Assembly: GCA_036504335.1 (NCBI GenBank)
Contig: DASXVJ010000029.1
Location: 26,885 to 90,884, forward strand
Length of the DNA: 64,000 bases
Origin: Thermoanaerobaculia bacterium
GTDB taxonomy: Bacteria > Acidobacteriota > Thermoanaerobaculia > UBA5066
Direction: 5' to 3'
Part shown: piece by piece, positions 1 through 64,000 of the stretch
Numbering within the stretch: the first letter of the stretch is position 1
How the letters are laid out: the number at the start of each line of letters is the position of its first letter
The notes under the pieces: generated by a model
Told to the model about the DNA's origin: nothing
The model's database searches: none
What the model saw: the letters and a program-made list of their open reading frames with translations, nothing else
Made by a program: the position numbers and the translations under genes

Positions 1-293
1 AGCGCGACGCCCAGCATCGGAAGGGTGAAGTCGAGGCCGAAGACGCGCGAGCCGGCGGCGGCGCCGGCTTCGGCGCGGAACGCGAGGTCGCCGGTGCCGC
101 AGCAGAGGTCGAGGACGCGTACCGGCCCGGTGCGCCCGGCGAGCGCGAGTTCGACGGTGTCACGTTTCCAGAGGCGGTGCATGCCGAGGCTCATCACGTC
201 GTTCAGGAGGTCATAGCGTCCGGCGAGCCGCGAGAACATGGCCCGCACCTTCGGGCCGCGCTCGCCGTCGTACGAGAGATACTTGTTCGCCAC
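1..293 (-). CDS. ubiE: Demethylmenaquinone/ubiquinone methyltransferase UbiE/MenG, N-terminal part (gene continues beyond window start)
   Basis: Reverse-strand translation gives ...YDGERGPKVRAMFSRLAGRYDLLNDVMSLGMHRLWKRDTV...VLDLCCGTGDLAF, the UbiE N-terminal/SAM-binding signature. Start candidates are GTG ~293 or ATG 240. Confidence 0.6.
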   Translation of the reverse strand, partial: MANKYLSYDGERGPKVRAMFSRLAGRYDLLNDVMSLGMHRLWKRDTVELALAGRTGPVRVLDLCCGTGDLAFRAEAGAAAGSRVFGLDFTLPMLGVA

Positions 294-306
294 GGAGGGA
301 TTGTAG

Positions 307-942
307 GTGGAGCGCTTTCTCGCCGACGGCCCGGCGCACGCGCCGCTCACGCTCGTTCTCGCTCACGGCGCGGGGGCGCCGATGGATTCGTCGTTCATGA
401 ACGCCGTCGCGGCGGGAATCGCGAAGGAGGGCTTCCGCGTCCTGCGGTTCGTGTTTCCCTACATGCGCGCCCGGCGCGATGTCGGACGGAAGAAGCCGCC
501 GGACCGCGGGCCGGTTCTGGAAGAGGCCTGGCGCGATGCGATCCGCGAGGCGGCGGGAAAGAAGGGAGCGAAGGCCGTCGTCATCGGCGGCAAGTCGATG
601 GGCGGCCGCATCGCGAGCATGGTCGCGGACGAGGCCGGCGTCGCGGGCCTCGTGTGTCTCGGGTACCCGTTCCACCCCCCGGGACAGCCGGACAAGCTGC
701 GCGTCGCGCACCTCGAGAAGCTCGAGACACGAACGCTGATCCTGCAGGGCGAGCGAGACGCTTTCGGGACGCGCGAAGAGGTCGCACGCTATTCACTTTC
801 AAAGAAGATCCGAATTCTCTTCCTCGAGGACGGCGACCACTCGTTCAAGCCGCGCGCGTCGTCCGGGCGCACCGAGAAGCAGAACCTGGACGAGGCGGTC
901 GCTCTCGTCAGCGAATTTCTCGGGTCTCTCCGATCCGCATGA
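307..942 (+). CDS. alpha/beta-fold hydrolase (dienelactone hydrolase/KANL3-like family)
   Basis: 211-aa ORF with HGAGAP...GGKSMGGRIAS nucleophile elbow and GDHSF motif. A repeat copy is embedded at 794-823. Confidence 0.6.
   Translation: MERFLADGPAHAPLTLVLAHGAGAPMDSSFMNAVAAGIAKEGFRVLRFVFPYMRARRDVGRKKPPDRGPVLEEAWRDAIREAAGKKGAKAVVIGGKSMGGRIASMVADEAGVAGLVCLGYPFHPPGQPDKLRVAHLEKLETRTLILQGERDAFGTREEVARYSLSKKIRILFLEDGDHSFKPRASSGRTEKQNLDEAVALVSEFLGSLRSA
794..823 (-). repeat. Repeat-family copy R1 (core on minus strand), in-frame in the hydrolase gene
   Basis: revcomp GGAAGAGAATTCGGATCTTCTTTGAAAGTG. Encodes SLSKKIRILF. Confidence 0.5.
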
Positions 943-1741
943 CCCAGGCGCGGTCGTCCGGATAGCCCGCCTGAAGCGCCGCGGCGCGGAACCGCACGGG
1001 GGGCTCGAACGGCGGCTCGTCGGTCAGGACGATCGTGCCCCAGTGCATCGCGACGAGCGTCGAGGCTTTGAGGTCGCGGCCGGCGGCGACGGCTTCCTCC
1101 GGGTTCAGGTGGACGGGCCGCATGATCGACGCGGGCTCGTACGCCCCGATCGGCAGGAGCGCGGCGTCGAACGGGCCGTGCGTCCGGCCGAGTTCGGCGA
1201 AGACGGGCCCGTATCCCGTGTCGCCCGCGAAGTAGAGAGCCCGCGTCGGAGAAGCGATCTTCCACGAGCACCAGAGGGTCTCGTTCCGGTCGAAGGGCGT
1301 GCGGCCGGAGAAGTGGATGCTGGGGAGGCAGGAAAGGGAGAGCGAGGAGGAAGAAGGAGAGGAAGAGGAAGATTTGCTTAGAAAGGTGCCCTCTCCCCAT
1401 CCAAGCTCTCGGACATCCGGGAAACCGCGGCGCTCGAAGAAGCCGCGCAGGCCGCGGGGAACGACCGCCGCCGCCTTCCCTCTTACCTTCAAAGAAATCT
1501 TCTCTACAGACGGTCCGTCGAGGTGGTCGTAGTGGTTGTGCGACAGAAGGACGACGTCGATGTCGGGCAACTCTTCGATCGCGAGCCCCGGCGGGACGTA
1601 GCGCTTCGGGCCGAGGCCCGCGATCGGGCTCGCGTAGTCCGAGAGGAACGGGTCGGTCAGGATCGTGAAGCCGCCCGTCCGGATGAGGAAGCACGCATGG
1701 CCGAGCCAGGTCAGGCTCTCGGGGCCAGCGGCGAGGAGCAT
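908..1741 (-). CDS. MBL-fold metal-dependent hydrolase (UPF0173-like)
   Basis: WLGHACFLI...LLSHNHYDHLD motifs. The ORF track extends it to 1882, but ATG 1741 (MLLAAGPESLTWLGHACF) matches the family N-terminus. It contains two in-frame repeat copies (1474-1507, 1331-1398) giving VEKISLKVRGK and [18 protein letters not shown] inserts. Confidence 0.6.
   Translation of the reverse strand: MLLAAGPESLTWLGHACFLIRTGGFTILTDPFLSDYASPIAGLGPKRYVPPGLAIEELPDIDVVLLSHNHYDHLDGPSVEKISLKVRGKAAAVVPRGLRGFFERRGFPDVRELGWGEGTFLSKSSSSSPSSSSLSLSCLPSIHFSGRTPFDRNETLWCSWKIASPTRALYFAGDTGYGPVFAELGRTHGPFDAALLPIGAYEPASIMRPVHLNPEEAVAAGRDLKASTLVAMHWGTIVLTDEPPFEPPVRFRAAALQAGYPDDRAWVMRIGETREIR
1331..1398 (+). repeat. Repeat-family copy F1 in the MBL gene
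   Basis: GGAAAGGGAGAGCGAGGAGGAAGAAGGAGAGGAAGAGGAAGATTTGCTTAGAAAGGTG. Confidence 0.7.
1474..1507 (-). repeat. Repeat-family copy R2 in the MBL gene
   Basis: revcomp GTAGAGAAGATTTCTTTGAAGGTAAGAGGGAAGG. Confidence 0.65.
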
Positions 1742-1923
1742 CGCCCTCGCCTCCGCGGGCGGGACGACGTGGCCTGCGGGAACGGCCGGCGGCCCGTCGG
1801 CCGCGCGGCGGAGGAAGAACGGGAGAAAGTCCGATGGACCTGCGGTCTGGGGCGGGCTGCCCGGCGGGTTCCGAAAACGCACGCGGCAGGATACCGGCCC
1901 GCGCGCGGGTTAGCATCCGGTCC

Positions 1924-3018
1924 GTGCGACGGGTTCTCGCGGCCGCTCTCCTCGCGGCGTCGTCCTTTGCCTCCGCAGCGCCGGAAGCGTTCGACGAAAA
2001 GGCCGCCGGCCGATTCGCCGGCCTTGCGCTCGCGTGCGTTTCGAAGGAGTACCCGAGCAAGATCGCGCATGTGATGAACGGCGACGAGGACGCGAAGCCT
2101 CCGCACGCCCTGACGCCGGCCTTCTACGGCTGCTACGACTGGCACTCGGCCGTGCACGGCCACTGGCTCCTCGCGCGGCTCGCGCGGACGTTTCCGGCGG
2201 CCCCGTTCGCGCCGCGCGCGCGCGCCGCGCTCAGGGCGTCGTTCACGCCGGAGAAGGTCGCGGGCGAGGTCGCGTATCTCGCCGCTCCCGGGCGCGCGAC
2301 GTTCGAACGGCCGTACGGGCTCGCCTGGCTCCTGCAGCTCTCGGCGGAGTTGCGCGGCTGGGACGACCCCGAGGCAAAGACCTGGGCGAAGACGCTCGAG
2401 CCCCTCGAGCGCTCCGCCGTGCGGAGGCTCGCGGACTGGATCCCGAAGCTCGCGTATCCGATCCGCGAGGGCGAGCACGCGCAGACCGCGTTCGCGTTCG
2501 GACTCGTCCTCGACTGGTCGCGCGCGTCGGGCGACGCGGCCATGGAACGCCTTCTCTCCGCCCGCGTCCGGGACCTCTACGCAAAGGACCGGGCTTGCCC
2601 GATCGGGTACGAGCCGTCGGGGCAGGACTTCCTCTCGCCCTGCCTCGCGGAAGCGGACCTCATGCGCCGCCTCCTCGCGCCGCCCGCGTTCGCGGGCTGG
2701 CTGCTCGGCTTCCTGCCGGGCGTTCCGGGCGACGGGGGCGCCGCCTGGCTGCCCGTCGGGACCGTCACGGATCCGACGGACGGGAAGCTGGCCCACCTCG
2801 ACGGCCTGAACCTCTCCCGCGCCTGGATGCTCGACGGAATCATGTCGGGGCTCCCGCCGAAGGACGGCCGCCTGCCGGCCCTCAAGGCCGCGCACGACGC
2901 CCACGCCGCCGCCGGGCTCGCCGCCGTGACCGGCGCCCACTACGAGGGCGGCCACTGGCTCGGGACGTTCGCCGCCTACCTCGCGACGCGCCGCGGGATC
3001 GCGGGAGACGCGCCGTGA
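1924..3018 (+). CDS. DUF2891 family secreted protein
   Basis: Signal peptide MRRVLAAALLAASSFASA from a GTG start at 1924 (ORF track start 1834 lacks a signal peptide). It has the YGCYDWHSAVHGHWLL motif typical of DUF2891. Confidence 0.5.
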   Translation: MRRVLAAALLAASSFASAAPEAFDEKAAGRFAGLALACVSKEYPSKIAHVMNGDEDAKPPHALTPAFYGCYDWHSAVHGHWLLARLARTFPAAPFAPRARAALRASFTPEKVAGEVAYLAAPGRATFERPYGLAWLLQLSAELRGWDDPEAKTWAKTLEPLERSAVRRLADWIPKLAYPIREGEHAQTAFAFGLVLDWSRASGDAAMERLLSARVRDLYAKDRACPIGYEPSGQDFLSPCLAEADLMRRLLAPPAFAGWLLGFLPGVPGDGGAAWLPVGTVTDPTDGKLAHLDGLNLSRAWMLDGIMSGLPPKDGRLPALKAAHDAHAAAGLAAVTGAHYEGGHWLGTFAAYLATRRGIAGDAP

Positions 3019-3773
3019 CCGCCGCCACGTTCGCGCTCCTCTTCGGCTCGGCCGTCGGAGCCGGGATCATGAACGCGCTCGCCGGCGGCGGGACGCTCCT
3101 CACCTTCCCGGCCCTCCTCCTTGCGGGCGTGCCCGCCATCCGCGCGAACGCGACGTCGACCGTGGCGCTCGTGCCCGGAGCCGCCGCGAGCCTCGCCGGA
3201 TACCGCCGCGAGGTGGGCGCGCACTCGCGCTGGCTCACGACGCTCCTCATCCCGAGCCTTCTCGGAGGCGGGATCGGCTCCGTGCTCCTCCTCATGACGC
3301 CGGAAAAGATCTTCGAGCGCCTCGCCCCGTGGCTCGTACTGTTTGCGACGCTGCTTTTCCTTTTCCAGATCCTCTGGGCGCGCCGCCGCCCGGGGACCCA
3401 GGCGCCGGAGCCGTCCTCGTGGGCCCTCGCGTCGGTCGCCCAGTTCTTCGCGGCGATCTATGGCGGCTACTTCGGGGCGGGGGTCGGGATCGTCATGCTC
3501 GTGATCCTCGGGGGCCTCGGCCTCACCGACATTCACGCGATGAACGGGCTCAAGAACTTCTTCGGGATCTGCATCAACAGCGTCGCGGCCCTGTATTTCA
3601 TCGTCCGCGGCGCCGTGGACTGGCCGCTCGCCCTGCTCATGACGGCGGGCGCCGTCCTCGGGGGGTTCATCGGCGCGAACTTCGCGCGCCGGATCGGCAA
3701 GGACAAGGCCCGCGTCGCGGTCGTCGCGATCGGACTCGGAATCACCGTCGTACTCTTCCTGCAACGTCACTGA
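3015..3773 (+). CDS. TauE/SafE (DUF81) family sulfite/anion exporter, membrane protein
   Basis: GTG start overlaps the upstream stop (GTGA). Two-repeat 4+4 TM architecture with a Gly-rich TM core (GGGIGSVLLL, GAGVGIVML). Confidence 0.7.
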   Translation: MTAATFALLFGSAVGAGIMNALAGGGTLLTFPALLLAGVPAIRANATSTVALVPGAAASLAGYRREVGAHSRWLTTLLIPSLLGGGIGSVLLLMTPEKIFERLAPWLVLFATLLFLFQILWARRRPGTQAPEPSSWALASVAQFFAAIYGGYFGAGVGIVMLVILGGLGLTDIHAMNGLKNFFGICINSVAALYFIVRGAVDWPLALLMTAGAVLGGFIGANFARRIGKDKARVAVVAIGLGITVVLFLQRH

Positions 3774-3812
3774 GCACGCGCCGGGAGACGCCCGGCACGA
3801 AAGGAGACACAC

Positions 3813-4238
3813 ATGCCGGCACGCACTGCCAGCGCCGTCTGGACCGGAGACCTGAAGAGCGGAAAGGGCACGATGAAGTTCGGGGGCGGCGCCTGGGAAG
3901 GCGCCTACTCGTTCCAGTCGCGCTTCGAGGAGGGAGCCGGGACGAATCCCGAGGAGCTCGCGGCCGCCGCCCACTCGGGCTGCTTTTCGATGGCGTTCGC
4001 GAACGAGCTTTCCAAGGCGGGCTTCGTCCCGACGCGCGTCGCGACGACCGCAAAGGTCCACCTCGAGAAGGGCGAGGCGGGCTTCTCGATCACCCGGATC
4101 GATCTCGCCTGCGAGGCGCAGGTCCCCGGGATCGACGACGCGAAGTTCCAGGAGCTGGGGGCGGCGGCCAAGAAGGGCTGTCCGATCTCGAAGCTCTTCA
4201 CGGGCGCGCAGATCAACCTGGAGGCGAAACTGGTCTAG
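3813..4238 (+). CDS. osmC: OsmC family peroxiredoxin / organic hydroperoxide resistance protein
   Basis: 141 aa with WTGDLKSGKG...GTNPEELAAAAHSGCF...ACEAQVPG, the OsmC hallmark including both conserved Cys. Confidence 0.8.
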   Translation: MPARTASAVWTGDLKSGKGTMKFGGGAWEGAYSFQSRFEEGAGTNPEELAAAAHSGCFSMAFANELSKAGFVPTRVATTAKVHLEKGEAGFSITRIDLACEAQVPGIDDAKFQELGAAAKKGCPISKLFTGAQINLEAKLV

Positions 4239-4267
4239 GTCTGAGGCGAAGATCGCCGCTTCGCGGC

Positions 4268-4328
4268 GAGGAAGAAGATTTTCTTAGAAGGTGAAGAGGG
4301 GGAGGGCGAAACAGCCCGCCCCCTCTTC
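4268..4328 (+). terminator. Repeat-family copy F2 plus GC hairpin (GAAGAGGGGGAGGGCG-loop-GCCCGCCCCCTCTTC) downstream of osmC
   Basis: Perfect 15-bp inverted repeat immediately after the core GAAGATTTTCTTAGAAGGTGAAGAGGG. There is no U-tract. Confidence 0.5.
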
Positions 4329-4368
4329 GCGTATACGGGGACAAATCCCAGGAAAGCAGGAGGCCTCA

Positions 4369-5001
4369 ATGATGAAACCGCGCCGCAGCATTCTTACTTT
4401 CAAAGCAATTCTTCTTCTTTCTCTTCCTCTTTTCCTCTGTCCCGCCGCGTTCGCCGACGACAAGCCCGCGGCGGCTGCCGCCGCCGCCCCAAGCCAGGAC
4501 GAGATGATGAAGGCCTGGATGGCCCAGGCGACGCCCGGCCCGACGCACAAGGCGCTGGAAGCCGCCGTCGGCTCGTGGGACGTGAAGACGAAGATGTGGA
4601 TGGCGCCGGGCGCCCCGCCCGCCGAGTCCGCCGGCGCGTCCGAGAACAGGATGATCCTCGGCGGCCGCTTCCTCGAGCAGCGGTACGAGGGGACGATGAT
4701 GGGTCAGCCGTTCAGCGGAATCGGGGTCACGGGCTACGACAACTACAAGAAGAAAGTCGTGGCGACCTGGATCGACTCGATGTCGACGTCCGTCATGGTC
4801 ATGCAGGGCACGGCGGACAAGACCGGAAAGGTCATCACGTGCTTCGGCGCGATGGACGACGTGGTCGCGAAGAGGCCGATGAAGGTGAAGTCCCGGGTCA
4901 CGTTCGTGGACGCGGACCACCACACGTACGAGTCCTGGCACACCCTTCCCGACGGCAAATGGTCGCAGGACCTCGAAATCGCCTACACGCGGAAGAAGTA
5001 G
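4369..5001 (+). CDS. DUF1579 family secreted protein
   Basis: ATG with GGAAAGCAGGAGG SD. Signal peptide MMKPRRSILTFKAILLLSLPLFLCPAAFA, whose h-region is encoded by repeat copy R3 (4389-4438). Confidence 0.55.
   Translation: MMKPRRSILTFKAILLLSLPLFLCPAAFADDKPAAAAAAAPSQDEMMKAWMAQATPGPTHKALEAAVGSWDVKTKMWMAPGAPPAESAGASENRMILGGRFLEQRYEGTMMGQPFSGIGVTGYDNYKKKVVATWIDSMSTSVMVMQGTADKTGKVITCFGAMDDVVAKRPMKVKSRVTFVDADHHTYESWHTLPDGKWSQDLEIAYTRKK
4389..4438 (-). repeat. Repeat-family copy R3, encoding the signal peptide of the DUF1579 protein
   Basis: revcomp AGAGGAAAAGAGGAAGAGAAAGAAGAAGAATTGCTTTGAAAGTAAGAATG. Confidence 0.65.
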
Positions 5002-5002
5002 C

Positions 5003-6620
5003 TCAGAGACTCTTCAGCGCCTCGAGCGCGGGCTCGAGCGCCTGGCGTCGCCTGAAGAAGTCGGCCCACGGGTCGCGCTTCTTCAGGCGCGCCGCGAAGT
5101 TCCCGATCGTGAAGTCCTCGGCGCGGAGGGACGGCACGACCTCGCTCCAGGCGAGCGGCGTCGAGACGGGCGCGTGGGGGCGCCGCCGGACGGAGTAGGG
5201 CGAGACGACGGTCTGGCCGAACGCGTTCCGGAAGGAGTCGAGGAAGACGCGCCCCTTCCGCGCCGCGATCCGCATCTCCATCGTGAGGTCCTTCGGCCAG
5301 GCCGCCGCGAGGCGCGTCCCGAGCGTCTTCGCGAACCAGGTGACCTCCTCGGTGCCCGGGCCGCGGACGATCGGCACGAAGACGTGGAGCCCCTTGCCGC
5401 CGGACGTCTTCACGTACGAGACGAGCTCGAGGGCGTCGAGCGCCTGCTTCACCTTCAGAGCGGCGCCCACGGCGTCCGTGATGAGGCCCGAGTCCGGGTC
5501 GAGGTCGAAACAGACCCAGTCGGGCCTGTCGAGCTCGTCGGCGCGGCTGCCCCAGACGTGCGTCGCGATGCAGCCGAGGTTCGCGAGCGCGAGCTGCGTC
5601 TCGAGCTTCCCGCCCACGACCGTGTTCGTCACCTTGCGGTCCTTGCCGTGGCGCACGACGACGGTCGGCGTGCCGGGCGGCAGGCTGGCGGGCTTCTCCT
5701 TCTGGTAGAAGCACTCGCCGCCGAGGCCGTCCGGGCAGCGCTCGAGCGAGAGCGGCCGGTCCTCGACCCACGGGCGCAGCTTGTCGAAGACGCCCGCGTA
5801 GAACGCGACGAGGTCGCCCTTCGTCCACCCCTCCTCGGGCCAGAAGACCTTGTCCGGGTTGGAGACGGGGACGGGGAAGGAAGACGAAGAATTCTTGGAA
5901 GGTGAGGAGGGGAGAGGCGCACCCCGGGGGCGTGAATGCCAGACGGCGGGGGACTCCTTTTGCTTTCGCTGAAGCAGCTTCGGATTCTTCAGCAGCTTCT
6001 CGACCTCGGCGACGGGGTCGCCCGTGGAAGCCTTCTCGACGTCGCCGCCTTCGTCGATGGCAATCTGCGTGAGCAGCCGGTTCGATACGACGGACCGCGG
6101 GCGCGTCTCGGCGACGTCCTCGTCCGAGGCGAAGTCGTCGCGGTGCTTGATGAGGAGCCACGAAGGCTTCGACGAGCCGCCCCATCCCTTCGTGCGGACC
6201 AGCACCCACGAGCCCTTCAGCTTCTCGCCGTGGAGCGTGAACTTCAGGTCGCCCTTCTTCAACGCCGCGTCCACGTCGGGCGACTCCGGCGCCCACGTGC
6301 CGCGGTCCCAGACCATCACCGTGCCGCCGCCGTACTCCGCGGCCGGGATGATTCCCTCGAACGCCGCGTACTCGATCGGGTGGTCTTCGACGTGAGACGC
6401 CATCCGCTTGACGGCCGGGTCGAGCGAGGGGCCCTTCGGAATCGCCCACGAAAGCAGGACGCCGTTCCATTCCAGCCGGAAGTCGTAGTGGAGGGCCGTC
6501 GCCCTGTGCTTCTGGACGACGTAGGCGAGGCCTTTTCCGCTCCTCTTCGGCGCCTTCGCGCCGGCAGGCTCGGGGGTGACGTCGAAGCGGCGTTTCTTCC
6601 GGTATTCCTCGAGAGGCATC
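5003..6620 (-). CDS. ligD: Non-homologous end-joining protein LigD, phosphoesterase (PE) + polymerase/primase (Pol) domains only; no ATP-ligase domain
   Basis: HYDFRLEWNGVLLSWAIPKGPS (PE domain). CFDLDPD...SGGKGLHVFVP...FLDSFRNAFGQTVVSPYSVR (LigD Pol). The ORF-track 1140-aa ORF is real only from ATG 6620 (538 aa). Repeat copy F3 (5875-5917) sits in the PE-Pol linker (PSSPSKNSSSSFPVPV). Confidence 0.75.
5875..5917 (+). repeat. Repeat-family copy F3 in the ligD linker
   Basis: GGAAGGAAGACGAAGAATTCTTGGAAGGTGAGGAGGGGAGAGG. Confidence 0.6.
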
Positions 6621-6757
6621 GGAGGAACGATACGGGGAACCCGGCCCGGCCGCCAGATTCGCCGCTTCTGCGTGCTAGCATCGACCGCTCTCCGGACGGT
6701 CGCGACCCCGGGACGTGGCTTGCTCGGGAGCCATTGGAGGAGGCGCACGGCGGGGCG

Positions 6758-9300
6758 ATGGACGACACCCAGCATCCTATCGATCCGGATGTGAAGGAAG
6801 CGCTCCTCGAGCTTCAGTGCTACCTGTCCGACAGCCTCGCGCCTCTCATGGTGGCCGAGTCGATCAACCTGCTCCTCGACCAGCCCGCTGCGATCGCTGC
6901 GACCGAGGTGCAGGCGTGGACGATCGCGCAGTTCCGGGGACGGGGCCAGAACGTGCCGATCTCGGACTACCTCTACCACGCCGTCGAGAAGCTCCACGCG
7001 ATGGGGCAGTACGAGCTCGTGCCGCGCGATCCGCTGCGCCGCTTCCTCCAGGACCTCTCCCAGCAGCTTCTGGCGTTCTGCCCCCCGGCCGACCGGGAAA
7101 TGCTCCGTCAGAATCTGGGCCGGTTGGGCCAGGCGGAGAGCGTCCTCGCGGCCCCGGTCGAGATGCTGCACCGGCAGGGAACGACCGCCGACGCGCCTTC
7201 CGCCGCCAAGCGCGCGTCCGGCGAGCACGGCGTGCCGCTGTCGTCTCAGACGGTCTCCGACCTCCGGCACCTCTCGATGCTCCTCGAGCGCCTCGGCCCC
7301 CTCCAGGCGCTGCCCCCGTCGGAGGCCGCTCTCTTCGGCGCCGCGGCGGCCCCCGGGAGCCAGGCGCCGGCCCCCGGAGGCGGTTCGCCCGCGGCCTTCG
7401 GGGCCATGATCCAGTCCCCGCGGGAAGCGCTCGTGGCCCAGGTCCTCGCGGTCGCCGCGATCGCGGCCCGGTCGGACGGGGAGCTCGCTCAGGCGCTGGA
7501 GCGCCTGCGCGCCGCCGGGGTGGACGTGCCGTCCGGCGAGGTCATCCGGACCCTGGGCCGGTCGATCCCGCCGTGGCCTCTCTCCCTTCCGTCCGAGCCC
7601 GTCGAGGAGGCGCTGTCGTCCGCGCGCGCCTCCGCGACGCAGGCCATTCGCCGCGTCGTCACCCTTCCCAAGGACCAGGAGGAGGTCGGGAAGCGCTTCC
7701 ACGAGATGGTGGCCGCGGCCGTCGAGCAGCTGAACCAGGGCTCGCTGACGCGGGCCTCGCGGATGTTCGACGTCGCCGAGAAGCTCGTCGTCGAGAACAA
7801 GGTCAGCCCTCTCTCGCTCGAGGCCACGCGGAAAAAAGCCCAGGATTCGGTGGACCTCGAGCGCGTCCGCAGTCTCGGCGAGGACGCGCGGAACCAGCAG
7901 CCTCTCGCGAGAATCCTCTCGTTCTTCCCGGGGCTCTCGGTCGGGACGCTCATCCAGGAGCTGCACGTCGAGGAGAAACGGGAACGCCGCCGCCTCCTCC
8001 TCTCCCTCCTCGAGATTTACGGCCCCGAGGCGCGCGCGGCGTCGCTCGACGTTCTCCGCCAGCTCGCCGCCGTCGGCGCCCCCGAACAGGATTGGCACTT
8101 CAAGCGGAACCTCCTCTACCTTCTCCGCAAGACGCCGCGGCCGGCGGATCAGACGCCGGACGCGGAGATGGACGCCGTCATCCCGTTCGCCGACCCTTCG
8201 CTCCCGCCGCCGATCGTCAAGGAGGCGATCGCGGGCCTCGCGGCGATCAAGCACGAGCGCTCCGAGGCGGTGCTCGTCACCCTCGTGCAGGGCCTCGAGG
8301 CGATGCTCGCGAAGAAGGGCGACGCCCCGTTCGACGAGGCCGAGCTCCAGCCGCTCCTCGACCGGGCGGTCTCGGCGCTCGCGCGATTCGGAAGCCCGAC
8401 CGCGCGGCGCGTCGTCGTCGAGCACGGGCTGAAGAGGAAGAGCGGCCTCGGCGACGTCGGCGCCCGGCTGGCCGAGCTCGCGAGCCAGGACCTCACGGAC
8501 GACCCGGAGCTCGTGAGCCTCCTCCTCAAGAGCGCGCGGGCCGAGATGCCCTTCAAGGTGTTCGGCCTCACGCTGAAGAAGCGCGAGGACCGGCTCGCTC
8601 CGATCGTCGAGGCGCTGTCCGGCACCCCCTCACCGGGCGTCCGGAAGGTGTTCGAGGAGATCGTCGAGAAGCACGCGGACACGCCTGCCGCCAGGGCGGC
8701 GTCGCGCGCTCTCGCGGCGTTCGACGCGCCGAAGGCCGCGGAGGAAGGGCAGGCGAGCCTCATGGGCGACCTCGCGATCTTCGAGCTGCCTGCTCTCCTC
8801 CAGAGCCTCGCCTCCACGGAAGTGACGGGCGCGCTGTCGCTGCGCGACACGGGCGGTTCCGTGGTCGGGAAGTTCCTCCTCGAAAACGGCAGGATCCGGT
8901 CCGCCGAAGCGTTCGGGCTGAAGGGCGACGACGCCTGCTTCCAGCTGTTCGAGCGCCCCACCGGCGGCACGTTCTCGTTCGTGCGCCAGCCGGCGCTGCC
9001 TCCCCTCCGCGAGGGCGAGAGCCTGCGCGAGGTCGTCTCGATCCTTCTCGAGGGAATGAGGCGCTACGACGACTTCCAGCGCTTCTCGGCGCTCGTTCCC
9101 GACGACCTCGTGCTCGCGCCGACGGGGACGAAGCCGTCGACGGAGCCGGAAGAGGCGGACGGCGCGCTCCAGAAGGCCGTGTGGACGAAGGCGTCCGGCG
9201 GGGCGACCCCGAAAGCAATCGAGTCGGCGGTGGCCGCCGACTCGTACCGGATCCGGAGATTGCTCGTCAGGTGGGTGGAAGAGGGGAGCCTGAAGGCCGC

Positions 9301-9304
<4 letters not shown>
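6758..9304 (+). CDS. Large alpha-helical protein with C-terminal DUF4388 (PATAN-like) domain
   Basis: ATG 6758 with GGAGGAGG SD. C-terminus [27 protein letters not shown]...[10 protein letters not shown] matches DUF4388. 5936-6757 of the track ORF is non-coding or antisense. Confidence 0.5.
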
Positions 9305-11309
<2,005 letters not shown>

Positions 11310-11411
11310 TCCGGGCCATGGCGTGTGCTCCTTCTGATCTTCTTTCGAGGAGTGGCGGACGGCCGGGCTCACGCGGGACGGGGAATCCCCGCCCCGCGGA
11401 GCCGCGCGGGG

Positions 11412-12572
11412 TCAGTAGTAGAAGAGCTGGACCTGGACGGTGTACTGGTTCGTCGTCGCGGTGTTCGGATCGTTCGGGAGCTGCTTGCGCGTCCAGCCGC
11501 CCTTGAAGTTGAAGTTCGCGCCGTACGGGTACCAGCCGAGGCCGAGCTGGAGGAAGTTCTTGTTCAGCGAGTCGCAGCCGGCCGCCGGGCACCCCGCCGT
11601 GCCGTTCTTGTACATCTGGGTTTCGTAGCGGGCGAACGGCATGAGCTTGATGTCGCCGCCGGTGTAGAAGCCGGCCTCGGCGAAGACGACGTCCTGCTTG
11701 AAGAGCGCGGCCGTCGGGAACGTCACGCCGCCGTCGTAGTGAATGTAGTCGACCTGCGCCGTGACGCCGCCCTTCCCGACGGGATAGTCGAAGAAGACGT
11801 CGCCGGCGTAGGCCGAGTAGTCGCTCTGGGTGTCGTAGCTCGCGCCGAACGCGAGGATCTTCTTCTTGCCGAGGTACGTGCCCGGGTAGAACTGAACCTT
11901 CTCGACGTCGAACACGTTGTACTGGACGCGTCCCGTGAACCGGAACGAGTTCTTCACGCCGGGGGCGCGGAAGCCCGAGTAGACGCCCGCGCGGTACTCG
12001 AGGTGATCGCCCGCGAAGTAGCCCTTGGCCTGGAAGCCCGTGTCGCGGCCGATGGAGGACTGGGTCGACGCGCTCTCCTGGAAGGACCACGTCCCGTAGT
12101 CCATCGACAGGAGCGTCGCCGCGCTCGAGTTGCAGTTGCGGCAGAGCGGGATGAGGATGAGGCCGCCCTGGATGTGGAATTCGTTCGAGATGCCCCAGTC
12201 GAGGTAGGCGTCCTGGACGATGAACCCGGTGCCGGGCGCCTTGCCGCCGGCGCCGCCCGCCACCGTCTGCGTGGACTTCCCGAGGTTCGGGTTGTCCGTC
12301 ATGAAGAAGAACGTGACGTCCTTCGCCACCTGCCCGCCGAGGAAGAATCGGGCTCGCCGCAGGAAGAGGTTCTGCTGGAAGCCGGCCTGGTTCCCGGCCG
12401 CGTCCGACTGGCCGTTCCAGTCCGCCCATCCCTGCAGCAGGATGCCGAGGCGGAAGTTCACGTTGTCGTTGACCTTGATGATCGCCTGGGCGCTGGCGAG
12501 ACCGGGCAGCAACGCCACGACGACGGCCAGGGCGACGAGAGCCACGCGAGCGGAAAGGATCCTTGAACGCAC
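11412..12572 (-). CDS. Outer-membrane porin (phosphate-selective porin O/P-like beta-barrel)
   Basis: Signal peptide [21 protein letters not shown] after GTG 12572 with TAAGGAGGAAGG SD. Alternating beta-strand pattern and aromatic C-terminal residue (…QLFYY). Confidence 0.5.
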
Positions 12573-12925
12573 ACCTTCCTCCTTACACGTCAGCACGCCG
12601 AAAGAGCGGCACGAACGGAAGCGCATCAATGTGAAAACGATAAACACCCAGTGGATTCCACGTCAACTGGAATCTCTGTCGAGACACGATCTCTTTTCGG
12701 GCCCCGGAGCGCCTCGATTGCGTTAACACCGCCTCCGGTTTCCGCTTGACATCCCGGAGGACTCTGAAAGACTTCCGCTAGATTTTTCGACGAATCGGGG
12801 AGGCAACGTCCGCGCGGGCTCGACGGAGCGGCGGAGTGATATCAGCGGAACTCCCGCGCACCGTGCGGGGCTTTCCATCGGGCTAAGTTCAATCGGCCAA
12901 AGGCCGTATGACAGGGAGGAATTGG

Positions 12926-14542
12926 ATGAGCACAGCGGCACCCGCGGAATCAGGCAACCGGGTCATCACGTCCGCCGAGGAGAGGCGCGTCATCGTCGCG
13001 TCGTCGGTCGGCACGGTCTTCGAGTGGTACGACTTTTACCTCTACGCCACTCTCGCACCGTTCTTCGCGAGCCTCTTCTTCCCGAAGGGAAACGAGACGG
13101 CGGCCCTCCTCTCGGCCTTCGTCACGTACGCGGCGGGATTCCTCGTCCGTCCGTTCGGCGCCCTCATCTTCGGGCGCGTCGGCGACCTCGTCGGGAGGAA
13201 GTACACGTTCCTCGTGACGATCGCCGTCATGGGCGGCGCGACCGCGGCCGTCGGGTTCCTGCCGACGTTCGCGACCATCGGATGGTGGGCTCCCGCGATG
13301 CTCGTGCTCCTGCGCCTTCTGCAGGGCCTCGCCCTCGGCGGTGAGTACGGCGGCGCGGCGACGTACGTCGCCGAGCACGCTCCCGACCACCGGCGCGGCT
13401 ACGCGACGAGCTGGATTCAGACGACGGCGACCGTCGGGTTCTTCATGGCCCTCATCGTCATCTACGCCTGCCGGGCGTGGATCCCGGCCGCGGACTTCTC
13501 CAACTGGGGATGGCGCATCCCGTTCGTCATTTCGCTCGTGCTCCTCGCGATCTCCATCTACATCCGCCTGAAGCTCCAGGAATCGCCGATCTTCCAGCGC
13601 CTCAAGGCGCAGGGGAAGCGTTCCAAGTCGCCCATCAAGGACAGCTTCTTCAAGTACCCGAACAACAAGTACGCGGCGCTCGCCCTCTTCGGCGCCACCG
13701 CGGGCCAGGGCGTCGTCTGGTACACGGGCCAGTTCTACGCGCTTTTCTTCCTCACGATCACGCTGAAGATGGACTGGCAGACGGCCTACACCCTGATCGC
13801 GCTGTCCCTGCTCATCGGGACGGGATTCTTCATCGTGTTCGGAGCGCTCTCGGACAAGATCGGCCGGCTGAAGATCATTCTCTTCGGCTGCCTGATCGCG
13901 GCCCTCACGTACATTCCTCTGTTCAAGGCCCTCACGCACTACGGGAACCCGTCCCTCGAGAAGTACCAGGATTCGGTCCCGGTCACGATCGCGGGGACGA
14001 ACTGCCAGATGCACATCTTCGTGACGCCGTTCACGAAGTTCTCGCCGTGCGACAAGGCCCAGGACTTCATCGCGAAGCAGGGGCTGTCGTTCACGACGCT
14101 CCCGCCGCAGGGTGACGACGTCGTCATCAAGATCGGAAGCATCGAGATCAAGGGCTACGACGAGGCGAAGCTCAAGGACGCCATGAAGACGACGGGCTAT
14201 CCGAACCCGCCGTTCAAGAAGGCCGAGATGAACTTCGGGATGGTCCTCCTCATCCTCTTCATCATGGTCATCTACGTGACCATGGTGTACGGGCCGATCG
14301 CGGCCTTCCTCGTCGAGCTGTTCCCCGCGAACATCCGGTACACGTCGATGTCTCTCCCGTACCACATCGGCAACGGATGGTTCGGCGGAATGCTTCCCCT
14401 CATCGCCACGGCGTGGGTCGCCGCGTCAGGCAACATCTACCAGGGCCTCTGGTACCCGATCATCGTCTCCGTCATCACGGTCGTCATCGGCGGCCTGTTC
14501 CTGCGCGAGACGAAGGACGTCAAGATCCACGAAGAAGTCTGA
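12926..14542 (+). CDS. MFS transporter, metabolite:H+ symporter (MHS/ProP-KgtP-like) family, with ~110-aa central loop insertion
   Basis: FEWYDFYLYATLAPFFA...GRKYTFLVTIAVMGGAT...LGGEYGGAATYVAEHAP motifs of the MHS family. ATG 12926 with GGAGGAA SD. Confidence 0.75.
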   Translation: MSTAAPAESGNRVITSAEERRVIVASSVGTVFEWYDFYLYATLAPFFASLFFPKGNETAALLSAFVTYAAGFLVRPFGALIFGRVGDLVGRKYTFLVTIAVMGGATAAVGFLPTFATIGWWAPAMLVLLRLLQGLALGGEYGGAATYVAEHAPDHRRGYATSWIQTTATVGFFMALIVIYACRAWIPAADFSNWGWRIPFVISLVLLAISIYIRLKLQESPIFQRLKAQGKRSKSPIKDSFFKYPNNKYAALALFGATAGQGVVWYTGQFYALFFLTITLKMDWQTAYTLIALSLLIGTGFFIVFGALSDKIGRLKIILFGCLIAALTYIPLFKALTHYGNPSLEKYQDSVPVTIAGTNCQMHIFVTPFTKFSPCDKAQDFIAKQGLSFTTLPPQGDDVVIKIGSIEIKGYDEAKLKDAMKTTGYPNPPFKKAEMNFGMVLLILFIMVIYVTMVYGPIAAFLVELFPANIRYTSMSLPYHIGNGWFGGMLPLIATAWVAASGNIYQGLWYPIIVSVITVVIGGLFLRETKDVKIHEEV

Positions 14543-14616
14543 AGAGAGACAAAGCGAAAGAGTTTCTTAGAAAGTATTGCGGGCCGGGGGATTCTTCTCC
14601 CGGCCCTTTTTCATTG
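14531..14616 (+). terminator. Repeat-family copy F4 + rho-independent terminator (GGGCCGGGGG-ATTCTTCT-CCCGGCCC-TTTTTCATT)
   Basis: Starts at the MFS stop codon: polypurine tract, core GAGTTTCTTAGAAAGT, then GC hairpin and T-tract. Confidence 0.7.
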
Positions 14617-14657
14617 CTGCGAGTACCAGGCTGGAATGCCCCCGGTACACTCGCCGC

Positions 14658-15860
14658 GTGCCCGCTGAAAGCACGATCCGCCCGTCAGCCTTTCTAAGGA
14701 ATTTTCTTCGGTCCGAAGCTCTCTCTGGAATCCTCCTCCTCGCCGCCGCGGTCGCCGCGATCGCCCTCGCGAACTCGCCTCTCAAGGACGCGTACGCCCA
14801 CGCCACGCACCTTCCCCTCCGGTTCGGCGACGGTTCGTGGCGCGTGGACACGACGCTCCTCCATGCGACCAACGACGGGTTGATGGCCGTCTTCTTCCTC
14901 GTCGTCGGGCTCGAGATCAAGCGAGAGTTCCTGACGGGAGAGCTTGCCGGGAAGGGCGCCGCGATTCTCCCCGTGGCGGCCGCGTGCGGGGGAGCGGCCG
15001 TCCCCGCGGCGATCTACGCCGCGTTCAACGCCGGGACGCCCGCGGCGCACGGATGGGGCATCCCGATGGCGACGGACATCGCGTTCGCCGTGGGCGTCCT
15101 CGCGCTCCTCGGCCGGCACGTGGCGCCCGTGTTCAAGGTCTTCCTCACCGCCGTGGCGGTCGTCGACGACCTGATCGCGGTTCTCGTGATCGCCTTCTTC
15201 TACACGTCGGGGCTGAACCTCGGCGCGCTCGCCGTCGTGGCCGGCGCGTGCGCGGTCCTCTACGCGTTCAACCGGGCGGGCGTCCAGTCCCTCGCCCCGT
15301 ACCTCCTCGTCGGAGCCGTCCTCTGGGCCGCCATGGCGCGGTCCGGCGTCCACGCGACGATCGCGGGCGTCCTGCTCGGCATGAGCGTTCCCGCGACGGG
15401 CGCGCAGACATCGCCCCTCCGCCGGCTGGAGCACGCTCTCCACCCCTGGGTCGCGTGGGGGATCATGCCGGTCTTCGCCCTCGCGAACGCGGGCGTGACG
15501 GTGCCGGCGGGGCAGGTTGGAGCGATGCTCACGTCGCCGATCGCGCTCGGAATCGTCGTCGGGCTCTTCTTTGGAAAGCAGGTCGGGATTTTCGGGACGA
15601 CGTTCCTGCTGGCACGGCTCGGCGTCGGCACGGTTCCCGCGGACGCCCGGGGACGGCGTTCTCTCTGGGGCGTCGCGCTGCTCGGCGGGATCGGGTTCAC
15701 GATGTCGCTCTTCGTGAGCGGACTCGCGTTCCATGGAGAAGCGATGACGGACGTTTCCAAGGCCGCGATCCTCGCGGGCTCGTTGATGTCGGGTCTCGCC
15801 GGCGCGGCCGTTCTCGCGAGCGTCCCCGAGCCGGTGGCGGGAGACGCGGACGCCGGTTAG
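14658..15860 (+). CDS. nhaA: Na+/H+ antiporter NhaA
   Basis: FLRSEALSGILLLAAAVAAIALANSP N-terminus, GIPMATDIAFAVGVLALLG (the NhaA DxAF motif region) and VDDLIAV. The N-terminal TM1 codons (14676-14740) are a reverse-orientation repeat patch. Confidence 0.8.
   Translation: MPAESTIRPSAFLRNFLRSEALSGILLLAAAVAAIALANSPLKDAYAHATHLPLRFGDGSWRVDTTLLHATNDGLMAVFFLVVGLEIKREFLTGELAGKGAAILPVAAACGGAAVPAAIYAAFNAGTPAAHGWGIPMATDIAFAVGVLALLGRHVAPVFKVFLTAVAVVDDLIAVLVIAFFYTSGLNLGALAVVAGACAVLYAFNRAGVQSLAPYLLVGAVLWAAMARSGVHATIAGVLLGMSVPATGAQTSPLRRLEHALHPWVAWGIMPVFALANAGVTVPAGQVGAMLTSPIALGIVVGLFFGKQVGIFGTTFLLARLGVGTVPADARGRRSLWGVALLGGIGFTMSLFVSGLAFHGEAMTDVSKAAILAGSLMSGLAGAAVLASVPEPVAGDADAG
14676..14740 (-). repeat. 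Repeat-family copy R9, in-place patch in nhaA TM1
   Basis: revcomp GAGGAGGAGGATTCCAGAGAGAGCTTCGGACCGAAGAAAATTCCTTAGAAAGGCTGACGGGCGG. Confidence 0.55.
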
Positions 15861-15875
15861 ACTCCTCGGTCGAGG

Positions 15876-16280
15876 ATGGCCATCTTCGGGAAAAGCTCGC
15901 AAGGCCCGGCACCCGCGGGCCGCGTCGAGCCGGCGCGCGGGCCGTCCGTCATCGGGCCCCACACTCGAGTCCAGGGCGAGCTCCTCGGAGACGAGGACGT
16001 CCTGGTGGAAGGCCGCCTGGAGGGGCGCGTCCTCCTCGCGCGCGAGTTCCGCGTCGCCGCGGGCGCCGTCGTCGTCGCCGACGTGCACGCGGGCACCGTC
16101 GTGATCGCCGGTGAGGTCGTCGGCGACGTGAGCGCGACCGAGCGCGTCGAGATCCTGCCCTCCGGGTCCCTGGAAGGAAACATCCGCGCCCCCAAGGTCG
16201 CCGTCGGCGACGGGGCGCGATTCAAGGGGAGCGTCGACATGAGCGCCGGGCCCCCTCCCGGCGGCGACGCCCCCAGCTGA
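15876..16280 (+). CDS. Bactofilin family cytoskeletal protein
   Basis: Periodic beta-helix repeat [28 protein letters not shown]...[46 protein letters not shown], typical of DUF583/bactofilin. Confidence 0.65.
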
Positions 16281-16299
16281 CCGAAAGGAACCTCCGCAC

Positions 16300-17826
16300 A
16301 TGGCACCGTCCGCACCCGTTCACGGCAATTGGATCGCCGGCAAGCACGTTCCCGCCCGCTCGGGCCGAACCTTCGAGAACCGCAACCCCGCAGACGTGAC
16401 CGACCTGATCGGCCGCTTCGCGGATTCCGACGAGCGCGACGTCAGGGACGCCGTCGATACGGCCGCGGAGGCCTACAGGAGCTGGCGCCTCGTCCCCGGC
16501 CCGCAGCGCGGCGAGATCCTCTATCGGCTCGGCGAGATCCTCCGCGACCGCAAGGAACAGTATTCGCGCGACATGACCCGCGAGATGGGCAAGGTCCTGA
16601 AGGAAGCCCGAGGCGACGTGCAGGAGGCCATCGACATGGCATTCCTCATGGGAGGCGAGGGCCGCCGCCTGCACGGACAGACGACGCCCTCGGAGCTCCC
16701 GAACAAGTTCGCGATGTCCGTGCGGGCCCCGATCGGCGTCTGCGCGTTCATCACGCCCTGGAACTTTCCGATGGCGATCCCGGCATGGAAGTCCACGGCG
16801 GCCCTCGTGTGCGGGAACACGGTCGTCGTGAAGCCCGCCACGGACACGCCGCTCTCCGTCGTGAACTTCGCGAAGGCGCTCGAGGACGCGGGCCTCCCGC
16901 CCGGCGTCTTCAACGTCGTGACGGGCTCGGGGTCGAAGGTCGGGAACCCGCTCCTCAAGGACCCGCGCGTGAAGGTCGTCTCGTTCACGGGCTCGACGTC
17001 CGTCGGGCGCTCGATCAACGAGGCCTGCGCGCCGTCGTTCAAGCACGTCCACCTCGAGATGGGCGGCAAGAACCCGATCATCGTGATGGACGACGCGAAC
17101 CTCGAGCTCGCCGTCGACGGGGCGATCTGGGGCGCGTTCGGGACGAGCGGGCAGCGCTGCACCGCGTCCTCGCGCCTCCTCGTGCACCGCAAAGTCGTCA
17201 GGAAGTTCACGGCGATGCTCGGCGAGCGCGCCGCCGCCCTGAGGGTCGGCAACGGGCTCGACGAGAAGAACGAGATGGGCCCGGCGATCAACGAGAGCCA
17301 GCTCGACACGGTCCTCGACTACATTTCGATCGGCAAGGACGAGGGCGCGAAGCTCGTCTCCGGCGGCAAGCGCCTCACGGGCAAGGGCCACGACAAGGGC
17401 TGGTTCGTCTCGCCCACGGTGTTCGGCGACGGCGACCGGAAGATGCGGATCGCGCGCGAGGAGATCTTCGGCGCCGTCACGGTCGTCGTGCCGATCTCGT
17501 CGCTCGAGGAGGCGATCGACATCTCCAACGAGTCGGAATACGGCCTCTCGTCGGCGATCTTCACCCAGGACATCAACAAGGCGTTCGTCGCGATGCGCGA
17601 CCTGGAGGCCGGCATCTTCTACGTGAACCTGCCGACGATCGGCGCCGAGACGCACCTGCCGTTCGGCGGGACGAAGCAGACCGGCAACGGCCACCGCGAG
17701 GCGGGACTCGCCGCACTGGACGTCTTCAGCGAGTGGAAATCGATCTACGTCGACTACTCCGGGACGATCCAGAAGGCGCAGATCGACGTGCCGGCCGGCG
17801 AGACGTCCGCGAAGAAGAAGAGATAA
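16300..17826 (+). CDS. NAD(P)-dependent aldehyde dehydrogenase
   Basis: [19 protein letters not shown] and GQRCTAS (catalytic Cys) motifs. 508 aa. Confidence 0.85.
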
Positions 17827-17898
17827 GAGAAGAAAAGACTTCTTAGAAGGTCAAGAGGGCGGCCGGTCGCGCGGAATCGCGGCCGGCCGTTTTCATTC
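17808..17898 (+). terminator. Repeat-family copy F5 + bidirectional terminator hairpin (CGGCCGGTCGCG-CGGAAT-CGCGGCCGGCCG) + TTTTCATT
   Basis: Lies between the convergent ALDH (stop 17826) and aminotransferase (stop 17893). Core GACTTCTTAGAAGGTCAAGAGGG. Confidence 0.65.
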
Positions 17899-19116
17899 GA
17901 TGCCTCGTGCCTTTCGATAGGCCGGAAGCGCCTGCGCGAGGATCGCGACCGCCTCGCGGAGATCGTCCTCCTTGAGGACGTACGCGATCCGCACCTCGTC
18001 CTTTCCGAGGCCCTCGGTCACGTAGAACCCGCTCGCCGGCGCGACCATGACGGTCTTTCCGTCCCTCTGGAAGTCCGTGAGGAGCCAGGCCGCGAAGTCG
18101 TCGCTGTCTTTGATCGGGAGGCGCGCGACGAGGTAGAAGGCGCCCTCAGGTTTCCTGAGGAAGACGCCCGGAATGCCCGACAGGCCTGCGAAGAGCGTGT
18201 CGCGACGCGTCTGGTACTCGGTGACGACGCCCTTGTAGTACTCCGGGCCGAGCGCGGCGGCCGCCGGCGCGATGTACTGCGCGAGGCCGGGCGGGGAGAG
18301 CCGCCCCTGCGCCATCCGGTTCGTGGCGGCGGCAAGCTCCTCATTGCGCGTGACGAGAGCGCCGAGGCGGATCCCGCAGGCGGAGAACCGTTTCGACAGC
18401 GAGTCGACGACCACGACCTCGTGCTCGAAGCCGGCCAGCGAGAGCGCGCTCTCGGACACGCGGCCGTCGTACAGGAACTCGCGGTAGACCTCGTCCGAGA
18501 CGAAGAAGAGGCCGTGGTCGCGGCAGAACTCCGCCACGAGGCGGATCTCCTCTTTCGTGTAGACCGTCCCGGTCGGGTTGTTCGGGTTGCAGAGGAGAAC
18601 GATCCGGGTCTTCGGCGTGAGCGCCTTTTCCCATTCGGCGCGGCCGGGAAGGTGAAAGCCGTCCTCGCCGCGCGTCACGATGGGCTTGAGCGTGAGGCCC
18701 GCCATCGCCGCGAACGAGCGGTAGTTCGTGTAGAGCGGCTCGACGGTGAGGATCTCGCCGCCGGGATCCGAGCACGCCATGAACGCGAAGAGCAGGGCCT
18801 CGCTGCCTCCGGTCGTCGCGAGGATCTGGGACGGCTCGAGCGAGACGCCCAGCCGTCCGTAGTACGTCTTCAGGAAGTCGAGGTACTCGGGCGTGCCGTT
18901 CGACGGCGAGTACGCGTAGACCTTGTCCTTCAGCTCGGCGAGGCGGCGCCGCATCGGCTCGGGCGTCTCGAGGTCCGGCTGCCCGATGTTCAGGTGCAGG
19001 ACCTTCACGCCGCGGGCCCGGGCGGCGTTCGCGAGCGGCATCAGCTTGCGGATGGGGGATGCGGGCATGGCGAGGCCGCGTGCGGAGACGTGCGCGGCCG
19101 TGCGTGTCGTGCTCAT
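17893..19116 (-). CDS. Pyridoxal-phosphate-dependent aminotransferase class I/II (AspC/AlaA-like)
   Basis: LNIGQPD, NPNNPTG and SLSKRFSACGIRLG (PLP-Lys) motifs. Confidence 0.8.
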   Translation of the reverse strand: MSTTRTAAHVSARGLAMPASPIRKLMPLANAARARGVKVLHLNIGQPDLETPEPMRRRLAELKDKVYAYSPSNGTPEYLDFLKTYYGRLGVSLEPSQILATTGGSEALLFAFMACSDPGGEILTVEPLYTNYRSFAAMAGLTLKPIVTRGEDGFHLPGRAEWEKALTPKTRIVLLCNPNNPTGTVYTKEEIRLVAEFCRDHGLFFVSDEVYREFLYDGRVSESALSLAGFEHEVVVVDSLSKRFSACGIRLGALVTRNEELAAATNRMAQGRLSPPGLAQYIAPAAAALGPEYYKGVVTEYQTRRDTLFAGLSGIPGVFLRKPEGAFYLVARLPIKDSDDFAAWLLTDFQRDGKTVMVAPASGFYVTEGLGKDEVRIAYVLKEDDLREAVAILAQALPAYRKARGIE

Positions 19117-19120
19117 GCGC

Positions 19121-20128
19121 TCAGCGTAGCAAAGAGCCTGGATCGGAGATTCCGGCAGCCGAAAGCAGGCCGACCATGTCCGGCGGGACCGGCGCCGTGA
19201 ACGTCATGGGCTCGCCCGAGACGGGGTGCCGGATCCCGAGCCGCCACGCATGCAGCGCCTGCCGCGGGAACGCCTTGCAGGCCTCTTGGAGCGCCTCGTC
19301 CTTCAGGCCCTTCCAGCGCGGCGAGCCGTAGACGGCGTCGCCCACGATCGGCAGGTTCAGCGCCTTGAGGTGGACGCGGATCTGGTGCGTGCGGCCCGTG
19401 ACGAGGCGGCATTTCAGGAGAGAGAGGCCGGAGAGGGGACCGGAAGATTCGGAGAGGATTTCATAGAAGGTTGAAGAAGCGCGGCCTTCGCTCTTCGACG
19501 TCGTCATGCGCTTTCGGTCACGTGGGTCGCGCAAGATTCCGAGATCGATCTTTCCCTTGGTGACGGCGGGTCGCCCATAGACGACCGCCAGATATTCCTT
19601 TTCCAGGAATCTCTCTTTCATGGCTTTCCCAAGGACCGACATCGCACGCTCCGTCTTCGCAATGATCAGCACCCCCGACGTGTCCTTGTCGAGACGGTGG
19701 ACGAGGCCGGGGCGGTCCGCGGGGCCCGCCCAGTCCTTCGAGCGGTGAAGGAGCGCGTTCACGAGCGTCCCCTGGCGGTGGCCGACGGCGGGATGGACGA
19801 CGAGACCGGCGGGCTTGTTCAGGACGAGGATTGCGGAGTCTTCGAAGATGATGGAGAGGGGAATGTCCTCGGCGATGAGGGACGCCCTGGGCGGGGGAGG
19901 AGGCGGGAGGACGATTTCGATGACGTCCCCCTTCTTCACTTTCTCAGACGTCTTCTTCGGTCTCCGCCCCGCGATCGAAACCCATCCTCCTTCGATCCAC
20001 TCCTGGATCTTCGTGCGCGAAGCCTCGGGCAGGTCCGTCAGATGGCGCAGAAGCACGTGGTCGAGCCGCTCGCCGACATCGCCGCGGTCCGCGCGGATGG
20101 CCCGGGCCGGCCGCGGCGCGTCGCTCAC
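19121..20128 (-). CDS. rluD: 23S rRNA pseudouridine synthase, RluD/RluA family (S4 domain + catalytic)
   Basis: S4 domain RLDHVLL...KVKKGDVIEI, catalytic HRLDKDTSGVLIIAKT and GRTHQIRVH. GTG start 20128; the track ORF to 20986 is over-extended. Contains repeat patch F6 (19442-19496). Confidence 0.8.
   Translation of the reverse strand: MSDAPRPARAIRADRGDVGERLDHVLLRHLTDLPEASRTKIQEWIEGGWVSIAGRRPKKTSEKVKKGDVIEIVLPPPPPPRASLIAEDIPLSIIFEDSAILVLNKPAGLVVHPAVGHRQGTLVNALLHRSKDWAGPADRPGLVHRLDKDTSGVLIIAKTERAMSVLGKAMKERFLEKEYLAVVYGRPAVTKGKIDLGILRDPRDRKRMTTSKSEGRASSTFYEILSESSGPLSGLSLLKCRLVTGRTHQIRVHLKALNLPIVGDAVYGSPRWKGLKDEALQEACKAFPRQALHAWRLGIRHPVSGEPMTFTAPVPPDMVGLLSAAGISDPGSLLR
19442..19496 (+). repeat. 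Repeat-family copy F6, in-place patch in rluD
   Basis: GGAAGATTCGGAGAGGATTTCATAGAAGGTTGAAGAAGCGCGG. Confidence 0.55.
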
Positions 20129-20907
20129 GCCGGCTTCGGGGCGGGCGGAATCCGGCGGCGCAGCGCGTAGATCGCGAGCCCGGCGAGGACGCCGCAGAGC
20201 GCGATGAATTGCGAGGTCGACATCACGCCCAGGACCTCGCCGCGGGGATCGCCCCGGAAGAACTCGATCGTGCCGCGCAGGAGCGCGTACCCGAAGACGT
20301 ACCGGGCGAACGTCTCGCCCGAGAACGCTCGCCGCTCGAAGCGGACGAGAAGCACGCAGAGGAGGAGCGTGCCGAGGATCTCGTAGACCTGTGTCGGGTG
20401 GAGGGGGATTCCGAGCGGGACGCCGACGTTCTCGTGGGCGACGGGGCTCGTGAACGTGACGGCCCACGGGAGGGAGCATTCCCGGCCCCAGCAGCAGCCC
20501 GCAAGGAAGCAACCGACGCGGCCGAACGCCTGCCCGAGGGCGACCGACGGCGCCGCGGCGTCCGCAAACATCCAGAACGAGATCCTCCGGCGCCGAAGCA
20601 GGATCGCGGTCGCGAGAACCGCGCCGATGAGGCCGCCGTAGAAGACGCCGCCGGCGCGCGCGAGCGACGCGAAGTCGCTCCACGAACGGACGTAGGACGG
20701 CCACTCGACGATCACGAGGAGGAGCTTCGCGCCGACGAGACCCGACAGCAGCAGCCAGACGCCGATGTCCGACGCCGTGTCGGCTTCGATGCCGAACGAC
20801 GGGGCCCGACGGCGCAGGAGCCACAGCCCGGCGACGAAGGCCACGGCCATCATGAAACCGTAGCTCGGGAGCGCGAACGAGCCGATTCGGAAGAGCTCGG
20901 GATGCAT
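20125..20907 (-). CDS. lgt: Prolipoprotein diacylglyceryl transferase
   Basis: MHPELFRIGSFALPSYG... and GRVGCFLAGCCWG, the Lgt signature. ATG 20907. Confidence 0.8.
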   Translation of the reverse strand: MHPELFRIGSFALPSYGFMMAVAFVAGLWLLRRRAPSFGIEADTASDIGVWLLLSGLVGAKLLLVIVEWPSYVRSWSDFASLARAGGVFYGGLIGAVLATAILLRRRRISFWMFADAAAPSVALGQAFGRVGCFLAGCCWGRECSLPWAVTFTSPVAHENVGVPLGIPLHPTQVYEILGTLLLCVLLVRFERRAFSGETFARYVFGYALLRGTIEFFRGDPRGEVLGVMSTSQFIALCGVLAGLAIYALRRRIPPAPKPA

Positions 20908-20912
20908 TCGGG

Positions 20913-21413
20913 TCAGGTCCTCGCGGCCTTGCGGGCCGCCTCGGGCTCGGGGCGGCGCCAGACATCCCACGCCAGCAGGACGACACCCACGGAAATGGCG
21001 CTGTCGGCGACGTTGAACGACGGCCACTCCCAGCGGCCGACGTAGAAGCGCAGGAAGTCGGTGACGGCCGAGAAGCGGACGCGGTCGATGAGGTTGCCGA
21101 CGGCTCCGCCCATGATCAGGCCGAGCGCGCCCTGGAGAAGCCGGTGCTCCGGCGGCGTCGTCAGCGACCAGGCAAGAACGCCCGCAAAGACCGCAAGGGC
21201 GAGCAGCGTGACGAGAAGCGGACGCGCCGAGCCCGCCGCCGCGAGGACGCCGAACGCGGCGCCCGTGTTCTGGAGGTGTGTGAGGTCGAAGAAGCCCCGG
21301 ATCACGGGAATCGTCTTGTAGAGCGGAATCATCGCGACGACGAGCGCCTTCGTGGCCTGGTCGAGGACGACGACGCCCAGCGCGAGAAGAAGATACGGGA
21401 GGCGCCGCGTCAC
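20913..21413 (-). CDS. lspA: Lipoprotein signal peptidase (signal peptidase II)
   Basis: NTGAAFG, GGAVGNLIDR and FNVADSAI motifs. Confidence 0.8.
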   Translation of the reverse strand: MTRRLPYLLLALGVVVLDQATKALVVAMIPLYKTIPVIRGFFDLTHLQNTGAAFGVLAAAGSARPLLVTLLALAVFAGVLAWSLTTPPEHRLLQGALGLIMGGAVGNLIDRVRFSAVTDFLRFYVGRWEWPSFNVADSAISVGVVLLAWDVWRRPEPEAARKAART

Positions 21414-21422
21414 CGGGAGATT

Positions 21423-24395
21423 CTACCCGCCGACGACGGCGCGGCAGCGGGCGCAGACGCCGTCCTCGCCGGGCTCGACGTCCTTCTTGACCTGCCAGCA
21501 GCGCGGGCACTTGGCGCCTTCGGCGGCGCGCGCGAGCACGGACTCGGCGTCTCCCTCCCGCACGACCGACGGCGTCCCGAACACGTCGGCCAGCCTTTCT
21601 TCTGAAAGGTGAAGAAGGGCGAGCGCGCGGTCGACGTTCTCGCCGCGCCCGATCGCGGCGACGGCCTGGGACGCGGAGCCGACCTTGTTTTCGCGCCTCA
21701 GGGGCTCGAGGGCCTGCAGGAACGCCGCTCGAAGCGCGAGGACCACGCCCCACGCCTCTCTTTCATTCGAAGGAATCTCCGAAGTCTTCAGATCCCCCCA
21801 GCTCTTCAGGAACAAGGCGGACGGGTCCTTCGCGTTCCCGGGCAGCGATTCGAATATCTCCTCGGCCGTGAACGGACAGATGGGGGAGAGGGCGACCGCG
21901 ATCGTCTCCACGAGTTTCCAGGCGGCCGTCTGCGCCGATCGGCGCACGGGGTCGTTCGGCGCGAGGACGTAGAAGGCGTCCTTGCGCACGTCACACCAGA
22001 AAGCCGAGAGGTCGACCGTGACGAAATCCAGGAGCCGCCGGGCGACGCCGTGGAATTCGTGACGGCCGTAGGCCTCTCGCGCCTCGCTCGCGAAGCGGCC
22101 CGCGGCGTCGAGGACCCAACGCTCGAGCGGCTCGAGTCGCGCGTCCGGAACGGCGTCCTTCGCCGGGTCGAAGTCGAAGAGGTTCGAGAGCAGGAACCGC
22201 GCCGTGTTCCGGATCTTGCGGTACGCCTCGGACGTGCGCTGGAGGATCTCCTTCGAGAGCGGGTCGTCGTTCGTGTAGTCGAGCGACGCGACCCAGAGGC
22301 GGATGACGTCGGCGCCTTCGGTCTTGAGCAGGTCCTGCGGCTCGATCGTGTTCCCGAGCGACTTCGACATCTTCCGGCCGTCGCCCGCGACGACGAAGCC
22401 GTGCGTGAGCACCGTGTCGAAGGGCGCGCGGTTGGTCAGCGCGACCGACGTGAGGAGCGACGACTGGAACCAGCCGCGGTGCTGGTCGTGACCTTCGAGG
22501 TACATCACGGGGACCGGCGGCTGCGTCGTGTACGGGTCCGCGAGGCCGTAGTCGCCCGAGCGGAGGACGGCTGCGTGCGAGACGCCCGAGTCGAACCAGA
22601 CGTCGAGGATGTCCTTCAGCTTCTCGAAGTTCGTGCCCCCGCAAAGAGAACAGGAGGCCGAAGACGAAGAGGAAGAGGAAGAGGAAGAGGAAGATTTGCT
22701 TAGAAAGTAAGACGGGGGGAACGCGTCGTCGTACCACGCATTGGCGCCGTGCTGCCGGAAGGCCCCTCTTACCCTTTCAAAGAAATCTTCTCTTTCTCTC
22801 TTCTCGTTCTCCGTTCCGCCGCCCTCGACTCTGGGGAAATGGCTGACGATCCCCTTCTCTTTGCAGTCCACGCAGCGCAGGAACGTGATCGGCGAGCCCC
22901 AACGCCGCTGGCGGGAGATCGTCCACTCGAGGCGGTTGTCGACCATCGCGCCGATGCGGTTCTCGCTGTAGGAGGGGATCCACTCCACGCGCCCCCGGAT
23001 CTCGCCCATCGCGCGCTCGCGCAGCGCCCCGAGGTCGATGAACCACTGGTGCGTCGCCCGGAAGACGACCGGGTTCTTGCAGCGCCAGCAGTGGGGGTAG
23101 GAGTGCGGGGAGGACTTCTGCGAAAGGAGGATGGAGGCGCCGGCGCGCCCGTCCTTCAGGGCCTCGAGGACGGCGACGTTCGCGTCGTCGGCGGGCGTCT
23201 TCGGCGTGACGACGCGTTTTCCCCTGAGGAATTCCGGGGCGTTGACGTCGTAGTAGCCGCCCTCGTCCACGGGGCAGAGCGCCGGGTCGTCCACCTTGAA
23301 GCCGGCGCGGCGCACCACCTCGTAGTCGTCGCGGCCGTGGCCGGGCGCGGTGTGGACGAGGCCCGTGCCGTCCGTCGTCGAGACGTGCTCGCCGAGGAGA
23401 AATCCGAAGTTATCGAATGGGTCGGACGCAAAGGGCCGGGCGTAGCGCAGGGCCGGCAAGGCCCCGGCGATCACTTCGCCGCTTTTCTTCGAATGAGGAA
23501 GAGGGTGTGCGTCGCGCCAGCCGAGCGCAGCGGTCACCTGCGGGACGAGCGACTCGGCGACGAGGTAGGCGGCGCCCGGCTCTGATTCCCTCTTCAGAAG
23601 TACGTATTCGATTTTCGGACCCAGCGCGATGGCGCGGTTCGCGGGCAGGGTCCAGGGGGTCGTCGTCCAGATGACGGCGTAGAGTTGCCGCACGTCGCCC
23701 GACTGAGCGAGAGCGCCCCACACACCGTTCAAAGAATCTTCTCTTAGGGGCATCGCCAGGTAGATCGACCAGTCCGTCTTGTCCTCGTACTCGATCTCCG
23801 CTTCCGCGAGCGCCGTCCGGTCGTGGACGCACCAGAGAACGGCCTTGAAGCCGAACGACACGAGGCCTTTCTCGACGAACCGCCCGAAGGCCCGGGCGAT
23901 CTCGGACTGGTAGGAGAAGTCCATCGTCCGGTACGGCTTCATCCACGCGCCGAGGACGCCGAGGCGCATGAAGTCGGTCCGCTGGACGTCGATCCACTTT
24001 TCGGCGGAGGCGCGGCAGGCGTCGCGGATCGCGACGTCGGACATCCCGCGCTTCTTCGGGCCGAGCTCCTTGTCCACCTTGAGCTCGATCGGGAGGCCGT
24101 GGCAGTCCCAGCCCGGCACGTACGGAGCGTCGAAGCCGTCGAGCGTGCGGGACCGCACGACGAGATCCTTGAGGATCTTGTTCATCGCCGTGCCCATGTG
24201 AATCCGGCCGTTGGCGTAGGGCGGACCGTCGTGGAGGATGTACCCGGGAGCGCCCTTCCGCGCGGCGCGGATGCGGCCGTAGAGGTCGTCCTCCTGCCAG
24301 CGGGCGAGGCGCGGAGGCTCGCGCCTCGGGAGATCCCCTCTCATCGGGAAGTCCGTTTTCGGGAGCAGAAGGGTGGATTTCCAGTCGCGGCCCAT
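21423..24395 (-). CDS. ileS: Isoleucine--tRNA ligase
   Basis: [23 protein letters not shown] (HIGH), [25 protein letters not shown] and a C-terminal CPRCW zinc motif. Contains repeat copies at 21593-21622, 22641-22719 (13-Ser run), 22764-22817 and 23725-23750. Confidence 0.9.
21593..21622 (+). repeat. Repeat-family copy F7, in-place patch in the ileS C-terminus
   Basis: CCTTTCTTCTGAAAGGTGAAGAAGGGCGAG. Confidence 0.45.
22641..22719 (+). repeat. Repeat-family copy F8 with (GAAGAG)5 microsatellite, in-frame insertion in ileS
   Basis: GAAGACGAAGAGGAAGAGGAAGAGGAAGAGGAAGATTTGCTTAGAAAGTAAGACGGGGGG. Gives [20 protein letters not shown]. Confidence 0.75.
22764..22817 (-). repeat. Repeat-family copy R4 in ileS (second member of a composite)
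   Basis: revcomp GAGAAGAGAGAAAGAGAAGATTTCTTTGAAAGGGTAAGAGGGG. Confidence 0.7.
23725..23750 (-). repeat. Repeat-family copy R5 (short) in ileS
   Basis: revcomp CCCCTAAGAGAAGATTCTTTGAACGG. Confidence 0.4.
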
Positions 24396-24474
24396 TCGAG
24401 CCGCGGAGGTTACATGATTCAGATGGATCAGGTGGCGCTCCGGAGCGCTGTTCGTCCCTTACACTCCGCCGCGC

Positions 24475-25419
24475 ATGACGTCGCTCAAGACCGGTGTCGT
24501 CGGCTGCGGCTACCTCGGCCGGCACCACGCGCGCATCCTGTCCACGCTCGAGGGTTCGAGTCCGGCCGGCTTCGTCGAGACGGACGACGCCGCAGCGGCG
24601 GCGATCGAGGCCGCTCACGGGGCCGCGGGGATGGTCCGCCGGCGGTCGATCCGGGATCTCCTGGACGAGGGGGCCACGGCCGTCGTCGTCGCGTCACCCA
24701 CCGTCACGCACGCCGCCGTCGCCGAGGAGCTCCTCCTCGGAGGCGCGGACGTGATGGTCGAGAAGCCGATCACCGCGACGCTCGCCGAGGCGGACCGCCT
24801 CGTCGCGATCGCCCGGGAGAAGGGCCGCGTCCTGCAGGTCGGGCACATCGAGCGCTTCAACCCGGCCGTCGCGGCCATCCGGCCGCTCGTCACCAACGTG
24901 AAGTTCATCGAGGCGCACCGCCTCGGGGTGTTCGTGCCGCGCGCGCTGGACGTGGACGTCGTCCTCGACCTTCTCGTCCACGACCTCGACATCGCGCTGG
25001 ACCTCGTGGGACGGCCGGTCGTCGAGATCCGCGCCGTCGGCGTCCCGATCCTCTCGAACAAGATCGACATCGCCTCCGTGCGGCTGTCGTTCGAGGGCGG
25101 GTGCGTCGCGAACCTGACGGCCTCGCGCGTTTCGCAGGAGAAGACGCGGAAGTTCCGGTTCTTCCAGCCGGACTGGTACTTCTCGATCGACACCCAGAAC
25201 CGCGACGTGACGGCGTTCCGCCTGGACCGGATGACGGGCCCGCCGCGCATCGTGCCGTGGCCGGTCGCCGTCGAGCCGCAGGACGCGCTGACCGCCGAGG
25301 ACGCCGCGTTCCTGAAGGCGTGCCGCGCGCGCAGCGAGCCCGAGGTCACCGGCGAGGCCGGGCGCGCGGCGCTGAAGCTCGCGCTCGACATCCTCGAAGA
25401 GATGGGCCGGAACCGTTGA
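24475..25419 (+). CDS. Gfo/Idh/MocA family NAD-binding oxidoreductase
   Basis: VVGCGYLGRHHA Rossmann N-terminus and EKPIT motif. Confidence 0.7.
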   Translation: MTSLKTGVVGCGYLGRHHARILSTLEGSSPAGFVETDDAAAAAIEAAHGAAGMVRRRSIRDLLDEGATAVVVASPTVTHAAVAEELLLGGADVMVEKPITATLAEADRLVAIAREKGRVLQVGHIERFNPAVAAIRPLVTNVKFIEAHRLGVFVPRALDVDVVLDLLVHDLDIALDLVGRPVVEIRAVGVPILSNKIDIASVRLSFEGGCVANLTASRVSQEKTRKFRFFQPDWYFSIDTQNRDVTAFRLDRMTGPPRIVPWPVAVEPQDALTAEDAAFLKACRARSEPEVTGEAGRAALKLALDILEEMGRNR

Positions 25420-25470
25420 AGATGAGGAAAGAGAAGAAGAAGATTTCTTCGAGTGGAGGAGAGAGAGGGA
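25419..25470 (+). repeat. Repeat-family copy F9 at the mtnP 5' end
   Basis: GAAGATGAGGAAAGAGAAGAAGAAGATTTCTTCGAGTGGAGGAGAGAGAGGG. Confidence 0.65.
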
Positions 25471-26327
25471 CGCCGCGCATCGGCCTCATCGGGGGCTCCG
25501 GTCTCTACAACCTGCCCGGGTTGAAGATCACCTCCGAAGTCGCGCTTTCGACTCCCTTCGGAAAGCCGTCCGACTCTTACTTTCTGGGAAATCTCTCTTC
25601 TGTCCCTGTGGCATTCCTCGCGAGGCACGGACGCCACCACGCGCTCCTGCCCACTGAGGTCAACTACCGCGCCAACATCTGGGGACTGAAATCCCTCGGC
25701 TGCTCATGGGTGATCTCCGCTTCCGCCTGCGGCTCGATGAAGGAGGCCTACAGGCCGACCGACATCGTCCTGCCGGACCAGTTCATCGATCTCACGAAGA
25801 GCCGCGCCTCGACGTTCTTCGGCGAAGGCATGGTCGGGCATGTTTCGTTCTCGCACCCCGTCTCGACGGCGCTCCTCGACGCCCTCGAGGCGGCGGGGAA
25901 GGCCGAGAAGGCCGTCGTCCACCGCGGCGGGACGTACGTCTGCATGGAAGGGCCGCAGTTCTCCACGAAGGCCGAGTCGCTCCTCTACCGGTCCTGGGGC
26001 GTCGACGTCATCGGCATGACGAACGCGACGGAGGCGAAGCTCTGCCGCGAGGCCGGGATCGCCTACGCGTCGGCCTGTCTCGTGACGGACTACGACTGCT
26101 GGCACGAGGAGGAGGGCCCGGTCAGCGTCGAGGCCGTCCTCGCCGTCCTGAAAGCGAACGCGGCGACCGCCAACCGCGTCCTCGCGAACGCCGTGAGCCG
26201 GCTCGACCCGGCGCGGCCGAGCGACTGCGCCGACGCCCTCGCCTTTGCAATCCTCACGCACCCGACGCGCGTTCCCGCCCGGACCCGGAAGCGGCTCGCG
26301 CTCCTCACGCAGAAAGGACGTCCATGA
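25422..26327 (+). CDS. mtnP: S-methyl-5'-thioadenosine phosphorylase (PNP/MTAP family)
   Basis: IGLIGGSGLY, VISASACGS and GMTNATEAKLCREAGIAYASACLVTDYDCW. The N-terminal 16 aa (MRKEKKKISSSGGERG) are encoded by repeat copy F9. Confidence 0.75.
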   Translation: MRKEKKKISSSGGERGTPRIGLIGGSGLYNLPGLKITSEVALSTPFGKPSDSYFLGNLSSVPVAFLARHGRHHALLPTEVNYRANIWGLKSLGCSWVISASACGSMKEAYRPTDIVLPDQFIDLTKSRASTFFGEGMVGHVSFSHPVSTALLDALEAAGKAEKAVVHRGGTYVCMEGPQFSTKAESLLYRSWGVDVIGMTNATEAKLCREAGIAYASACLVTDYDCWHEEEGPVSVEAVLAVLKANAATANRVLANAVSRLDPARPSDCADALAFAILTHPTRVPARTRKRLALLTQKGRP

Positions 26328-27328
26328 CGCCCGCGCGCATCGTCGTCACCGGATCGGTGGCCTTCGACTACCTCATGACGTTCCCGGGGAGATTCCTCGA
26401 CGTCGTCGTCCCGGACCGGATGAGCCGCCTGTCCGTCTCCTTCCTCGTCGACTCGATGCGCCGCTTGCGCGGCGGTGTCGCGCCGAACATCGCATACGGC
26501 CTCGCGCTCTTCGGTCTCAAGCCCGTGATCATGGCGACGGCGGGCGTCGACGCCCTCGACTACGCCCGGTGGCTCGCGGAGGAGGGCGTGGACACGTCCG
26601 AGCTCCACATCAGCGACGACCTCTTCACGGCCTCGTTCTTCGTCTCGACAGACGAGGTTCAGAACCAGATCGCGACGTTCTACATGGGGGCGATGGCCCG
26701 GGCCGTCGACCTGTCGTTCCGCGCCTTCGGGCCGGGGACCGTGTCGCTGGCCGTGATCGCGCCGAACGCCCCCGAAGCGATGATCAAGTACGCGGGGGAG
26801 TGCCGCACGTTGCGCATTCCGTTCGTCTTCGACCCCAGCCAGCAGGTGGCGCGGCTCGGCGGCGACGAGATCCTCGCCGGCCTCGACGGCGCCGCCGTCC
26901 TCGTCGCGAACGAGTACGAGTTCGGCGTCATCGAGAAAAAGACGGGGCTCTCCGAAACCGAGGTCCTGAAGCGCGTCCCGGTGCTCATCGTCACGCGTGG
27001 AGACGAGGGCTCGACGATCGCGATCCGCGGCGACGGCGCGGAGGAGGCGGTGGTGCACCGGATCCCCCCCGCGAGGCTGCGAACCACGGCCGTGGATCCG
27101 ACGGGCGTCGGGGACGCCTACCGGGCCGGACTGCTCGCCGCGCGGCAGCGCGGGCTGCCCTGGGAGGTCGCCGGGCGGGTCGGGAGCGTCGCCGCCGTCT
27201 ACGCCCTCGAAACGATCGGCGCCCAGCCGAAGCGCTACGCCATGGGCGAGTTCCTCGACCGCTACCGTGAGAACTTCGGAGCTGACGGCGTGCACGGAAC
27301 CGTGGACCGCCTGCTCGCGGGAGCCTGA
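26324..27328 (+). CDS. PfkB-family carbohydrate/nucleoside kinase (adenosine-kinase-like)
   Basis: ATGA overlap with mtnP. DPTGVGDAYRAGLL (PfkB C-terminal signature). Confidence 0.65.
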   Translation: MTPARIVVTGSVAFDYLMTFPGRFLDVVVPDRMSRLSVSFLVDSMRRLRGGVAPNIAYGLALFGLKPVIMATAGVDALDYARWLAEEGVDTSELHISDDLFTASFFVSTDEVQNQIATFYMGAMARAVDLSFRAFGPGTVSLAVIAPNAPEAMIKYAGECRTLRIPFVFDPSQQVARLGGDEILAGLDGAAVLVANEYEFGVIEKKTGLSETEVLKRVPVLIVTRGDEGSTIAIRGDGAEEAVVHRIPPARLRTTAVDPTGVGDAYRAGLLAARQRGLPWEVAGRVGSVAAVYALETIGAQPKRYAMGEFLDRYRENFGADGVHGTVDRLLAGA

Positions 27329-27369
27329 GCTTCAAAGAAGCGGCGCGGCGGGTTACACTCCGCTTTCGC

Positions 27370-27855
27370 ATGAGCGTCATCGAAGGACACCTCACCTCAG
27401 CCGGCCGCCGCTTCGGCATCGTGGCCGCCCGGACGAACGACGTGGTCGTCTCGCGGCTTCTCGACGGAGCCCTCGACGCCTTCCGCCGGACCGGCGCCGC
27501 GGACGTCGTCGTCGTCCGCACCCCGGGGGCCTGGGAGCTTCCGCTCGCCCTTCGCGACCTCGGCCGCTCCGGCGGTTTCGACGCCCTCGTCGCCCTCGGC
27601 GCCGTGATCCGCGGCGGCACGCCCCACTTCGACTACGTCGCCGGGGAGACGGCCAAGGGAGTCTTCCAGGTCTCCCTCGAGCTCGACCTTCCGGTGTCCT
27701 TCGGCGTCCTCACGTGCGACACGCTCGAGCAGGCGCTCGAGCGTTCCGGCGCCAAGGCCGGCAACAAGGGCTTCGAGGCCGCGATGGCCGCCGTCGAGTC
27801 CGCCGACCTGCGAGCCCGCCTGAAGACCCCGGCCGCGAAGCGCCGCGCGCGCTGA
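27370..27855 (+). CDS. ribH: 6,7-dimethyl-8-ribityllumazine synthase
   Basis: GIVAARTNDVVVSRLLDGA...GAWELPLA...HFDYVAGE. Confidence 0.85.
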   Translation: MSVIEGHLTSAGRRFGIVAARTNDVVVSRLLDGALDAFRRTGAADVVVVRTPGAWELPLALRDLGRSGGFDALVALGAVIRGGTPHFDYVAGETAKGVFQVSLELDLPVSFGVLTCDTLEQALERSGAKAGNKGFEAAMAAVESADLRARLKTPAAKRRAR

Positions 27856-27873
27856 CGGGCCGCGGAGGGACGC

Positions 27874-28314
27874 GTGAGCGGCCGCCGTCGCAAGTCCCGC
27901 GAGCTGGCCCTCCAGCTCCTCTACCAGAACGACCTCGCGGGCACCGAGCCCGCGGAGATGTTCCGGCGCACGGAGGAGTTCGTCGAGGCCCGGCCCGACG
28001 TGCAGGAGTACGCCGCGCGTCTCGTCGAGGGGACGCTCGCCCGCCGCGACGAGCTGGACGCGAAGCTCTCCGAGCGATCGGAGCACTGGCGCCTCGGGCG
28101 CATGGCCGCGGTGGACCGCAACCTGCTCCGTCTCGCGCTCTACGAGCTCCTCTTCGAGAACGACACTCCGGACGCCGTCGTCATCGACGAAGCGGTCGAG
28201 ATCGCCAAGAAATTCTCGACGCCTTCGTCGGGCCCGTTCGTGAACGGAGTTCTCGACGGGATCCGCCGCGCCACGTACGGCCCCCGCCCCGCGGTCCCCG
28301 GAGACCCGGCGTGA
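27874..28314 (+). CDS. nusB: Transcription antitermination factor NusB
   Basis: RELALQLLYQ...NLLRLALYEL...VVIDEAVEIAKKF...FVNGVLD. Confidence 0.85.
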   Translation: MSGRRRKSRELALQLLYQNDLAGTEPAEMFRRTEEFVEARPDVQEYAARLVEGTLARRDELDAKLSERSEHWRLGRMAAVDRNLLRLALYELLFENDTPDAVVIDEAVEIAKKFSTPSSGPFVNGVLDGIRRATYGPRPAVPGDPA

Positions 28315-29201
28315 GACGACTCGTCCTCGCCCTCGCCTTCATGGCCGGCGCTTCCTCGGCCGTGGCCGACGGCCCGCCCGCGGAGTGGGCCCAGTACCGC
28401 GTGGCCGGCGACGCGCCGTGGCGCTTCGCGCGCCCCGTCGAAGCGGCCGGCTACCGCGTGGTCCTGTCCAGCCCGGACGGGCGCGCTCTCGAGGCGCGGG
28501 TCGTGGTCGACGCGTCGCCGTTCGGCGCCGACGGGCCGTTCCCGCCGCGCCTCGACGCGCTCGAGCCCGAGGCCCGCGCGACGCTGGCCGAGCCCCGGCC
28601 TGAGGACGCCGCGCTGGAGGCGGCCTCGTCCCGGATTCTCACCGGCGCCCTGACGACGCTCGAAGCCGTCGAACGCGTGATCGCGTACACGTCCCGAAAC
28701 GTCGCCTACAAGCTGCCGGACGGCAACGAGACGGCGGCCTCGGCTTTGCGCTCGGGCCGCGGCTCGTGCGTCGGACGCTCGCTTCTCGCCGCCGATCTCC
28801 TCCTGCGCGCGGGCGTGCCGGCGCGGCAGGTCACCGGCCTCCTCGTCGCGGCGCAACCGGCGGAGCTGACTCCGGAATCCCGGCTCGTGTACAACGCCGG
28901 CCTCGGCGGCGTGCGCCACCGCTGGATCGAGGTCTTCGTGCCGGGCCTCGGCTGGGTGCCGTCGGATCCCGGCGGGCTCGCGAACACGGTGACGGCCCGG
29001 CACCTCGCCCTCTCCCGCCAGCCCGCCTCGTCGTTCCACGCCGGCGTCCTCTCGCGATCGGCCGAGATCCGCCGCCCCATCCTCGAGGGCGGCGAGGGCC
29101 GCATCACGCTCGCGCGTCCGCGCGGCCCCCTCGAGGGCGCGCTTTTCGATCCCGCGCCACTCGCGGCTCCGCGTCCCGCCGGCCGGGACGACCGCCGTTG
29201 A
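28311..29201 (+). CDS. Secreted transglutaminase-like cysteine protease domain protein
   Basis: GTGA overlap with nusB. Signal peptide. GRGSCVGRS...RHRWIEVFVPGLGWVPSDP = transglutaminase core (Cys-His-Asp). Confidence 0.6.
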   Translation: MRRLVLALAFMAGASSAVADGPPAEWAQYRVAGDAPWRFARPVEAAGYRVVLSSPDGRALEARVVVDASPFGADGPFPPRLDALEPEARATLAEPRPEDAALEAASSRILTGALTTLEAVERVIAYTSRNVAYKLPDGNETAASALRSGRGSCVGRSLLAADLLLRAGVPARQVTGLLVAAQPAELTPESRLVYNAGLGGVRHRWIEVFVPGLGWVPSDPGGLANTVTARHLALSRQPASSFHAGVLSRSAEIRRPILEGGEGRITLARPRGPLEGALFDPAPLAAPRPAGRDDRR

Positions 29202-29623
29202 CTTCCGGCGCGGGCGCCCCCGGCGCTCCGCTGTCGATCCTGGTCGTCCTCCCGTCGCCACCGCAGCGCCTCCTCGCCGTCGCCGCGGTGCGCGCGGCCC
29301 TGCAGCCGTGGGGACGAACGGTGGTGGCTGCCGAAGCCGGCTCGGCGTTCGAGGCGCTCTGCCTCGTGGCCCGCGGGCGGCCCGCCCTCGCGCTCGTCGC
29401 ACTGGACCTGCCGGTCCTTTCCGGCGACGAGCTCGTGGCCCTCCTGCGCGCTCACCCGGAGCACCGCGGTCTTCCGGTCGTCGCCGTGGCCCCGGGCTCG
29501 GACGCCGACGCCGTTGCGAGGTCCGCGGCGGCGGGCGTGGTCGCGCTGCTGCGCACGCCGTTCGATCCCGCTGCCGTCGCCGCCTCGCTGGCAGCCGCCG
29601 GTCTTGCCGGGAGCCAGCCGTGA
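29198..29623 (+). CDS. Single-domain response-regulator receiver (CheY-like)
   Basis: TTGA overlap. LSILVVLPSP...ALVALDLPVLSGDELV...VVAVAPG receiver fold with the phospho-Asp in ALDL. Confidence 0.55.
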   Translation: MTSGAGAPGAPLSILVVLPSPPQRLLAVAAVRAALQPWGRTVVAAEAGSAFEALCLVARGRPALALVALDLPVLSGDELVALLRAHPEHRGLPVVAVAPGSDADAVARSAAAGVVALLRTPFDPAAVAASLAAAGLAGSQP

Positions 29624-32600
29624 GCCGGCGCCCGTTCATCTCCGTCGTACAGGAGACCGCTTCTCCGAAGCCCGAAGTGCGCCTCCACGCGGCGGCGGTT
29701 CTCTCGGGCCTCGGCGGGACGGAGGCTGAAGAAGCGCTCGCGGGCCTGCTCTCGGATTCCGACCACCGCGTGCGCGCCCGCGCCGTGGAAGGCCTCGCAC
29801 ACGCGGGGCCGGCGGGCCGCGCGACCTGCACGGACATCCTGCTCGACCCGGCGTCGGGCGTCGCGGGACCTGCCGCGGCACGCGCGCTCGCGGCGCGGGG
29901 CGGCGCCGGGGGCGTTCTCCTCGAGGCGCTCTCGAGCCCGTCTCCGGTCGTCCGCCTCCGTGCGGCGCGGGAGCTTCCGCCGGGCGCCTCGGGTCCGGCC
30001 GTCGTCGCCGCCCTCGAGGCGGCCGTCCGCACCGAGACCGACGCCGACGTACGCGTGGAGCTCCTTCTCGCTCTTGGGCGCACGGGCCGCACCGAAGCCG
30101 TGCCCGTGCTCCTGCGCGCCCTCCGCGACGGCGGCACGTTCGACCGCGCCCACGCCGCGTGGGCTCTCGGCCTGCTGGGCGACCCCCGGGCTGCGGCCCG
30201 GCTCCTGCCGCTTCTCGACGAGCCGGGCGTCGGCGCCTGCGCGCTGGCGGCGCTCTCGCGTCTGCCGGCGCCCGAGGCGGCGGAGGAGCTGGCGCGCCGC
30301 GGTGCCCGGGACCCCGCCGCGGGCCCCGATCTTCTGGTCGCGTTGTCGACGTCCGTCTGCAGCGCCCCCGGGCCCGTCGCGCGGCGCGTGCGCGCACTCT
30401 GGCCCTCCGTGACGGACGCCGCGCAGGCCGCCCTTGCGGCTCCCGGTCTCCCGCGGGGCGCCGCCGGCGCGCTCGCGCGCCTCCTCGCGCGCCTCGACGC
30501 GGCGGGCGCGGCGGCGCTCGTCGTCCGACATGGTCCCTATCCGGACGGCTACGGTCCGCTGGCCGAGCTTCCGCCCGAGCGCCTCGTCGAGGCGGCGCGC
30601 ACGGCCCTCGTCGTGGACGACCCCGAGCCCGCCCTCGTCCTGCTCGTGCACGGCGGCGTGGCGGTCGACCCGGCGCGGCTTCTCGCCCATTCGCATCCGC
30701 GCGCGAAGACCGGTGCGCTGAACCGCCTCGTGCCCGGTTCGACCCCGCTCCCGGATCTCCTCGAGATTCTCGCGGACGACGATCCGGACACGGCGCTTGC
30801 TGCGGCCTGGGCGGTTTCGCGCGAAGCCTGGCGGGAGGACGGGGAGCGCGCGCGGGCGGCCGCGACGGCGCTGCACGATCGCGCGAGCGGTCACGACGGC
30901 CCCGGGCGGGCCGCCGCGCTCACGGCGCTGCGCGAGCAGCCGGGTCCCGCGGCCGACGGAGCGCTGCGCTCCGCGTTCGGGTCGTCAGATGCGGGGACCC
31001 GCGCCGCGGCCGCTGCGGCCTCCGCGTTCCGCTCCGACCTGACGGAGCGCGACGTCCTGCCCCTCCTCGAGGACGACGACCCCACGGTCCGCGCCGAGGC
31101 GCTCCGGACGCTGACCCGTCTCGCGGGCGACGGCCGGTCGGCGATCGACTCCCGGCGGATTCTCCGTTTCCTGAACGACGACGCACAGGTCGCCGCCGCC
31201 GCGGGGGCGCTCCTCGTCACGCTCGCAGGCGCCGAGCGGCCCCGGCTGGCCCGCGAGATGCTCGCGCAGCGGGGAGCCGTGCGGCGCGCCGCGCTCGAGA
31301 CGATCGGGGATCTTCGCGACGCCGCATCGGCCTCGGCCGTGGCGTTCGCGGTGCTTCACGAAGACGTGTCCACGGCCCGCGCCGTGCTCGAGGCGGCGGC
31401 GGCGGCGCCTCCTCCGATCGCCGCCGACGCGGTCGTGAGCGGGCTCGCGGACCGCCGGCCCGAGGTACGCATCGCGGCCGCCGCGGCGGCGGCCCGGGCG
31501 GGGGAGGACCTCGCGGCCGCTCTCGGGATCCCGCTGGCCGAGGCGCTGGACCGCGAGTCCGATCCCGAGGCGCGCGCCGCACTGCTGCGGGCCATCGCCG
31601 CTTCGGGGCGCGCGGACGCGATCGGCGCCGTCACGCGCGCGCTCGGCACGGAGGCCGAGCGGTCCGAGTCGCGCGCCGCCGCCGAGTCCCTGGCGCGCCG
31701 CTTTCCCGAGGCGGTCCGGGGAGCGTGGGGCGCGGCGCCGCCGCGGGCCGGCCGGGCGTGGGGCGCAGCGATCGAGGCCGCGCGCCGTCCCGGCGCACCG
31801 GCCTTTCCGGACGACGGGGCCGACGCCCTCCGCCTTCTTGCGGGGCTCGCGCGGATGCGCACGGGGCTCGACCTCGACACCGAGACGCTGCGGCCGCGGC
31901 TGGGGTTGCTCCTCGGGGCCGAGGCCTGGGCCGCGGGCTCCTTCCGGCAGCTCTGGCGCCGGATGCGCGACCTGCCCCCGTCCCACGCTCTTCTCGCGCG
32001 GCTCGTCGACTCTGTCGCCGACACCACGTCGCGGTTCTTCGGCGACCCCGCGGCGCTCGACGCCCTCGCCGGCGAGATCGCGCCGGAGCGACTCCTGGCC
32101 CTCGGGGCCGACGGCACGCTCGACGTCTGGTGCGTGGCATGCGGCACCGGCGAAGAGGCGTGGTCGGTGGCGATCCGGCTCGCCGAGCGCGGCTTCGGGC
32201 CGAATCGACGGTTCCGGATCCGGGGCACGGACCTCTCGCCGGCGGCGATCCGCCACGCGAAGGCGGGCGTGTACGGCCCTCACGCGCTGCGCGGCGTCGC
32301 CGAGGCGGTCCGGACGCGTCACTTCCAGCCGCTGTCGAACGGCCGCTACCGCGTGCGCGAGCCCCTCCGCGAAGCCGTCTACTTCGAGGCGCGCGCCCTC
32401 GCCGACGAGCCGCCGGGCGCCGGAAAGCACGACGTCATCATCTGCCACGGTCTTCTGGCACAGCTGCCGGCCGCGGCTCGGCCGGAGACCGTCGAGCGCC
32501 TCGGTGCGTGCCTGAAGCCGGGAGGCTACCTGCTGCTCGGGCGCGAGGACCACGCGTACGCCGCGTCCTCGCCGCTCGCGCCGGTCCTGCTCGGGAGCGA

Positions 32601-32652
32601 CCTCGCCTACCGGACGGCGGGCGCGGTCGTTTACACTCGCGCGCTCTCATGA
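29620..32652 (+). CDS. HEAT/PBS-lyase repeat protein fused to C-terminal CheR-type SAM-dependent methyltransferase domain
   Basis: GTGA overlap. ~18 HEAT-like repeats ([26 protein letters not shown], ...). C-terminus [21 protein letters not shown]...[12 protein letters not shown] matches the CheR MTase fold. Confidence 0.6.
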
Positions 32653-35123
32653 CGACTCCGTCCGTCCCCCCCTCACGCAGCGACGAAATCCGGCGCATCG
32701 AGACGAAGTGGCGCGAGCGATGGGAACGGGACCGCGCCGCGTTCGTCGACACGGGCAAGCCCGCAGGCGACGGCACGTACCTCCTCGTGATGCTGCCGTA
32801 CCCCTCGGGCGACCGGCTGCACGTCGGGCACGCCCGCACGTACTTCCTGACGGACGCGCTCCACCGCTACCTCCGGCAGCGCGGACGGACGATCTTCTGC
32901 CCGATGGGCTGGGACGCGTTCGGCCTGCCGGCCGAGAACTACGCGATCCAGAGGGGCGTCCACCCGCACACCTCGACGCTCGCGAACATTGCGGCGATGA
33001 AGGAGCAGTTCCGGGCGTGGGGCGTCCTCTACGACTGGACGAAGGAAGTCACCACCTGCGAGCCGGCCTACTACCGCTGGAACCAGTGGTTCTTCCTCAA
33101 GCTCCTCGAGAAGGGCCTCGCCGTGCGGCGGAAGTCCGCCGTGAACTGGTGCCCCTCGTGCGAGACGGTGCTCGCGAACGAGCAGGCCGAGGGCGGCGTG
33201 TGCGACCGCTGCGGGACGCCCGTCATCCAGCGCGAGCTCGAGCAGTGGTTCCTGAAGATCACGGACTACGCCGAGAGCCTTCTCGCCGGCCTCGACACGC
33301 TCGGGAAGTGGCCCGAGAAGGTCGTCACGATGCAGCGCAACTGGATCGGGAAGTCGGTCGGCGCCGACCTCGACTTCGCGATCCCCGCGCTCGGCGAGAG
33401 CGTGCGCGTCTTCACGACGCGCCCGGACACCGTCTACGGCGCGACCGCGCTCATCCTCGCGCCGGAGCACGCGCTCGTCCCGCGCCTGATCGCAAACCAT
33501 CCGGACGAGGCGGGGCTGCAGACGTGGGTCACGTCCGTCCGCGACCAGGAACGCATCGCGCGCGAGGCCGAGGGCGCCGAGAAGGACGGCCGGGACACGG
33601 GCGTCAAGGCGATCAACCCGTTCACCGGGCAGGAGATTCCGGTGTGGCTCGCGAACTTCGTCGTCGCGGACTACGGCACGGGCGCGCTCATGGCCGTCCC
33701 CGCGCACGACACGCGGGACTTCGAGTTCGCGAAAAAGTACGGGATTCCGATCGTGAAGGTCATCGAGGGTGGCGACCTTCCCTATACGGGCGAGGGCCCT
33801 CTCGTTGCCTCTGGCACCTTCTCAGAAAATTCCTCTTCCGCCGCCCGCGAACTGATTGCTGCGGAAGCCGCTTCGCGAAGGATCGGCGGTCCCAGGATCC
33901 GCTATCGCCTCCGGGACTGGCTCATTTCCCGCCAGCGCTACTGGGGGACTCCGATCCCCATGGTGAAGTGCCCGACGGACGGCTGGGTGCCGGTGCCGGA
34001 GAAGGACCTGCCGATCGTGCTTCCGCCCGACGCGCCGTTCACCGGCAAGGGCGGGAACCCGCTGGAGAAGGTCGCGGCCTTCGTGAACACCACCTGCCCG
34101 AAATGCGGCGGCCCGGCGCGCCGCGAGACGGACACGATGGACACCTTCGTGGACTCGTCCTGGTACTACATGAGGTACCTCGACCCCTCGAACGATCGCG
34201 CCCCGTTCGACCCGGCGCGCGCCGCCGAGTGGGCGCCCGTCGACCAGTACATCGGCGGAATCGAGCACGCGATCCTCCACCTTCTCTACGCGCGCTTCTT
34301 CACCCGCGTCATGAAGGACCTCGGCCTCGTCACGTTCGAGGAGCCGTTCTCCGCCCTGTTCAACCAGGGAATGATCACGCGCCAGTCCCCGACGGGGCGC
34401 GTCGAGAAGATGTCGAAGTCGCGCGGCAACGCCGTGTCCCTCGACCCGCTCATCGCGGAGAAGGGCGCCGACGCCGTGCGCGCGTTCGTCCTCTTCCTCG
34501 GGCCGCCCGAGAAGGACGCCGAGTGGAGCGACGAGGGCATCAGCGGGCCGGAGCGCTTCCTCGGGCGCGTCCGGACGGCCGTGGAGCGCTTTGTCGCGAC
34601 GGGCGCCGACGTGCGCGGCGAGCCCGCCGCGGCGGACACGCCGGCGGCGCGCGCCCGGCACATGGCCGTCAAGAAGCTCACGGAAGATTTCGACGCGTTC
34701 TCGTTCCACACGGCCGTCGCGCACCTCATGGAGTTCGCGACGCACGCCGCCGGCCTCGTCGGCGACGCGAAGGCCGACAGGGGAGAGACCGCCGCGACGC
34801 TCCGCGCGCTCGTCGCGCTCCTCCACCCGATCGCCCCGCACCTCTCCGAGGAGCTGAACGAGAAGCTCGGCGGCACGGCGAGCCTCCTCGTCTCCGGCTG
34901 GCCCGCGTTCGACCCGAAGCTCGCGGTAGAGGAGATCGCCTCCGTCGCCGTGCAGGTCTCGGGAAAGGTCCGCAGCGAGGTCAAGCTCCAAAGAGGATCT
35001 TCTGAGAAAGAGGCGCGGGCGGCAGCGGAGGCGGATCCTGCGGTGGCCCGGTGGCTCGTGGACAAGCAGGTCGTGAAAGTGATCTGGGTCCAGGACCGCC
35101 TGCTCAACCTGGTCGTGAAGTGA
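32649..35123 (+). CDS. leuS: Leucine--tRNA ligase
   Basis: ATGA overlap. [16 protein letters not shown] (HIGH), [39 protein letters not shown] and C-terminal LLNLVV. Repeat patches at 33816-33843 and 34989-35021. Confidence 0.9.
33816..33843 (-). repeat. Repeat-family copy R6, in-place patch in leuS
   Basis: revcomp GGCGGAAGAGGAATTTTCTGAGAAGGTG. Confidence 0.5.
34989..35021 (+). repeat. Repeat-family copy F11, in-place patch in the leuS C-terminus
   Basis: AAAGAGGATCTTCTGAGAAAGAGGCGCGGGCGG. Confidence 0.45.
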
Positions 35124-35173
35124 GAGACGATAGAAAAGACCGAAGAGAAGATTCTTCGAGTGGTCGCGGGCGA
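35123..35173 (+). repeat. Repeat-family copy F10 at the leuS stop
   Basis: GAGAGACGATAGAAAAGACCGAAGAGAAGATTCTTCGAGTGGTCGCGGGCG. Confidence 0.55.
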
Positions 35174-35734
35174 ACGCTGCCCGGAGCGCGCCGGCTGCGC
35201 CGCGCCTCCGGCTCTTCATCATTCAAAGAATTCTCTCTCTTCTTTCTCGTTCTCTTCGTCTTCGGCTGCGGTTATTCGCTCGTGGGCACCGGCGCGAGCG
35301 CGCTTCCCCCGAACGTCAAGACGGTCTGGGTGCCGACGTTCATCAACGACACGACGGTCGTGAGCGCCGAGCAGAAGCTCACTGACGCGGTCCTGCGGGA
35401 GCTGTCGGCGCGCGGACGCCTGAAACCGGTTCGGGAACGCTCCCAGGCGGATGCGGAGCTGAACGGACGCCTGACGTCGCTGAGCCTCACGCCGGTCCGC
35501 TTCGACGACGCGGGTCTCGCGGTCGAGTACCAGCTGACGATCACGGCGAACCTCTCCCTCGCCGAGAAGTCGACGGAGAAGATTCTGTTCAAGGAGCCGT
35601 CGTTCGTGTTCCGCCAGCCGTACAACGTGCCGGGGAGCTCGAAGTCGTACTACGACCGCGAGCGGGAAGCGATCGAGGCCCTGGCGCGGCCGTTCGCCCA
35701 GAGCCTCGTCACGACCATCCTGGAAGGGTTCTAG
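35162..35734 (+). CDS. lptE: LPS-assembly lipoprotein LptE (start codon unresolved)
   Basis: Conserved leuS-lptE neighbourhood. Lipobox LFVFGCGY. LptE-like body (TVWVPTFINDTT...YQLTITANLSL). No ATG/GTG/TTG lies between the leuS stop and the signal peptide. The signal-peptide h-region is encoded by repeat copy R7. Confidence 0.5.
   Translation, partial: GRGRTLPGARRLRRASGSSSFKEFSLFFLVLFVFGCGYSLVGTGASALPPNVKTVWVPTFINDTTVVSAEQKLTDAVLRELSARGRLKPVRERSQADAELNGRLTSLSLTPVRFDDAGLAVEYQLTITANLSLAEKSTEKILFKEPSFVFRQPYNVPGSSKSYYDREREAIEALARPFAQSLVTTILEGF
35221..35262 (-). repeat. Repeat-family copy R7, encoding the lptE signal-peptide h-region
   Basis: revcomp GAAGACGAAGAGAACGAGAAAGAAGAGAGAGAATTCTTTGAAT. 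Confidence 0.6.
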
Positions 35735-35740
35735 GAGCCC

Positions 35741-36070
35741 CTACTTCGCCTTCTTGGCGGCCTTGGGGGCCTTCTTCGGGGCGGCCGTCGCGGCCGGCGC
35801 TCCGGTGGACTTCGCGGCCTTGTTCGTCGTCTTCGCGATCCGCGACTTCAGGCGCGAGGCCGTCTTCTTGTGGAGGACGCCCTTGCGGACGGCGACGTCC
35901 AGCTCGGACATCGCGTTCGACAGCATGCCGCCGACCTTGGCCGCTTCGGTCTCGGCGGTCTTGCGGAGGTTCTTGACGACGTTTCGGACGCGCGTGACGA
36001 CGGAGCGGTTGCGGGCGCGGCGCTTCTCGCTCTGTCCGGCGCGCTTCTTGGCCTGCTTGGTGTTTGCCAT
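35741..36070 (-). CDS. rpsT: 30S ribosomal protein S20 with Lys/Ala-rich C-terminal tail
   Basis: MANTKQAKKRAGQSEKRRARNRSVVTRVRN... Confidence 0.85.
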   Translation of the reverse strand: MANTKQAKKRAGQSEKRRARNRSVVTRVRNVVKNLRKTAETEAAKVGGMLSNAMSELDVAVRKGVLHKKTASRLKSRIAKTTNKAAKSTGAPAATAAPKKAPKAAKKAK

Positions 36071-36100
36071 TTCGGGGGAGGTCCCTTTCTTTCGGTTTGC

Positions 36101-36976
36101 TTACCGGGCGTCGCCGCCGAGAGCCTTGAGCCGCTGGCGCGCGCTCTTGGCCTCGTCGGAGCCCGGGAACTGGTTGACGACGTAATTGAGCTCGACCATG
36201 GCCTGGGCCTTCTCGCCGAGCTCGAGGTGGGCGAGCCCCTTCTTGAGGTGGGCGGTGGGGGCCTTGTCGCTCTGCGGATACGTGCGGAAGAGCTTGTCGT
36301 AGGCCGCGATCGCCTCGTGCGGTTTCTTCTGCGCCGACCAGCACTCGCCCGCCCAGTACAGGGCGTCGTCGGAGAGGTCGGTGCGGGGGAACTTCTCGGC
36401 GTAGTCCTCGAAGCCCTGGCGGGAAAGATCGTAGCGGCCGCGCTGGTAGTCGGCCGTGGCCTGCGCGAAGAGGTCGGCGGGGGAGATGCCTCCGCCCTTC
36501 GGTGCCGACGCGGCGGCCGCCGCTCCTGCCGCGGGCATCGCGACGAGGCCGCTGGAAGCCGGGGGAGCGCCGGCCGGGGCCGTGGCGCCACCCGGTCCGG
36601 GCGGGGTCAGGGCGGAGGCGGCGGCGGAGCTCGACCGGGACTGGACTTCGGCGATCTGCTGCGAGAGCTGGGAGAGCCTCCGGTTCGTGTCCTCGAGCTT
36701 GCCGGCGAGCGTCTGCATCTCGCGCGTCAGCTCGTCGAACTTCGCCCCGAGATCGGCGTTCGAGCGCAGGAGCGTGGCCGACTGCTTCGCGAGCGAGTCG
36801 TTGAGCTTCGCCATCTCGTCCTTGGAGGACGACTGCTTCTGGAGCGTATCGACCTGCTTTTCGACGACACTGACGTGCTTGTGGAGCCCGTCGATGTCGG
36901 TGCCGCTCACGCAGCCCGCCGCGGACGCGAGAAGGCCCGCGGCCGCGAGCGCCCGGAGCCCCCGCACGCGCGTCAC
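36101..36976 (-). CDS. cpoB: Tol-Pal system protein YbgF/CpoB (coiled-coil + TPR)
   Basis: Signal/lipobox LLASAAGC, N-terminal coiled coil and C-terminal TPR (YWAGECW...YPQSDKAPTAHLKKG). GTG start 36976 overlaps pal. Confidence 0.65.
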   Translation of the reverse strand: MTRVRGLRALAAAGLLASAAGCVSGTDIDGLHKHVSVVEKQVDTLQKQSSSKDEMAKLNDSLAKQSATLLRSNADLGAKFDELTREMQTLAGKLEDTNRRLSQLSQQIAEVQSRSSSAAASALTPPGPGGATAPAGAPPASSGLVAMPAAGAAAAASAPKGGGISPADLFAQATADYQRGRYDLSRQGFEDYAEKFPRTDLSDDALYWAGECWSAQKKPHEAIAAYDKLFRTYPQSDKAPTAHLKKGLAHLELGEKAQAMVELNYVVNQFPGSDEAKSARQRLKALGGDAR

Positions 36977-37527
36977 TTCGCGGTCACGACGAAATGCCCG
37001 CGGCGGTTCTTCGCCCACGAGTCCTCGTCGTGTCCGGTCGCGAAGGGGCGCTCCTTGCCGTAAGACACCGTCTTGACGCGGCCGGCGTCGACGCCGAGGG
37101 AGACGAGGTATTCCTTGGCGGAGTTCGCGCGGCGGTCGCCGAGCGCGAGGTTGTACTGCGCCGTTCCGCGCTCGTCGCAGTGGCCCTCGATCGTGAACGC
37201 GATCGTCGGGTGGGACTTGAGCCACGCCGCGTTGGCGGCGAGGACGTCGCGGGCGTCGCCGCGGAGGTCGGCCTTGTCGTAGTCGAAGAACACGGGCTTC
37301 AGGTAGCTCGAGACGCGGTCGAGCGACATCGCCTTGATGTCCTCCTCGGCCGAGCGCGGGGTCGGCTTCGGCGTCGGGGCGGGCGTCGGCTCGAGGGTGA
37401 CGACCGTGGGCGTGGGCGTCGCCGCGGGCGGCGGAGGCGGCGGTTCCGGCGCGGGCTTCGGGGAGCAGGCCACGACCAGCGCCACGGCCGCGAGAGCGAG
37501 GGTTCCATTCTTCACGAGGTTCTTCAT
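36973..37527 (-). CDS. pal: Peptidoglycan-associated lipoprotein Pal (OmpA-like)
   Basis: Lipobox LVVAC, Pro-rich linker and OmpA domain FDYDKADL...IEGHCDERGT.QYNLALGDRRA. Confidence 0.8.
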   Translation of the reverse strand: MKNLVKNGTLALAAVALVVACSPKPAPEPPPPPPAATPTPTVVTLEPTPAPTPKPTPRSAEEDIKAMSLDRVSSYLKPVFFDYDKADLRGDARDVLAANAAWLKSHPTIAFTIEGHCDERGTAQYNLALGDRRANSAKEYLVSLGVDAGRVKTVSYGKERPFATGHDEDSWAKNRRGHFVVTAK

Positions 37528-37606
37528 GAGGGAGTCCTTCCGTTCTGAGAAGAAAAGGTGCGAACAATGCCCGGAGGCGTGACGACCGCCTCCGGGAGGG
37601 AGGTTT

Positions 37607-38998
37607 CTATTCTAGCGTCTTGATCCACGCGGGCGAGAAATTGTTCCCGGTAGACGTGACGATGCGCATCGCGGAGCCGTCCGCGTTCGCAACCGCGATC
37701 TGCGTCGAGCTGCCCCGCATGACCTCCCACGCGATCTTCGTGCCGTCCGGAGACCACGTCGGGTTCTCGTGCGCGCCGGGGCCCTCGGAGATCTGCAGGG
37801 TGCGGCCCGTCCCGATCTCCATGACGCAGATCTGGAAGTCGCCCTCGTTGCGGCAGGCGAACGCGATCCGTCCGCCGTCCGGCGAGAAGGCCGCCTCGTC
37901 GTTCCAGCTCCCGGCGAGCGAGACGCGACGGACGTTCGCTCCCTCGAGATCCATCATGTAGATCTGCGGCGAGCCCTGGCGATTGGACGTGAAGGCGAGC
38001 TCGCGGCCGTTCGGGGACCAGCGCGGCGTGGAATCGATGGCGACGTTCTCCGTCAGCCTCTTCAGTCCCGAGCCGTCCGTCTGGACGGTGTAGATTTCCG
38101 GGTTTCCCCTCACGCTCCCGCAGAAAGCAATCGTCTTGCCGTCGGGAGAGAACGAGGGGGACGCGTTGAGCTGTGTGGAGAGAGGCACGCGGAATTTGTC
38201 GGCGCCGTCCCGGCCGATGAGGAACACTCCCGGATTGTCCTTCTCGTACGACTGGTAGACGATCTTCTTTCCGTCCGGGGACCAGTCGGGGGCGAGAGAG
38301 AGCGTGCGCGAGGTCGTGACCCGGCGCTGGGTCTCGCCGTCGAAGTCCATCGTGTAGATCTCCTTCACCCGCGGCTCGTCGCGGTCGGAGACGAAGGCGA
38401 TCTTCGTGAGGTACGGCCCGGGCTTGCCGGTGAAACTGCGCGTGAGGTCGTTCGCGAGCGTGTGCGCGATGCGCCGCGATGCCGCAAGCGGGCCCGAGTA
38501 CTTCTTGGCGAGGATCGGCTGGAGGGTCCCGAGGTCGTAGAGCTGGGCCTCGACGACGATGCTCGCGTCGTTCTCCTGCGTGAGCCGCGTGTCGAGGAGG
38601 TACTGCGCGGAGGACGCCTTCCACTGATCGCCTTCCGAACGGTTGCGCGGCGGGCGAAGGCCCTTCGGGTAGAGCGTCGGGTCCGAGACGAGGAAAACGC
38701 GCGAGCCCGACAGGTCGTCGTTGAGCGTCGTGAAGAACGGGTCGACGGCGCCCTTCTGGAGCTCCGGCTTGAGCGACGCGATCGTGACGGGGATCGCGAG
38801 CGGGATCCGCGCGCCCTTGGCCCCGAGGATGTCGATGACGACGTTGCTCGGAAGCGACGAGACCGGCGGTGCGACGGGGCCCGTGCCGGGCTTGCCGTTC
38901 GCCGGCGTGGGCTGGGCATGCGCGCCCGCCGCGGCGGCGGCGAGGACGGCGGCGGCCAGGGTGCGGATCGGTGTCGGACGGTTCACGAGGCCTCCCAT
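37607..38998 (-). CDS. tolB: Tol-Pal system beta-propeller protein TolB
   Basis: Repeated SPDG..IAF / P.WSPDG propeller blades (PDWSPDGKKIVY, FSPDGKTIAF, PRWSPNGRELAF, PTWSPDGTKIAW). Confidence 0.8.
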   Translation of the reverse strand: MGGLVNRPTPIRTLAAAVLAAAAAGAHAQPTPANGKPGTGPVAPPVSSLPSNVVIDILGAKGARIPLAIPVTIASLKPELQKGAVDPFFTTLNDDLSGSRVFLVSDPTLYPKGLRPPRNRSEGDQWKASSAQYLLDTRLTQENDASIVVEAQLYDLGTLQPILAKKYSGPLAASRRIAHTLANDLTRSFTGKPGPYLTKIAFVSDRDEPRVKEIYTMDFDGETQRRVTTSRTLSLAPDWSPDGKKIVYQSYEKDNPGVFLIGRDGADKFRVPLSTQLNASPSFSPDGKTIAFCGSVRGNPEIYTVQTDGSGLKRLTENVAIDSTPRWSPNGRELAFTSNRQGSPQIYMMDLEGANVRRVSLAGSWNDEAAFSPDGGRIAFACRNEGDFQICVMEIGTGRTLQISEGPGAHENPTWSPDGTKIAWEVMRGSSTQIAVANADGSAMRIVTSTGNNFSPAWIKTLE

Positions 38999-39009
38999 GA
39001 CGACGGTTA

Positions 39010-39804
39010 TCAGCGGAATCGCAGGTGGACGCCGAGCTGCTCGTTGCGGTAGTCGTTCGGCAGCGGCGGAAGCGGGTTCGCGGCGTAGACGGCGCGGACG
39101 GCGGCGCGGTCGTAATAGTTCGCCCCGGAGCCGGATTCGACCTTCACGTCCGTGACCTGGCCCGAGCGCTGGATGCGGAAGGAAACGGTGCAGAGCGACC
39201 CGTCGGGAGCGTCCGGACGGAACCAGTTCGCGCCGATGAGCGAGACGAGCTGCTGCACGTAGTACGAGAACGGGAAGTCGGCGTCGAACGCGGCCACGTC
39301 GGCGCCGAAGCTCAAAGACGCGCCCGTCCCGCCGGCGGCCCCGCTCGGGAGGCCCGGCGCGCTCGGCAGGTCGACCGCGGGAGCGCCCTTCCCCGGAGCC
39401 GCCGCGGGCTTCGGGGGCGTGGGCGTCACCTTCGCGGATTTCAGCGAAGGCATCGCGTTCGGCGACGGCTCGACCTTCTCGACCTTTTTCTTCTCGATGA
39501 CGGGCCGTGCCTTCACGGGCTCGGGGACCGGTTCGGCGACCGGTGCCGGAGCCACAGGGGCGGGCGCGGCCTCCGGCCTTCCGAGGGCGGCCGGGCTGAC
39601 GACGTGAACCGGGAGCGAGATCGGGATCGCGACCGGCACGTGCCGCTGGCGGCTCGTGAGGATCACGGCGGCGACGAACGCGCCGTGGGCGAGCACCGAG
39701 AGCCCGGCCGCCAGCGGGGCCGGGGGCCGGCCGCCGCGCGCGCGCCGCGCGAGGATCTCCGAGACCGTGAGCGGTGCGCCGACGGCAGCCGTGTTCACGG
39801 CCAC
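39010..39804 (-). CDS. tolA: TolA-like protein (TonB/TolA C-terminal domain)
   Basis: N-terminal TM, Pro/Ala/Lys-rich spacer and C-terminal TonB_C-like fold. Position in the tol cluster. Confidence 0.55.
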   Translation of the reverse strand: MAVNTAAVGAPLTVSEILARRARGGRPPAPLAAGLSVLAHGAFVAAVILTSRQRHVPVAIPISLPVHVVSPAALGRPEAAPAPVAPAPVAEPVPEPVKARPVIEKKKVEKVEPSPNAMPSLKSAKVTPTPPKPAAAPGKGAPAVDLPSAPGLPSGAAGGTGASLSFGADVAAFDADFPFSYYVQQLVSLIGANWFRPDAPDGSLCTVSFRIQRSGQVTDVKVESGSGANYYDRAAVRAVYAANPLPPLPNDYRNEQLGVHLRFR

Positions 39805-39817
39805 GTCGCCGCCTCTC

Positions 39818-40240
39818 TCAACGCCGGTCCTCCGATTTCAGCTCCGTCACCATGCCGAGACTCTCCACGCCCAGCCGGTTGAGCGTATCCATCATTTCGA
39901 CCACCGATCCGTAGGGAAGGTTCCGGTCCGCCTTGAGATAAACGGACTTGTCCCGGCGCCGGGAGAGGACGAGCTGGAGACGGTCCTTGAGTTGCGCCTT
40001 CGCGACGGGCGTCTCGTTGAGGTAGTAATTGCCGCTCTTGGTGATCGAGAGGATCAGGGGATCCTCGGGAGTCTTCGGGAGGTTCTGGGCGACGGACTTC
40101 GGCAGCTGCACTTCCACTCCCTGATGGAGGAGTGGCGCCGTGACCATGAAGATCACAAGGAGGACGAGCATGACGTCCACGAGGGGCGTCACGTTGATGT
40201 CGTGGAACGAGTCGGCCTCGTCGTCGAGCTTGAACGCCAC
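39818..40240 (-). CDS. tolR: Biopolymer transport protein TolR/ExbD
   Basis: INVTPLVDVMLVLLVIFMVTAP...YLKADRNLPYGSVVEMMD. Confidence 0.8.
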   Translation of the reverse strand: MAFKLDDEADSFHDINVTPLVDVMLVLLVIFMVTAPLLHQGVEVQLPKSVAQNLPKTPEDPLILSITKSGNYYLNETPVAKAQLKDRLQLVLSRRRDKSVYLKADRNLPYGSVVEMMDTLNRLGVESLGMVTELKSEDRR

Positions 40241-40247
40241 GGCAGCC

Positions 40248-40943
40248 TCAGGTGAAGTGGCGCTCGGCCAGGTTCATGAATTCGAGCGCGAAGTCCCGCA
40301 TCTCGCCGCGCGCCGCGCGGACGCGGGCGTTGAAGTTGTTGTACGCGATGAGGGCGGGGACGGCCGCCACGAGGCCCGCGGCCGTGTTGATGAGCGCCTC
40401 CGCGATGCCGGGCGCCACGACGACGATCGACGTCGAGCCCTTCGAGGCGATCTGCGAGAACGAGATCAGGATGCCCATGACCGTGCCGAAGAGACCGATG
40501 AACGGCGTCGCCGAAGCGGTGGTCGCGAGAAACGAGAGCCCGCGCGTGAGGCGCGTCGTCTCGACGCCGGCCGCGCGCTCGAGGGCGCGCTCGATGGAGG
40601 CGAGGCTCTTCACGAAGAGCCGGCCCGTGTCCGCGGGCGCGACCTCGCGGCCGTCCTTCACCTGCTGGTCGAGCTCGGCGTAGCCCGCGCGGAAGATCCC
40701 GACGAGCGGGCTCGGCTCGCACGTGTCGCAGATGCCGAGAACGTCGGCGAACTTGCGGCTCTTGCGGAAGTGCGCGAGGAACGCGCGTGAGCTCGCGCCC
40801 GCGCGTGAGAAACTCCAGATCTTGCCGATGATGATCGCCCACGACACCAGCGAGAAGAACGCGAGGACGACGAGGACGGCCTTGGCCGTGGGTCCGGCCG
40901 TGAGGAACAGCTGGACCAGGTTCGATCCGTTCGATTCGGGCAT
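40248..40943 (-). CDS. tolQ: Proton-channel protein TolQ/ExbB (MotA family)
   Basis: LASIERALERA...FLATTASATPFIGLFGTVMGI...GIAEALINTAAGLVAAVPAL. Confidence 0.8.
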   Translation of the reverse strand: MPESNGSNLVQLFLTAGPTAKAVLVVLAFFSLVSWAIIIGKIWSFSRAGASSRAFLAHFRKSRKFADVLGICDTCEPSPLVGIFRAGYAELDQQVKDGREVAPADTGRLFVKSLASIERALERAAGVETTRLTRGLSFLATTASATPFIGLFGTVMGILISFSQIASKGSTSIVVVAPGIAEALINTAAGLVAAVPALIAYNNFNARVRAARGEMRDFALEFMNLAERHFT

Positions 40944-42882
40944 GAGTGTTCTTTCGGCCTCCCTCGAAAAAGGGGGATGGAATCCGCGACGGTCCGGTCG
41001 CCGGCCGTCCCGTCAAGGTAGCACGGAAACTCGAACGGGGTCAAAGCGTTGGGCGGCTTTTGCCGCCCTCGTTCTGGCCTTCGCGAGGACGCTCCAGGCG
41101 GCGCCGGCGGCCCTGCCCCCGGACGTTCTGCCGCTGTCGGCCGTCCACGCCGGGATGAAGGGCTGGGGCCTCACCGTGATGAAGGGCGCCGCGCCGGAGC
41201 GCTTCGAGGTCGAGGTGCTCGGCGTCCTCCCGAACACGCTCGGGCGGAGCCGGATTCTCGTGAAGGTCTCCGGCCTCGGACTCGAGAGGACCGGCGTCAT
41301 CGCGGGCATGAGCGGCAGCCCGGTCTACCTCGACGGCAAGCTCGCGGGAGCCGTCTCGGCGACGTGGGCGTTCGGCAAGGACCCGGTCGGACAGGTGACT
41401 CCGATCGAGAACATGCTCGAATCCGTTTCGGGCGGTGCGCCCTTCTCCATTCCGCGCGCACGCGCCACGTCGTCCTCGGCCGCCGCATGGGAGGCCCTCG
41501 CGGCCGCCCACGGCCTTCCGCCCGACGAGCGCGTCGCCGCCCTCGAGAGGATCGCCGCCCCGTACCGGCCGGCCGCGGGCCGCGAGGCCGCGTCGCTGCT
41601 CGCGCCGGTCTCGGCCGGGATCCCGTCTGCGACGCTCTCGCGCTTCGCAGAGGACCTCGGTCGCCTCGGCCTTCCGGCGCCGTTTCTCGCGTCCGCGGTC
41701 GGGGCGGCGGGGGCCGGCCGCGCGCCGGAGACCAGAGCCGCACCCGACAAACTCGTCGCCGGAGGCGCGCTCACGGCGTTCCTCCTCGACGGCGATCTCC
41801 AGCTCGGCGCGACGGGCACCGTCACGCGCGTCGACCCGGACGGGAGCTTCGTCGCGTTCGGGCATCCGTTCCTCGGAATGGGGGAGATCGAGCTTCCCGT
41901 CGCCACCACCGACGTCGTCGAGGTCTTTGCGAGCTCGATGCTGTCGTTCAAGCTCGCGGCGCCGCACGCGCCGGCGTACCGGCTCACGAGCGACCGCGAC
42001 CCGGGCGTCTCGGGCCGCATGGACCGCGTCGCGCCGATGATTCCCGTGCGCTTCCGCCTCGAGGCCGCTGGCGGGCCGGCGAAGGATCTCCGCTGGGGTG
42101 TCGCGCCCGCGCCTTCCATCTTTCCGCTCCTGCTCGCGATGTCGACGGACGTCGCGCTTCTCCTGAACGACCCGACTCCGGCGCAGAAGACCGTCGCGCT
42201 CCGCCTGTCGATCGGCACGGCGGCGGGCCCGTTCGTGTACGAGGACGTCCTGTCCGGTCCGCGCGCGCGAGACATCGCGATCCTCACCACGATCGCGCTC
42301 GGGGGCCTCGTCGCCGACAACGAGTTCGAGGACCCGAAGATCTCCGGCGTCGAGATCACCCTGGCGAACGCGCTGGGCGAACGCCGCTTCCGCGTCGTGG
42401 ACGCGGGCGTGTCCGCCCGCAAGGTGGCGCCCGGCCAGACGCTCACCGCGAGCGTCCGCCTCGCCGGCCGGCGCGGCGAGGAAGAGACGCGCGTCGTCAC
42501 GCTCCGGGTCCCGCGCGAGGCGCCCGAAGGCCGCGCCACGCTCGTGATCGCCGACGGAGCCGCGACGTCCGCGGCGCGCCTTTCGCTCGACCCGGCGCCC
42601 CCCCGGAGTCTCGCCGGCCTGCGCCGCATGGTCGAGCGCCTCCTGCCCGCCAATCGGCTCGTGGCGACGCTTCTCGTCCCCGCGCGCGGCGCCACGACGG
42701 GCGGCGCCACGCTGACGGCGCTGCCGCCGTCCGCCGCCGCGATCCTCTCGGACGGCGAAGGCGCCGACCCGGGCCGCTCCGCCGTCTCCTCCCGATTCCT
42801 CGCCGAGGACATCCTCACGCTCGACCGCCCCGTGGCCGGAAGCATCCGGATCGAGGTCGAGATCGAAAGGCCGCGCTCGTGA
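40942..42882 (+). CDS. Secreted peptidase S55 (SpoIVB-like) domain protein
   Basis: GVIAGMSGSPVYLDGKLAGAVS resembles the S55 catalytic-Ser region. Hydrophobic signal/anchor WAAFAALVLAFA. Start uncertain: ATG 40942 overlaps the tolQ ATG on the opposite strand; alternative ATG ~41155. Confidence 0.4.
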   Translation: MSVLSASLEKGGWNPRRSGRRPSRQGSTETRTGSKRWAAFAALVLAFARTLQAAPAALPPDVLPLSAVHAGMKGWGLTVMKGAAPERFEVEVLGVLPNTLGRSRILVKVSGLGLERTGVIAGMSGSPVYLDGKLAGAVSATWAFGKDPVGQVTPIENMLESVSGGAPFSIPRARATSSSAAAWEALAAAHGLPPDERVAALERIAAPYRPAAGREAASLLAPVSAGIPSATLSRFAEDLGRLGLPAPFLASAVGAAGAGRAPETRAAPDKLVAGGALTAFLLDGDLQLGATGTVTRVDPDGSFVAFGHPFLGMGEIELPVATTDVVEVFASSMLSFKLAAPHAPAYRLTSDRDPGVSGRMDRVAPMIPVRFRLEAAGGPAKDLRWGVAPAPSIFPLLLAMSTDVALLLNDPTPAQKTVALRLSIGTAAGPFVYEDVLSGPRARDIAILTTIALGGLVADNEFEDPKISGVEITLANALGERRFRVVDAGVSARKVAPGQTLTASVRLAGRRGEEETRVVTLRVPREAPEGRATLVIADGAATSAARLSLDPAPPRSLAGLRRMVERLLPANRLVATLLVPARGATTGGATLTALPPSAAAILSDGEGADPGRSAVSSRFLAEDILTLDRPVAGSIRIEVEIERPRS

Positions 42883-45092
42883 AACGACTCCTTGCCAGCT
42901 TCGCGCTCGCGCTCGCCGCGGCCGCGCCCTCGCTCTTCGCCGCCACGTCGCGCGTCGCCATCACGGCGGGCGCCCGCGATTTCCTCGCCGGAGAGGCGAA
43001 AGGAACCGCAGTCTCCGCGGACGGCCGCCTCACCCTCGCGCCGCCCCTGTCCCCGCGCGCGTGGCCCGCGGACGCCGCGGACGCCGCGGTCTTCGCGGCT
43101 GCGGGCGACGCATCGGGGCGCGTCTTCGTCGCGACGGGCGGAGGCCTCGGCCGGCTCTTCGTATCCGACGCGAAGGGCGTGACGCTGCTTTTCACCGCGT
43201 CGGAGCCGAACCTCACGGCCGTCGCCGTCGCACCGGACGGCTCCGTCGTCTGCGCGTCGTCGCCGAACGGGAAGATCTATCGCGTGAACCCGAAGGAGAG
43301 CGACCCCGCGAAAGCCGGGACGCTCCTCGGCGACCCGAAGGAAGCCGCGATCTGGGCGCTCGCGTTCGGGCCGGACGGAACGCTCTACGCGGGCACGGGC
43401 AACAAGGGCCGCGTCTACCGCAAGACGGCGGCGGGCGCTCTCGAGCTCTTTCACGAGATCGAGGACGTGCACGTCCGGACGCTCCTCGCGGGGCCTGACG
43501 GAACCGTCTACGCCGGGACGTCCGACCGCGGGCTCGTCGTCGCGATCGGCTCGAAGGGCACGCGCACCCTGCACGACTTCTCCAGGCCCGAGGTCACCGG
43601 TCTCGCGTTGGACGGCAAGGGCGTGCTCTACGCCGCGGCGTCGCAGGCCGACACCTCCGCGGGCCGGGCGGTCGCGTCCGAGCTGCGCCCGAGGCCGACG
43701 CCCACGCCCACGCCGGCGCCGGGCCCCGCCGAGGAGACTCCGAAGGGGAGCGTCTCGATCGCGGCCTCGGCGGCCGCGCCGCGCCCGTCCTCGACGGCGC
43801 CCACCGCGAACAACGCCGAGATCGTCGCGATCGCGCCCGACGGCTTCGTCGAGCCCGCGTGGACGTTCCCCGACGAGGCCGTTTTCGCGCTGCGTTTCGA
43901 CGCCGCGAGCGGATCGCTTCTCGTGGCGACCGGACCGCGCGGCCGCCTCTACGCGTGGAAGGACCGGGCCCTGCGCCTCCTCGCCCAGACGGGGGAGAAG
44001 CTCGTCGTTTCGGCGCCCGCCGCGGGAGCCGCGTTCGCGGCCGTGACGAACGGCGCCGCCGGAATCCTGCGGCCCGCGGGCGCAGCGGCGCCCGGGTCGT
44101 TCGTCTCCGCCGTGAAGGACGCCGTTCGCCTGTCCACGTTCGGCCGGCTCCGCTGGGAAGGCGCGACGCCCGCCGGTTCGTCCGTGGCGCTCTCGGTGCG
44201 TTCGGGCACGAGCGAAAAGCCCGACGGGACGTGGTCGGCGTGGGTTCCCGCCGGCGCGGCCGGCGAGGCGAAGATCCCCGTCGCGCGCTTTTTCCAGTGG
44301 AAAGCCGACCTCTCCCCGAACGCGAAGGGCGAGTCTCCGTCCGTCGAGCGGGTCGACATGACGTACGCCGAGCGGAACGCGCGGCCGGTTCTCGAGAACG
44401 TCGCCGTCCTCGAACCCGGCGTCGTCTTCGGACGCGCCGGCTCTCCGGGCGCCGGCGTCCTCTCCGTCACGAACCCGGACGAGAACGGGATCTTCGCGGG
44501 CCTCGACCAGCCGCGCGACGCGGCCCCGTCCGAGGGCCCCGGCCGCCGCCTCTGGCGGAAAGGCTTCCGGACGATCACGTGGAAGGGCGTCGACCCGAAC
44601 GGCGACGCGCTGCGCTACGAGGTCGAGGCGCGGCGGGAGGGCGGGCCGTGGTTCCCGGTGCGCAAGGACGTCGAGGAGTCCTTCCTCTCGTTCGACACGA
44701 CGGCGCTCGCCGACGGGAGATACCGCTTCCGCGTCACGGCCTCCGACCGCCTCGCGCAGCCCGAGGGCGAGGCGCTCACGGCCTCCGAGGAGAGCGGTGT
44801 CGCGCTCGTCGACAACACGCCGCCGGTCCTCAAGGTCGAGAGCCGCAGGGACGAAGGCGGCGCAGTCGAGCTCCGCATTCTCGCGACGGACGCACTCTCG
44901 CCGGTCGTGAGGGCCGAAGCTTCCGTGAACGCCGACCGCTGGCGGATCCTCCAGGCCGAGGACGGCGCCGCCGATTCCCCGGTCGAGCGCTTCGTGTTCC
45001 GCGTCCCGAAGCCCGCGGGCCCCTTCGTCCTCGCCGTGCGCGTGGTCGACGCCTCGGGCAACGTCGCGACGCTGTCGGTGGAAGGTCCTTGA
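42879..45092 (+). CDS. Secreted beta-propeller / Ig-like domain protein (unknown function)
   Basis: GTGA overlap with upstream gene. Signal peptide LLASFALALAAAAPSLFA. Repeated GPDGTLYAGT/GPDGTVYAGT blades. PTPTPTP linker. C-terminal Ig/FN3-like segments. Confidence 0.45.
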   Translation: MKRLLASFALALAAAAPSLFAATSRVAITAGARDFLAGEAKGTAVSADGRLTLAPPLSPRAWPADAADAAVFAAAGDASGRVFVATGGGLGRLFVSDAKGVTLLFTASEPNLTAVAVAPDGSVVCASSPNGKIYRVNPKESDPAKAGTLLGDPKEAAIWALAFGPDGTLYAGTGNKGRVYRKTAAGALELFHEIEDVHVRTLLAGPDGTVYAGTSDRGLVVAIGSKGTRTLHDFSRPEVTGLALDGKGVLYAAASQADTSAGRAVASELRPRPTPTPTPAPGPAEETPKGSVSIAASAAAPRPSSTAPTANNAEIVAIAPDGFVEPAWTFPDEAVFALRFDAASGSLLVATGPRGRLYAWKDRALRLLAQTGEKLVVSAPAAGAAFAAVTNGAAGILRPAGAAAPGSFVSAVKDAVRLSTFGRLRWEGATPAGSSVALSVRSGTSEKPDGTWSAWVPAGAAGEAKIPVARFFQWKADLSPNAKGESPSVERVDMTYAERNARPVLENVAVLEPGVVFGRAGSPGAGVLSVTNPDENGIFAGLDQPRDAAPSEGPGRRLWRKGFRTITWKGVDPNGDALRYEVEARREGGPWFPVRKDVEESFLSFDTTALADGRYRFRVTASDRLAQPEGEALTASEESGVALVDNTPPVLKVESRRDEGGAVELRILATDALSPVVRAEASVNADRWRILQAEDGAADSPVERFVFRVPKPAGPFVLAVRVVDASGNVATLSVEGP

Positions 45093-46672
45093 AACGCCTC
45101 GCCGTCGCGGCGTTGCTCCTCGCGCTCGCCGCATGCGGCGTGCGCGGAAAAGACCAGACGAGCGTGATCCGCCGCCGGCTCGACGGAGAGCCGAAAACGC
45201 TGAACCCGATCCTCGCCACGACGGACGCGGAGCAGATCGTCGTCGCGCTTCTGTCGCGGAACCTCCTCGACTACGACGAGAACCTGAACCTCGTCCCGGG
45301 CCTCGCCGAGGAGGTCTCGGATTCACCCGACCACCTCGTCTTCACCGTGCGCCTGCGGCCGGACGCCCGCTGGGAAGACGGGACGCCCGTCACGTCGGCC
45401 GACGTCGTGTTCACGCTGAACGCGGTGATGGACCCGAAAGTGCCGGCGCTCACGCGGCGCTCGTTCTTCGAGGGGCTCGTAAAGGCGGAGGCCGTCGACG
45501 CCCGCACGACGCGGGTCACGTTCAAGACCCCTTCCGCCGGCCGGCGGGATGCGTTCAACCTCTGGCTTCTCTCCGCGGCGGCGTGGAAGGACGGCGACCT
45601 CGCGACGCACCCGCGCAACCGCAACCCGCTCGCGAACGGCCCGTACCGGGTCGGCTCGTGGGAACCGGGGCGGACGCTCTCGCTCGTGCGCAACACGCAG
45701 TACGCGGGCCCCGCGGCGCCCGCCGAGCAGGTCGTCTTTCGCGTCGTCCCCGAGACGGCGCCGGCGTTCGCCGGCCTCCAGTCCGGGGATCTCGACGAGA
45801 TGCGCCTCACGTTCGCCCAGAAGAAGGACGTCGACGCGAAGGCCGGGACGCCGGGCGCCCCTCGCGCCGTGACGTTCGACGAGCTGTCGTATGCGTATTT
45901 CGGGTGGAGCAACCGCTCGCCGCTCTTTTCGGACCGGCGCGTGAGGCGCGCGCTCACGATGCTGATCGACCGCGAGAGCATTAACCGCAACCTCTACGGA
46001 GGGCTCGCGAAGCTCGCAAACGGACCGCTGCCGCCCGCCCACTGGGCGTGGAACTCTTCGATAACCCCGTGGCCGTACGACCCAAAGGCGGCCGAAGCGC
46101 TCCTCGACGAGGCAGGGTTCCGCAAGGGACCCGACGGGATCCGCCACAGGGGAAATCTTCGTTTCGCGTTCACGTTCTCGCTCGGGATGGGGAGCGACGT
46201 CCAGCGGCAGATGGTCGAGCTGGCCCAGCAGTCGTTCCGCAAGGCGGGGATCGACATGCAGATCCAGCCGCTGGAGTGGGCGGCTTTCGCAGCGAAGATG
46301 GACGCGGGCGAGCTCGAGGCGTGGGCCGCGGCGCTCAACCTCGATCCGTACCCGGACCTCGGCGTCTCCTGGCATTCGGCGCAGGTGCCGCCCACGGGCC
46401 TCAACAACGCGTCCTACCGGAATCCCGAAGTCGACGGGCTCCTCGACCGCCTGCGCTCCACCTTCGACCGCGGCGAGGCGATCCGGCTCCTCGGAGAGGT
46501 CCAGCGTCTCGTCCACGAGGACGAGCCCGTGTCGTTCCTGAATACGCCGCTCACGAAGTGGGGCGTCTCGGGCCGGATCGAGGGAGTCAAAACGTCGCCG
46601 TACGGGCTGTTCCTGTTCTGGCCCGGCGCGTCCGCGTGGCGGCCCGCCGCCGGCTCCCGTCCGATCTCCTGA
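45089..46672 (+). CDS. ABC transporter substrate-binding lipoprotein, family 5 (peptide/nickel)
   Basis: TTGA overlap. Lipobox LAACG. SBP_bac_5 architecture (…LDYDENLNLVPGLAE…, …ANGPYRVGSWEPG…). Confidence 0.75.
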   Translation: MKRLAVAALLLALAACGVRGKDQTSVIRRRLDGEPKTLNPILATTDAEQIVVALLSRNLLDYDENLNLVPGLAEEVSDSPDHLVFTVRLRPDARWEDGTPVTSADVVFTLNAVMDPKVPALTRRSFFEGLVKAEAVDARTTRVTFKTPSAGRRDAFNLWLLSAAAWKDGDLATHPRNRNPLANGPYRVGSWEPGRTLSLVRNTQYAGPAAPAEQVVFRVVPETAPAFAGLQSGDLDEMRLTFAQKKDVDAKAGTPGAPRAVTFDELSYAYFGWSNRSPLFSDRRVRRALTMLIDRESINRNLYGGLAKLANGPLPPAHWAWNSSITPWPYDPKAAEALLDEAGFRKGPDGIRHRGNLRFAFTFSLGMGSDVQRQMVELAQQSFRKAGIDMQIQPLEWAAFAAKMDAGELEAWAAALNLDPYPDLGVSWHSAQVPPTGLNNASYRNPEVDGLLDRLRSTFDRGEAIRLLGEVQRLVHEDEPVSFLNTPLTKWGVSGRIEGVKTSPYGLFLFWPGASAWRPAAGSRPIS

Positions 46673-46695
46673 CGCCCCCCAAGTAACATTCCCGC

Positions 46696-47664
46696 ATGCT
46701 CCGGTTCGTGCTGCGGCGGGCGGCGTCGGCCCTGCTGACGCTGCTGGGCGTCCTCGCGCTCGTCTTCGGGCTGCTCGCGGCGGCGCCCGGAGATCCCGCG
46801 GCGATGGCGGCGAAGGCCGGCGCCCGCGCGTCCGCCGTCTCGCCAGAGGCGCTGGCGGCGTTCCGAACCCTGTACGGACTGAACCGCCCGCCCCTCGAGC
46901 GCTTCGGAATCTGGGTCCTGCGCGCCGCTCGCTTCGACTTCGGAATCTCCCTCTCGGACGGGCGGCCCGTCGGGGCGCGGATCTCGGGCGCGCTGCCCGC
47001 GACGCTCACGCTCAATCTCGCCGCGCTCCTCGCCGCGCTCGCGCTCGGCGTGCCCGCTGGAATCGCCGCGGCGCGGCGCCCGGGCGGACGACTCGACCGG
47101 ATCTCGGGGGCGCTCGGCGACGCGCTCTTCGCAACGCCGTCCTTCGTCCTCGGCCTCGTCCTGCTGCTCGTCTTCTCGGGCTGGCTGCGGCTGACGCCCC
47201 TCTTCTCGGACGGAGGCGGCATTCGCGGGTACGTCCTGCCCGTCGTCACGCTCGCGCTGCCGACCGCCGCGTTCCTCGCGCGGTTCGTCCGCTCGTGCGT
47301 CGCGTCGGCCCTCGCGGACCCGGCCGCCGCCGCGGGGCGGGCGCGCGGAGAGGGGAGCGGCGCGGCGGTGCGGCGCGCTCTCCGGCGCTCCGCCGCGCCG
47401 TTTGCCGCGATGGGAGCCGCCCTCGTGCCGTCGCTCGTCGCGGGCTCCGTCCTCGTCGAGAGGGTGTTTTCGGTGCCCGGCGCGGGCGGTCTCCTCGCCG
47501 ACGCCGTGTTCGCGCGCGATCTCCCGACGGTCCTCGCCCTCACGCTCCTTTCGGCGGGCTGCGTCGTCGTCGCCGCGTTCCTCGCCGACGTCGTGTCGGC
47601 CGTCCTGGATCCGCGGACGCGCGACGCCGCGGCGCCTCTCGCTCCGGCGGGGGAGGCTGCGTGA
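46696..47664 (+). CDS. ABC transporter permease (DppB/OppB-like)
   Basis: N-terminal TM and permease signature region around PSFVLGLVLLLVF... Confidence 0.75.
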   Translation: MLRFVLRRAASALLTLLGVLALVFGLLAAAPGDPAAMAAKAGARASAVSPEALAAFRTLYGLNRPPLERFGIWVLRAARFDFGISLSDGRPVGARISGALPATLTLNLAALLAALALGVPAGIAAARRPGGRLDRISGALGDALFATPSFVLGLVLLLVFSGWLRLTPLFSDGGGIRGYVLPVVTLALPTAAFLARFVRSCVASALADPAAAAGRARGEGSGAAVRRALRRSAAPFAAMGAALVPSLVAGSVLVERVFSVPGAGGLLADAVFARDLPTVLALTLLSAGCVVVAAFLADVVSAVLDPRTRDAAAPLAPAGEAA

Positions 47665-48530
47665 ACGCCGGTCGCCCCCGGACGTGGCGGGCCGCGGCGC
47701 TCTTCGCGGTGTTTCCCCTGCTGGCTCTGCTCGCTCCGGTCCTCGCGCGGGAGAAGCCGTGGGTGGAGACGAAGACGGGCGAGACGATCGTCCGGGCGCC
47801 GGTCCCGTTCGACCCGGACGCCGCGGATCTCGACCGGCGTCTCCAGCCCCCGTCGTGGAAGCATCTCTTCGGGACCGACGAGCTCGGGCGCGACGTCGCG
47901 GCGCGCACGCTCCACGGGGCGCGCGTCTCGGTGGCGGCGGGACTGCTCGCCTCCGCGCTCGCCCTCCTCCTCGGCGCGGGCCTCGGCGCGGCCGCCGGCT
48001 GGGCTGGCGGCGCCGCGGACCGCGGCGTTCTCTTCCTCGTCAACGTCGTTCAGGCGCTGCCCGCGCTGGTGCTCGTCGTCACGGCGGCGTCGTTTCTGCC
48101 GCCGTCGTTCCTCGTCGCGGCCGTTCTGATCGCTCTGACGGGCTGGACGGATACGGCGCGCATCGTCCGCGCCGGGGCAAAGAAGATCCGCGAGGCGCCG
48201 TTCGTCGACGCCGCCCGCGCCGCCGGGGCGTCCGCGCCCCGGCTCGTCCTCGTCCACGTGCTCCCGCACGCGCTCCCGCCCGCCGTCGCGCTCCTGCCCT
48301 ACGTGCTGGGCGCGGCCGTCCTCACGGAGGCCGCGCTGTCGTTCCTCGGGCTCGGGGCGCCGCCTCCCGAAGCCTCGTGGGGCCGCGCGCTCGCCGAGGC
48401 GCGCAACCTGCTGCCGGGCGCGTGGTGGTGCGTCCTGCCGCCGGCCGCCGCGCTCTTCCTCCTCGTCCTCTCGGCGCGCCGACTGGGAGACGCCGCGGCG
48501 TCGCGGGACGTACAATCGCCGTCCCCGTGA
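47661..48530 (+). CDS. ABC transporter permease (DppC/OppC-like)
   Basis: GTGA overlap. FGTDELGRDV (EAA-region signature). Confidence 0.75.
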   Translation: MNAGRPRTWRAAALFAVFPLLALLAPVLAREKPWVETKTGETIVRAPVPFDPDAADLDRRLQPPSWKHLFGTDELGRDVAARTLHGARVSVAAGLLASALALLLGAGLGAAAGWAGGAADRGVLFLVNVVQALPALVLVVTAASFLPPSFLVAAVLIALTGWTDTARIVRAGAKKIREAPFVDAARAAGASAPRLVLVHVLPHALPPAVALLPYVLGAAVLTEAALSFLGLGAPPPEASWGRALAEARNLLPGAWWCVLPPAAALFLLVLSARRLGDAAASRDVQSPSP

Positions 48531-49012
48531 AGCAAACCGCCGTCTACCCAGGTACGTTCGACCCCGTGACGAACGGCCACGTCGACCTCATCCGCCGCGG
48601 CTGCCACATCTTCGACCGCGTGCTCGTCGCCGTCCTGATCAACACGGACAAGTCGCCCCTCTTCACCGTCGAGGAGCGCCTCTCGATGATTCGGGCGATC
48701 TTCAGGCGCGAACCCAAGGTCGTCGTGAAGTCGTTCCGGGGCCTCCTCGTCGACTTCATGCGCAAGGAGAAAGCGCGCATCGTGGTGCGCGGCCTGAGGG
48801 TCGTTTCGGACTTCGAGCACGAGTTCCAGATGGCGCTCATGAACCGCCGCCTCGGGCCGCAGGTCGAGACCCTCTTCCTGACGCCGAAGGAAGAGCTCTC
48901 GTACACGTCGAGCCGGCTCGTGAAGCAGGTCCACCAGCTCGGGGGCGACGTCACGGGCCTCGTCCCGCCGCTCGTGCGGCGCGCCCTGCTCAAGAAGCTG
49001 CCGCACCGCTGA
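48527..49012 (+). CDS. coaD: Phosphopantetheine adenylyltransferase
   Basis: GTGA overlap. AVYPGTFDPVTNGH...TLFLTP...SSRLVKQV. Confidence 0.85.
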   Translation: MKQTAVYPGTFDPVTNGHVDLIRRGCHIFDRVLVAVLINTDKSPLFTVEERLSMIRAIFRREPKVVVKSFRGLLVDFMRKEKARIVVRGLRVVSDFEHEFQMALMNRRLGPQVETLFLTPKEELSYTSSRLVKQVHQLGGDVTGLVPPLVRRALLKKLPHR

Positions 49013-49029
49013 GGCGCGCGGCCGCCTGC

Positions 49030-49473
49030 CTAGGCCGCCGGCCCCATGAACGCGCGGAACGCGTCCGCGATGCCGGCCGGGACCGTCCGCGGATGCCCGC
49101 TCGCGTCCAGGAACAGGTGGCGCGTCTCGCCCTCGACGGCGATGCTTCCGTCCGGAAGGAGCACCTCGTACGTGAAGGCGCAGCCGCGGCTCTTCATCTC
49201 GGTGCAGCGCGTTCGCACGGTCACGACGTCGCCGTAGCGCGCCGACCTCCGGTATCGCGCCCGGACGTCCACCACCGTGATGAAGATGCCCTCGGCCTCC
49301 ATCCGCGCGTACGGGGTGCCGACGCGCTCGCAGTACGTCGTGCGGCCGACCTCGAACCAGACGATGTAGTTGCCGTGGTACACGACGCGCTGGGCGTCGG
49401 TCTCGGCGTAGCGCACCGCCAGCGTGCAGTACACCGCGGGACCCTTCGGCTCGGGCTGCTTCTCGTCGGGCAT
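49030..49473 (-). CDS. Acyl-CoA thioesterase, 4HBT/YbgC-FadM family
   Basis: VRYAETDAQRVVYHGNYIVWFEVGRTTY hot-dog fold signature. Confidence 0.7.
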   Translation of the reverse strand: MPDEKQPEPKGPAVYCTLAVRYAETDAQRVVYHGNYIVWFEVGRTTYCERVGTPYARMEAEGIFITVVDVRARYRRSARYGDVVTVRTRCTEMKSRGCAFTYEVLLPDGSIAVEGETRHLFLDASGHPRTVPAGIADAFRAFMGPAA

Positions 49474-50668
49474 GTATCGCAGAATAGCCGACGTGTCCGC
49501 AAGGGTGCTGTTCGCCGGAAACGGATGGGGATTGGGGGACGAGGGAGAAGAGAAGATTTTCTTTGAAGGTGAAGAAAAGAGGGTGCGCGCCGATACGGTG
49601 GAACAGCTGCCCTCGGTCCTCGAGGCCCTGGATTCCGTCGCCTCGAGCGGCGACCCGAACCTCCTCGCTGCGGGATTCGTCTCTTACGAGGCGGGCGTCT
49701 GGATCGAAGGCTCGACCGCGCTCGTCAGGGAGCATGAATTTCTTCCCTTCGCAGAATTCTTCATCTTCAATACCCGCAGTTCTTTCGTCTCCCGCCGAGC
49801 CCCGCCGCCTCCCGCTGCTTTCCCCTCTTTCACACTCGAAGAACGGGCGAGCGCGCAGCGCTCGCTCTCTTCGGACGAGTGGGTGCGCGGCGTCGGCGCC
49901 ATCCGAGACGGAATCGCGCGGGGGGACGTCTACCAGGTCAACCTGTCGTACCGCACGCGTTTCGCGGCGCGCGTCGATCCGTTCGCGCTCGCCCGCGAGC
50001 TGCACGCGAAGAGCCCGGTGCCTTACGCCGTGACGCTCGCCTCGAAAGACTGGGCCGTCGTCTCGAATTCGCCCGAGCTGTTCCTGGACCTCGACCTCCG
50101 CGAGGGGCGGGCCGTCACGAAGCCGATCAAGGGCACGGCGCCGAGGGGCGACTCGGTCGAGTCCGATGCGGCGGCCGGCGCACGGCTCGTCGCCTCCGCG
50201 AAGGACCGCGCCGAGAACGTCATGATCACGGACCTCCTGCGCAACGACCTCGGGCGCGTCGCGGTCCCGGGGGGCGTCGCGACGACCGCTCTCGCCGGGC
50301 TCCGCACGTTCGCGCACCTCCACCATCTCGAGTCCACCGTCGAGGCGCGGCTCGCGCCCGGCACGCGGCTCTCCGACGTTCTCCGGGCCACGCTCCCCGG
50401 GGGCTCGATCACGGGCGCTCCGAAGCGCGCCGCCCTCGGCTTCATCCGGCGCCTGGAGCCGGTCGCGCGGGGCGCGTACACGGGCGCCGCCGGGTTCGTC
50501 CGAGGCGACGGGAGGGCCGTCTTCAACGTGGCGATCCGGACGGCGATCACCGGCCGGGATAGAGTCGACTATCACGCGGGGGGTGGAATCGTGTGGGACT
50601 CGAACGCCGGTGCGGAATGGGCCGAGACGCTGACCAAGTCGCGCGAGATGGAGGCGTTCCTTGCCTGA
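49472..50668 (+). CDS. pabB: Aminodeoxychorismate synthase component I / chorismate-binding enzyme (PabB/TrpE family)
   Basis: DRAENVMITDLLRNDLGRV...PGGSITGAPKRAA...GAAGF...AGGGIVWDS motifs. Start uncertain: ATG 49472 overlaps the divergent thioesterase ATG; alternative GTG 49583, directly after repeat copy F12. Confidence 0.65.
   Translation: MYRRIADVSARVLFAGNGWGLGDEGEEKIFFEGEEKRVRADTVEQLPSVLEALDSVASSGDPNLLAAGFVSYEAGVWIEGSTALVREHEFLPFAEFFIFNTRSSFVSRRAPPPPAAFPSFTLEERASAQRSLSSDEWVRGVGAIRDGIARGDVYQVNLSYRTRFAARVDPFALARELHAKSPVPYAVTLASKDWAVVSNSPELFLDLDLREGRAVTKPIKGTAPRGDSVESDAAAGARLVASAKDRAENVMITDLLRNDLGRVAVPGGVATTALAGLRTFAHLHHLESTVEARLAPGTRLSDVLRATLPGGSITGAPKRAALGFIRRLEPVARGAYTGAAGFVRGDGRAVFNVAIRTAITGRDRVDYHAGGGIVWDSNAGAEWAETLTKSREMEAFLA
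49541..49589 (+). repeat. Repeat-family copy F12 upstream of / inside the pabB 5' end
   Basis: GAGGGAGAAGAGAAGATTTTCTTTGAAGGTGAAGAAAAGAGGGTGCGCG. Confidence 0.65.
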
Positions 50669-51449
50669 ATTCGCGCCCCTGCCGTACCATTCGCCCGCGG
50701 TCCAGCGGGGCTTCGGCTTCTTCGAGACGGCGCTCCTCGTGGGCCGCAGGGCCGTCCTCTGGGACGCCCATCTCGACCGGCTCCTCAGGGGACTCGCGCA
50801 TCTCGACCTGCCGGCGCCTCCGCGCGAGGCGCTCGACGCCGCCGCCCGCGCCGCCCTCGACGTCCGCGCGCCCCGCGGCGACGAACAGTCCGGCATGCGC
50901 CTCACGTGGCTGGCGCTGGGGGAGGACGTCGACGCGGCGGCCTCCTGGAGGCTGGACTGTTATGTGCTCCCGATTCCCGAGAGCCGCCTCGTGCGCCGCA
51001 ACGGCTCGCATGCGGTGTCGCTGCCCATCGACCTGCAGCGCGACACGCCCGGCGTGAAGTCCACGAGCTACTTCGCGGCGATCCAGGGCGGCCGGCTCGC
51101 GAAGAAGGCCGGCGCCGACGAGGGCCTGTTCCGCGGCCACGACGGGCGTTATCTCGAAGGGACCACGACCGGGCTCGCGGCGTGGAACGGGGGCACGCCC
51201 GTTCTCGCGCCCGAGGGCGTCCTGCCCAGCGTCACCGCCGCCGCGTTCTTCGAGGGGCAGGCCGCCGTCTCACCGATCGGCGAGGAGCACCTCCGCGCGG
51301 GCGCCGTCCTGCTCGGCTCCCTCACGACGGCGGCGCCCCTGCTGTCGCTGGACGGGAGGCCCTGCGCGCAGCCTCCGGAAATGCTCGCGCGGATCCGAGC
51401 CTTCAGGGAGAGGCTGATCTCCGACCCGTCTCTCTCACGGCCTCTCTGA
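50661..51449 (+). CDS. pabC: Aminodeoxychorismate lyase / class IV aminotransferase fold
   Basis: Adjacent to pabB. FGFFETALLVGRRAV...GLFRGHDGRYLEGTTTGL. Confidence 0.65.
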   Translation: MPEFAPLPYHSPAVQRGFGFFETALLVGRRAVLWDAHLDRLLRGLAHLDLPAPPREALDAAARAALDVRAPRGDEQSGMRLTWLALGEDVDAAASWRLDCYVLPIPESRLVRRNGSHAVSLPIDLQRDTPGVKSTSYFAAIQGGRLAKKAGADEGLFRGHDGRYLEGTTTGLAAWNGGTPVLAPEGVLPSVTAAAFFEGQAAVSPIGEEHLRAGAVLLGSLTTAAPLLSLDGRPCAQPPEMLARIRAFRERLISDPSLSRPL

Positions 51450-51475
51450 GGGGACTATATTCACCTTCAAATGGC
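51441..51475 (-). repeat. Repeat-family copy R8 (truncated) between pabC and the reductase gene
   Basis: revcomp GCCATTTGAAGGTGAATATAGTCCCCTCAGAGAGG. Confidence 0.35.
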
Positions 51476-52598
51476 AACGCGCAGGATCCGGAAACCCGCC
51501 TCCGAACGCTCCACCGGCGGGACCATCCTTTTCACCGGCTTCCCCGGTTTCATCGGTGCGCGGCTCATTCCGCGCCTTCTCGAGCTCCGGCCCGGAGCCT
51601 CGTTCGAGTGCCTCGTTCAGGAGAAGTTCCTGGCCGCGGCCGACGCCTCGGTCGCGGCCCTCTCGGCGGCGCATCCGCACACGAAGGGCCGGATCCGGCT
51701 CGTGACGGGCGACATCACCTCGCCGGGGCTCGGCCTCGGGGCGGGCGCTGCGAAGGCCCTCGCGAAGAGGGTGACGGGCTGTTTCCACCTCGCCGCCGTC
51801 TACGACCTCGCGGTGGCCCGCGACATGGCGATGCGCATCAACGTCGAGGGCACGAAGAACGTGCTCGAGTTCGTCGCCGGCGCTCCCGGCTTCCGGCGGC
51901 TCGACTACGTTTCGACCGCGTACGTCTCGGGGACGGCGGTCGGGTCGTACCGCGAGAAGGACCTCGACGTCGGCCAGTCGTTCAAGAACCACTACGAGGA
52001 GACGAAGTTCCTCGCGGAAGTCGCGGTCAGGAAGAGCGGCCTCAAGGCCGCGATCTACCGCCCCGGCATCGTCGTCGGCGATTCGCGAACGGGGGAGACG
52101 GCGAAGTTCGACGGCCCGTATTTCGCGCTCAACGCGATGAGCCTCCTGCCCTCGCCGGGCGCCTTCATCAGGATCGGGGACGGCGCGGCCGAGGTGAACC
52201 TCGTGCCGATCGACTACGTCCTCGAGGCGATCGCGCAACTCGGCTCCTGGGACGGTGCGATCGGGAAGACGTACCACCTGACCGACCCCGCTCCCGAGAC
52301 GGCGCTCGGGGTCGCCGAGCTCCTCGCGAAGTCGATCGGCAAGTCCTTCGTGTTCGTGCCCGTGCCGCTCCCGATCGCGAAGGTCGCGTTCATCGCGCCG
52401 CAGCTTTCGAGGTGGCTCGGGATGCCGGGGGAGACGCTCGACTACTTCGACCATCCGGTGCACTACGACTCGGCGCAGGCGACGAAGGACCTCGCGCGCT
52501 TCGGGCTCGAGTGCCCTCCGTTCCGCGCCTACGTCCAGCGGCTCGTCGCCTTCTGGAAGAAGAAACGGGTCGAGATCACGCGCGGGGCGATGACCTGA
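51471..52598 (+). CDS. SDR-family NAD-binding reductase (NAD_binding_4 / thioester- or fatty-acyl-reductase-like)
   Basis: ILFTGFPGFIGARL Rossmann motif. YVSTAYV and YEETKFLAE (catalytic Y..K). Confidence 0.6.
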   Translation: MATRRIRKPASERSTGGTILFTGFPGFIGARLIPRLLELRPGASFECLVQEKFLAAADASVAALSAAHPHTKGRIRLVTGDITSPGLGLGAGAAKALAKRVTGCFHLAAVYDLAVARDMAMRINVEGTKNVLEFVAGAPGFRRLDYVSTAYVSGTAVGSYREKDLDVGQSFKNHYEETKFLAEVAVRKSGLKAAIYRPGIVVGDSRTGETAKFDGPYFALNAMSLLPSPGAFIRIGDGAAEVNLVPIDYVLEAIAQLGSWDGAIGKTYHLTDPAPETALGVAELLAKSIGKSFVFVPVPLPIAKVAFIAPQLSRWLGMPGETLDYFDHPVHYDSAQATKDLARFGLECPPFRAYVQRLVAFWKKKRVEITRGAMT

Positions 52599-52608
52599 AG
52601 GCGCGCCC

Positions 52609-54255
52609 ATGAAGAAGCGCGCGTTCACGAACAAGCCCATCATCGACGGGCAGGACGTCGACACCGGCCGGACGTTCAAGGCCGTGAACCCCTCCACGGG
52701 CGAGCCGTTCGCGGACGTCTACCGTGCGGGCCCTGCGGAGATCGACGCCGCGGTCGCGTCCGCCCGCAAGGCGTTCCTCTCCTGGTCGAAGACGCCGGTG
52801 ACGGCGCGGCAAAAGCTCCTCGCGCGCCTCCTCGAAGAGGTCCGCAAGTCGCACGAGGACATCGCGCGCCTCATCGCGACCGAGCAGGGCAAGCCGGTCG
52901 GCGAGGCGCGCGCGGTGGACGTCGTCCCGGCCGCGGACACGCTGCGCTACCTCTCGCGCCACGCCGCCTCGATCCTCGCGGAGCGGCCGGTCGACTATGC
53001 GCAGATCCTGTTCTCGCACAAGTCGGGCTCCTACCGGCTGGAGCCTCTCGGCGTCGTCGCGATCGTGACCCCGTGGAATTTCCCGTTCGGAATCCCGTTC
53101 GTCGAGGTCGCCGCCTGCCTCGCGGCCGGGGACACCGTCGTCCTCAAGCCGGCCTCGGCGACGGCGCTGACGGGCCTCGCCGTCGGCGACCTCTGCCGGC
53201 GCGCCGGCGTTCCGCCCGGCGTCGTGAACGTCGTGACGGCGGGCGGCGAGGACACGAACCGTCTCATCGAGCACCCGGGAATCGCGAAGATCCTCTTCAC
53301 GGGCGCCGTCGAGACGGGCATCGGAGTCATGCAGCGGGCCGCGAAGAACCTCACGGGCGTCGTCCTCGAGCTGGGCGGCAAGGACCCGGCCGTCGTGGCG
53401 GCCGACGCCGACCTCGACAGGGCCTCGTCCGGCCTCGTCTGGGGCGCGTTCGTGAACGCCGGCCAGGCCTGCGGCTCCGTGGAGCGGGTTTACGTCGTCA
53501 GGGGGGTGGCGGAGGAGTTTCTCGGGAAGGTCGTCGCCAAGGCGAAGGCGCTGAGGCTCGGCGACCCGCTCTCGCCGTCCACCGACATGGGCCCGCTGAC
53601 GACGGAGTCGCAGCGCGCGCTCGTCGAGGCCCACGTCGCGGACGCGAAGGCGAAGGGGGCGAAGATCCTCACCGGCGGCAGGCGCCCGCGCGCGAAGGGC
53701 TGGTGGTATCCGCCGACCGTCCTGACGAACGTCGACCATTCGATGCGCTGCATGCACGAGGAGACGTTCGGACCGCTCCTGCCCGTCATGGTCGTCGACA
53801 CGCTCGACGAGGGGATCCGCCTCGCGAACGAGTCGGAGTTCGGCCTCACGGCGTCGGGCTGGACGCGCTCGCGCAAGACGGCGCAGCGGCTCGTCGAGGA
53901 GCTCCACGCGGGCACCGTGACGATCAACGACCACCTGTTCTCGTTCGGCGAGCCCACCGCGACGTGGGGCGGGGTCAAGAAGTCGGGCGTCGGGCGCAGC
54001 CACGCGGCGTTCGGCCTCCACGAGCTCGTGAACATCAAGCACGTGAGCGTGGACATGGGGAACGCGGGCGCGATGCCGTGGTGGTACCCGTACGACTCGG
54101 CGTTTCACGCCTTCACGAAGAGGGCGTTCGGGACGCTCTACTCGAACGACCCGCGGACGAAGGTCCCCGACGCGCTCGGCCTCCTCGGGAGCGGGCGCTT
54201 CTTCGGGTACGTCAAGGTCTCGACTCTCGCTGCGCGGCTCGGAAAGGTCTTCTGA
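52609..54255 (+). CDS. Aldehyde dehydrogenase family protein
   Basis: FTGAVETG, LELGGKDP and GQACGSVER (catalytic Cys). Confidence 0.8.
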   Translation: MKKRAFTNKPIIDGQDVDTGRTFKAVNPSTGEPFADVYRAGPAEIDAAVASARKAFLSWSKTPVTARQKLLARLLEEVRKSHEDIARLIATEQGKPVGEARAVDVVPAADTLRYLSRHAASILAERPVDYAQILFSHKSGSYRLEPLGVVAIVTPWNFPFGIPFVEVAACLAAGDTVVLKPASATALTGLAVGDLCRRAGVPPGVVNVVTAGGEDTNRLIEHPGIAKILFTGAVETGIGVMQRAAKNLTGVVLELGGKDPAVVAADADLDRASSGLVWGAFVNAGQACGSVERVYVVRGVAEEFLGKVVAKAKALRLGDPLSPSTDMGPLTTESQRALVEAHVADAKAKGAKILTGGRRPRAKGWWYPPTVLTNVDHSMRCMHEETFGPLLPVMVVDTLDEGIRLANESEFGLTASGWTRSRKTAQRLVEELHAGTVTINDHLFSFGEPTATWGGVKKSGVGRSHAAFGLHELVNIKHVSVDMGNAGAMPWWYPYDSAFHAFTKRAFGTLYSNDPRTKVPDALGLLGSGRFFGYVKVSTLAARLGKVF

Positions 54256-54279
54256 ACGGCGTGAACGGAGCTCTCTGAA

Positions 54280-55002
54280 CTAGCTCTGGCGACGGATCGC
54301 GCGGAGGCCCGCGCCGGCCGCGACCGACAGGCCGCCGAGGAGGCCGACGAGCGGCATCGGGCTGGCGGTCTTCGGGAGCTTCTTCCTGGCGGGCTTCGCC
54401 TCGGCGACGGGCGCCGGAGCCGGTGCCGGAGCCGGGGCAGGGGCGGCCGCGACGGGGGCCGGAGCCGGGGCGGCCGGGGCCACGCCCACGGCCTTGCCGC
54501 GCTGGACCTCGGTCTCCATCTTCGTGGAGGTGTGGACGATCGTGGCGTTGAGCTTCATGCCGGGGCCGAGGTTCTCGATGCTCGTTTCCTTGCCGTCGAC
54601 GTTGAACTTGAAGCCCTTGGGAACGACGTAGTTGTGGAAGCCGTCGGCCTCCTTGGTCGTGAGGTTGGCGCCCTGGACCTTGACGATTTCGCCGTTCTTG
54701 ATCGTGGTCGTCTTGACCTCGACGGGCTTCTCGACCGTGTTGAACACGGCGGACACGGTGGTGCCGATCTTGAGGTCGGCGAGGCCCGTCTCCTTGCCGT
54801 CGATCATGGCGGTCTTGCCGGCCGGAACCTGGTACTCGCGGACGACGCCGTCGTCACCCTTGACGATGACGGAGTGATCGGTCTTGCCGATCACGAGGCC
54901 GGACTTGATCTCGGACTTGATGACGGTCTGCGCGACCGCGGCGCCCGCGACGCACAGGGCGACCGCGAGGACGACGAACATGACGAACCGGGTAGATTTC
55001 AT
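54280..55002 (-). CDS. Secreted repeat protein with (AP)n linker and C-terminal LPKTAS-hydrophobic-RRQS sorting-signal-like tail
   Basis: Signal peptide MKSTRFVMFVVLAVALCVAGAAVAQ. APAAPAPAPVAAAPAPAPAPAPAPV repeat. C-terminus KKLPKTASPMPLVGLLGGLSVAAGAGLRAIRRQS. Confidence 0.5.
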   Translation of the reverse strand: MKSTRFVMFVVLAVALCVAGAAVAQTVIKSEIKSGLVIGKTDHSVIVKGDDGVVREYQVPAGKTAMIDGKETGLADLKIGTTVSAVFNTVEKPVEVKTTTIKNGEIVKVQGANLTTKEADGFHNYVVPKGFKFNVDGKETSIENLGPGMKLNATIVHTSTKMETEVQRGKAVGVAPAAPAPAPVAAAPAPAPAPAPAPVAEAKPARKKLPKTASPMPLVGLLGGLSVAAGAGLRAIRRQS

Positions 55003-55147
55003 TCTTTCCTCCTGCCGTATTTGGGCATGGGGAGGCGGTCCCCATGCAACGGGGTATTCATGTACACAATGCGGCGGGGTGGCCGCGTTGGCCAGGCAAT
55101 TCTTCAGGGCGGCCCTCCGGGCTTGCCCGCCTCCCTAGAATCGCGGA

Positions 55148-56950
55148 GTGGGCGCCCCCCCGGACCTCTCCCTCTATCCCGACCAGCCGGGGATCTACCT
55201 CTACAAGGATGCCGCGGGGAAGATCCTCTACGTCGGCAAGGCGCGGTCGATCCGCAAGCGCCTCGCGTCCTACTTCCACGCCGGGCCGAAGCACCCGAGG
55301 ACTGAGGCGCTCCTCGCCGAGTTCGCCTCCATCGACACGGTCGTCTCGAGGACGGAGAGCGAGGCGCTCGCCCTCGAGAACGCCTTCATCAAGAAGAACC
55401 GCCCGCGCTACAACATCGTCCTCCGCGACGACAAGACGTACCCCTACATCAAGGTCACGACGGGGGAGGCCTGGCCGCGGGCGCTCGTGACGCGCCGGGT
55501 CCTCCGGGACGGCCACAGCTACTTCGGCCCGTTCCTCCCCGCCCGCACGTGCCGCGGAGCGATGAAGATGGTGCAGCGGATGTTCCAGATCCGCACCTGC
55601 CGCATCGAGATCGACGGCAAGCTCCCGCGGCCCTGCCTCTACTACGACATGCACGCCTGCCTCGGGCCGTGCGTCTCGGGCCTCACCACGGCCGAGGCGT
55701 ACGCGGACGCCGTCCAGGACGTCCTGCTCTTCCTGTCGGGGCGGAACGACGAGCTGCGCCCGCGGCTCGAGGAGAAGATGCGCGCCGCCGCCGATGCCGA
55801 GAGGTTCGAGATGGCGGCCGCCTACCGCGACTGCCTCCGCACGGTCGCGGAGCTCGCCGAGAAGCAGCGGGTGCAGTCGCTCACCGCCGAGGACGTGGAC
55901 ATCTTCGGAGATTTCTTCGATGGAGGGAATCTGGCGATCGCGGTTCTCCTCGTTCGCGGAGGCGTGGTTCTCGATTCGCGCGAGTACTTCTGGGAGCGGA
56001 TCGGCGATATTCCTCCCGAGGAGTTCTGGGTCTCGCTCCTATCGCAGTATTACGACGCCGTCGCTTCGAGCTTCCTGCCCCGGGAGGTCCACCTGCCCGT
56101 GGACGTGCCGGACGAGGCCCTCGAGCCGATCGAGACATGGCTGTCGGAGCAGCGCGGCTCGCGCGTCACGATCCGGACCCCGCGGCGCGGTGCCGCGTTC
56201 GACCGCGTCCGGATCGCGCGCGACAACGCCCGCCAGAACCACCTGCGCCGGTTCCGGCGGGTCCGGGAGCGGGGAGAGAAGGCCACGCTCGCGCTCGCCC
56301 GCGCCCTCGAACTGCCCGCCCGGCCCTCGCGGATCGAGTGCTTCGACATCTCCCACTTCCAGGGCGCCCAGACGTACGCGTCCTGCGTCGTGTTCGTGGA
56401 CGGCGAGCCGAAGAAGGACGAATACCGCCTCTTCCGGATCGAGCGGGACGGCGTGGACGATTTCGCGTCGATCTCGGAGGCGGTCACGCGCCGCTACGCG
56501 CGCGTCACGGAGGAGCGGCGGCCGCTGCCGGATCTCCTCCTGATCGACGGCGGAAAAGGGCAGCTCTCGGCCGCGCTCGCGGCCCTCGACCGCCTCGGGA
56601 TCGAGATGCCGGCCGCGGGCCTCGCCAAGCGCGAGGAAGAGGTGTTCGTGCCGGGGCGCTCGGCGCCGATCGTGCTCGCCCGGACGAACGCCGGCCTCAA
56701 GCTGCTCCAGCGCGCGCGCGACGAGGCGCACCGCTTCGGCCTGCGGTCTCACCGGCGCGCGCGCGGCAAGCGCGCGCTCGAGAGCCCGCTGCTCGACGTT
56801 CCGGGCCTCGGGCCCGCGCGCGTGAAGATGCTCCTCTCGGCTTTCGGCGGTTCGGAAGCGGTCCTCGCCGCCAGCGAGGACGCCCTCGCGGCCGTCTCGG
56901 GCAAGAGCGTCGCCGCGCGCATCGCGCGCTGGCGCTCTGCGCCGCGCTGA
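55148..56950 (+). CDS. uvrC: Excinuclease ABC subunit C
   Basis: GIY-YIG N-terminus (PGIYLYKDAAGKILYVGKA), UvrBC-interaction domain and C-terminal RNaseH-like/HhH domain. Confidence 0.9.
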   Translation: MGAPPDLSLYPDQPGIYLYKDAAGKILYVGKARSIRKRLASYFHAGPKHPRTEALLAEFASIDTVVSRTESEALALENAFIKKNRPRYNIVLRDDKTYPYIKVTTGEAWPRALVTRRVLRDGHSYFGPFLPARTCRGAMKMVQRMFQIRTCRIEIDGKLPRPCLYYDMHACLGPCVSGLTTAEAYADAVQDVLLFLSGRNDELRPRLEEKMRAAADAERFEMAAAYRDCLRTVAELAEKQRVQSLTAEDVDIFGDFFDGGNLAIAVLLVRGGVVLDSREYFWERIGDIPPEEFWVSLLSQYYDAVASSFLPREVHLPVDVPDEALEPIETWLSEQRGSRVTIRTPRRGAAFDRVRIARDNARQNHLRRFRRVRERGEKATLALARALELPARPSRIECFDISHFQGAQTYASCVVFVDGEPKKDEYRLFRIERDGVDDFASISEAVTRRYARVTEERRPLPDLLLIDGGKGQLSAALAALDRLGIEMPAAGLAKREEEVFVPGRSAPIVLARTNAGLKLLQRARDEAHRFGLRSHRRARGKRALESPLLDVPGLGPARVKMLLSAFGGSEAVLAASEDALAAVSGKSVAARIARWRSAPR

Positions 56951-57026
56951 TTCTGGCCGGCTGGAAGCCTTCGCGCTGCTACACTTTGCGCCGATGGTTT
57001 CGGAGCGTTCGGACTCGCGCAATCGC

Positions 57027-58499
57027 ATGATGTCGGGGGGTTCTCTCGAGCGGACGCCGTTCGCCGAGGTGATCCGGATGCTCTATCGCGAGCGCGCGAC
57101 GGCGAAGCTGCTCGTCTCGTACCGGGGCGAGGAACGGACGTTCTGGTTCGACCGGGGCCAGATCCTCTCGGCCGCCTCGAACCGCGAGGCGCAGCTCGTC
57201 GGCGACCTCCTCCGGACCTTCGGCCTCGCCGACGAGAGCCTTCTCCTGTCGGCGTTCGAGAAGGCGCTCGCCGAGCCCGGACGCGGCCTCGCGCGCGCCC
57301 TCACGGAATCCGGCGCCGTGGCCGACTACGTCGCGGACGCGGCGGTCCGCGCTCTGTCCGAGCGCCTGTTCTTCGAGACCTTCCGCTGGACGAACGGCGT
57401 CTTCACGGCGTCCCCGCTCGAGGGGGCGGCCGCGGTGGCGGTTCGCGCGGACCGCCCCACCGGGGGCCTGCTCCTCGAGGCGCTGCGCAGGCTCCCGGCT
57501 CCTGCGGCCCAGCTCAACACCCCGCTTTCGCCCGCAGCGCGGCCCGTTTTCGCGCCGGACCTCCTCCTGCGGTACCAGGCGTTCACCGTGTCCGCCGTCG
57601 AGGCCGAGGTGCTCGGGCGTATCGACGGCACCATGACCGTGGAGCAGATCCACCCGGACCAGCGCGTCGTCGCGCGCCTCGCGGCGACGGGACTCGTCCA
57701 TCTCGTCGCGCCCGGGCGAACGGTCGAGAAATCGGGCGTCCCGGAGGGGCTGCTTCTCCTGAACGTCGACGTGGCCGGCGCCGCGCCGGCAGCGCGCGTG
57801 GCCGAACAGTCCGACATCCAGCGCGACCTCGTGCGCCGCACGTACCGCCGCCTCGACTGGGCGAGCCACTACGACGTGCTCGGCGTCGAGCGCGACGTCG
57901 CTCCCGAGGCGCTCGCGCGGGCGATCCACGAGCGGGCGCGGCTGTTCCACCCCGACCACCACCTCAAGTCGCACCTCGGCGAGGACCGCGACGCGCTCGA
58001 GGCGCTCTTCGCCCGCGTCCGGGAGGCGGAACGCGCCTTCCGCACGCCGGAGAGCCGCACGCAATACGACCGCTCACAGGAGATCCACGGCGACACGGTG
58101 GCCCTGCCGGGCACCGAGCCGACCGTCGAGGTCCAGAAGGACATCGCGCGCAAGAACTACGTGCGCGCCAAGGCCCTCTACGACGAAGAGGATTACTTCC
58201 CGGCCTACGAGATGATCCGGCAGGCCGTCGAGTTCGACCCCGAGCAGAAGGAGTACTGGGTGCTCCTCTCGCGCATCCAGCGCAAGAACCCCAAGTGGAT
58301 CCGGCAGGCGACCGAGACGTTGCGCCGCGCCGTCAAGAAGATGCCCGACAGCGTCGACCTCTGGTGGGAGCTGGCCGAGGCCTGTGCGCACGAGCGCAAC
58401 GGGCCTGAGCGCGTGAAGGCCCTGAAAGAGGTCATGCGTCTCGATCCCGTGAACCGGCGCGCCCAGCAGGCGCTCGCCGAGATCAACGCGAAGTCCTGA
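57027..58499 (+). CDS. DUF4388 - DnaJ (J-domain) - TPR protein
   Basis: N-terminal DUF4388 (LERTPFAEVIRMLYRERATAKLLV). J-domain (HYDVLGVERDVAPEALARAIHERARLFHPDHH). TPR-like C-terminus. Confidence 0.6.
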   Translation: MMSGGSLERTPFAEVIRMLYRERATAKLLVSYRGEERTFWFDRGQILSAASNREAQLVGDLLRTFGLADESLLLSAFEKALAEPGRGLARALTESGAVADYVADAAVRALSERLFFETFRWTNGVFTASPLEGAAAVAVRADRPTGGLLLEALRRLPAPAAQLNTPLSPAARPVFAPDLLLRYQAFTVSAVEAEVLGRIDGTMTVEQIHPDQRVVARLAATGLVHLVAPGRTVEKSGVPEGLLLLNVDVAGAAPAARVAEQSDIQRDLVRRTYRRLDWASHYDVLGVERDVAPEALARAIHERARLFHPDHHLKSHLGEDRDALEALFARVREAERAFRTPESRTQYDRSQEIHGDTVALPGTEPTVEVQKDIARKNYVRAKALYDEEDYFPAYEMIRQAVEFDPEQKEYWVLLSRIQRKNPKWIRQATETLRRAVKKMPDSVDLWWELAEACAHERNGPERVKALKEVMRLDPVNRRAQQALAEINAKS

Positions 58500-58500
58500 G

Positions 58501-59112
58501 ATGAACACCCTTCCGCAGCTCTTCGGGACCGGGCTTGGGTTGTCCGCCGCGGCCGGGCTCAATTCCTACGCCGTCCTCCTCGTCTATGGGGCGATGGCGC
58601 GCTTCTTTCCCGAGGACTACACCGGCGCGATCGCACGCCTCCTCGCCTCGACCCCCGCGCTCAGCGTCGCGGCCGTGCTGTTCCTCCTGGAGTTCTTTGC
58701 GGACAAGATCCCGGGACTCGACCATTTCTGGCATCTGCTCCACTCGATCGTGAGGCCGCTCGTCGGTGCGCTCGTCGCGATCGCGGCGGTGCAGGCCGAG
58801 GGATCGACCGCGCTGAACATCGTGGCAGGCGGGGCCGGCGGGGGAGTCGCACTCGCGTCGCACCTCGTGAAGAGCGCGACGCGGCTCACGTCGACGGCGG
58901 TCACGTTCGGAGTCGCGAACGCAGGACTGTCCCTCGCGGAGGACGTCGTCGCGCTCCTTCAGAGTCTCGTTTCGATCTTCCTGCCGCTCGTCGCGCTCGT
59001 CGTGGTGATCGCGATCGGCCTGCTCTTCGTCCTCACGGTCCCCCGGATGGCCCGCTTCCTCGACCTGTTCGGAAGGCGCCGAACCCGGCGGGAACCCACG
59101 CCGCCGGTCTGA
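58501..59112 (+). CDS. DUF4126-like inner-membrane protein
   Basis: Multi-pass hydrophobic protein starting directly after the upstream stop. Confidence 0.4.
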   Translation: MNTLPQLFGTGLGLSAAAGLNSYAVLLVYGAMARFFPEDYTGAIARLLASTPALSVAAVLFLLEFFADKIPGLDHFWHLLHSIVRPLVGALVAIAAVQAEGSTALNIVAGGAGGGVALASHLVKSATRLTSTAVTFGVANAGLSLAEDVVALLQSLVSIFLPLVALVVVIAIGLLFVLTVPRMARFLDLFGRRRTRREPTPPV

Positions 59113-59162
59113 GCCGGTCAGGTCCGGCACGTCTCGTGCTTTTCCCGTCGGAGGAACCACCG

Positions 59163-62100
59163 ATGAAGCCCCGTCTCCCGCGCCTGACGACCGCCGCCGC
59201 AGCCGCCCTTCTCTTCCTCGGCGCCGCTTCGGCGTCCGCGGCTCGTCCCGAGGACGTCTTCCGCGACGTCGCGCCGGTTCCGGCCGAAGTCTCCCGGTCC
59301 GTGGACGTGGGGCGCCTCGACGGGGACGTCCGCTTCACGCGTGCGATTCTCGTCCTGCCCGCCCGCGACGCCGCCGGTCTCGAGCGGTTTCTCGAATCGC
59401 TTCAGGACCCGTCCTCCCCCGACTTCAGGCGATGGCTCACGCCGGAGGAATTCGGACGCCGCTTCGGCGCCCCCGAGGCCGACGTCGCGGCGCTCCGCGC
59501 CCACCTCGAGGCGCACGGTCTCGAGGTGGAGGACGTCCCCGCGGGCCGCACGGCGATCCTGTTCTCCGGGCGAGCCGCCGACGTCGAGCGCGCGTTCGCG
59601 ACCGAGCTGCGCGAGGTGATCGTCGACGGCGCCGTCCGCGTCGCGAACGTCCGGCCGGCGCGGCTGCCGGCCGGGCTCGCGCGCCGCACCGCGGGCCTCC
59701 TGTCCCTCAACTCGCTCCCGCGGCGCAAGGCGCTCGCGCACCGGGCCCCCGCGTACACGGACGGCTCGGGCCGCCACGTCCTCGCGCCCGCGGACTTCGC
59801 GACGATCTACGGGATCGACGCCCTCGCCACGGCGGGGATCGACGGCACGGGACGGAAGATCGCGGTCCTCGCGCAGACGAACGTGAATCTCGCGGACACG
59901 CGGTTCTTCCGGCAGTACTTCGGCCTTCCGGCGAACGACCCGCAGGTCGTCCTGAACGGACCCGACGCCGGGATCAACGGGGACGAGATCGAGGCAGACC
60001 TCGACATCCAGTGGGCGGGCGCCGTCGCGCCGGCCGCTCAGGTGGTCCTCGTCGTGTCGAAGACGACCCTCCCGTCCTATGGCGTCGACCTCTCCGCGCT
60101 GTACGCGGTGAACGCCAATGTCGCGGACGTCCTGAACCTGTCCTACGGGGCGTGCGAGAACGATTTCGCGGATTCCGACAAGATCTTCTACACGAACATC
60201 TGGGCGCAGGCCGCGGCGCAGGGGATGACGTCCTTCGTGGCGTCCGGCGACAGCGGCGCCGCCGGTTGCGAAGGCCAGTCCGCGACGACCGGGACGGTTC
60301 GCTCCGTGAACGGCCTCGGCTCATCGCCGTACGCGACGTGTGTCGGCGGGACGCAGTACCTCGACACCTCGGCTCCGGCCACGTACTGGAGCTCGACCAA
60401 CGACCCCGGAACGAAGAAGTCCGCCAGGGGGCCGATCCCCGAAAGCGCGTGGAACGAGAGCGGCGCCGGCTCGGGGCTCGCCGCGACCGGCGGCGGCGTG
60501 AGCGTTCTCTTCACGCGCCCGCCGTGGCAGAACGTCGCCGGAGTTCCCGCGGGAACGGGCCGTGCGGTTCCGGACATTTCCGTCGCCGGGGCGGGTCACA
60601 CGCCGTATTACATCGTGCTGGGCGGCTCGGGAAGCGCGTCGGGTCTCGCGCGCGTCTACGGCACCTCCGCGTCCGCCCCCGCGTTCGCGGGCATCGCGGC
60701 CCTCCTGTCGCAGAGGGCGGGATCGCGCCTCGGCAACCTCAACCCGCTCCTGTACGCGCTCGGCCAGGCCCAGTACGGGACGTCCGGCGCGGCGACGCCG
60801 GGAACGGGCCCGTTCCACGACGTGACGGCGGGATCGAACTCCGTCCCCGGCGTCACCGGCTATGACGCGGGTCCCGGCTACGACGCCGCGACGGGGCTCG
60901 GCTCGCCCGACGTCACCGCCCTCGCTGCGGCGATCGCGTCGCCCGCGGCGAGCCCGGACTTTTCCCTGTCCGCGGCTCCGGCGGTCGCGTCCGTCGCCGC
61001 CGGCTCCTCGCTGACGGTGACGGTGGCGCTCGCGCAGCCCGCGGTCGCCGCGGACGCCGTCGCGACACTCACGCTCGCGGGCCTGCCCTCGGGCCTTGCG
61101 GCTTCCTTCAGCCCCTCGAAGATGGACGTCGCGACCACGGGCTTCGTCTCGCGCGGCCAGAGCGCGCTCCTGACGCTCGCCGCCGCACCGTCGACGGCCG
61201 CCGGCACGTACACGCTGACGCTCTCCGCCGCGTCCGGCGCCGTCGTCCGGCGCCTCTCGCTCTTCGTCACCGTCGGGACGCAGCCGGCCGCGCCTCCGTC
61301 CGGACCGGGCGTCCAGGCGCCCGTGGTCCTCGACGTCTTCGGAGCGGGAGGGTCGCACTACACCTCGGACCTCGTCGCCGTGAATCGCGGCGCCTCCGAC
61401 GCGACGCTCCTCCTGCGGTTCGCCCAGACCCCGGCGCCTGCGACGCCCGGGCCGACGATCGCGCGCTCGCTCGGAGCGGGCCGCCAGTTCAGCGTCGGAG
61501 ACGTGATCGCGTTCCTGAGCGCGAACGGCTATTCGCTTCCGACGGACGGGTCCGCGAAGCTCGGGACGCTGTTCGCCACTTTCGTGGGCGCGTCCGACCC
61601 CCTGACGGTCTTCGTCGGCTCGCGCACGTCGACGCCCAACCCGAACCTCGCGGTCGGCGGCGCATTCGGGACGTTCTCGGCCGCCTCCGCGACCGGCGGC
61701 GCCTCGAACGCGGACGCGTGGATCTACGGCCTCAGGGAGAACGCGTCCTACCGCTCGAACCTCGCGCTCGTGCATGCGCCCGGCGCGGCGTCCGGCGCGA
61801 CGTCCGGCCCGGTCGCGCTCGAGGTCCAGATCTACGACGGCGACAGCGGGGCGCCGGTCGGCGGGCCGCTTTTCCGCACGCTGCAGCCGGGGGAATTCTC
61901 CCAGTACAACCGCGTCCTCACGCTGGCGCCCACGGGGGTCGCGAACGGCTACGCGCGCGTCCGGCTGACGTCGGGGACCGACCGCTTCATCGCGTACGGC
62001 ATCGTGAACGACGGCGCCGCGGCGGGCGGCGGCACGTCGGACGGGAGCTTCCTCCCCGCGAACGCGACGGAGGGACTGATCCCGATCGTCCTCGACCTGC

Positions 62101-62792
62101 CGGGCGCGACGCACTACACCAGCGACCTGACCCTGACGAATCCGACCGCCAGCGCGGTCACGGTGACCCTGACGTACACGGCCTCGGCGGTCTTCTCGGG
62201 CGCGGGCTCCGGCACGAAGACAGCCACGCTCGCCGCGCGGCAGCAGCTCGTCGTCCCGAACGCGATCACGTACCTTCGCGGACTGGGTCTCGCGATCCCG
62301 GCGACGGGCAACCAGGGCGGCACGCTGCTCGTCTCGGGCGCGCCGGCGCTCGCCCGCACCTCCAACCCGAACCCGGACGCGGCCGTCGGCGGAACGTTCG
62401 GGCTCGCGTATCCCGCGGTCGGCGCGTCCGCGCGGGCGAAAGGTGAGGCCTGGGTCTACGGCCTGCGGCAGGACGCCGACGCGCGCACGAACCTCGCGAT
62501 CGCGGACGCCCGGGCCGGCAACGCCGCCGGCGTGGAGTACGTCGTGGACGTCTTCGACGCGGATACGGGCGCGGCCGCGCCCGTCCTCACGAAGCGCGTC
62601 ACCCTCGCGGGAGGGCAGTGGACGCAGTTCAACACGATCCTCGTCGACGCCGGAATCGCGCACGGTTACGCGCGCGTGAAGCCGTCCTCCGGGACGTCGG
62701 ACTTCGTCGTCTACGGCGTCGTGAACGACGGCCCGACGGCGGGCTCGCGCACCTCCGACGGCTCGTACGTCCCGATGGTGGTCGTGAATTGA
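59163..62792 (+). CDS. Secreted S53-family (sedolisin/kumamolisin-like) serine peptidase with long C-terminal beta-rich extension
   Basis: Signal peptide. Pro-kumamolisin activation-domain-like N-terminus. Catalytic region (…ADLDIQWAG…, …FVASGDSG…, …GTSASAP…). ~650 aa of additional C-terminal domains. Confidence 0.7.
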   Translation: MKPRLPRLTTAAAAALLFLGAASASAARPEDVFRDVAPVPAEVSRSVDVGRLDGDVRFTRAILVLPARDAAGLERFLESLQDPSSPDFRRWLTPEEFGRRFGAPEADVAALRAHLEAHGLEVEDVPAGRTAILFSGRAADVERAFATELREVIVDGAVRVANVRPARLPAGLARRTAGLLSLNSLPRRKALAHRAPAYTDGSGRHVLAPADFATIYGIDALATAGIDGTGRKIAVLAQTNVNLADTRFFRQYFGLPANDPQVVLNGPDAGINGDEIEADLDIQWAGAVAPAAQVVLVVSKTTLPSYGVDLSALYAVNANVADVLNLSYGACENDFADSDKIFYTNIWAQAAAQGMTSFVASGDSGAAGCEGQSATTGTVRSVNGLGSSPYATCVGGTQYLDTSAPATYWSSTNDPGTKKSARGPIPESAWNESGAGSGLAATGGGVSVLFTRPPWQNVAGVPAGTGRAVPDISVAGAGHTPYYIVLGGSGSASGLARVYGTSASAPAFAGIAALLSQRAGSRLGNLNPLLYALGQAQYGTSGAATPGTGPFHDVTAGSNSVPGVTGYDAGPGYDAATGLGSPDVTALAAAIASPAASPDFSLSAAPAVASVAAGSSLTVTVALAQPAVAADAVATLTLAGLPSGLAASFSPSKMDVATTGFVSRGQSALLTLAAAPSTAAGTYTLTLSAASGAVVRRLSLFVTVGTQPAAPPSGPGVQAPVVLDVFGAGGSHYTSDLVAVNRGASDATLLLRFAQTPAPATPGPTIARSLGAGRQFSVGDVIAFLSANGYSLPTDGSAKLGTLFATFVGASDPLTVFVGSRTSTPNPNLAVGGAFGTFSAASATGGASNADAWIYGLRENASYRSNLALVHAPGAASGATSGPVALEVQIYDGDSGAPVGGPLFRTLQPGEFSQYNRVLTLAPTGVANGYARVRLTSGTDRFIAYGIVNDGAAAGGGTSDGSFLPANATEGLIPIVLDLPGATHYTSDLTLTNPTASAVTVTLTYTASAVFSGAGSGTKTATLAARQQLVVPNAITYLRGLGLAIPATGNQGGTLLVSGAPALARTSNPNPDAAVGGTFGLAYPAVGASARAKGEAWVYGLRQDADARTNLAIADARAGNAAGVEYVVDVFDADTGAAAPVLTKRVTLAGGQWTQFNTILVDAGIAHGYARVKPSSGTSDFVVYGVVNDGPTAGSRTSDGSYVPMVVVN

Positions 62793-62821
62793 AGGGCGGC
62801 TCGCGGTAGACTGCCCGCGAC

Positions 62822-63214
62822 TCGGGCCGGACAGGCGGTCGCCGCTCTTGACGCCTCGGCGGAAGGAGGGGAGGAAAGTCCGGACTCCAGCGGGCAGCGT
62901 GCCGGAGAAATCCCGGTCGGGGCAACCCGAAGGAAAGTGGCACAGAAAACATACCGCCGACGCGCCGCAAGGCGCAGGTAAGGGTGAAAAGGTGCGGTAA
63001 GAGCGCACCGCGGTTCCGGCAACGGAACTGGCAGGCGAAACCCCACGCGGAGCAAGGCCAAATAGGGTGACGGAAGGGGCGCCCGCCCTCGCGGCTCACG
63101 CCGACGTCACCGGGTCGGTCGCTCGAGCCCGTCCGGAAGGACGGGCCTAGAGGAATGACCGCCAGCCGGAAGGCGCGAGCCGACCGGCCACAGAATCCGG
63201 CTTATCGTCCGGCC
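62822..63214 (+). ncRNA. rnpB: RNase P RNA, bacterial type A
   Basis: GGAGGGGAGGAAAGTCCGGACTCC...AGGTAAGGGTGAAAAGGTGCGGTAAGAGCGCACC...GGCAAC...GGAGCAAGGCCAAATAGGG...ACAGAATCCGGCTTATCG. This matches the universally conserved P4/P10-12/P15 regions of E. coli M1 RNA almost base for base. Confidence 0.88.
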
Positions 63215-63251
63215 CGAGTCATTTCTCCTCCCAAGCTGCGAGAATTCCCCC

Positions 63252-63707
63252 GTGCCCGAGATCGTCGACGGCAACAACCTGATCGGCCGCCTCGGCGGCG
63301 GGACGCGCGAAGGGCTCGTGACGGAGCTCTGCGAGGTCGCGCGCCGCAAGCGCAAGAGGCTCACGGTCGTCTTCGACGGGCCGCCGGAAGCCGGGCGCGC
63401 GAAGGTGCAGGCCTTCGGGGACGTCCAGGTCGTCTACGCGGCGCCGCGGTCGGCCGACGAGGAGATCATCCGCCGCATCCGCGAGGCGCGTGACCCTCGG
63501 GGCGTCACGGTCGTGACGGACGACCGCGCCCTAGCGTCGGCCGTCGCCGCGGCCGGTGCGCGCACGGCAGGCATCGAGATCTTCCAGCGCGACGCCTCCG
63601 CCCGGATGAGCGCCCTTCCGCCCGCCGGGACCGGGAAACCCGCCGCCACGGGCAACCCGAAGGACTGGGAACGCTGGTTCTCGGATCCGAAGAACCGGAT
63701 CGAGTGA
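63252..63707 (+). CDS. NYN/PIN-like domain protein (YacP/Rae1 family)
   Basis: VPEIVDGNNLIG...LTVVFDG...VVYA...ADEEII...VTVVTDD. Confidence 0.55.
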   Translation: MPEIVDGNNLIGRLGGGTREGLVTELCEVARRKRKRLTVVFDGPPEAGRAKVQAFGDVQVVYAAPRSADEEIIRRIREARDPRGVTVVTDDRALASAVAAAGARTAGIEIFQRDASARMSALPPAGTGKPAATGNPKDWERWFSDPKNRIE

Positions 63708-64000
63708 TGGCGGACCTCGCGAGGCTGCCGCGTCTCGTCCCCGGCGACACGGTCGGCGTCGCGGCGCTGTCGGGACCTCCCGATCCGGACGCCCTCGCTC
63801 GCGGCGTCCGGGCGCTCGAGGGCTTCGGCTACCGCGTCCAGCTCGCCCCGAACGTTCTCGCCAGAGAGCCTCTCCTCGGTCTCGCGGGCGCCGCCGAAGA
63901 GCGCGCGGCGGGCTACCGGGCTCTCCTCGTCGACCCGGGCGTCAAGGCGATCGTCTTCGCCCGCGGCGGGTACGGCGTCGCGTCCACGCTCTCGTACTTC
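63706..64000 (+). CDS. ldcA: LD-carboxypeptidase (peptidase S66, muramoyltetrapeptide carboxypeptidase), N-terminal fragment
   Basis: LVPGDTVGVAALSGPPDPDAL...ARGGYGV. Runs off the window end. Confidence 0.55.

Follow-up and report, generated by a model that had tools for sequence, protein, structure and literature searches.

The 64-kb stretch of Thermoanaerobaculia DNA analysed here (the window) carries a dispersed AT- and purine-rich motif, which we tentatively interpret, at less than even confidence, as a lineage-specific genomic signal, that is, a paired recognition site acting at the DNA level with a putative reader, and not as a transposable element. The copies arise in place at ancestral sites and are preserved afterwards, and the motif thus behaves as a genomic signal and not as a jumping element.

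A recurrent motif beyond base composition

The 12-mer core TTTCTTAGAAGG was found 15 times in the window with up to 2 mismatches, against 0.78 matches expected from dinucleotide shuffles of the whole window. When shuffling was confined to the 52 low-GC islands, the expectation was 0.09 with a maximum of 2, and therefore the motif is not accounted for by a locally high AT or purine content. The claim of the initial annotation that this recurrent family exceeds compositional chance is thus upheld, and the shuffle comparison that it proposed gives the enrichment even inside the islands. A by-product of composition and coding, in which AT- and purine-rich codon islands (Glu/Lys runs, signal peptides, low structure near starts) would imitate a motif, has next to no probability. 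Many pyrimidine-side arms do overlap signal peptides or the starts of transmembrane segments rich in Leu, Phe and Ser, and many on the purine side overlap Glu/Lys/Arg runs, but one and the same core is found in three frames, on either strand and outside genes, and the first profile, which matched 12 sites of the window with 10 bits or more, matched none in ~1.3 Mb from 80 other genomes, including several Thermoanaerobaculia loci of similarly high GC. The by-product explanation was rejected on the within-island shuffles and this absence from other genomes.

The iterated model found 16 matches of at least 7 bits and a permissive pass found 36, and the tally by profile is 16 firm arms and about 12-15 weaker arms per 64 kb, or roughly an arm every 2-4 kb, in either orientation and in coding as well as non-coding DNA. 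The core GAgAggATTTCTTaGAAGGtgAaagGGG is ~28 nt long, asymmetric, purine-rich on one strand and centred on the short palindrome TTTCTnAGAAA, and the unbiased consensus holds ~35 bits. The exact 12-mer occurs only once in 64 kb, the other copies being degenerate. The initial annotation had described a polypurine tract followed by a core; the core stands, but the tract is optional, with a median of 18 nt and no more than 6 nt in one arm out of four. An Rfam search gave no family matching the motif, viral contigs contained no matches, and the view that this consensus is undescribed agrees with the Rfam and literature searches.

Arms form convergent pairs

About two thirds of the arms stand in convergent pairs, 36-290 nt from centre to centre, with the purine tract outermost. 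This pairing is the main structural feature and was absent from the initial annotation. Among neighbours within 400 nt, 58 were convergent and 3 divergent, and 65-72% of strong arms had a convergent partner within 250 nt as compared to 1-7% in the divergent control. The DNA between paired arms is unrelated among loci, the 58 interiors falling into 40 clusters, each apparently grouping orthologues of one locus. Of 47 pairs, 28 lie at gene boundaries and 19 deep in ORFs. The gene settings of the pairs are convergent (3), divergent (4) or co-directional, and this spread, together with the pairs deep in ORFs, favours a DNA-level over an RNA-level element.

Pair A lies in an MBL-fold hydrolase gene (908-1909, minus strand; Pfam Lactamase_B_2), with the purine tract and core of its left arm at 1351-1392 (+) and its right arm at 1473-1515 (-; 21.8 bits) encoding SVEKISLKVRGK of the hydrolase. 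The left arm of pair B (4265-4302, +; 19-21 bits) is the best copy of the window and comes right after the OsmC gene stop at 4238; the right arm with its pyrimidine tract (4384-4441, -) encodes the signal-peptide core of a DUF1579 protein (Pfam), and the SD and ATG (4345) of the DUF1579 gene fall between the arms. In pair C, the left arm (14545-14588, +; 19.2 bits) stands just after an MFS transporter stop at 14542 and abuts a canonical terminator at 14581-14606 found by terminator scan, and the right arm (14678-14718, -; 10.6-17.6 bits) covers nhaA codons 8-20 (14658-15860; gene call from L001). Pair D is located in rluD (19121-20128, minus strand), where the left arm (19442-19484, +; 19.2 bits), antisense to the gene, encodes STFYEILSESSG and scores 18-30 in five other relatives, and the right arm (19587-19632, -) corresponds to MKERFLEKEY. 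An arm-like site in the rluD S4 domain (19928-19956, -; KKTSEKVKKGD; 7.5 bits) has scores of 12-19 across six genomes, as opposed to -12 in L206.

The ileS gene contains the weak pair E, with a left arm near its 3' end (21592-21621, +; 3.2 bits) and a right arm at 21753-21793 (-; 4.1 bits; PWM up to 18 in L204), and pair F, whose left arm (22655-22718, +) has a (GAAGAG)n tract of ~35 nt with the gene strand encoding PPSYFLSK and a poly-Ser run, and whose right arm (22761-22811, -; 20 bits) has its core over ancestral FFERV. Furthermore, ileS has an arm-like site at 23109-23131 (+; LLSQKSS) that scores better in L002, weak arm-like sites at 23484-23504 (+; 2.9 bits; PWM 20 in L002) and 23583-23621 (-; a good arm in L002), and a weak arm at 23719-23754 (-; PLREDSLNG; 6.3 bits) whose PWM score reaches 13-20 in four of the five genomes of the clade and is 3.1 in L204. 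The left arm of pair G (25422-25460, +) extends mtnP at the N-terminus by 13-16 codons (MRKEKKKISSSGGERG), and the right arm (25566-25604, -; 15 bits) places PSDSYFLGNLSS over ancestral PSDAFVLGELGD in the same gene. The leuS gene carries an arm at 33804-33839 (-; 19.1 bits), whose left partner exists in L001, L002 and L205 but is deleted in the window, and a weak arm near its 3' end (34986-35013, +; 7.0 bits; PWM 12-14 in relatives). The weak left arm of pair H (35128-35163, +), at the leuS stop and lptE start, is undetected by the profile and marked by a low-GC island and the fold, and the right arm with its pyrimidine tract (35207-35263, -; 7.6 bits) codes for the core of the LptE signal peptide, ahead of the lipobox Cys (Pfam LptE). 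Pair I has its left arm (49539-49585, +; 15.9 bits) between divergent genes, immediately ahead of the GTG (49580) of a chorismate-binding enzyme gene (Pfam), and its right arm (49733-49786, -; 6.2 bits; seen in the fold) ~55 codons into this gene, giving EHEFLPFAEFFIF.

Outside the lettered pairs, an arm at 792-810 (-; nhmmer 9.7-10.3 bits) in an alpha/beta hydrolase gene (307-942, +; Pfam Abhydrolase_11) has no recognisable partner, and a left arm at 5876-5913 (+; 15.5 bits), upstream of a 1122-aa DUF4388 gene (ATG 5936; Pfam), faces a degenerate partner at 5945-5995 (-) in the first 20 codons that pairs in the fold and lies below the profile threshold. The arm after the aldehyde dehydrogenase stop (17808-17863, +; 22.4 bits) runs into a GC-rich hairpin and has an orthologue in L001. 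Marginal copies are TTTGAAGGTGAATA only at a gene junction (51447-51480, -; undetected by the profile) and a 2-mismatch match to TTTCTTAGAAGG in uvrC (55898-55932, +; 3.3 bits). Among 21 coordinates proposed earlier, those at 4268, 17835, 49550, 22694, 1371, 5897, 14561, 19452, 25433, 794, 1474, 4389, 14676, 22764 and 33816 are firm, 35221 (7.6 bits), 34990 (7.0), 23725 (6.3) and 21593 (3.2) are weak or marginal, and 35145 and 51441 escape the profile; a copy had also been placed in ligD, and Pfam finds no ligD in the window. Further arms beyond that list were 25566-25601(-), 19601-19619(-), 21753-21779(-), 49743-49765(-), 19928-19956(-), 23109-23131(+) and the degenerate one at ~5945-5995(-).

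Origin in place and nucleotide-level constraint

The alignments of ileS, rluD and mtnP with motif-free orthologues show copies that, judged by sequence comparison, have arisen where they stand by mutation at ancestral sites, even within essential genes. The arm cores align gap-free to ancestral residues, and only the purine/pyrimidine flanks are insertions, as clade-specific in-frame expansions; the copies are in frame owing to repeat expansion in 3- or 6-nt steps and the survival of intact genes, and this is not the mark of an insertion mechanism. Orthologue alignment had been suggested earlier as a way to recognise insertions, and it identifies the flanks, and not the cores, as such. Coding arms had been said to use TTTGAA/TTCGAG in place of TTAGAA, which is true only where the consensus would make a stop (rluD TTC TAT GAA); TTAGAA is retained where the frame permits (ileS 22689-22717; the MBL arm at 1367).

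The retention of rare AT-ending codons shows that the sites, once formed, are held by nucleotide-level constraint across genera. Compared with L002, L204 and L205, respectively, the arms retained 18/20, 14/21 and 15/20 such codons, and the sequence outside arms 83/298, 82/312 and 92/320 (67-90% against 26-29%; p = 4e-8 to 2e-4). In the motif-poor L203, 4/14 were kept inside arms and 56/247 outside.

The motif is confined to one Thermoanaerobaculia clade (IleRS at least ~74% identical), nearly absent at 66% IleRS identity and absent at 62% or less, and its carriers are uncultured Acidobacteria from soils and sediments. The arm sites of the window also score as arms in five relatives, orthologous sites scoring +10 to +34 within the clade and -10 to -20 in L206 and L003. 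Of the earlier alternatives of a DNA-level site or an RNA motif, the DNA half gains from these sites and the conserved rare codons, and the RNA-structure half finds no support in the pairing tests below.

The element is not a MITE, RPE or REP, and a selfish mobile repeat of MITE, REPIN or RPE type, multiplied by a transposase or HUH enzyme from another part of the genome and inserted in frame, is quite improbable. The inverted-repeat architecture, the gene-boundary enrichment (28/47 pairs), the insertion of purine flanks and the presence/absence differences between close relatives, namely the LeuRS left arm with its spacer and the mtnP 5' arm, would fit such a repeat, but the interiors are non-homologous between loci and the cores overlie ancestral residues without gaps, on which grounds the in-frame, RPE-like insertion proposed in the initial annotation is not supported. 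Locus-specific arm variants pass vertically and are not homogenised, element ends are fuzzy with no target-site duplication at the examined copies, no transposase was present among the window genes (Pfam), and viral contigs lack matches. RPEs likewise occur in frame within intact protein-coding genes at orthologous positions across related Rickettsia species, but these are whole 100-150 bp elements inserted relative to orthologues, whereas our copies share only the ~28-nt core over ancestral codons and the sequence between the arms is the gene's own. The REP/BIME/REPIN repeats of Proteobacteria, present in hundreds to thousands, are likewise short, occur as inverted doublets able to form hairpins, and are vertically inherited, long-lived and considered targets of host proteins (gyrase, IHF) or RAYT. 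REPs, however, are extragenic, are each themselves a palindrome and have GTAG/CGTC tags (PMC3733652), and a REPIN is mobilised as one unit that includes the spacer (PMC3116915), whereas 40% of our pairs are deep inside ORFs, single arms are unfolded and not palindromic, the tags are absent and the spacers are native host sequence.

Tests for base pairing between arms

Arm-arm stems are present in the folds of pairs B, C, F, H and I (z-scores -2.8 to -4.9), short-spacer intergenic copies are near-perfect hairpins, and B, C, G, H, I and 5876/5945 bracket the start codon or the first 20-60 codons. These features would suit an RNA hairpin, in which the arms pair in transcripts as a 25-45 bp stem around the spacer and control mRNA stability, RNase III-like processing or translation initiation, and we consider it rather unlikely. 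Wobble-compatible differences numbered 86 on the sense and 85 on the antisense strand, and this lack of sense-strand G·U bias favours the DNA level over the RNA level. Identity within pairs (0.69) was not above that between pairs (0.72, a null inflated by ascertainment) and flank lengths of paired arms were uncorrelated (rho = -0.02), so that none of these three tests pointed to selection for base pairing. Pairs A, D, E and G fold no better than shuffles and single arms do not self-fold. Since a terminator lies between the arms of pair C, one transcript would rarely carry both. A structural need alone leaves one common sequence unexplained, and the Rfam result also speaks against the hairpin. 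Pairing tests of this kind could overlook structure if coding needs dictate most departures from the consensus.

A possible mechanism and its relation to known genomic signals

Ancestral core-like sequences such as TTC TTC GAG (Phe-Phe-Glu) or TTC CTx (Phe-Leu) become the motif by point substitutions, against the 70% GC and codon bias of the genome. The GAAGA edge of the core then lengthens by slippage in 3- or 6-nt steps into (GAAGAG)n-like tracts, which genes read as Glu/Lys/Arg runs and, on the other strand, as Ser/Leu/Phe runs, and sites erode wherever the maintaining force has lapsed. This force may be a putative clade-specific DNA-acting protein that recognises the core, either as two sites on duplex DNA or as a stem-loop in transiently single-stranded DNA, and the element would then work like REP/BIME, ParB/Noc-type or uptake-type signals. 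Many pairs (36-80 bp) are too close for simple duplex looping, and pair spacing is without helical phasing. Selection would also face the demanding task of generating and maintaining perhaps a thousand ~35-bit sites per genome, a number extrapolated from local density, at a cost to essential proteins.

The main rival to the recognition site, to which we assign a low but appreciable probability, is molecular drive without host function as in Haemophilus USS and Neisseria DUS, where uptake bias or biased gene conversion favouring motif-bearing DNA would fix mutations improving proto-sites genome-wide. Erosion of the motif in some lineages fits such a drive. Like USS/DUS, the motif is short, restricted to a single clade, spaced at about one per 2-4 kb in both orientations within and between genes, and partly in inverted pairs near gene ends, and it arises by point mutation at compatible codons, imposing particular peptides on conserved enzymes; the costliness of these changes would argue for a force beyond weak per-site selection. 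However, uptake bias does not predict convergent pairing of about two thirds of the arms across unrelated spacers of up to 290 nt. The motif also differs in its expandable purine microsatellite flank, and the copies are degenerate in place of thousands of exact cores. Most USS are unpaired, and the paired ones form tight terminator stems. We know of no uptake specificity in this phylum. Molecular drive would make perhaps a thousand costly sites more easily than selection.

Chi, KOPS/SRS and cyanobacterial HIP1 are, like the motif, lineage-specific, coding-tolerated genome-wide signals made by substitution, but these are single sites of 5-8 nt, with Chi and KOPS skewed with replication, whereas the motif has ~35 bits and is asymmetric and paired. 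The parS and NBS sites of ParB/Noc-type systems resemble the motif in being chromosome-dispersed with a palindromic core of TTTC...GAAA half-sites. They are even palindromes of 14-16 bp in tens of copies per genome, whereas the palindrome of the motif is odd, 9-11 bp long and asymmetrically flanked, with about a thousand copies per genome by extrapolation.

Composition, consensus and range of the motif

The motif is real and limited to one clade. In the window, which has a GC content of about 70%, the 12-mer TTTCTTAGAAGG was found 15 times when as many as two mismatches were tolerated (1 exact match, 6 with one mismatch and 8 with two), compared with 0.78 expected from dinucleotide shuffles. 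Because the motif sits in low-GC islands, the shuffling was repeated inside the 52 window islands with GC content of 42% or less, and the expectation there was 0.09 with a maximum of 2. The motif is therefore not explained by local composition; a compositional artefact is excluded, and the enrichment proposed in the initial annotation was upheld against both backgrounds. The consensus derived from copies not chosen by the search pattern was GAgAggATTTCTTaGAAGGtgAaagGGG, with about 35 bits, and purines are enriched over a stretch from about −27 to +22 relative to the TTTCTT island.

A profile made from ten copies gave 36 candidate arms in the window in a permissive pass, an arm being one copy of the motif, and the iterated profile gave 16 arms at 7 bits or more. 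At 10 bits or more the first profile matched the window 12 times, and about 1.3 Mb of sequence from 80 other genomes gave no match. This control set takes in several Thermoanaerobaculia loci of similarly high GC and was composed of IleRS relatives of at most 61% identity, among the matches listed, which serve as negative controls and not as orthologues. A scan of viral contigs returned 0 matches to the motif pattern, and a generic inverted-repeat finder failed to pick up the arms, its output being dominated by GC-rich chance pairs. The initial annotation had listed 21 motif coordinates, of which 15 proved firm, four were weak (3–8 bits) and two were undetected by the profile; it had overlooked several arms and the convergent pair layout, and it counted ligD among the motif-bearing genes, a gene that Pfam did not find in the window.

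IleRS places the window in uncultured Acidobacteriota of the class Thermoanaerobaculia, and syntenic loci of relatives were retrieved singly for comparison. Arms occur at densities within 0.17–0.44 per kb in L001, L205, L204 and L002, the relatives whose IleRS is 91%, 83%, 77% and 74% identical to that of the window, respectively. The L203 locus (66%) has a single arm in 22 kb, and no arms were found in L206 (62%; GCA_008363385.1) and L003 (61%; JAKOVQ01). The more distant Thermoanaerobaculia loci have no analogous recurrent motif, and L003 is without any low-GC islands.

Convergent pairs with native spacers

The convergent pair of arms is the unit, and the spacers are native. The layout of a pair is [purine tract][core][GGG], spacer, [CCC][core'][pyrimidine tract], and the purine tract is optional (median 18 nt, and 6 nt or less in one quarter of the arms). 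Neighbours up to 400 nt apart were counted in about 100 high-GC metagenome contigs as well as in the window and two relatives; the +/− order was seen in 58 cases and the −/+ order in 3. A convergent partner within 250 nt was present for 65–72% of 135 strong arms, compared with 1–7% in the divergent control. The centre-to-centre spacing ranged from 36 to 290 nt with a mode near 75, and neither 10.5-nt (helical) nor 3-nt (codon) periodicity was detected in it. The 58 pair interiors fell into 40 unrelated clusters, and the clusters resemble orthologous copies of the same loci.

The ileS gene alone contains three or four arm pairs. Among 47 pairs clear of contig ends, 28 were at gene boundaries and 19 (40%) were deep within single ORFs, with coding signal on both sides. 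By our own strand calls, the gene setting of the pairs was convergent in 3, divergent in 4 and co-directional in the remainder, which is approximately what is expected from intergenic region types.

Origin of the arms in place

The ileS gene of the window lies at 21423–24395 on the minus strand, and one of its pairs (pair F) is translated within IleRS. When aligned with motif-free IleRS, the spacer and both cores of this pair overlie ancestral residues (FFE[RK]V, DFLP) without gaps, the purine flank corresponds to 6 extra residues and the pyrimidine flank to 0–14 extra serines. The left core codons are TTC TTC GAG AAG GTG / GAC CGC GTC in L003/L206, GAG TTC TTC AAG AGC GTC in L203 and GAA GAT TTC TTT GAA AGG GTA AGA GGG in the motif clade; the right core codons are TTC CTC CCC, TCT TTC TTT CTC AGC and TCT TAC TTT CTA AGC AAA TCT, respectively. 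Close relatives differ in the length of the IleRS poly-serine run (0 to 14 residues; window 22655–22720, codons ~570–585), which translates the pyrimidine flank and shows the behaviour of an in-frame microsatellite.

The cores at three rluD sites likewise lie over ancestral sequence. In mtnP, the ancestral PSDAFVLGELGD has become PSDSYFLGNLSS at the right arm, and the left arm forms an N-terminal extension of 13–16 codons. The leuS gene showed turnover of arms: the left arm is present in L001, L002 and L205 and gone from the window. A low-complexity insertion between the LeuRS arm pair measures 22 aa in L001 (~560–640) and 46 aa in L002 (leuS 2452–5064, minus strand, codons ~372–420), and the window (33760–33800) has lost it along with the left arm. 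Of 19 orthologous sites in five genes, most scored +10 to +34 with the PWM in the clade genomes, apart from losses in particular lineages. In L203 most values were below zero, and in L206 and L003 they ranged from about −20 to +1.

These alignments show cores written by substitution onto pre-adapted ancestral sequence, with expanding flanks. Judging by the repeat unit, the flanks probably lengthen through slippage, 3 or 6 nt at a time, which would be why genes stay in frame. The expectation that the copies are insertions did not hold in ileS, rluD and mtnP, where the cores are gap-free over ancestral residues and the flanks are inserted. Classical mobility of the element is contradicted by the native, unrelated spacers and by cores built in place, and we consider it very improbable. 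A MITE was rejected on the lack of a conserved interior between the inverted repeats (the 58 interiors being in 40 unrelated clusters), on the gap-free cores, and on graded boundaries with no target-site duplication seen. An uptake-sequence-like molecular drive, the main rival to the reading developed below, explains such a costly origin in place very well and leaves the pairing rule unexplained; we regard it as rather unlikely.

Constraint and inheritance

For each relative, we counted how many AT-ending codons of the window are retained where the amino acid is identical. They were kept at 18/20 positions in arms versus 83/298 outside in L002 (p = 4e-8), 15/20 versus 92/320 in L205 (p = 5e-5) and 14/21 versus 82/312 in L204 (p = 2e-4); in L203 the counts were 4/14 versus 56/247, which is not significant. 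These codon comparisons show nucleotide-level constraint on the arms that seems to have lapsed in the sister lineage. Orthologues share locus-specific arm variants; in rluD, for example, TTTCATAGAA keeps a TAA stop from arising. The inheritance is therefore vertical and not homogenised.

At 9189–12146 and its neighbours in L203 (GCA_044447885.1), the IleRS low-complexity insertions are kept, nearly all arm sites are at background and the rare codons at these sites are not retained. Two readings fit L203: erosion of the motif in this lineage, or a stage that precedes its expansion.

Folding and regulatory signals

A single arm folds at merely −1.7 to −2.2 kcal/mol, near shuffled sequences, and a pair with a short spacer gives a hairpin. 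Pairs B (OsmC/DUF1579), C (nhaA), F (ileS), H (leuS/lptE junction) and I (chorismate-binding enzyme gene) fold arm to arm; pairs A (MBL hydrolase), D (rluD), E (ileS) and G (mtnP) fold no better than shuffles. If the pairs had an RNA hairpin role and were maintained for base pairing, the two arms of a pair should be unusually alike and have flanks of similar length, and their differences should be G·U-compatible on the transcribed strand. Arm identity was 0.69 within pairs versus 0.72 between pairs, a null that is somewhat inflated by arm ascertainment; wobble-compatible differences numbered 86 on the sense and 85 on the antisense strand, giving no sense-strand bias; and the flank lengths of paired arms were uncorrelated (rho = −0.02). 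These three null results weaken the hairpin role, which we hold to be improbable.

Terminator-like sites at pairs were not enriched (16 vs 10.8 ± 3.0; 10 vs 8.4 ± 3.6), and a canonical terminator is enclosed by pair C alone. An intrinsic bidirectional terminator was rejected on this lack of enrichment and on the intragenic location of 40% of the pairs. The sigma-70 promoter scan gave no association with arms, and scans with the curated Rfam covariance models (gathering score) and for tRNAs found nothing at arms. The core contains AGAAGGTGA, which we take to be complementary at 8/9 positions to the anti-Shine-Dalgarno tail, and the whole core presumably resembles a strong ribosome-binding site of the T7 gene 10 kind; a ribosome-binding-site reading fails for antisense copies and for copies far from start codons. 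The core palindrome also bears what we assume to be a resemblance to ParB/Noc half-sites. Each arm looks individually constrained towards one sequence, with little sign of dependence on a particular transcript context, and DNA recognition is therefore favoured over structured RNA.

Comparison with known systems

USS/DUS, REP/REPIN and the Rickettsia palindromic element (RPE) each have at least one defining property that the element lacks. The element is like USS/DUS in that the arms arise in place by substitution and are dense, in both orientations and in coding as well as non-coding DNA. USS/DUS are, however, single sites in which exact cores dominate, whereas here the strong arms are mostly paired convergently and the 12-mer is mostly inexact. 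The arm pairs share the inverted-doublet look and the persistence of REP/REPIN, whose unit should be an imperfect palindrome of 20–40 bp in an extragenic location; single arms scarcely fold, and 19/47 pairs lie in single ORFs. The consensus is without a GTAG or CGTC end tag, and no RAYT or transposase was found in the window, where the search was made. RPEs likewise occur inside genes, into which the whole palindromic element of ~100–150 bp is inserted in frame; here the flanks are the sole insertions, and the inter-arm segment of pair F is ancestral IleRS.

Several further candidates were weighed and dropped, each being at odds with the spacing, the frame, the copy number or the native spacer sequence: eukaryote-like splice signals (GTAAGA...CTTAC...AG), sigma-54/ECF promoters, the RF2-type CUU UGA frameshift site, IHF/CodY sites, boxA, H-DNA, G-quadruplex, integron attC, invertons and Type III restriction site pairs. 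Literature searches, which covered the clade, in-frame palindromic elements and REP/REPIN in Acidobacteria, found no account of the consensus or of an element of this sort in the phylum, in agreement with the initial annotation, which knew of no described element with this consensus. We place the element with genome-wide signal sequences, and there is a fair chance that it may prove a new class.

A putative reader of paired sites

A sequence-specific reader may act on DNA at the arms, and we put this forward tentatively, at somewhat less than even confidence. The target of such a reader would be either a pair of sites in duplex DNA or a stem-loop formed by a single DNA strand. It is possible, if doubtful, that the arms represent a kind of bacterial genome-wide signal not recognised before, in which an asymmetric, paired motif of ~28 nt is written by lineage-specific machinery. 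This machinery would write the motif into ancestral sequence chromosome-wide, reshaping essential proteins, with two sites or a stem-loop as the unit in which the signal is maintained. The machinery could be a new DNA uptake/self-recognition system outside Proteobacteria, or else a binder that organises the chromosome through about a thousand sites.

If so, a genome-wide sequence-specific force, either selection for a DNA signal or molecular drive, would override strong GC pressure as well as codon bias and the conservation of proteins in an uncultured lineage abundant in soil and sediment, creating low-complexity inserts and amino-acid changes in IleRS, LeuRS, RluD and MtnP. Signals formed in place (USS/DUS, Chi, KOPS, HIP1) would then extend to Acidobacteriota with a new paired architecture. 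The motif-rich genomes, the putatively eroding L203 and the motif-free sisters L206 and L003 together make a clean comparative system in which the reader protein could be sought and selection told from drive. As a diagnostic marker, the motif allows contigs of the clade to be binned, and it accounts for doubtful start codons and odd low-complexity segments in the gene models of the clade.

Gene content of the window

The apparent start of lptE is a GTG overlapping the leuS stop (window 35120–35263), and its product would have an unusually long charged N-region (~34 aa) ahead of the lipoprotein signal peptide; the whole extension consists of arm pair H, and the true start codon is therefore uncertain.

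The window genes are an ordinary housekeeping set, in which no transposase, integrase or RAYT was found. A very GC-rich block (76–79%) at 28311–32652, between a transglutaminase-like gene and leuS, is without arms; its products are a response regulator and a HEAT-repeat/CheR methyltransferase of 991 aa. The block is present in the window and L001 and missing at that place in L002, L204, L205 and L203. A minus-strand ORF at 5003–8425 shadows the plus-strand DUF4388 gene (5936–9304), and a crude gene caller picked the wrong strand there (5003–5935). The minus-strand ORFs at 11412–12647 and 54280–55002 have strong coding signal and no Pfam family. The sole Rfam family of the window is a full-length RNase P RNA of bacterial class A at 62823–63220 on the plus strand (268 bits).

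Follow-up and report, generated by a model that had tools for sequence, protein, structure and literature searches.

Low-GC3 codon patches in nhaA, rluD, leuS and ileS of an Acidobacteriota bacterium are arms of an old inverted-pair DNA repeat

Rickettsia palindromic elements (RPEs) sit in frame within unrelated housekeeping genes (PMC10969869). The USS and DUS of Pasteurellaceae and Neisseriaceae, for which an in-situ origin in coding regions, the use of all reading frames and placement at poorly conserved residues have been reported (PMC2817400), set a precedent for the accumulation of a motif by mutation and biased recombination. Template switching creates hairpins in place (PMC8794818), and REP, ERIC and Correia elements supply the analogy for a role of repeats in RNA punctuation. 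Here we describe a dispersed repeat in a 64-kb chromosome segment (the window, meaning the whole stretch analysed) of a Thermoanaerobaculia-like Acidobacteriota bacterium, with 70% GC and a GC3 of ~0.91. Like RPEs, it has copies inside genes; its arms also show expansions of GA/TC tracts, which are not a feature of USS.

Low-GC3 patches in nhaA, rluD, leuS and ileS are arms of this old, clade-specific, interspersed repeat, which is built of inverted pairs. The arms measure ~45-60 nt and number ~27 in the 64 kb, or ~0.4 per kb over both strands; ~85% of them lie within ORFs, a share close to the coding density. An arm runs from a GA-rich tract through the core GAAGATTTCTTWGAAAGG, which contains the palindrome TTTC-N3-GAAA, to GTRAGAGGGG. 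The motif TTCTTTGAA was observed 7 times against 0.09 expected, and the core varies among copies, indels included (TTTCTTTGAAAG, TTTGCTTAGAAAG, TTCTTCGAGTGG and others). Nearly all copies form inverted pairs with the purine arm leading and 40-200 nt of native, locus-specific sequence between the arms. Among neighbouring arms 20-260 nt apart, the orientation was '+-' in 28 cases, '-+' in none, '++' in three and '--' in one. The working unit is the inverted pair, its purine-rich arm leading on whichever strand is read, and this key anatomy of arms around native sequence had been overlooked by the sequence-only reading of the same DNA. Repeat-free outgroups can be aligned with the spacer of ileS (FRxHGADAWYDD) and with that of leuS (YTGEGxLIASG). 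Strong arms total 48 in nine clade genomes and 0 in two outgroups.

The sequence-only reading had reported dips of GC3 in the four genes. A scan for patches with at least 5 AT-ending codons out of 8, against a gene-wide AT3 of 0.091, flagged all four, at 14683-14727 in nhaA, 19460-19480 in rluD, 33849-33878 and 34989-35009 in leuS, and 22674-22712 and 22767-22799 in ileS; the peptides quoted for them were also right. Over the window the scan returned 34 patches against ~5.6 windows expected, and nearly all internal low-GC3 patches were motif-like. The claim that the flagged patches match the repeat held firmly for ileS (nhmmer E 1e-6 to 1e-8). With the tested patches excluded from the repeat model, leave-out E-values were 0.25 for nhaA, 4.6 for rluD, and 5.9 and 14 for leuS, which by sequence alone is the range of chance. 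In the genomes of eight relatives, every flagged patch fell at an orthologous, conserved arm, and it is on account of these orthologous arms that we count the weak patches as arms.

AT3 was 0.46 inside arms and 0.08 outside. AT-ending codons were conserved at 58/99 sites in arms as against 33/262 outside (P=7e-18), a test that is partly circular for some weak arms, whose recognition depended in part on conserved AT3 clusters. In aldh, an arm-free control, 1/27 AT-ending codons was shared. The motif occupies all three reading frames and also occurs between genes; therefore, selection acts on the nucleotides. These observations on rare codons, control gene, frames and intergenic copies bear out the earlier proposal of strong selection for a DNA or RNA motif at many loci.

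The arms are written into native coding sequence, with conservation at the nucleotide level and mostly without change of protein length. The assertion that length stays constant was correct for nhaA, rluD and both leuS patches; it was not fully correct for ileS, which has insertions of 6 and 11 aa, and over-generalised, as several other arms are small insertions. The best explanation, which we hold with moderate confidence, is that arms arise in place by substitution, are selected as nucleotides and work as inverted pairs, with RNA punctuation as the likeliest role. Comparisons suggest that the arms, rather than being cassette insertions, would form by substitutions at motif-resembling sites, for example TTC TTC GAG AAG GT (FFEKV) or TTC CTC (FL), that further GAA/GAG or TCT/TCC codons were probably added by short expansions of the slippage type, and that purifying selection on nucleotides would then maintain the product. 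Proteins would tolerate a purine arm as an E/K/R/D-rich peptide and a pyrimidine arm as an S/L/F-rich one in variable loops, linkers, termini and signal peptides.

The gene ileS carries three pairs. In the main one, pair 2, the pyrimidine arm in gene sense (22657-22716, plus strand; nhmmer E=6e-8) has its core over native [SD]FL, and the purine arm in gene sense (22759-22820, minus strand; E=2e-7) over native FFE[KR]V, with a native, high-GC3 spacer. The cores are thus in place and are accompanied by the two small insertions relative to outgroups, of which the 11-aa one is a poly-Ser tract of variable length (63 clade IleS sequences compared with outgroups). Across nine genomes, in which IleS is 74-91% identical to that of the window, the first ileS arm mostly keeps GATTTCTTYGAAAGGGTAAGAG and the second is mostly of TACTTTCTAAG type; all or nearly all of these genomes retain such rare codons as gaa gat ttc ttt gaa agg gta aga, with gta and aga present in most, on a GC3 background of ~0.92. 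The pair 2 stem is preserved in 9/9 genomes with minimal covariation (any double change in 5/44 pairs), and the in-place change is stepwise along the outgroup series from L001 through L085 to the clade. The other two pairs are weak. Pair 1 consists of a pyrimidine arm in gene sense (AHPLPHSKK; 23478-23522, plus strand; a low-GC3 patch with conserved AT3 codons 297-303 and orthologous matches in L083, L167 and L169) and a purine arm in gene sense (LREDSLNG; 23716-23757, minus strand; nhmmer E 0.23-10; conserved AT3 codons 217-220; matches in L081, L083 and L167). Pair 3 likewise joins a pyrimidine arm (LLHLSEE; 21590-21625, plus strand; low-GC3 patch; conserved AT3 codons 926-932; weak orthologous matches in L166, L083, L167 and L168) to a purine arm (TSEIPSNER; 21752-21790, minus strand; nhmmer E ~1; conserved AT3 codons 870-878; matches in L168 and L169).

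In leuS, the core of patch 1 (TFSENSSS; 33815-33838, minus strand; nhmmer E 5.9-15) is an orphan pyrimidine arm, which codon alignments show to be in place and of outgroup length (FSAKSSSSA vs FTGMSSAAA). Relatives have a better-defined pyrimidine arm at the orthologous site, with weak matches in L083, L167, L084 and L168. The purine partner of patch 1, a VIEEEKREDFLGREEGKG-type insertion of 13-16 aa, is present in 7/7 relatives (L081, L166, L083, L167, L168, L084 and L169) and lost in the window. The C-terminal patch (QRGSSEKE, outgroup ARGTAEAE; 34987-35020, plus strand; nhmmer E 1-21) is weak, purine-type and in place, RGSSEKE and RGTAEAE being of equal length; its codons are kept in L083 and L084, with an orthologous match in L084. 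A further purine arm extends from the leuS stop codon and the GTG start of lptE (35116-35175, plus strand; E 0.03) and is translated within an extension of 34 aa at the N terminus of LptE, a block that the window has in common with L084 and that L083 and L085 lack. This arm pairs in the minimum free energy (MFE) fold with a pyrimidine arm that encodes the LptE lipoprotein signal peptide (SSFKEFSLFFLVLFVFGC; 35206-35266, minus strand; E 1e-5 to 9e-5; codon alignment). At the GFO/PNP gene junction, codon alignment places a purine arm (25406-25466, plus strand; E ~1e-5) in an N-terminal extension of ~15 aa of PNP (MTAP-like); the pyrimidine arm inside PNP (SYFLGNLSS; 25571-25613, minus strand; low-GC3 patch; conserved AT3 codons 53-60; E 1.3-14) is in place. 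The purine arms in leuS of relatives, in lptE and in PNP are genuine insertions, and part of the family may be insertional in origin.

An RPE- or MITE-like selfish element would have inserted arms or palindromic units in frame by a transposition-like process, the in-place cases being old insertions blurred by later deletions. The added length in ileS, leuS, lptE and PNP, the presence/absence polymorphism of whole blocks in leuS and lptE, a geometry like that of terminal inverted repeats with strict outer/inner polarity, and the RPE precedent in housekeeping genes (PMC10969869) all fit this account. We nevertheless regard it as unlikely. What lies between the arms is coding sequence native to the gene and conserved, which means that the pair is no cassette; several arms swap native residues one for one; change is gradual along the outgroup series; and the copies are old, orthologous and diversified into locus-specific variants. 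Moreover, the window holds no transposase, and no target duplications were obvious, by eye only, at three indel boundaries in leuS and lptE.

Further arms are spread over the window. A pair at 1340-1529 (minus strand; nhmmer; MFE pairing), outside the range of the sequence-only reading, encodes EKISLKVRGK and a second peptide of 11 residues in a metallo-beta-lactamase-fold (MBL) gene (908-1741, minus strand), whose Pfam domain (27-234 vs model 3-200) allows a net insertion of at most 10 aa. Another pair covers the 3' end of the gene for OsmC together with the signal-peptide region of a DUF1579 protein (ILTFKAILLLSLPLFLC; 4243-4443, plus strand; nhmmer E 1e-6 to 4e-4; MFE pairing; Pfam), and a third occupies the part of a chorismate-binding enzyme gene that encodes the N-terminal region (49540-49795, plus strand; E 8e-5 and 6e-3; MFE pairing; Pfam domain from residue 114). 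Single arms were found in an alpha/beta hydrolase gene (783-845, minus strand, pyrimidine in gene sense; E 3e-5 to 4e-3), in place and with no length change (Pfam 15-205 vs model 4-192, or 191 residues vs 189 positions), and in the inter-domain linker of LigD, a minus-strand gene (5854-5910, plus strand; E 0.002-0.02; Pfam domains at residues 638-744 and 868-1120). A weak purine-type copy marks a domain boundary in uvrC (GDFFDGGN; 55900-55935, plus strand; low-GC3 patch; E=12; Pfam).

This distribution bears on whether DNA-uptake or self-recognition machinery might favour the motif, which would then build up in situ by mutation and biased recombination wherever proteins tolerate it. The density on both strands, the ORF share near coding density, the use of all frames and of poorly conserved residues, in-place substitution and orthologous conservation match what is reported for USS/DUS (PMC2817400), and some pairs flank terminators (sequence and terminator scan). 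Such drive is improbable, however: the core is degenerate and carries indels instead of being a near-invariant 9-12-mer, the tract expansions are foreign to USS, and the strict inverted pairing within genes is left unexplained.

The rluD patch (TFYEILSESSG; 19425-19484, plus strand) is a weak copy that reads as a pyrimidine arm in gene sense and lies in place on a native motif that is conserved. Its AT-ending codons are kept in all relatives, and orthologous weak matches occur in L166, L167, L168 and L085. A weak purine arm in gene sense lies 129 nt upstream (AMKERFLEKEY; 19594-19644, minus strand; nhmmer E=19; conserved AT3 cluster at codons 170-178); the two do not pair with each other in the MFE fold. 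Weak patches of this kind, namely those in rluD, at the leuS C-terminus and over part of leuS 33849-33960, and perhaps the one in nhaA, taken as a 5' region of low structure, might resemble the repeat by chance, through conserved rare codons or codons constrained by the protein. Leave-out HMM E-values of 4-15, the conservation of the rluD codons even in L085, a genome without strong copies, the native family motif TxYxIL, which forces TAT/GAA/ATC-type codons, and a total of 9 weak matches in the window vs ~7 expected at E<=30 speak for this. We doubt it strongly all the same, given that several genomes have weak matches at the orthologous positions, that the weak matches stand in the purine-first arrangement with a partner 40-210 nt away, that leuS patch 1 is orthologous to a better-defined arm whose partner occurs in 7/7 relatives, and that so few internal low-GC3 patches lack the motif.

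In nhaA, the arm was gained beside an older upstream partner, a case of sequential assembly. The partner is a purine-rich arm directly 3' of the stop codon of an MFS transporter gene (14538-14587, plus strand; nhmmer E 6e-5 to 6e-3), followed by a terminator hairpin at 14581-14606 with TTTTT (terminator scan), and has orthologous copies in L081 and L166. The N-terminal patch of nhaA (SAFLRNFLRSEALSGI; 14679-14735, minus strand), 106 nt from it, is a pyrimidine arm in gene sense with 10/15 codons AT-ending. It is in place at Pfam model positions 2-12 without insertion (372 residues per 373 positions), and forms with 14557-14575 a helix of ~16 contiguous base pairs, three of them G-U (MFE fold). 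Codon alignments show a core common to the window and L166 only and other changes specific to the window, and hence assembly in at least two steps. Templated copying, whether gene conversion from another repeat copy, as the sequence-only reading had suggested, or template switching and quasi-palindrome correction from the partner arm (precedent in PMC8794818), would yield clustered substitutions without length change, as in nhaA with 4 lineage-specific amino-acid changes per 14 codons, the gene maximum, and might account for the 93% identity over 43 nt of the ileS and MBL-gene arms (family D10), but is the least probable account, since the clustering is not significant after window correction, the nhaA arm took more than one step, the identity is largely low-complexity (GAAGAG)n, the orthologously inherited, locus-specific variants indicate no concerted evolution, ileS changed stepwise, and partners are not more complementary than non-partners (mean -33.7 vs -34.7 kcal/mol; permutation P=0.65), on which ground the partner-templated form finds no support.

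Under the explanation that we favour, substitution in place with selection on nucleotides, the two arms would pair into a long, imperfect stem, whether in the transcript or in DNA that is extruded or single-stranded, and long RNA or DNA hairpins are their most likely form. MFE folds show pairing of the arms in ileS (all five genomes folded), MFS-nhaA, OsmC-DUF1579, leuS-lptE, pabB, PNP of L082 and lptE of L084, and none in uvrC and GFO-PNP. The antisense strand folds as stably as the sense strand. Because partners are matched no better than non-partners, the structure could be a by-product of two consensus-matching sites. Both arms stay close to a single family consensus and not to one another, which suggests that a trans-acting factor recognises the duplex or the palindromic core in a sequence-specific way. 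The likeliest role would be RNA punctuation: the pairs would stabilise 3' ends beside terminators, and at gene junctions and inside long mRNAs they would serve in processing or insulation. Purine arms adjoin stop codons, with terminator hairpins next (sequence and terminator scan), and a single purine arm across the stop codon of an aldehyde dehydrogenase gene (17807-17862, plus strand; nhmmer E 1e-5 to 4e-4; orthologous copies in L081, L082 and L166) is followed by a GC-rich hairpin.

The window is an ordinary housekeeping stretch. Its GC content ranges from 62 to 80% across 1-kb bins, third codon positions of its gene set are about 91% G+C, in agreement with the frame plot, and its gene order runs acs, an MFS transporter, nhaA, bactofilin, aldehyde dehydrogenase, aminotransferase, rluD, lgt, lspA, ileS, a GFO oxidoreductase, an MTAP-like PNP, pfkB, ribH, nusB, leuS, lptE, rpsT, tol-pal genes, uvrC and RNase P RNA. 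Neither a transposase, RAYT included, nor competence genes were found in these 64 kb. Into this stretch is written a repeat whose copies (arms, about 45-60 nt each) had caught attention in a sequence-only reading as dips of GC3 in nhaA, rluD, leuS and ileS. When we scanned for at least five AT-ending codons in eight, 34 patches appeared against about 5.6 windows expected, and nearly all internal patches were motif-like; the scan recovered the coordinates of all four dips, and the peptides quoted for them are correct. That the patches match the repeat holds by sequence alone for ileS, where the match is significant, whereas the others are weak once left out of the model (leave-out nhmmer E values of 0.25 for nhaA, 4.6 for rluD, and 5.9 and 14 for leuS). 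A reversed-sequence nhmmer control was uninformative because GA-rich tracts score even when reversed. The original observation was largely right, and the phenomenon is more general: the 64-kb window holds about 27 arms, mostly paired, of which about 23 (~85%) lie within ORFs, with both strands used about equally.

We defined the family from low-GC 40-mers, k-mer enrichment and alignment of copies; the k-mer TTCTTTGAA was observed 7 times where 0.09 were expected. A copy comprises a GA-rich tract of about 20-30 nt, the core GAAGATTTCTTWGAAAGG, which holds the palindrome TTTC-N3-GAAA, and often a tail, GTRAGAGGGG. About 17 clear copies were found in the window by nhmmer, and an iterated model returned 48 strong copies among nine related genomes and none in two outgroups; among strong copies the core is variable and carries indels. 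Neighbouring copies 20-260 nt apart were oriented '+-' in 28 cases, '-+' in 0, '++' in 3 and '--' in 1, counts that take in orthologous pairs and are not independent (6 versus 0 when only the window is counted). This makes the unit an inverted pair that has its purine-rich arm in front whichever strand is read. The interior of a pair is native, locus-specific coding sequence that can be aligned to outgroups and is not part of the repeated unit. Intragenic arms are all in frame, free of stop codons and translated, and further arms are intergenic, directly 3' of stop codons and 5' of terminator hairpins.

Searches with IleRS assign the window to Acidobacteriota, near MAGs that carry the label Thermoanaerobaculia, and relatives of the window's IleRS form a graded identity series from 91% to 58%. 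We compared syntenic DNA of eight clade members, L081 (91% IleRS identity to the window), L166 (88%), L082 (86%), L083 (83%), L167 (79%), L168 (76%), L084 and L169 (74% each), and of the outgroup loci L085 (66%) and L001 (61%). The clade members carry the repeat at sites orthologous to those of the window. Frameshifts on the L168 contig split leuS, rluD and other genes; they are probably assembly or sequencing errors, and L168 was used for nucleotide motif comparisons only. An IleS scan of genome contigs, which served as the outgroup source, found the repeat in 0 of 80 loci, the nearest species representative being 61% identical, and a scan of metagenome contigs, dominated by generic peptide patterns, gave best matches of 40-46% identity and one partial locus of 73%. 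The 18-mer core had four matches in viral contigs, about the chance number, and hence no phage link.

Strong selection for the DNA or RNA motif itself at many loci, one of the two explanations offered for the patches, is supported by the comparison. In seven genes AT3, the fraction of codons with A or T at the third base, is 0.46 in arms versus 0.08 outside. AT-ending codons of the window were common to at least 70% of clade relatives in 58 of 99 cases within arms versus 33 of 262 outside (odds ratio 9.8, P=7e-18), with the proviso that some weak arms were recognised partly via the same AT3 clusters, the strong arms having been identified independently. In the arm-free aldehyde dehydrogenase gene, our control, 1 of 27 AT-ending codons was shared. 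Within purine arms (the GA-rich orientation), GAT begins at the first position of a codon four times, at the third four times and at the second twice, and the pyrimidine arms, in the reverse orientation, use three reading frames as well. Since all three frames and intergenic copies occur, the constraint is on DNA or RNA and not on the peptide. In this high-GC bacterium, genes as essential and highly conserved as ileS, leuS, rluD and uvrC bear nucleotide constraints that have nothing to do with their proteins and suffice to fix rare codons and alter amino acids.

In ileS, the main pair is made up of an arm (16 residues), a spacer (12 residues) and a second arm (10 residues and beyond); its cores sit over native FFE[KR]V and [SD]FL, and its spacer is native and aligns with the outgroups. 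The same codons are altered stepwise from L001 through L085 to the clade, and gaa, gat, gta and aga codons of the arms are kept in nearly all of nine genomes. Two more conserved weak pairs occupy codons 216-224/295-303 and 870-878/926-932. Relative to the outgroups, ileS has gained 6 aa by insertion as well as a poly-Ser tract whose length varies, so the earlier claim that protein length is unchanged, sound for nhaA, rluD and leuS, does not strictly extend to ileS. Across 63 relatives (P0001-P0063) the poly-Ser tract (window 22657-22700) ranges from 0 to about 20 residues, a spread that slippage within the pyrimidine arm's TCT/TCC tract could account for.

Residues are replaced one for one by the abhydrolase arm, as they are in both leuS patches, nhaA and rluD. 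The first leuS patch, TFSENSSS, has the same length as FTGMSSAAA of L085 and is orthologous to the clearer pyrimidine arm PFSAKSSSSA of relatives; its purine partner, a 13-16 aa insertion (VIEEEKREDFLGREEGKG-type) in 7 of the 7 relatives that cover the region (e.g. L081 605-644), has been lost from the window (site 33745-33790). L083 and L084 conserve the C-terminal leuS patch, RGSSEKE, which equals RGTAEAE of L085 in length. The rluD arms, AMKERFLEKEY and TFYEILSESSG, form conserved AT3 clusters separated by 129 nt; they cover native family motifs and are present in L085 too. Most relatives have FLQEFLRTEAASG in nhaA, with codons mostly GC-ending; the core TTT CTA AGA GAA TTT CTT CGG TCC GAA of L166 is shared with the window, where further changes have been added. 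The nhaA arm spans Pfam positions 2-12 without insertion. In the MFE fold it is joined, by a helix about 16 contiguous base pairs long, to an upstream partner arm, which is older and found in the window, L081 and L166.

Only some arms are insertions relative to orthologues, namely the ileS tracts, the leuS purine arm of relatives, lptE and PNP. The lptE gene (35120-35734, plus strand) has an apparent GTG start overlapping the leuS stop (GTGA), and a charged extension of 34 aa precedes the lipoprotein signal peptide of LptE; a repeat pair encodes this extension and part of the signal peptide. The 34-aa block is common to L084 and absent in L083 and L085. In L082 (7738-7912), the N terminus of PNP is extended by about 55 aa that other relatives lack; the extension contains both arms of a strong pair, with a spacer very rich in GC and a fold of -91 kcal/mol. 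Inspection by eye revealed no evident target-site duplications at the indel boundaries in leuS, lptE and PNP. At both 4388-4438 and 35213-35266, the signal peptide of a secreted protein or lipoprotein takes its hydrophobic core from the pyrimidine arm (ILTFKAILLLSLPLFLC; FSLFFLVLFVFGC). Patches of this kind distort analyses of codon usage, horizontal transfer and dN/dS, and gene starts can be miscalled on their account, lptE and PNP being examples.

The data on origin fit a combination of processes. Arms would arise by substitution at pre-adapted sites together with short slippage expansions, and blocks would occasionally be gained or lost, as with the 34-aa block of lptE, the N-terminal extension of PNP and the purine arm of leuS. 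Patch-wise gene conversion, the other explanation first offered for in-place patches, is not supported because orthologous arms retain locus-specific variants across genomes. Template switching does produce clusters of in-place substitutions through which one segment becomes complementary to its neighbour (PMC8794818). Such partner-templated conversion predicts partner-specific complementarity and no family consensus, neither of which holds for the arms here, and we rejected it: duplex energies average -33.7 kcal/mol for partner arms versus -34.7 for non-partners (P=0.65). Insertion of a whole cassette, as in RPEs, fails for pairs because their spacers are native. Intragenic invertons were dropped since conserved IleRS sequence would not survive inversion, translational bypass elements since the arms are in frame and aligned with native residues, and diversity-generating retroelements since the targets are too many and the adenine-specific pattern is absent. 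Substitution with slippage and block gain or loss would make this a natural case of an interspersed repeat spreading via recoding of native sequence rather than insertion, a mode that leaves no sharp boundary between mobile repeats (REP, MITE, RPE) and motifs under selection or drive (USS/DUS).

At most loci the arms pair with each other in MFE folds, and the element most likely exists as a long hairpin, either of RNA or of single-stranded DNA. Sense and antisense fold energies show no asymmetry; as both folds are equally stable, they do not tell RNA-level from DNA-level function. The ileS stem is kept in 9 of 9 genomes, chiefly by invariance, with any double change in 5 of 44 pairs; one-sided changes lean to G-U over A-C (about 17 versus 9 non-independent cells in a hand tally). 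Arms are held to the family consensus and not to each other. This consensus, the minimal covariation and the equal stability of the two strands limit what the pairing implies, and we therefore infer a sequence-specific reader, which would recognise the duplex or the palindromic core. The core bears only a partial resemblance to promoter, sigma-54, CodY-like, parS-like and Shine-Dalgarno motifs; these readings were dropped, its position relative to start codons being inconsistent as well. Rfam gave only RNase P above the gathering threshold in the window and nothing meaningful at E<=1 in 14400-25700; a sub-threshold miRNA-precursor match over the ileS pair reflects hairpin shape only. The RNase P RNA (62823-63220, plus strand) is of bacterial class A and matches over its full length with 268 bits.

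REP sequences act as stabilisers, and Correia transcripts are cleaved by RNase III. Like REP/BIME, REPIN and the Correia elements of Neisseria, the repeat forms interspersed inverted doublets that can fold into long hairpins, often by terminators or 3' ends; those elements affect mRNA stability or processing (see PMC3184786, PMC3733652). They are extragenic, however, and their spacer is repeated with the doublet, whereas here ~85% of arms lie in ORFs and spacers are native; REPINs also depend on the RAYT transposase, missing from the window. If REP, ERIC and Correia elements are taken as the model, the role is likely one of punctuation, which would cover 3'-end stabilisation beside terminators as well as insulation or processing at gene junctions and inside long mRNAs. 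RPEs are short hairpin-capable repeats that sit in frame in unrelated housekeeping genes, where surface or linker regions tolerate them (PMC10969869). As with RPEs and intragenic MITEs (ERIC, BOX), our arms lie in frame inside housekeeping genes and are translated as extra or altered peptide. An RPE, though, is a cassette of ~100-150 bp inserted whole, whereas here the arms flank native coding sequence, many substitute residues one for one, and the outgroup series indicates an in situ origin.

Inverted USS/DUS pairs occur at terminators. Like the USS of Pasteurellaceae and the DUS of Neisseriaceae, the repeat is dense, on both strands, mostly intragenic and conserved among related species. USS/DUS accumulate in place inside genes, in several frames and at tolerant residues (PMC2817400), and the ileS series and the in-place leuS and nhaA arms likewise point to in situ substitution at poorly conserved residues. 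In contrast to the near-invariant 9-12 nt core of USS/DUS, the present motif is degenerate as well as long, carries indels and includes a low-complexity tract, and its inverted pairing inside genes looks obligate. We rate the repeat as a kind of interspersed hairpin repeat with an unusual in situ, intragenic mode, and a search of one literature library found no description of such repeats in this group. It is conceivable, if on balance improbable, that it represents an undescribed genome-wide element of Thermoanaerobaculia-like Acidobacteriota, a sequence-specific inverted-pair motif that is written in situ into native DNA, coding and non-coding alike, rather than arriving as a cassette, and that is maintained across genus- or family-level divergence by a dedicated trans-acting reader or a molecular drive. 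One candidate drive would be a dsRNA- or hairpin-processing code that punctuates mRNAs, those of essential aaRS genes included; another would be an uptake-sequence-like self-marking system with the pair as its unit. Should the pairs be read as RNA hairpins, they would amount to a layer of punctuation at the post-transcriptional level throughout the lineage, in a phylum-level group that is uncultured.

Two further stretches of the window deserve mention. A response regulator gene and the gene for a CheR-HEAT protein of about 1010 aa (29200-32650, plus strand) lie in DNA of 78-80% GC, with GC near 0.85-0.9 at first and third codon positions alike and without repeat arms; both genes are absent at this position in L083 to L085, L167 and L169. 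Elsewhere, two very long ORFs overlap on opposite strands (5003-8425, minus; 5936-9304, plus). The minus-strand ORF is LigD, with phosphoesterase and primase-polymerase domains. The greater part of the plus-strand ORF is a high-GC shadow frame, because its Pfam match is confined to the last ~180 codons (DUF4388, about 8765-9073).

Follow-up and report, generated by a model that had tools for sequence, protein, structure and literature searches.

The isoleucyl-tRNA synthetase gene (ileS) of a Thermoanaerobaculia bacterium carries a long run of serine codons within an inverted repeat, raising the question of what these pieces are and how they came to lie in an essential enzyme. We analysed a window of 64,000 nt from contig DASXVJ010000029.1 (GCA_036504335.1), in which ileS occupies 21423-24395 on the minus strand and encodes 990 aa (ORF call, Pfam tRNA-synt_1 homologues and PDB 8c9e at E=8e-198). 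The initial annotation described two inverted copies of one repeated element within ileS and both are indeed there, hereafter arms A and B. Arm A (22645-22722; nhmmer E=2e-9 and sequence) has GA orientation on the plus strand, where 22651-22712 reads GAAGAC(GAAGAG)4GAAGATTTGCTTAGAAAGTAAGA. On the gene strand it is the 3′ CT-arm and encodes PPSYFLSK followed by the Ser-run. The run is a hexamer microsatellite, (GAAGAG)x5.8, that supplies 12 Ser codons (TCT/TCC/TCG) on the minus strand at 22659-22694, as defined by TRF, coordinates and length polymorphism in relatives; the TRF call itself spans 22660-22694 with 96% matches, a near-perfect short tandem unit. The run of 13 serines previously reported exists, but the count was slightly generous: SYFLSK is followed by 12 consecutive Ser (aa 568-579), with 13 Ser in a 14-residue stretch. 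Arm B (22758-22820, minus strand; nhmmer E=3e-9, codon alignment) is the 5′ GA-arm on the gene strand and encodes a 17-residue peptide that falls in helix 529-549 of an AF2 model. The two arms are 35 nt apart by profile boundaries and ~50 nt apart by low-GC boundaries. The centre between them (22723-22757, minus strand) consists of native GC-rich ileS codons, which specify part of a 15-residue segment, and is homologous to arm-free outgroups by sequence comparison. Its GC content of 0.71 resembles that of the window (0.70), compared with 0.47 and 0.44 in the two arms. Moreover, ileS hosts a third, core-only arm at 21594-21617 on the plus strand, a weak nhmmer match that reads CTT CTT CAC CTT TCA GAA GAA AGG (LLHLSEER) on the gene strand and differs from outgroups by substitutions only, with zero length change.

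We then asked what had been added to the protein. A search of genome contigs with IleRS gave a best relative of 61% identity, and closer relatives were then taken singly. The feature is old, being common to orthologues down to ~65-74% identity. The earlier claim of a composite insertion of ~38 aa between conserved segments does not hold, since the arm cores overlay the ancestral residues FFERV and FL, which outgroups encode with GC-rich codons. The FFERV helix lies under the core of arm B in both the codon alignment and the AF2 model. The net gain is ~6 aa on the 5′ side plus the Ser-run, both of which are missing in outgroups. Comparison with 8c9e places the extra residues exactly where the arms are, and the Ser-run is modelled as a disordered loop (pLDDT <50), in line with the loop location that had been anticipated. 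The model suggests that the GA-arm lengthens an IleRS helix, and that the CT-arm adds SYFLSK and a disordered Ser loop within a CxxC...CxxC insertion.

The length of the run varies widely. Across ~110 IleRS orthologues the Ser count ranges from 0 to ~22, and a single 90%-identity cluster contains members with no run and members with 10-12 Ser, the segment measuring 35 aa or 45-47 aa. Relatives' runs are likewise rich in TCT/TCC; ordinary GC-rich Ser codons, which would have pointed to an ancestral protein feature, were looked for and not found there. Among close relatives the (GAAGAG)n tract shifts in whole codons, bearing out the proposal of a length-polymorphic in-frame microsatellite. These ranges support slippage, and the Ser-run polymorphism is very probably its product, slippage as the mechanism being what we infer from the pattern of lengths. 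The tract thus behaves as other in-frame coding microsatellites do, varying by multiples of three and yielding Ser-tract polymorphism. However, it does not stand alone: it forms the tail of an arm that belongs to a dispersed repeat, and its complementary counterpart lies across the native ileS segment.

The ileS pieces almost certainly belong to a dispersed family whose members are short AT-rich inverted-repeat arms. Each has a variable, GA-rich run on its outer side and, on its inner side, a core of approximately GAAGATTTTCTTAGAAGGTGAAGAGGGG. A pattern for the 18-nt core matched at 5 places in the window and at none in 100 shuffles. Profile searches of the window gave 13 arms; in 791 kb of clade DNA they gave 145, a density of ~1.8 per 10 kb (~1 per 5.5 kb). 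In a metagenome scan only 2 of 107 loci were ileS. Arms are present in the window and in the relatives' loci L082-L087 (at least 74% IleRS identity), and absent from L088, L089, L002 and nine further outgroup loci. The family is therefore confined to one 70%-GC Thermoanaerobaculia clade, whose sister lineages are without arms; in the family-free L088 lineage the ileS arms have decayed. Neighbouring arms are arranged +/- 11 times and -/+ once, and 46/134 arms have a reverse-complement partner (score ≥16) on their inner side, 1/134 on their outer side. For about half of all arms, no partner was detected. Paired arms tend to stand head-to-head, their GGGG ends facing, on either side of 31-322 nt of GC-rich DNA that is specific to the locus and unrelated between copies. 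Partners are imperfect, being ~85-90% complementary (732 Watson-Crick matches to 122 mismatches over 24 pairs), and the core differs by indels among the sub-motifs GAAAGGGTAAGAG, GAAGGTGAAGAG and GAAAGTAAGAC.

Elsewhere in the window the arms occur in genes, in signal peptides and between genes. The same element had been reported, in the same frame, in an MBL-fold hydrolase, and we recover that copy at 1331-1392 (plus strand), where it encodes a 20-residue peptide on the gene strand (pair 1; sequence, profile and orthologue alignment). Its inverted partner, overlooked in the initial annotation, lies at 1470-1511 on the minus strand and by the same evidence places PSVEKISLKVRGK (gene strand) over ancestral EALPGKER. 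Pair 2, identified by sequence and profile, consists of an intergenic GA-arm after a stop codon (4262-4302, plus strand) and a CT-arm that forms the signal-peptide h-region SILTFKAILLLSLPLFLC (4382-4443, minus strand), and its centre contains an RBS and ATG. Pair 4 lies in an MTAP-like gene. Its GA-arm (25414-25470, plus strand; sequence and orthologue comparison) is an N-terminal extension, MRKEKKKISSSGGERG, and its CT-arm (25566-25622, minus strand; orthologue comparison) writes SDSYFLGNLSSVPV over ancestral SDSYVTGELSGVPV with length unchanged. Pair 6 (35120-35263, plus strand; sequence and orthologue comparison) comprises a GA-arm, a 48-nt GC-rich centre and a CT-arm, together an in-frame insertion of ~100 nt in the LptE signal peptide. 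Pair 5 sits at a gene start (49525-49793, plus strand; sequence and profile), with a GA-arm at 49525-49585 and a degenerate CT-arm at 49729-49793. A single or weakly paired arm is found at 5876-5915 (plus strand; sequence and profile). Two further plus-strand arms adjoin terminators. One (14547-14588; sequence, profile, terminator scan) is directly 3′ of a stop codon and is followed by a terminator-like hairpin at 14581-14606, with a weak partner at ~14690-14730; the other (17805-17862; sequence, profile, relatives) spans the Aldedh stop codon, abuts a GC-rich terminator hairpin and is conserved in L082-L084. At the relatives' loci one intergenic arm is conserved although the adjoining hairpin sequence is not. 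A scan for sigma-70 promoter and terminator consensus sequences found no association with arms other than the one hairpin beside the arm at 14547.

To relate arms to genes we used a codon log-odds caller, trained on the supplied gene calls and validated on L083. Called ORFs contain 73% of all arms, 57% being situated well within genes, and 27% are intergenic. Coding GA-arms use the two open frames in 53/56 cases and encode recurrent peptides, and identical nucleotide sequence is found in three reading frames as well as in non-coding DNA. Across seven genomes arm codons are AT-rich (AT3 0.57-0.65 vs 0.12); Arg is encoded by AGA/AGG in 30/30 arm codons vs 13%, and Leu by CTA in 8/8 vs 1%. The persistence of such codons in seven genomes implies maintenance at the nucleotide level. 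Moreover, arms at orthologous sites are more similar than paralogous arms, arguing for locus-level constraint and not for neutral decay or concerted evolution. The MBL hydrolase, ileS and the MTAP-like gene each have a native centre; their cores lie in place of ancestral codons, length changing by 0-2 codons, and the outer runs alone make up the net insertion. At other loci units were inserted whole, with non-conserved centres: leuS of L082 has 66 nt extra relative to the window, L084 has one additional unit of ~150 nt, and lptE has its 100-nt unit, of which L086 retains only the fused outer runs, inner arms and centre having been deleted. In L085 one arm of the MTAP-like locus is kept without its partner.

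Taken together, we favour an old, clade-restricted, dispersed family of non-autonomous palindromic repeats that acts at the DNA level and has slippage-prone tails, a reading whose chances we put at about even. That the arms are selfish elements of the kind of Rickettsia palindromic elements (RPEs) and MITEs, which would be closest to them in kind, is held a shade more tentatively, mobile origin and DNA-level action being what we infer from distribution and form. Under this reading the family would have colonised the ancestor of the Thermoanaerobaculia clade, and copies would have persisted where harmless: between genes beside terminators, at N-termini, in signal peptides and in surface loops. 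Arms within genes would be read through, their frames being stop-free. The outer runs, as hexamer or trimer microsatellites, would lengthen and shorten through replication slippage, always by multiples of three, giving Ser (or Glu/Lys/Arg) tracts of varying length. Several observations sit poorly with this. Insertion as a unit is contradicted at ileS, the MTAP-like gene and the MBL hydrolase, and centres are not conserved between copies. No target-site duplication was seen by eye at the leuS and lptE insertion boundaries, and no autonomous master copy was seen. Selfish copies should decay, yet the arm codons remain AT-rich and orthologous arms remain more alike than paralogous ones. Nor was the motif found on viral contigs, or the ileS segment on plasmids.

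The family appears to be previously undescribed. RPEs (Ogata et al. 2000; PMC10969869) are reported to insert in frame at high frequency and to be dispersed, hairpin-forming short repeats, often inside unrelated housekeeping genes. The arms likewise form a dispersed family with hairpin potential that is frequently in frame in unrelated ORFs. Both are translated into recurrent peptides at tolerant surface positions, and both are old, restricted to a single clade, kept at orthologous sites and without a known transposase. However, an RPE is a contiguous unit of ~100-150 bp with a conserved middle that inserts as a unit, a form the arms do not share, and the hosts differ in phylum and base composition. 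In our family only the arms are conserved, the centres being locus-specific and at three genes native, with cores over ancestral codons. The arms are AT-rich in a 70%-GC genome and bear microsatellite tails. Moreover, they keep their nucleotides, whereas in RPEs the identity between repeats is reported to be lost with time (PMC6649704). With REPINs and MITEs the arms share inverted hairpin doublets, the presence of singlets, non-autonomy and many copies. MITEs are homogeneous in size, with terminal inverted repeats conserved at their outer ends and target-site duplications; in the arms it is the inward-facing GGGG end that is conserved, the runs at the outer ends vary, and no duplication was evident. 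REPINs are found almost only outside genes, are copied as a unit whose spacer is fixed, and bear GTAG/CGTC tags (PMC3733652). The arms do form inverted doublets, but over locus-specific spacers of 31-322 nt, and only 27% are intergenic. Palindromes in mitochondrial coding sequence of Nematomorpha, for which a non-insertional origin by template switching or conversion has been proposed, also lie in protein-coding genes, code conserved residues in both arms and are gained or lost between species (PMC6649704). Those palindromes are perfect, up to 284 bp long, unique to their locus and kept identical between arms (PMC6649704), whereas the arms here are imperfect and follow one genome-wide consensus.

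The most serious alternative, though an unlikely one, is that the arms are DNA recognition sites of some clade-specific machinery, maintained by function or by drive and arising in situ by substitution. Candidates would be a motif akin to an uptake signal, which biased recombination keeps in place, or sites that serve in pairs for a nucleoid protein or a transposase-derived protein. An indel-free origin in place is seen at the MTAP 3′ arm, the MBL 5′ arm and the third ileS arm, with ~17 substitutions in 33 nt, every one toward the consensus. The places used were already similar (ancestral TTCTTCGA/FFE and E..L..K.R), and rare codons are held per locus over deep divergence. The intergenic arm that outlasts its adjacent hairpin, the L085 arm that outlasts its partner and the decay of the ileS arms in the family-free lineage also fit this view. 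As with uptake sequences, the arms are orientation-independent, frame-biased, mostly in ORFs and enriched intergenically near terminators. Uptake sequences are known from two bacterial families, and their inverted pairs are associated with terminators. They lie in ORFs in 35-65% of cases, with a reading-frame bias, at poorly conserved residues, and favour preferred codons (PMC2817400). The USS of Pasteurellaceae and DUS of Neisseriaceae thus share with the arms hundreds of mostly ORF-borne copies, frame bias, clade specificity and origin in place at poorly conserved residues. However, their core is short, nearly invariant and free of indels and microsatellite tails, whereas the arm core has indels between sub-motifs, unusual for a protein-binding site, and tails of variable length. 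Uptake sequences are 4-5 times denser than the arms, which use rare codons instead of preferred ones and pair head-to-head across 30-300 bp, an arrangement that uptake leaves unexplained. Whole units with non-native centres were, moreover, inserted at some loci. It is less probable still that a clade-specific DNA-handling system, whether uptake-like drive or a domesticated repeat-binding protein, has the arms as its cis-acting recognition sites, rewrites coding and non-coding DNA alike in place toward a ~28 bp consensus and keeps it so despite a strong GC bias. Were this so, it would represent a new class of genome-wide coding-compatible signal beyond the two families with uptake sequences.

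There is little to commend the arm pairs as mRNA hairpins selected for RNA structure, whether cis-regulatory or stabilising, as RNase III sites or in RBS occlusion. Long stems are possible (z = -1.95 and -3.27), pairs 2, 4, 5 and 6 bracket an RBS and start codon, and arms 3′ of stop codons adjoin terminator hairpins. However, sense-strand G.U mismatches (27) are not in excess of A.C (30), transversions (65) dominate the mismatches, and heterotypic TTAGAA/TTTGAA pairs bring in mismatches. The two orientations relative to transcription are equally common in genes (42 vs 40), which together with the G.U count favours action at the DNA over the RNA level. Partners are no more alike than unrelated arms, within-pair identity being 0.63 vs 0.73 against a background enriched for pattern-selected arms. 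Around half of the arms are unpaired, and one has been conserved in the absence of its partner. Local hairpins are not in general excess, and no Rfam family matches the arms at gathering or permissive thresholds.

We attach similarly low probability to a mobile element that entered ileS (and the MBL gene) as a composite two-copy insertion adding ~38 aa, as first annotated. Two inverted copies of a repeated element do occur, outgroups lack the Ser-run and ~6 aa of the 5′ side, and relatives use the same AT-rich codons. Against this, the cores lie over FFERV/FL around a native centre, the whole clade has the feature to ~65-74% identity, and the family spans the genome beyond two genes. Intragenic invertons, in which an invertase acting at the arms would flip the centre and recode or inactivate the gene, are very improbable. 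Shared-consensus inverted repeats do flank short segments at many loci, some with an RBS and start codon. However, the orientation of the centre matches its flanks in 65/65 orthologous comparisons and is native in all ~110 IleRS orthologues and in the 49 MBL orthologues among the matches listed. The ileS centre is conserved and essential and, since arms differ by indels, there is no identical crossover core. Least credible of all is selection for low-complexity Ser/charged linkers at the protein level without any nucleic-acid element: the peptides are tolerated and conserved, and a helix extension and disordered loop are plausible linkers, but the same nucleotides recur in three frames and in non-coding DNA, with conserved rare-codon choice and an inverted-repeat layout.

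Other candidates were tried and rejected. Local template-switch copying or co-evolution of arms fails on the within-pair identity given above, with the same enriched background, and carriage by phage or plasmid on the searches of viral contigs (arm motif) and plasmids (ileS segment), neither of which gave a match. A module of arm plus adjacent GC hairpin was discarded, there being no general inner-side folding excess and a GC-adjusted residual of ~0 at intragenic arms. Spliceosomal-like boundaries (GTAAGA...CTCTTAC), translational bypass and removal of the centre were rejected on the grounds that the coding sequence of the centre is conserved and that the arms keep to frames free of stops.

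If the arms are indeed RPE/MITE-like repeats, hundreds of short repeats have been written into the proteins of a barely studied Acidobacteriota class, including essential aminoacyl-tRNA synthetases and signal peptides. The RPE phenomenon would thereby have a second case, independent of the first, in a lineage that is free-living and GC-rich, and this case would be unusual in that the arms flank native coding sequence, overlay ancestral codons and keep rare AT-rich codons over deep divergence. The family would then be tractable for studying how repeats enter proteins without breaking them, what, besides amino-acid selection, maintains nucleotides within coding regions, and how the length of proteins varies with microsatellite tails. 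In practice, arms will confuse the calling of gene starts and inflate the annotation of low complexity, and metagenomes of the clade may be misassembled at them. Lastly, the arm core (AGAAGGTGA; CTTAGAAAGG) may resemble the complement of the 16S rRNA 3′ tail, a likeness to which we give no weight.

Against a window GC of 70%, two low-GC patches are conspicuous in ileS (21423-24395, minus strand). The first (22651-22712, GC 0.47) reads GAAGAC(GAAGAG)4GAAGATTTGCTTAGAAAGTAAGA on the + strand and the second (22764-22817, GC 0.44) reads CTCTTACCCTTTCAAAGAAATCTTCTCTTTCTCTCTTCTCGTTCTCC, with a stretch of GC 0.71 between them. Read on a single strand, both patches make up an inverted repeat. The two-patch repeat with (GAAGAG)n described in the initial annotation is thus present in the sequence, TRF finding GAAGAG x5.8 at 22660-22694. 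Translated on the gene strand, the first patch gives SYFLSK and then a Ser-run (aa 568-579) of 12 rather than the claimed 13 consecutive residues; the second encodes a 17-residue peptide. The copy reported in the MBL hydrolase gene is likewise real (1331-1392), is read in the same frame as in ileS and has its own inverted partner (1470-1511). We refer to these short AT-rich pieces as arms, GA-arm or CT-arm according to the orientation as read. A third, core-only arm in ileS (21594-21617; gene strand CTTCTTCACCTTTCAGAAGAAAGG, LLHLSEER) is a conserved feature of the clade; relative to the outgroups it shows substitutions but no indel. A possible weak partner for it lies near 21756-21777.

It is firmly established that the ileS feature is a member of a family of inverted-repeat arms, dispersed and specific to one clade. 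IleRS homologues of named origin assign the window to the Acidobacteriota class Thermoanaerobaculia. In each arm, a variable GA-rich run precedes a core of about GAAGATTT(N)CTT(A/T)GAA(A)G-GT(A/G)AGAGGGG, a consensus biased by the exact-match pattern of our metagenome scan, and the GGGG ends of paired arms point inward, toward each other across the DNA between them (the centre). The 18-nt core pattern matches five times in the window and never in 100 shuffles, and a profile built from the arms detects 13 at E<0.01. The window arms form pairs #1 to #6 together with singles at 5876, 14547 and 17805. Pairs lie within ileS and the MBL hydrolase gene, or span gene starts, as do #2 (signal-peptide gene), #4 (MTAP-like gene), #5 and #6 (LptE); the arms at 14547 and 17805 sit right behind stop codons and adjoin terminator-type hairpins. 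A profile search of relatives' loci placed arms exclusively in the window and L082-L087, with densities of 0.4-1.7 per 10 kb; none was detected in the outgroup loci L088 (66% identity), L089 and L002 or in nine further outgroup loci. A metagenome scan for a degenerate arm pattern yielded 107 loci totalling 649 kb, of which only two are ileS. Those with a GC above 0.6, together with the window and L082-L087, gave a 791-kb census set with 145 arms in total, or roughly 1.8 per 10 kb. Here, neighbouring arms were oriented +/- 11 times and -/+ once, and a reverse-complement partner (score >=16, within 350 nt) was found on the inner side of 46 of 134 arms, compared with the outer side of one. The centres of paired arms are GC-rich, 31-322 nt long and mutually unrelated; the repeated part is the arms alone.

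The history of the ileS pair was traced in an alignment of about 110 IleRS orthologues and in DNA from eight syntenic relatives. A 14-residue GA-arm peptide and FPPSYFL(S/R)(K/N/E) are found in every orthologue down to about 65-74% identity, with a Ser-run of 0 to about 22 residues behind SYFLxx. Outgroup IleRS (<=62% identity) reads FFDRVVAVF...FPAAAFLPEG at this position, and the arm cores therefore lie on ancestral FFERV and FL. The composite insertion of ~38 aa originally proposed thus shrinks to a net gain of about 6 aa at the 5′ side plus the Ser-run. In six genomes of >=74% identity the cores are near-identical base for base (AGA GAA GAT TTC TTT GAA AGG GTA AGA; TCT TAC TTT CTA AG), whereas the outgroups at 62% and 61% identity have ordinary, GC-rich codons there. 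The Ser-runs of relatives are built from TCT/TCC/TCG and not from the GC-rich codons that would have marked an ancestral protein feature, but the feature is old and clade-wide rather than a recent insertion. In the sister lineage (L088 ileS and orthologue rows P0052-P0061) the Ser stretch is short and fixed, SFFLSSSS(S)C, and the 5′ region has been recoded in part to GC-rich codons; this is an arm pair that has decayed or else a precursor (proto-arm pair), the 22-kb L088 locus showing no other sign of the family.

The outer runs of arms are firmly established as length-polymorphic microsatellites. Within the 90%-identity cluster of P0001, five members without a Ser-run have 35 aa from AWYD to WFDSG, and three with 10-12 Ser have 45-47 aa, in agreement with the length-polymorphic tract that had been predicted; in run-less clusters the segment length is invariant. 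Compared with the solved IleRS 8c9e, our protein has extra residues precisely at both arm positions. According to an AF2 model (mean pLDDT 86.3), helix 529-549 is lengthened at its N-terminus by the GA-arm peptide, and the Ser-run (568-577), mapped onto the structure as the initial annotation suggested, is without secondary structure at a pLDDT below 50. Both lie between CxxC motifs at aa 508-511 and 582-585. IleRS at or below about 61% identity (P0074-P0091 and more distant) has lost the CxxC...CxxC around the arm region, and the zinc-knuckle-like insertion holding it is lineage-specific.

With genes called by a codon log-odds caller, validated on independent calls, 57% of arms lie well inside genes and 27% are intergenic, compared with 76% and 8% of random positions. 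Of 56 intragenic GA-arms, 53 are read in one of the two stop-free frames, yielding a recurrent 15-residue peptide type or ..KIFLEGEEG/KISLKGKRG.., and CT-arms yield PSSPSKKSSSS.., ..SKEIFSSS.. or, in signal peptides, hydrophobic LTFKAILLLSLPL. Since the arms are in frame and stop-free they would be read through, which rules out their being bypassed or spliced out. Judged from these frames, translation of the arms in frame is firmly established.

Arms arise both as overlay and as insertion. At the 3′ arm of the MTAP-like gene, ancestral SDSYVTGELSGVPV has become SDSYFLGNLSSVPV by about 17 substitutions in 33 nt with no change in length. In the MBL hydrolase, EALPGKER is overlaid by EKISLKVRG and EETRV by GTLLRK, and its orthologues include core-only intermediates; the third, core-only arm of ileS is likewise an overlay. 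Conversely, L082 leuS carries 66 nt (a GA-arm with a GC-rich segment) absent from the window at the identical codon boundary, and the MTAP-like N-terminus of L084 (7740-7893) contains one more CT-arm together with about 90 nt of GC-rich DNA, a ~150-nt unit that the other genomes lack; the L084 protein is annotated at 354 aa versus about 300 elsewhere. In lptE of the window and L087, a GA-arm, a 48-nt centre and a CT-arm form a ~100-nt in-frame signal-peptide insertion. The probable LptE start is a GTG that overlaps the leuS stop (AAGTGA, 35120-35122), the arrangement found in outgroup L088, although our gene caller put the start later. From this GTG the whole arm pair would lie within an unusually long signal peptide, with about 48 aa ahead of the lipobox Cys (window 35120-35290). 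Loss also occurs: of the full arm pair seen in the window and L087, the leuS/lptE junction of L086, immediately below its leuS stop at 2088, retains only fused outer runs (AAAAAGAGA joined to TCTTCCTCTTC; ~70 nt, minus strand), as if a deletion had taken out the centre together with the inner arms. L085 has kept the MTAP-like 3′ arm and lost its 5′ partner.

The arms are most likely an old, non-autonomous, DNA-level palindromic repeat family. Their closest analogue is the RPEs of Rickettsia, which also reside in frame in housekeeping genes (PMC10969869); the arms, however, do not form the contiguous unit with a conserved middle that is expected of RPEs and MITEs. Coding palindromes of Nematomorpha show that conserved coding sequence can accommodate inverted repeats, which may be maintained by conversion (PMC6649704), but these are perfect and locus-unique, unlike the arms.

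A simple selfish-insertion model does not fit the indel-free overlay of ancestral codons or the retention of rare codons locus by locus. In counts pooled from seven related, and hence non-independent, genomes, AT at third codon positions is 0.57-0.65 in ileS arm cores, 0.15 in the centre and 0.12 in the remainder; AGA/AGG encodes 30/30 arm Arg (13% in the rest of ileS), CTA 8/8 Leu (1.1%), GTA 6/8 Val (1.4%) and TCT 61% of Ser (9.6%). Elsewhere in ileS about two thirds of amino-acid-invariant codons have changed synonymously in these genomes, so the rare codons of the arms are being retained rather than simply passed on. Both the overlay and the per-locus retention are as predicted if arms were sites that some sequence-specific function or drive maintains at the DNA level; uptake sequences, with their in-place origin, frame bias and tolerant residues (PMC2817400), come closest. 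Nevertheless, the core varies by indels, the tails are microsatellites, whole units are inserted and arms are spaced head to head, and we consider this reading rather unlikely.

Other explanations fared worse. An mRNA hairpin is not supported, since across 24 intragenic pairs sense-strand G.U (27) did not exceed A.C (30) and transversions dominated (65), in a test of modest power, and arm orientations in genes were equally frequent (42 vs 40). Nor is local copying or arm co-evolution, as core identity was 0.63 for partners and not above the 0.73 of unrelated arms, again with modest power; variants specific to a locus and common to orthologous arms, such as GAAAGGGTAAGAG in ileS, argue against homogenisation between loci. 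An arm-plus-hairpin module was rejected because inner-side folding showed no general excess, and an inverton because centre and flank orientation agreed in 65/65 orthologous comparisons. The arms had no Rfam match, a promoter consensus scan found none there, and searches of viral contigs with the motif and of plasmids with the ileS segment gave no match.

Several minor features were observed. GC-rich terminator-type hairpins (14581-14606 and 17863-17890) lie directly inside the post-stop arms, whose CT-rich complement forms, on the opposite strand, the pyrimidine-rich tail of such a hairpin. The 17805 arm is present only where both flanking genes converge. One intergenic arm has been kept in four genomes whose adjoining hairpin sequences differ. 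The arm core (e.g. window 4279-4296) includes AGAAGGTGA / CTTAGAAAGG, which we take to resemble the complement of the 16S rRNA 3′ tail (extended Shine-Dalgarno). The sole Rfam gathering-threshold match in the window is a bacterial class A RNase P RNA (RF00010, 62823-63220, + strand, 268 bits). A large ORF (59163-62792) contains direct repeats 106 nt and 73 nt in length (families D6 and D20; 61705-62761, spacing 717-732 nt), which are probably tandem protein-domain repeats.
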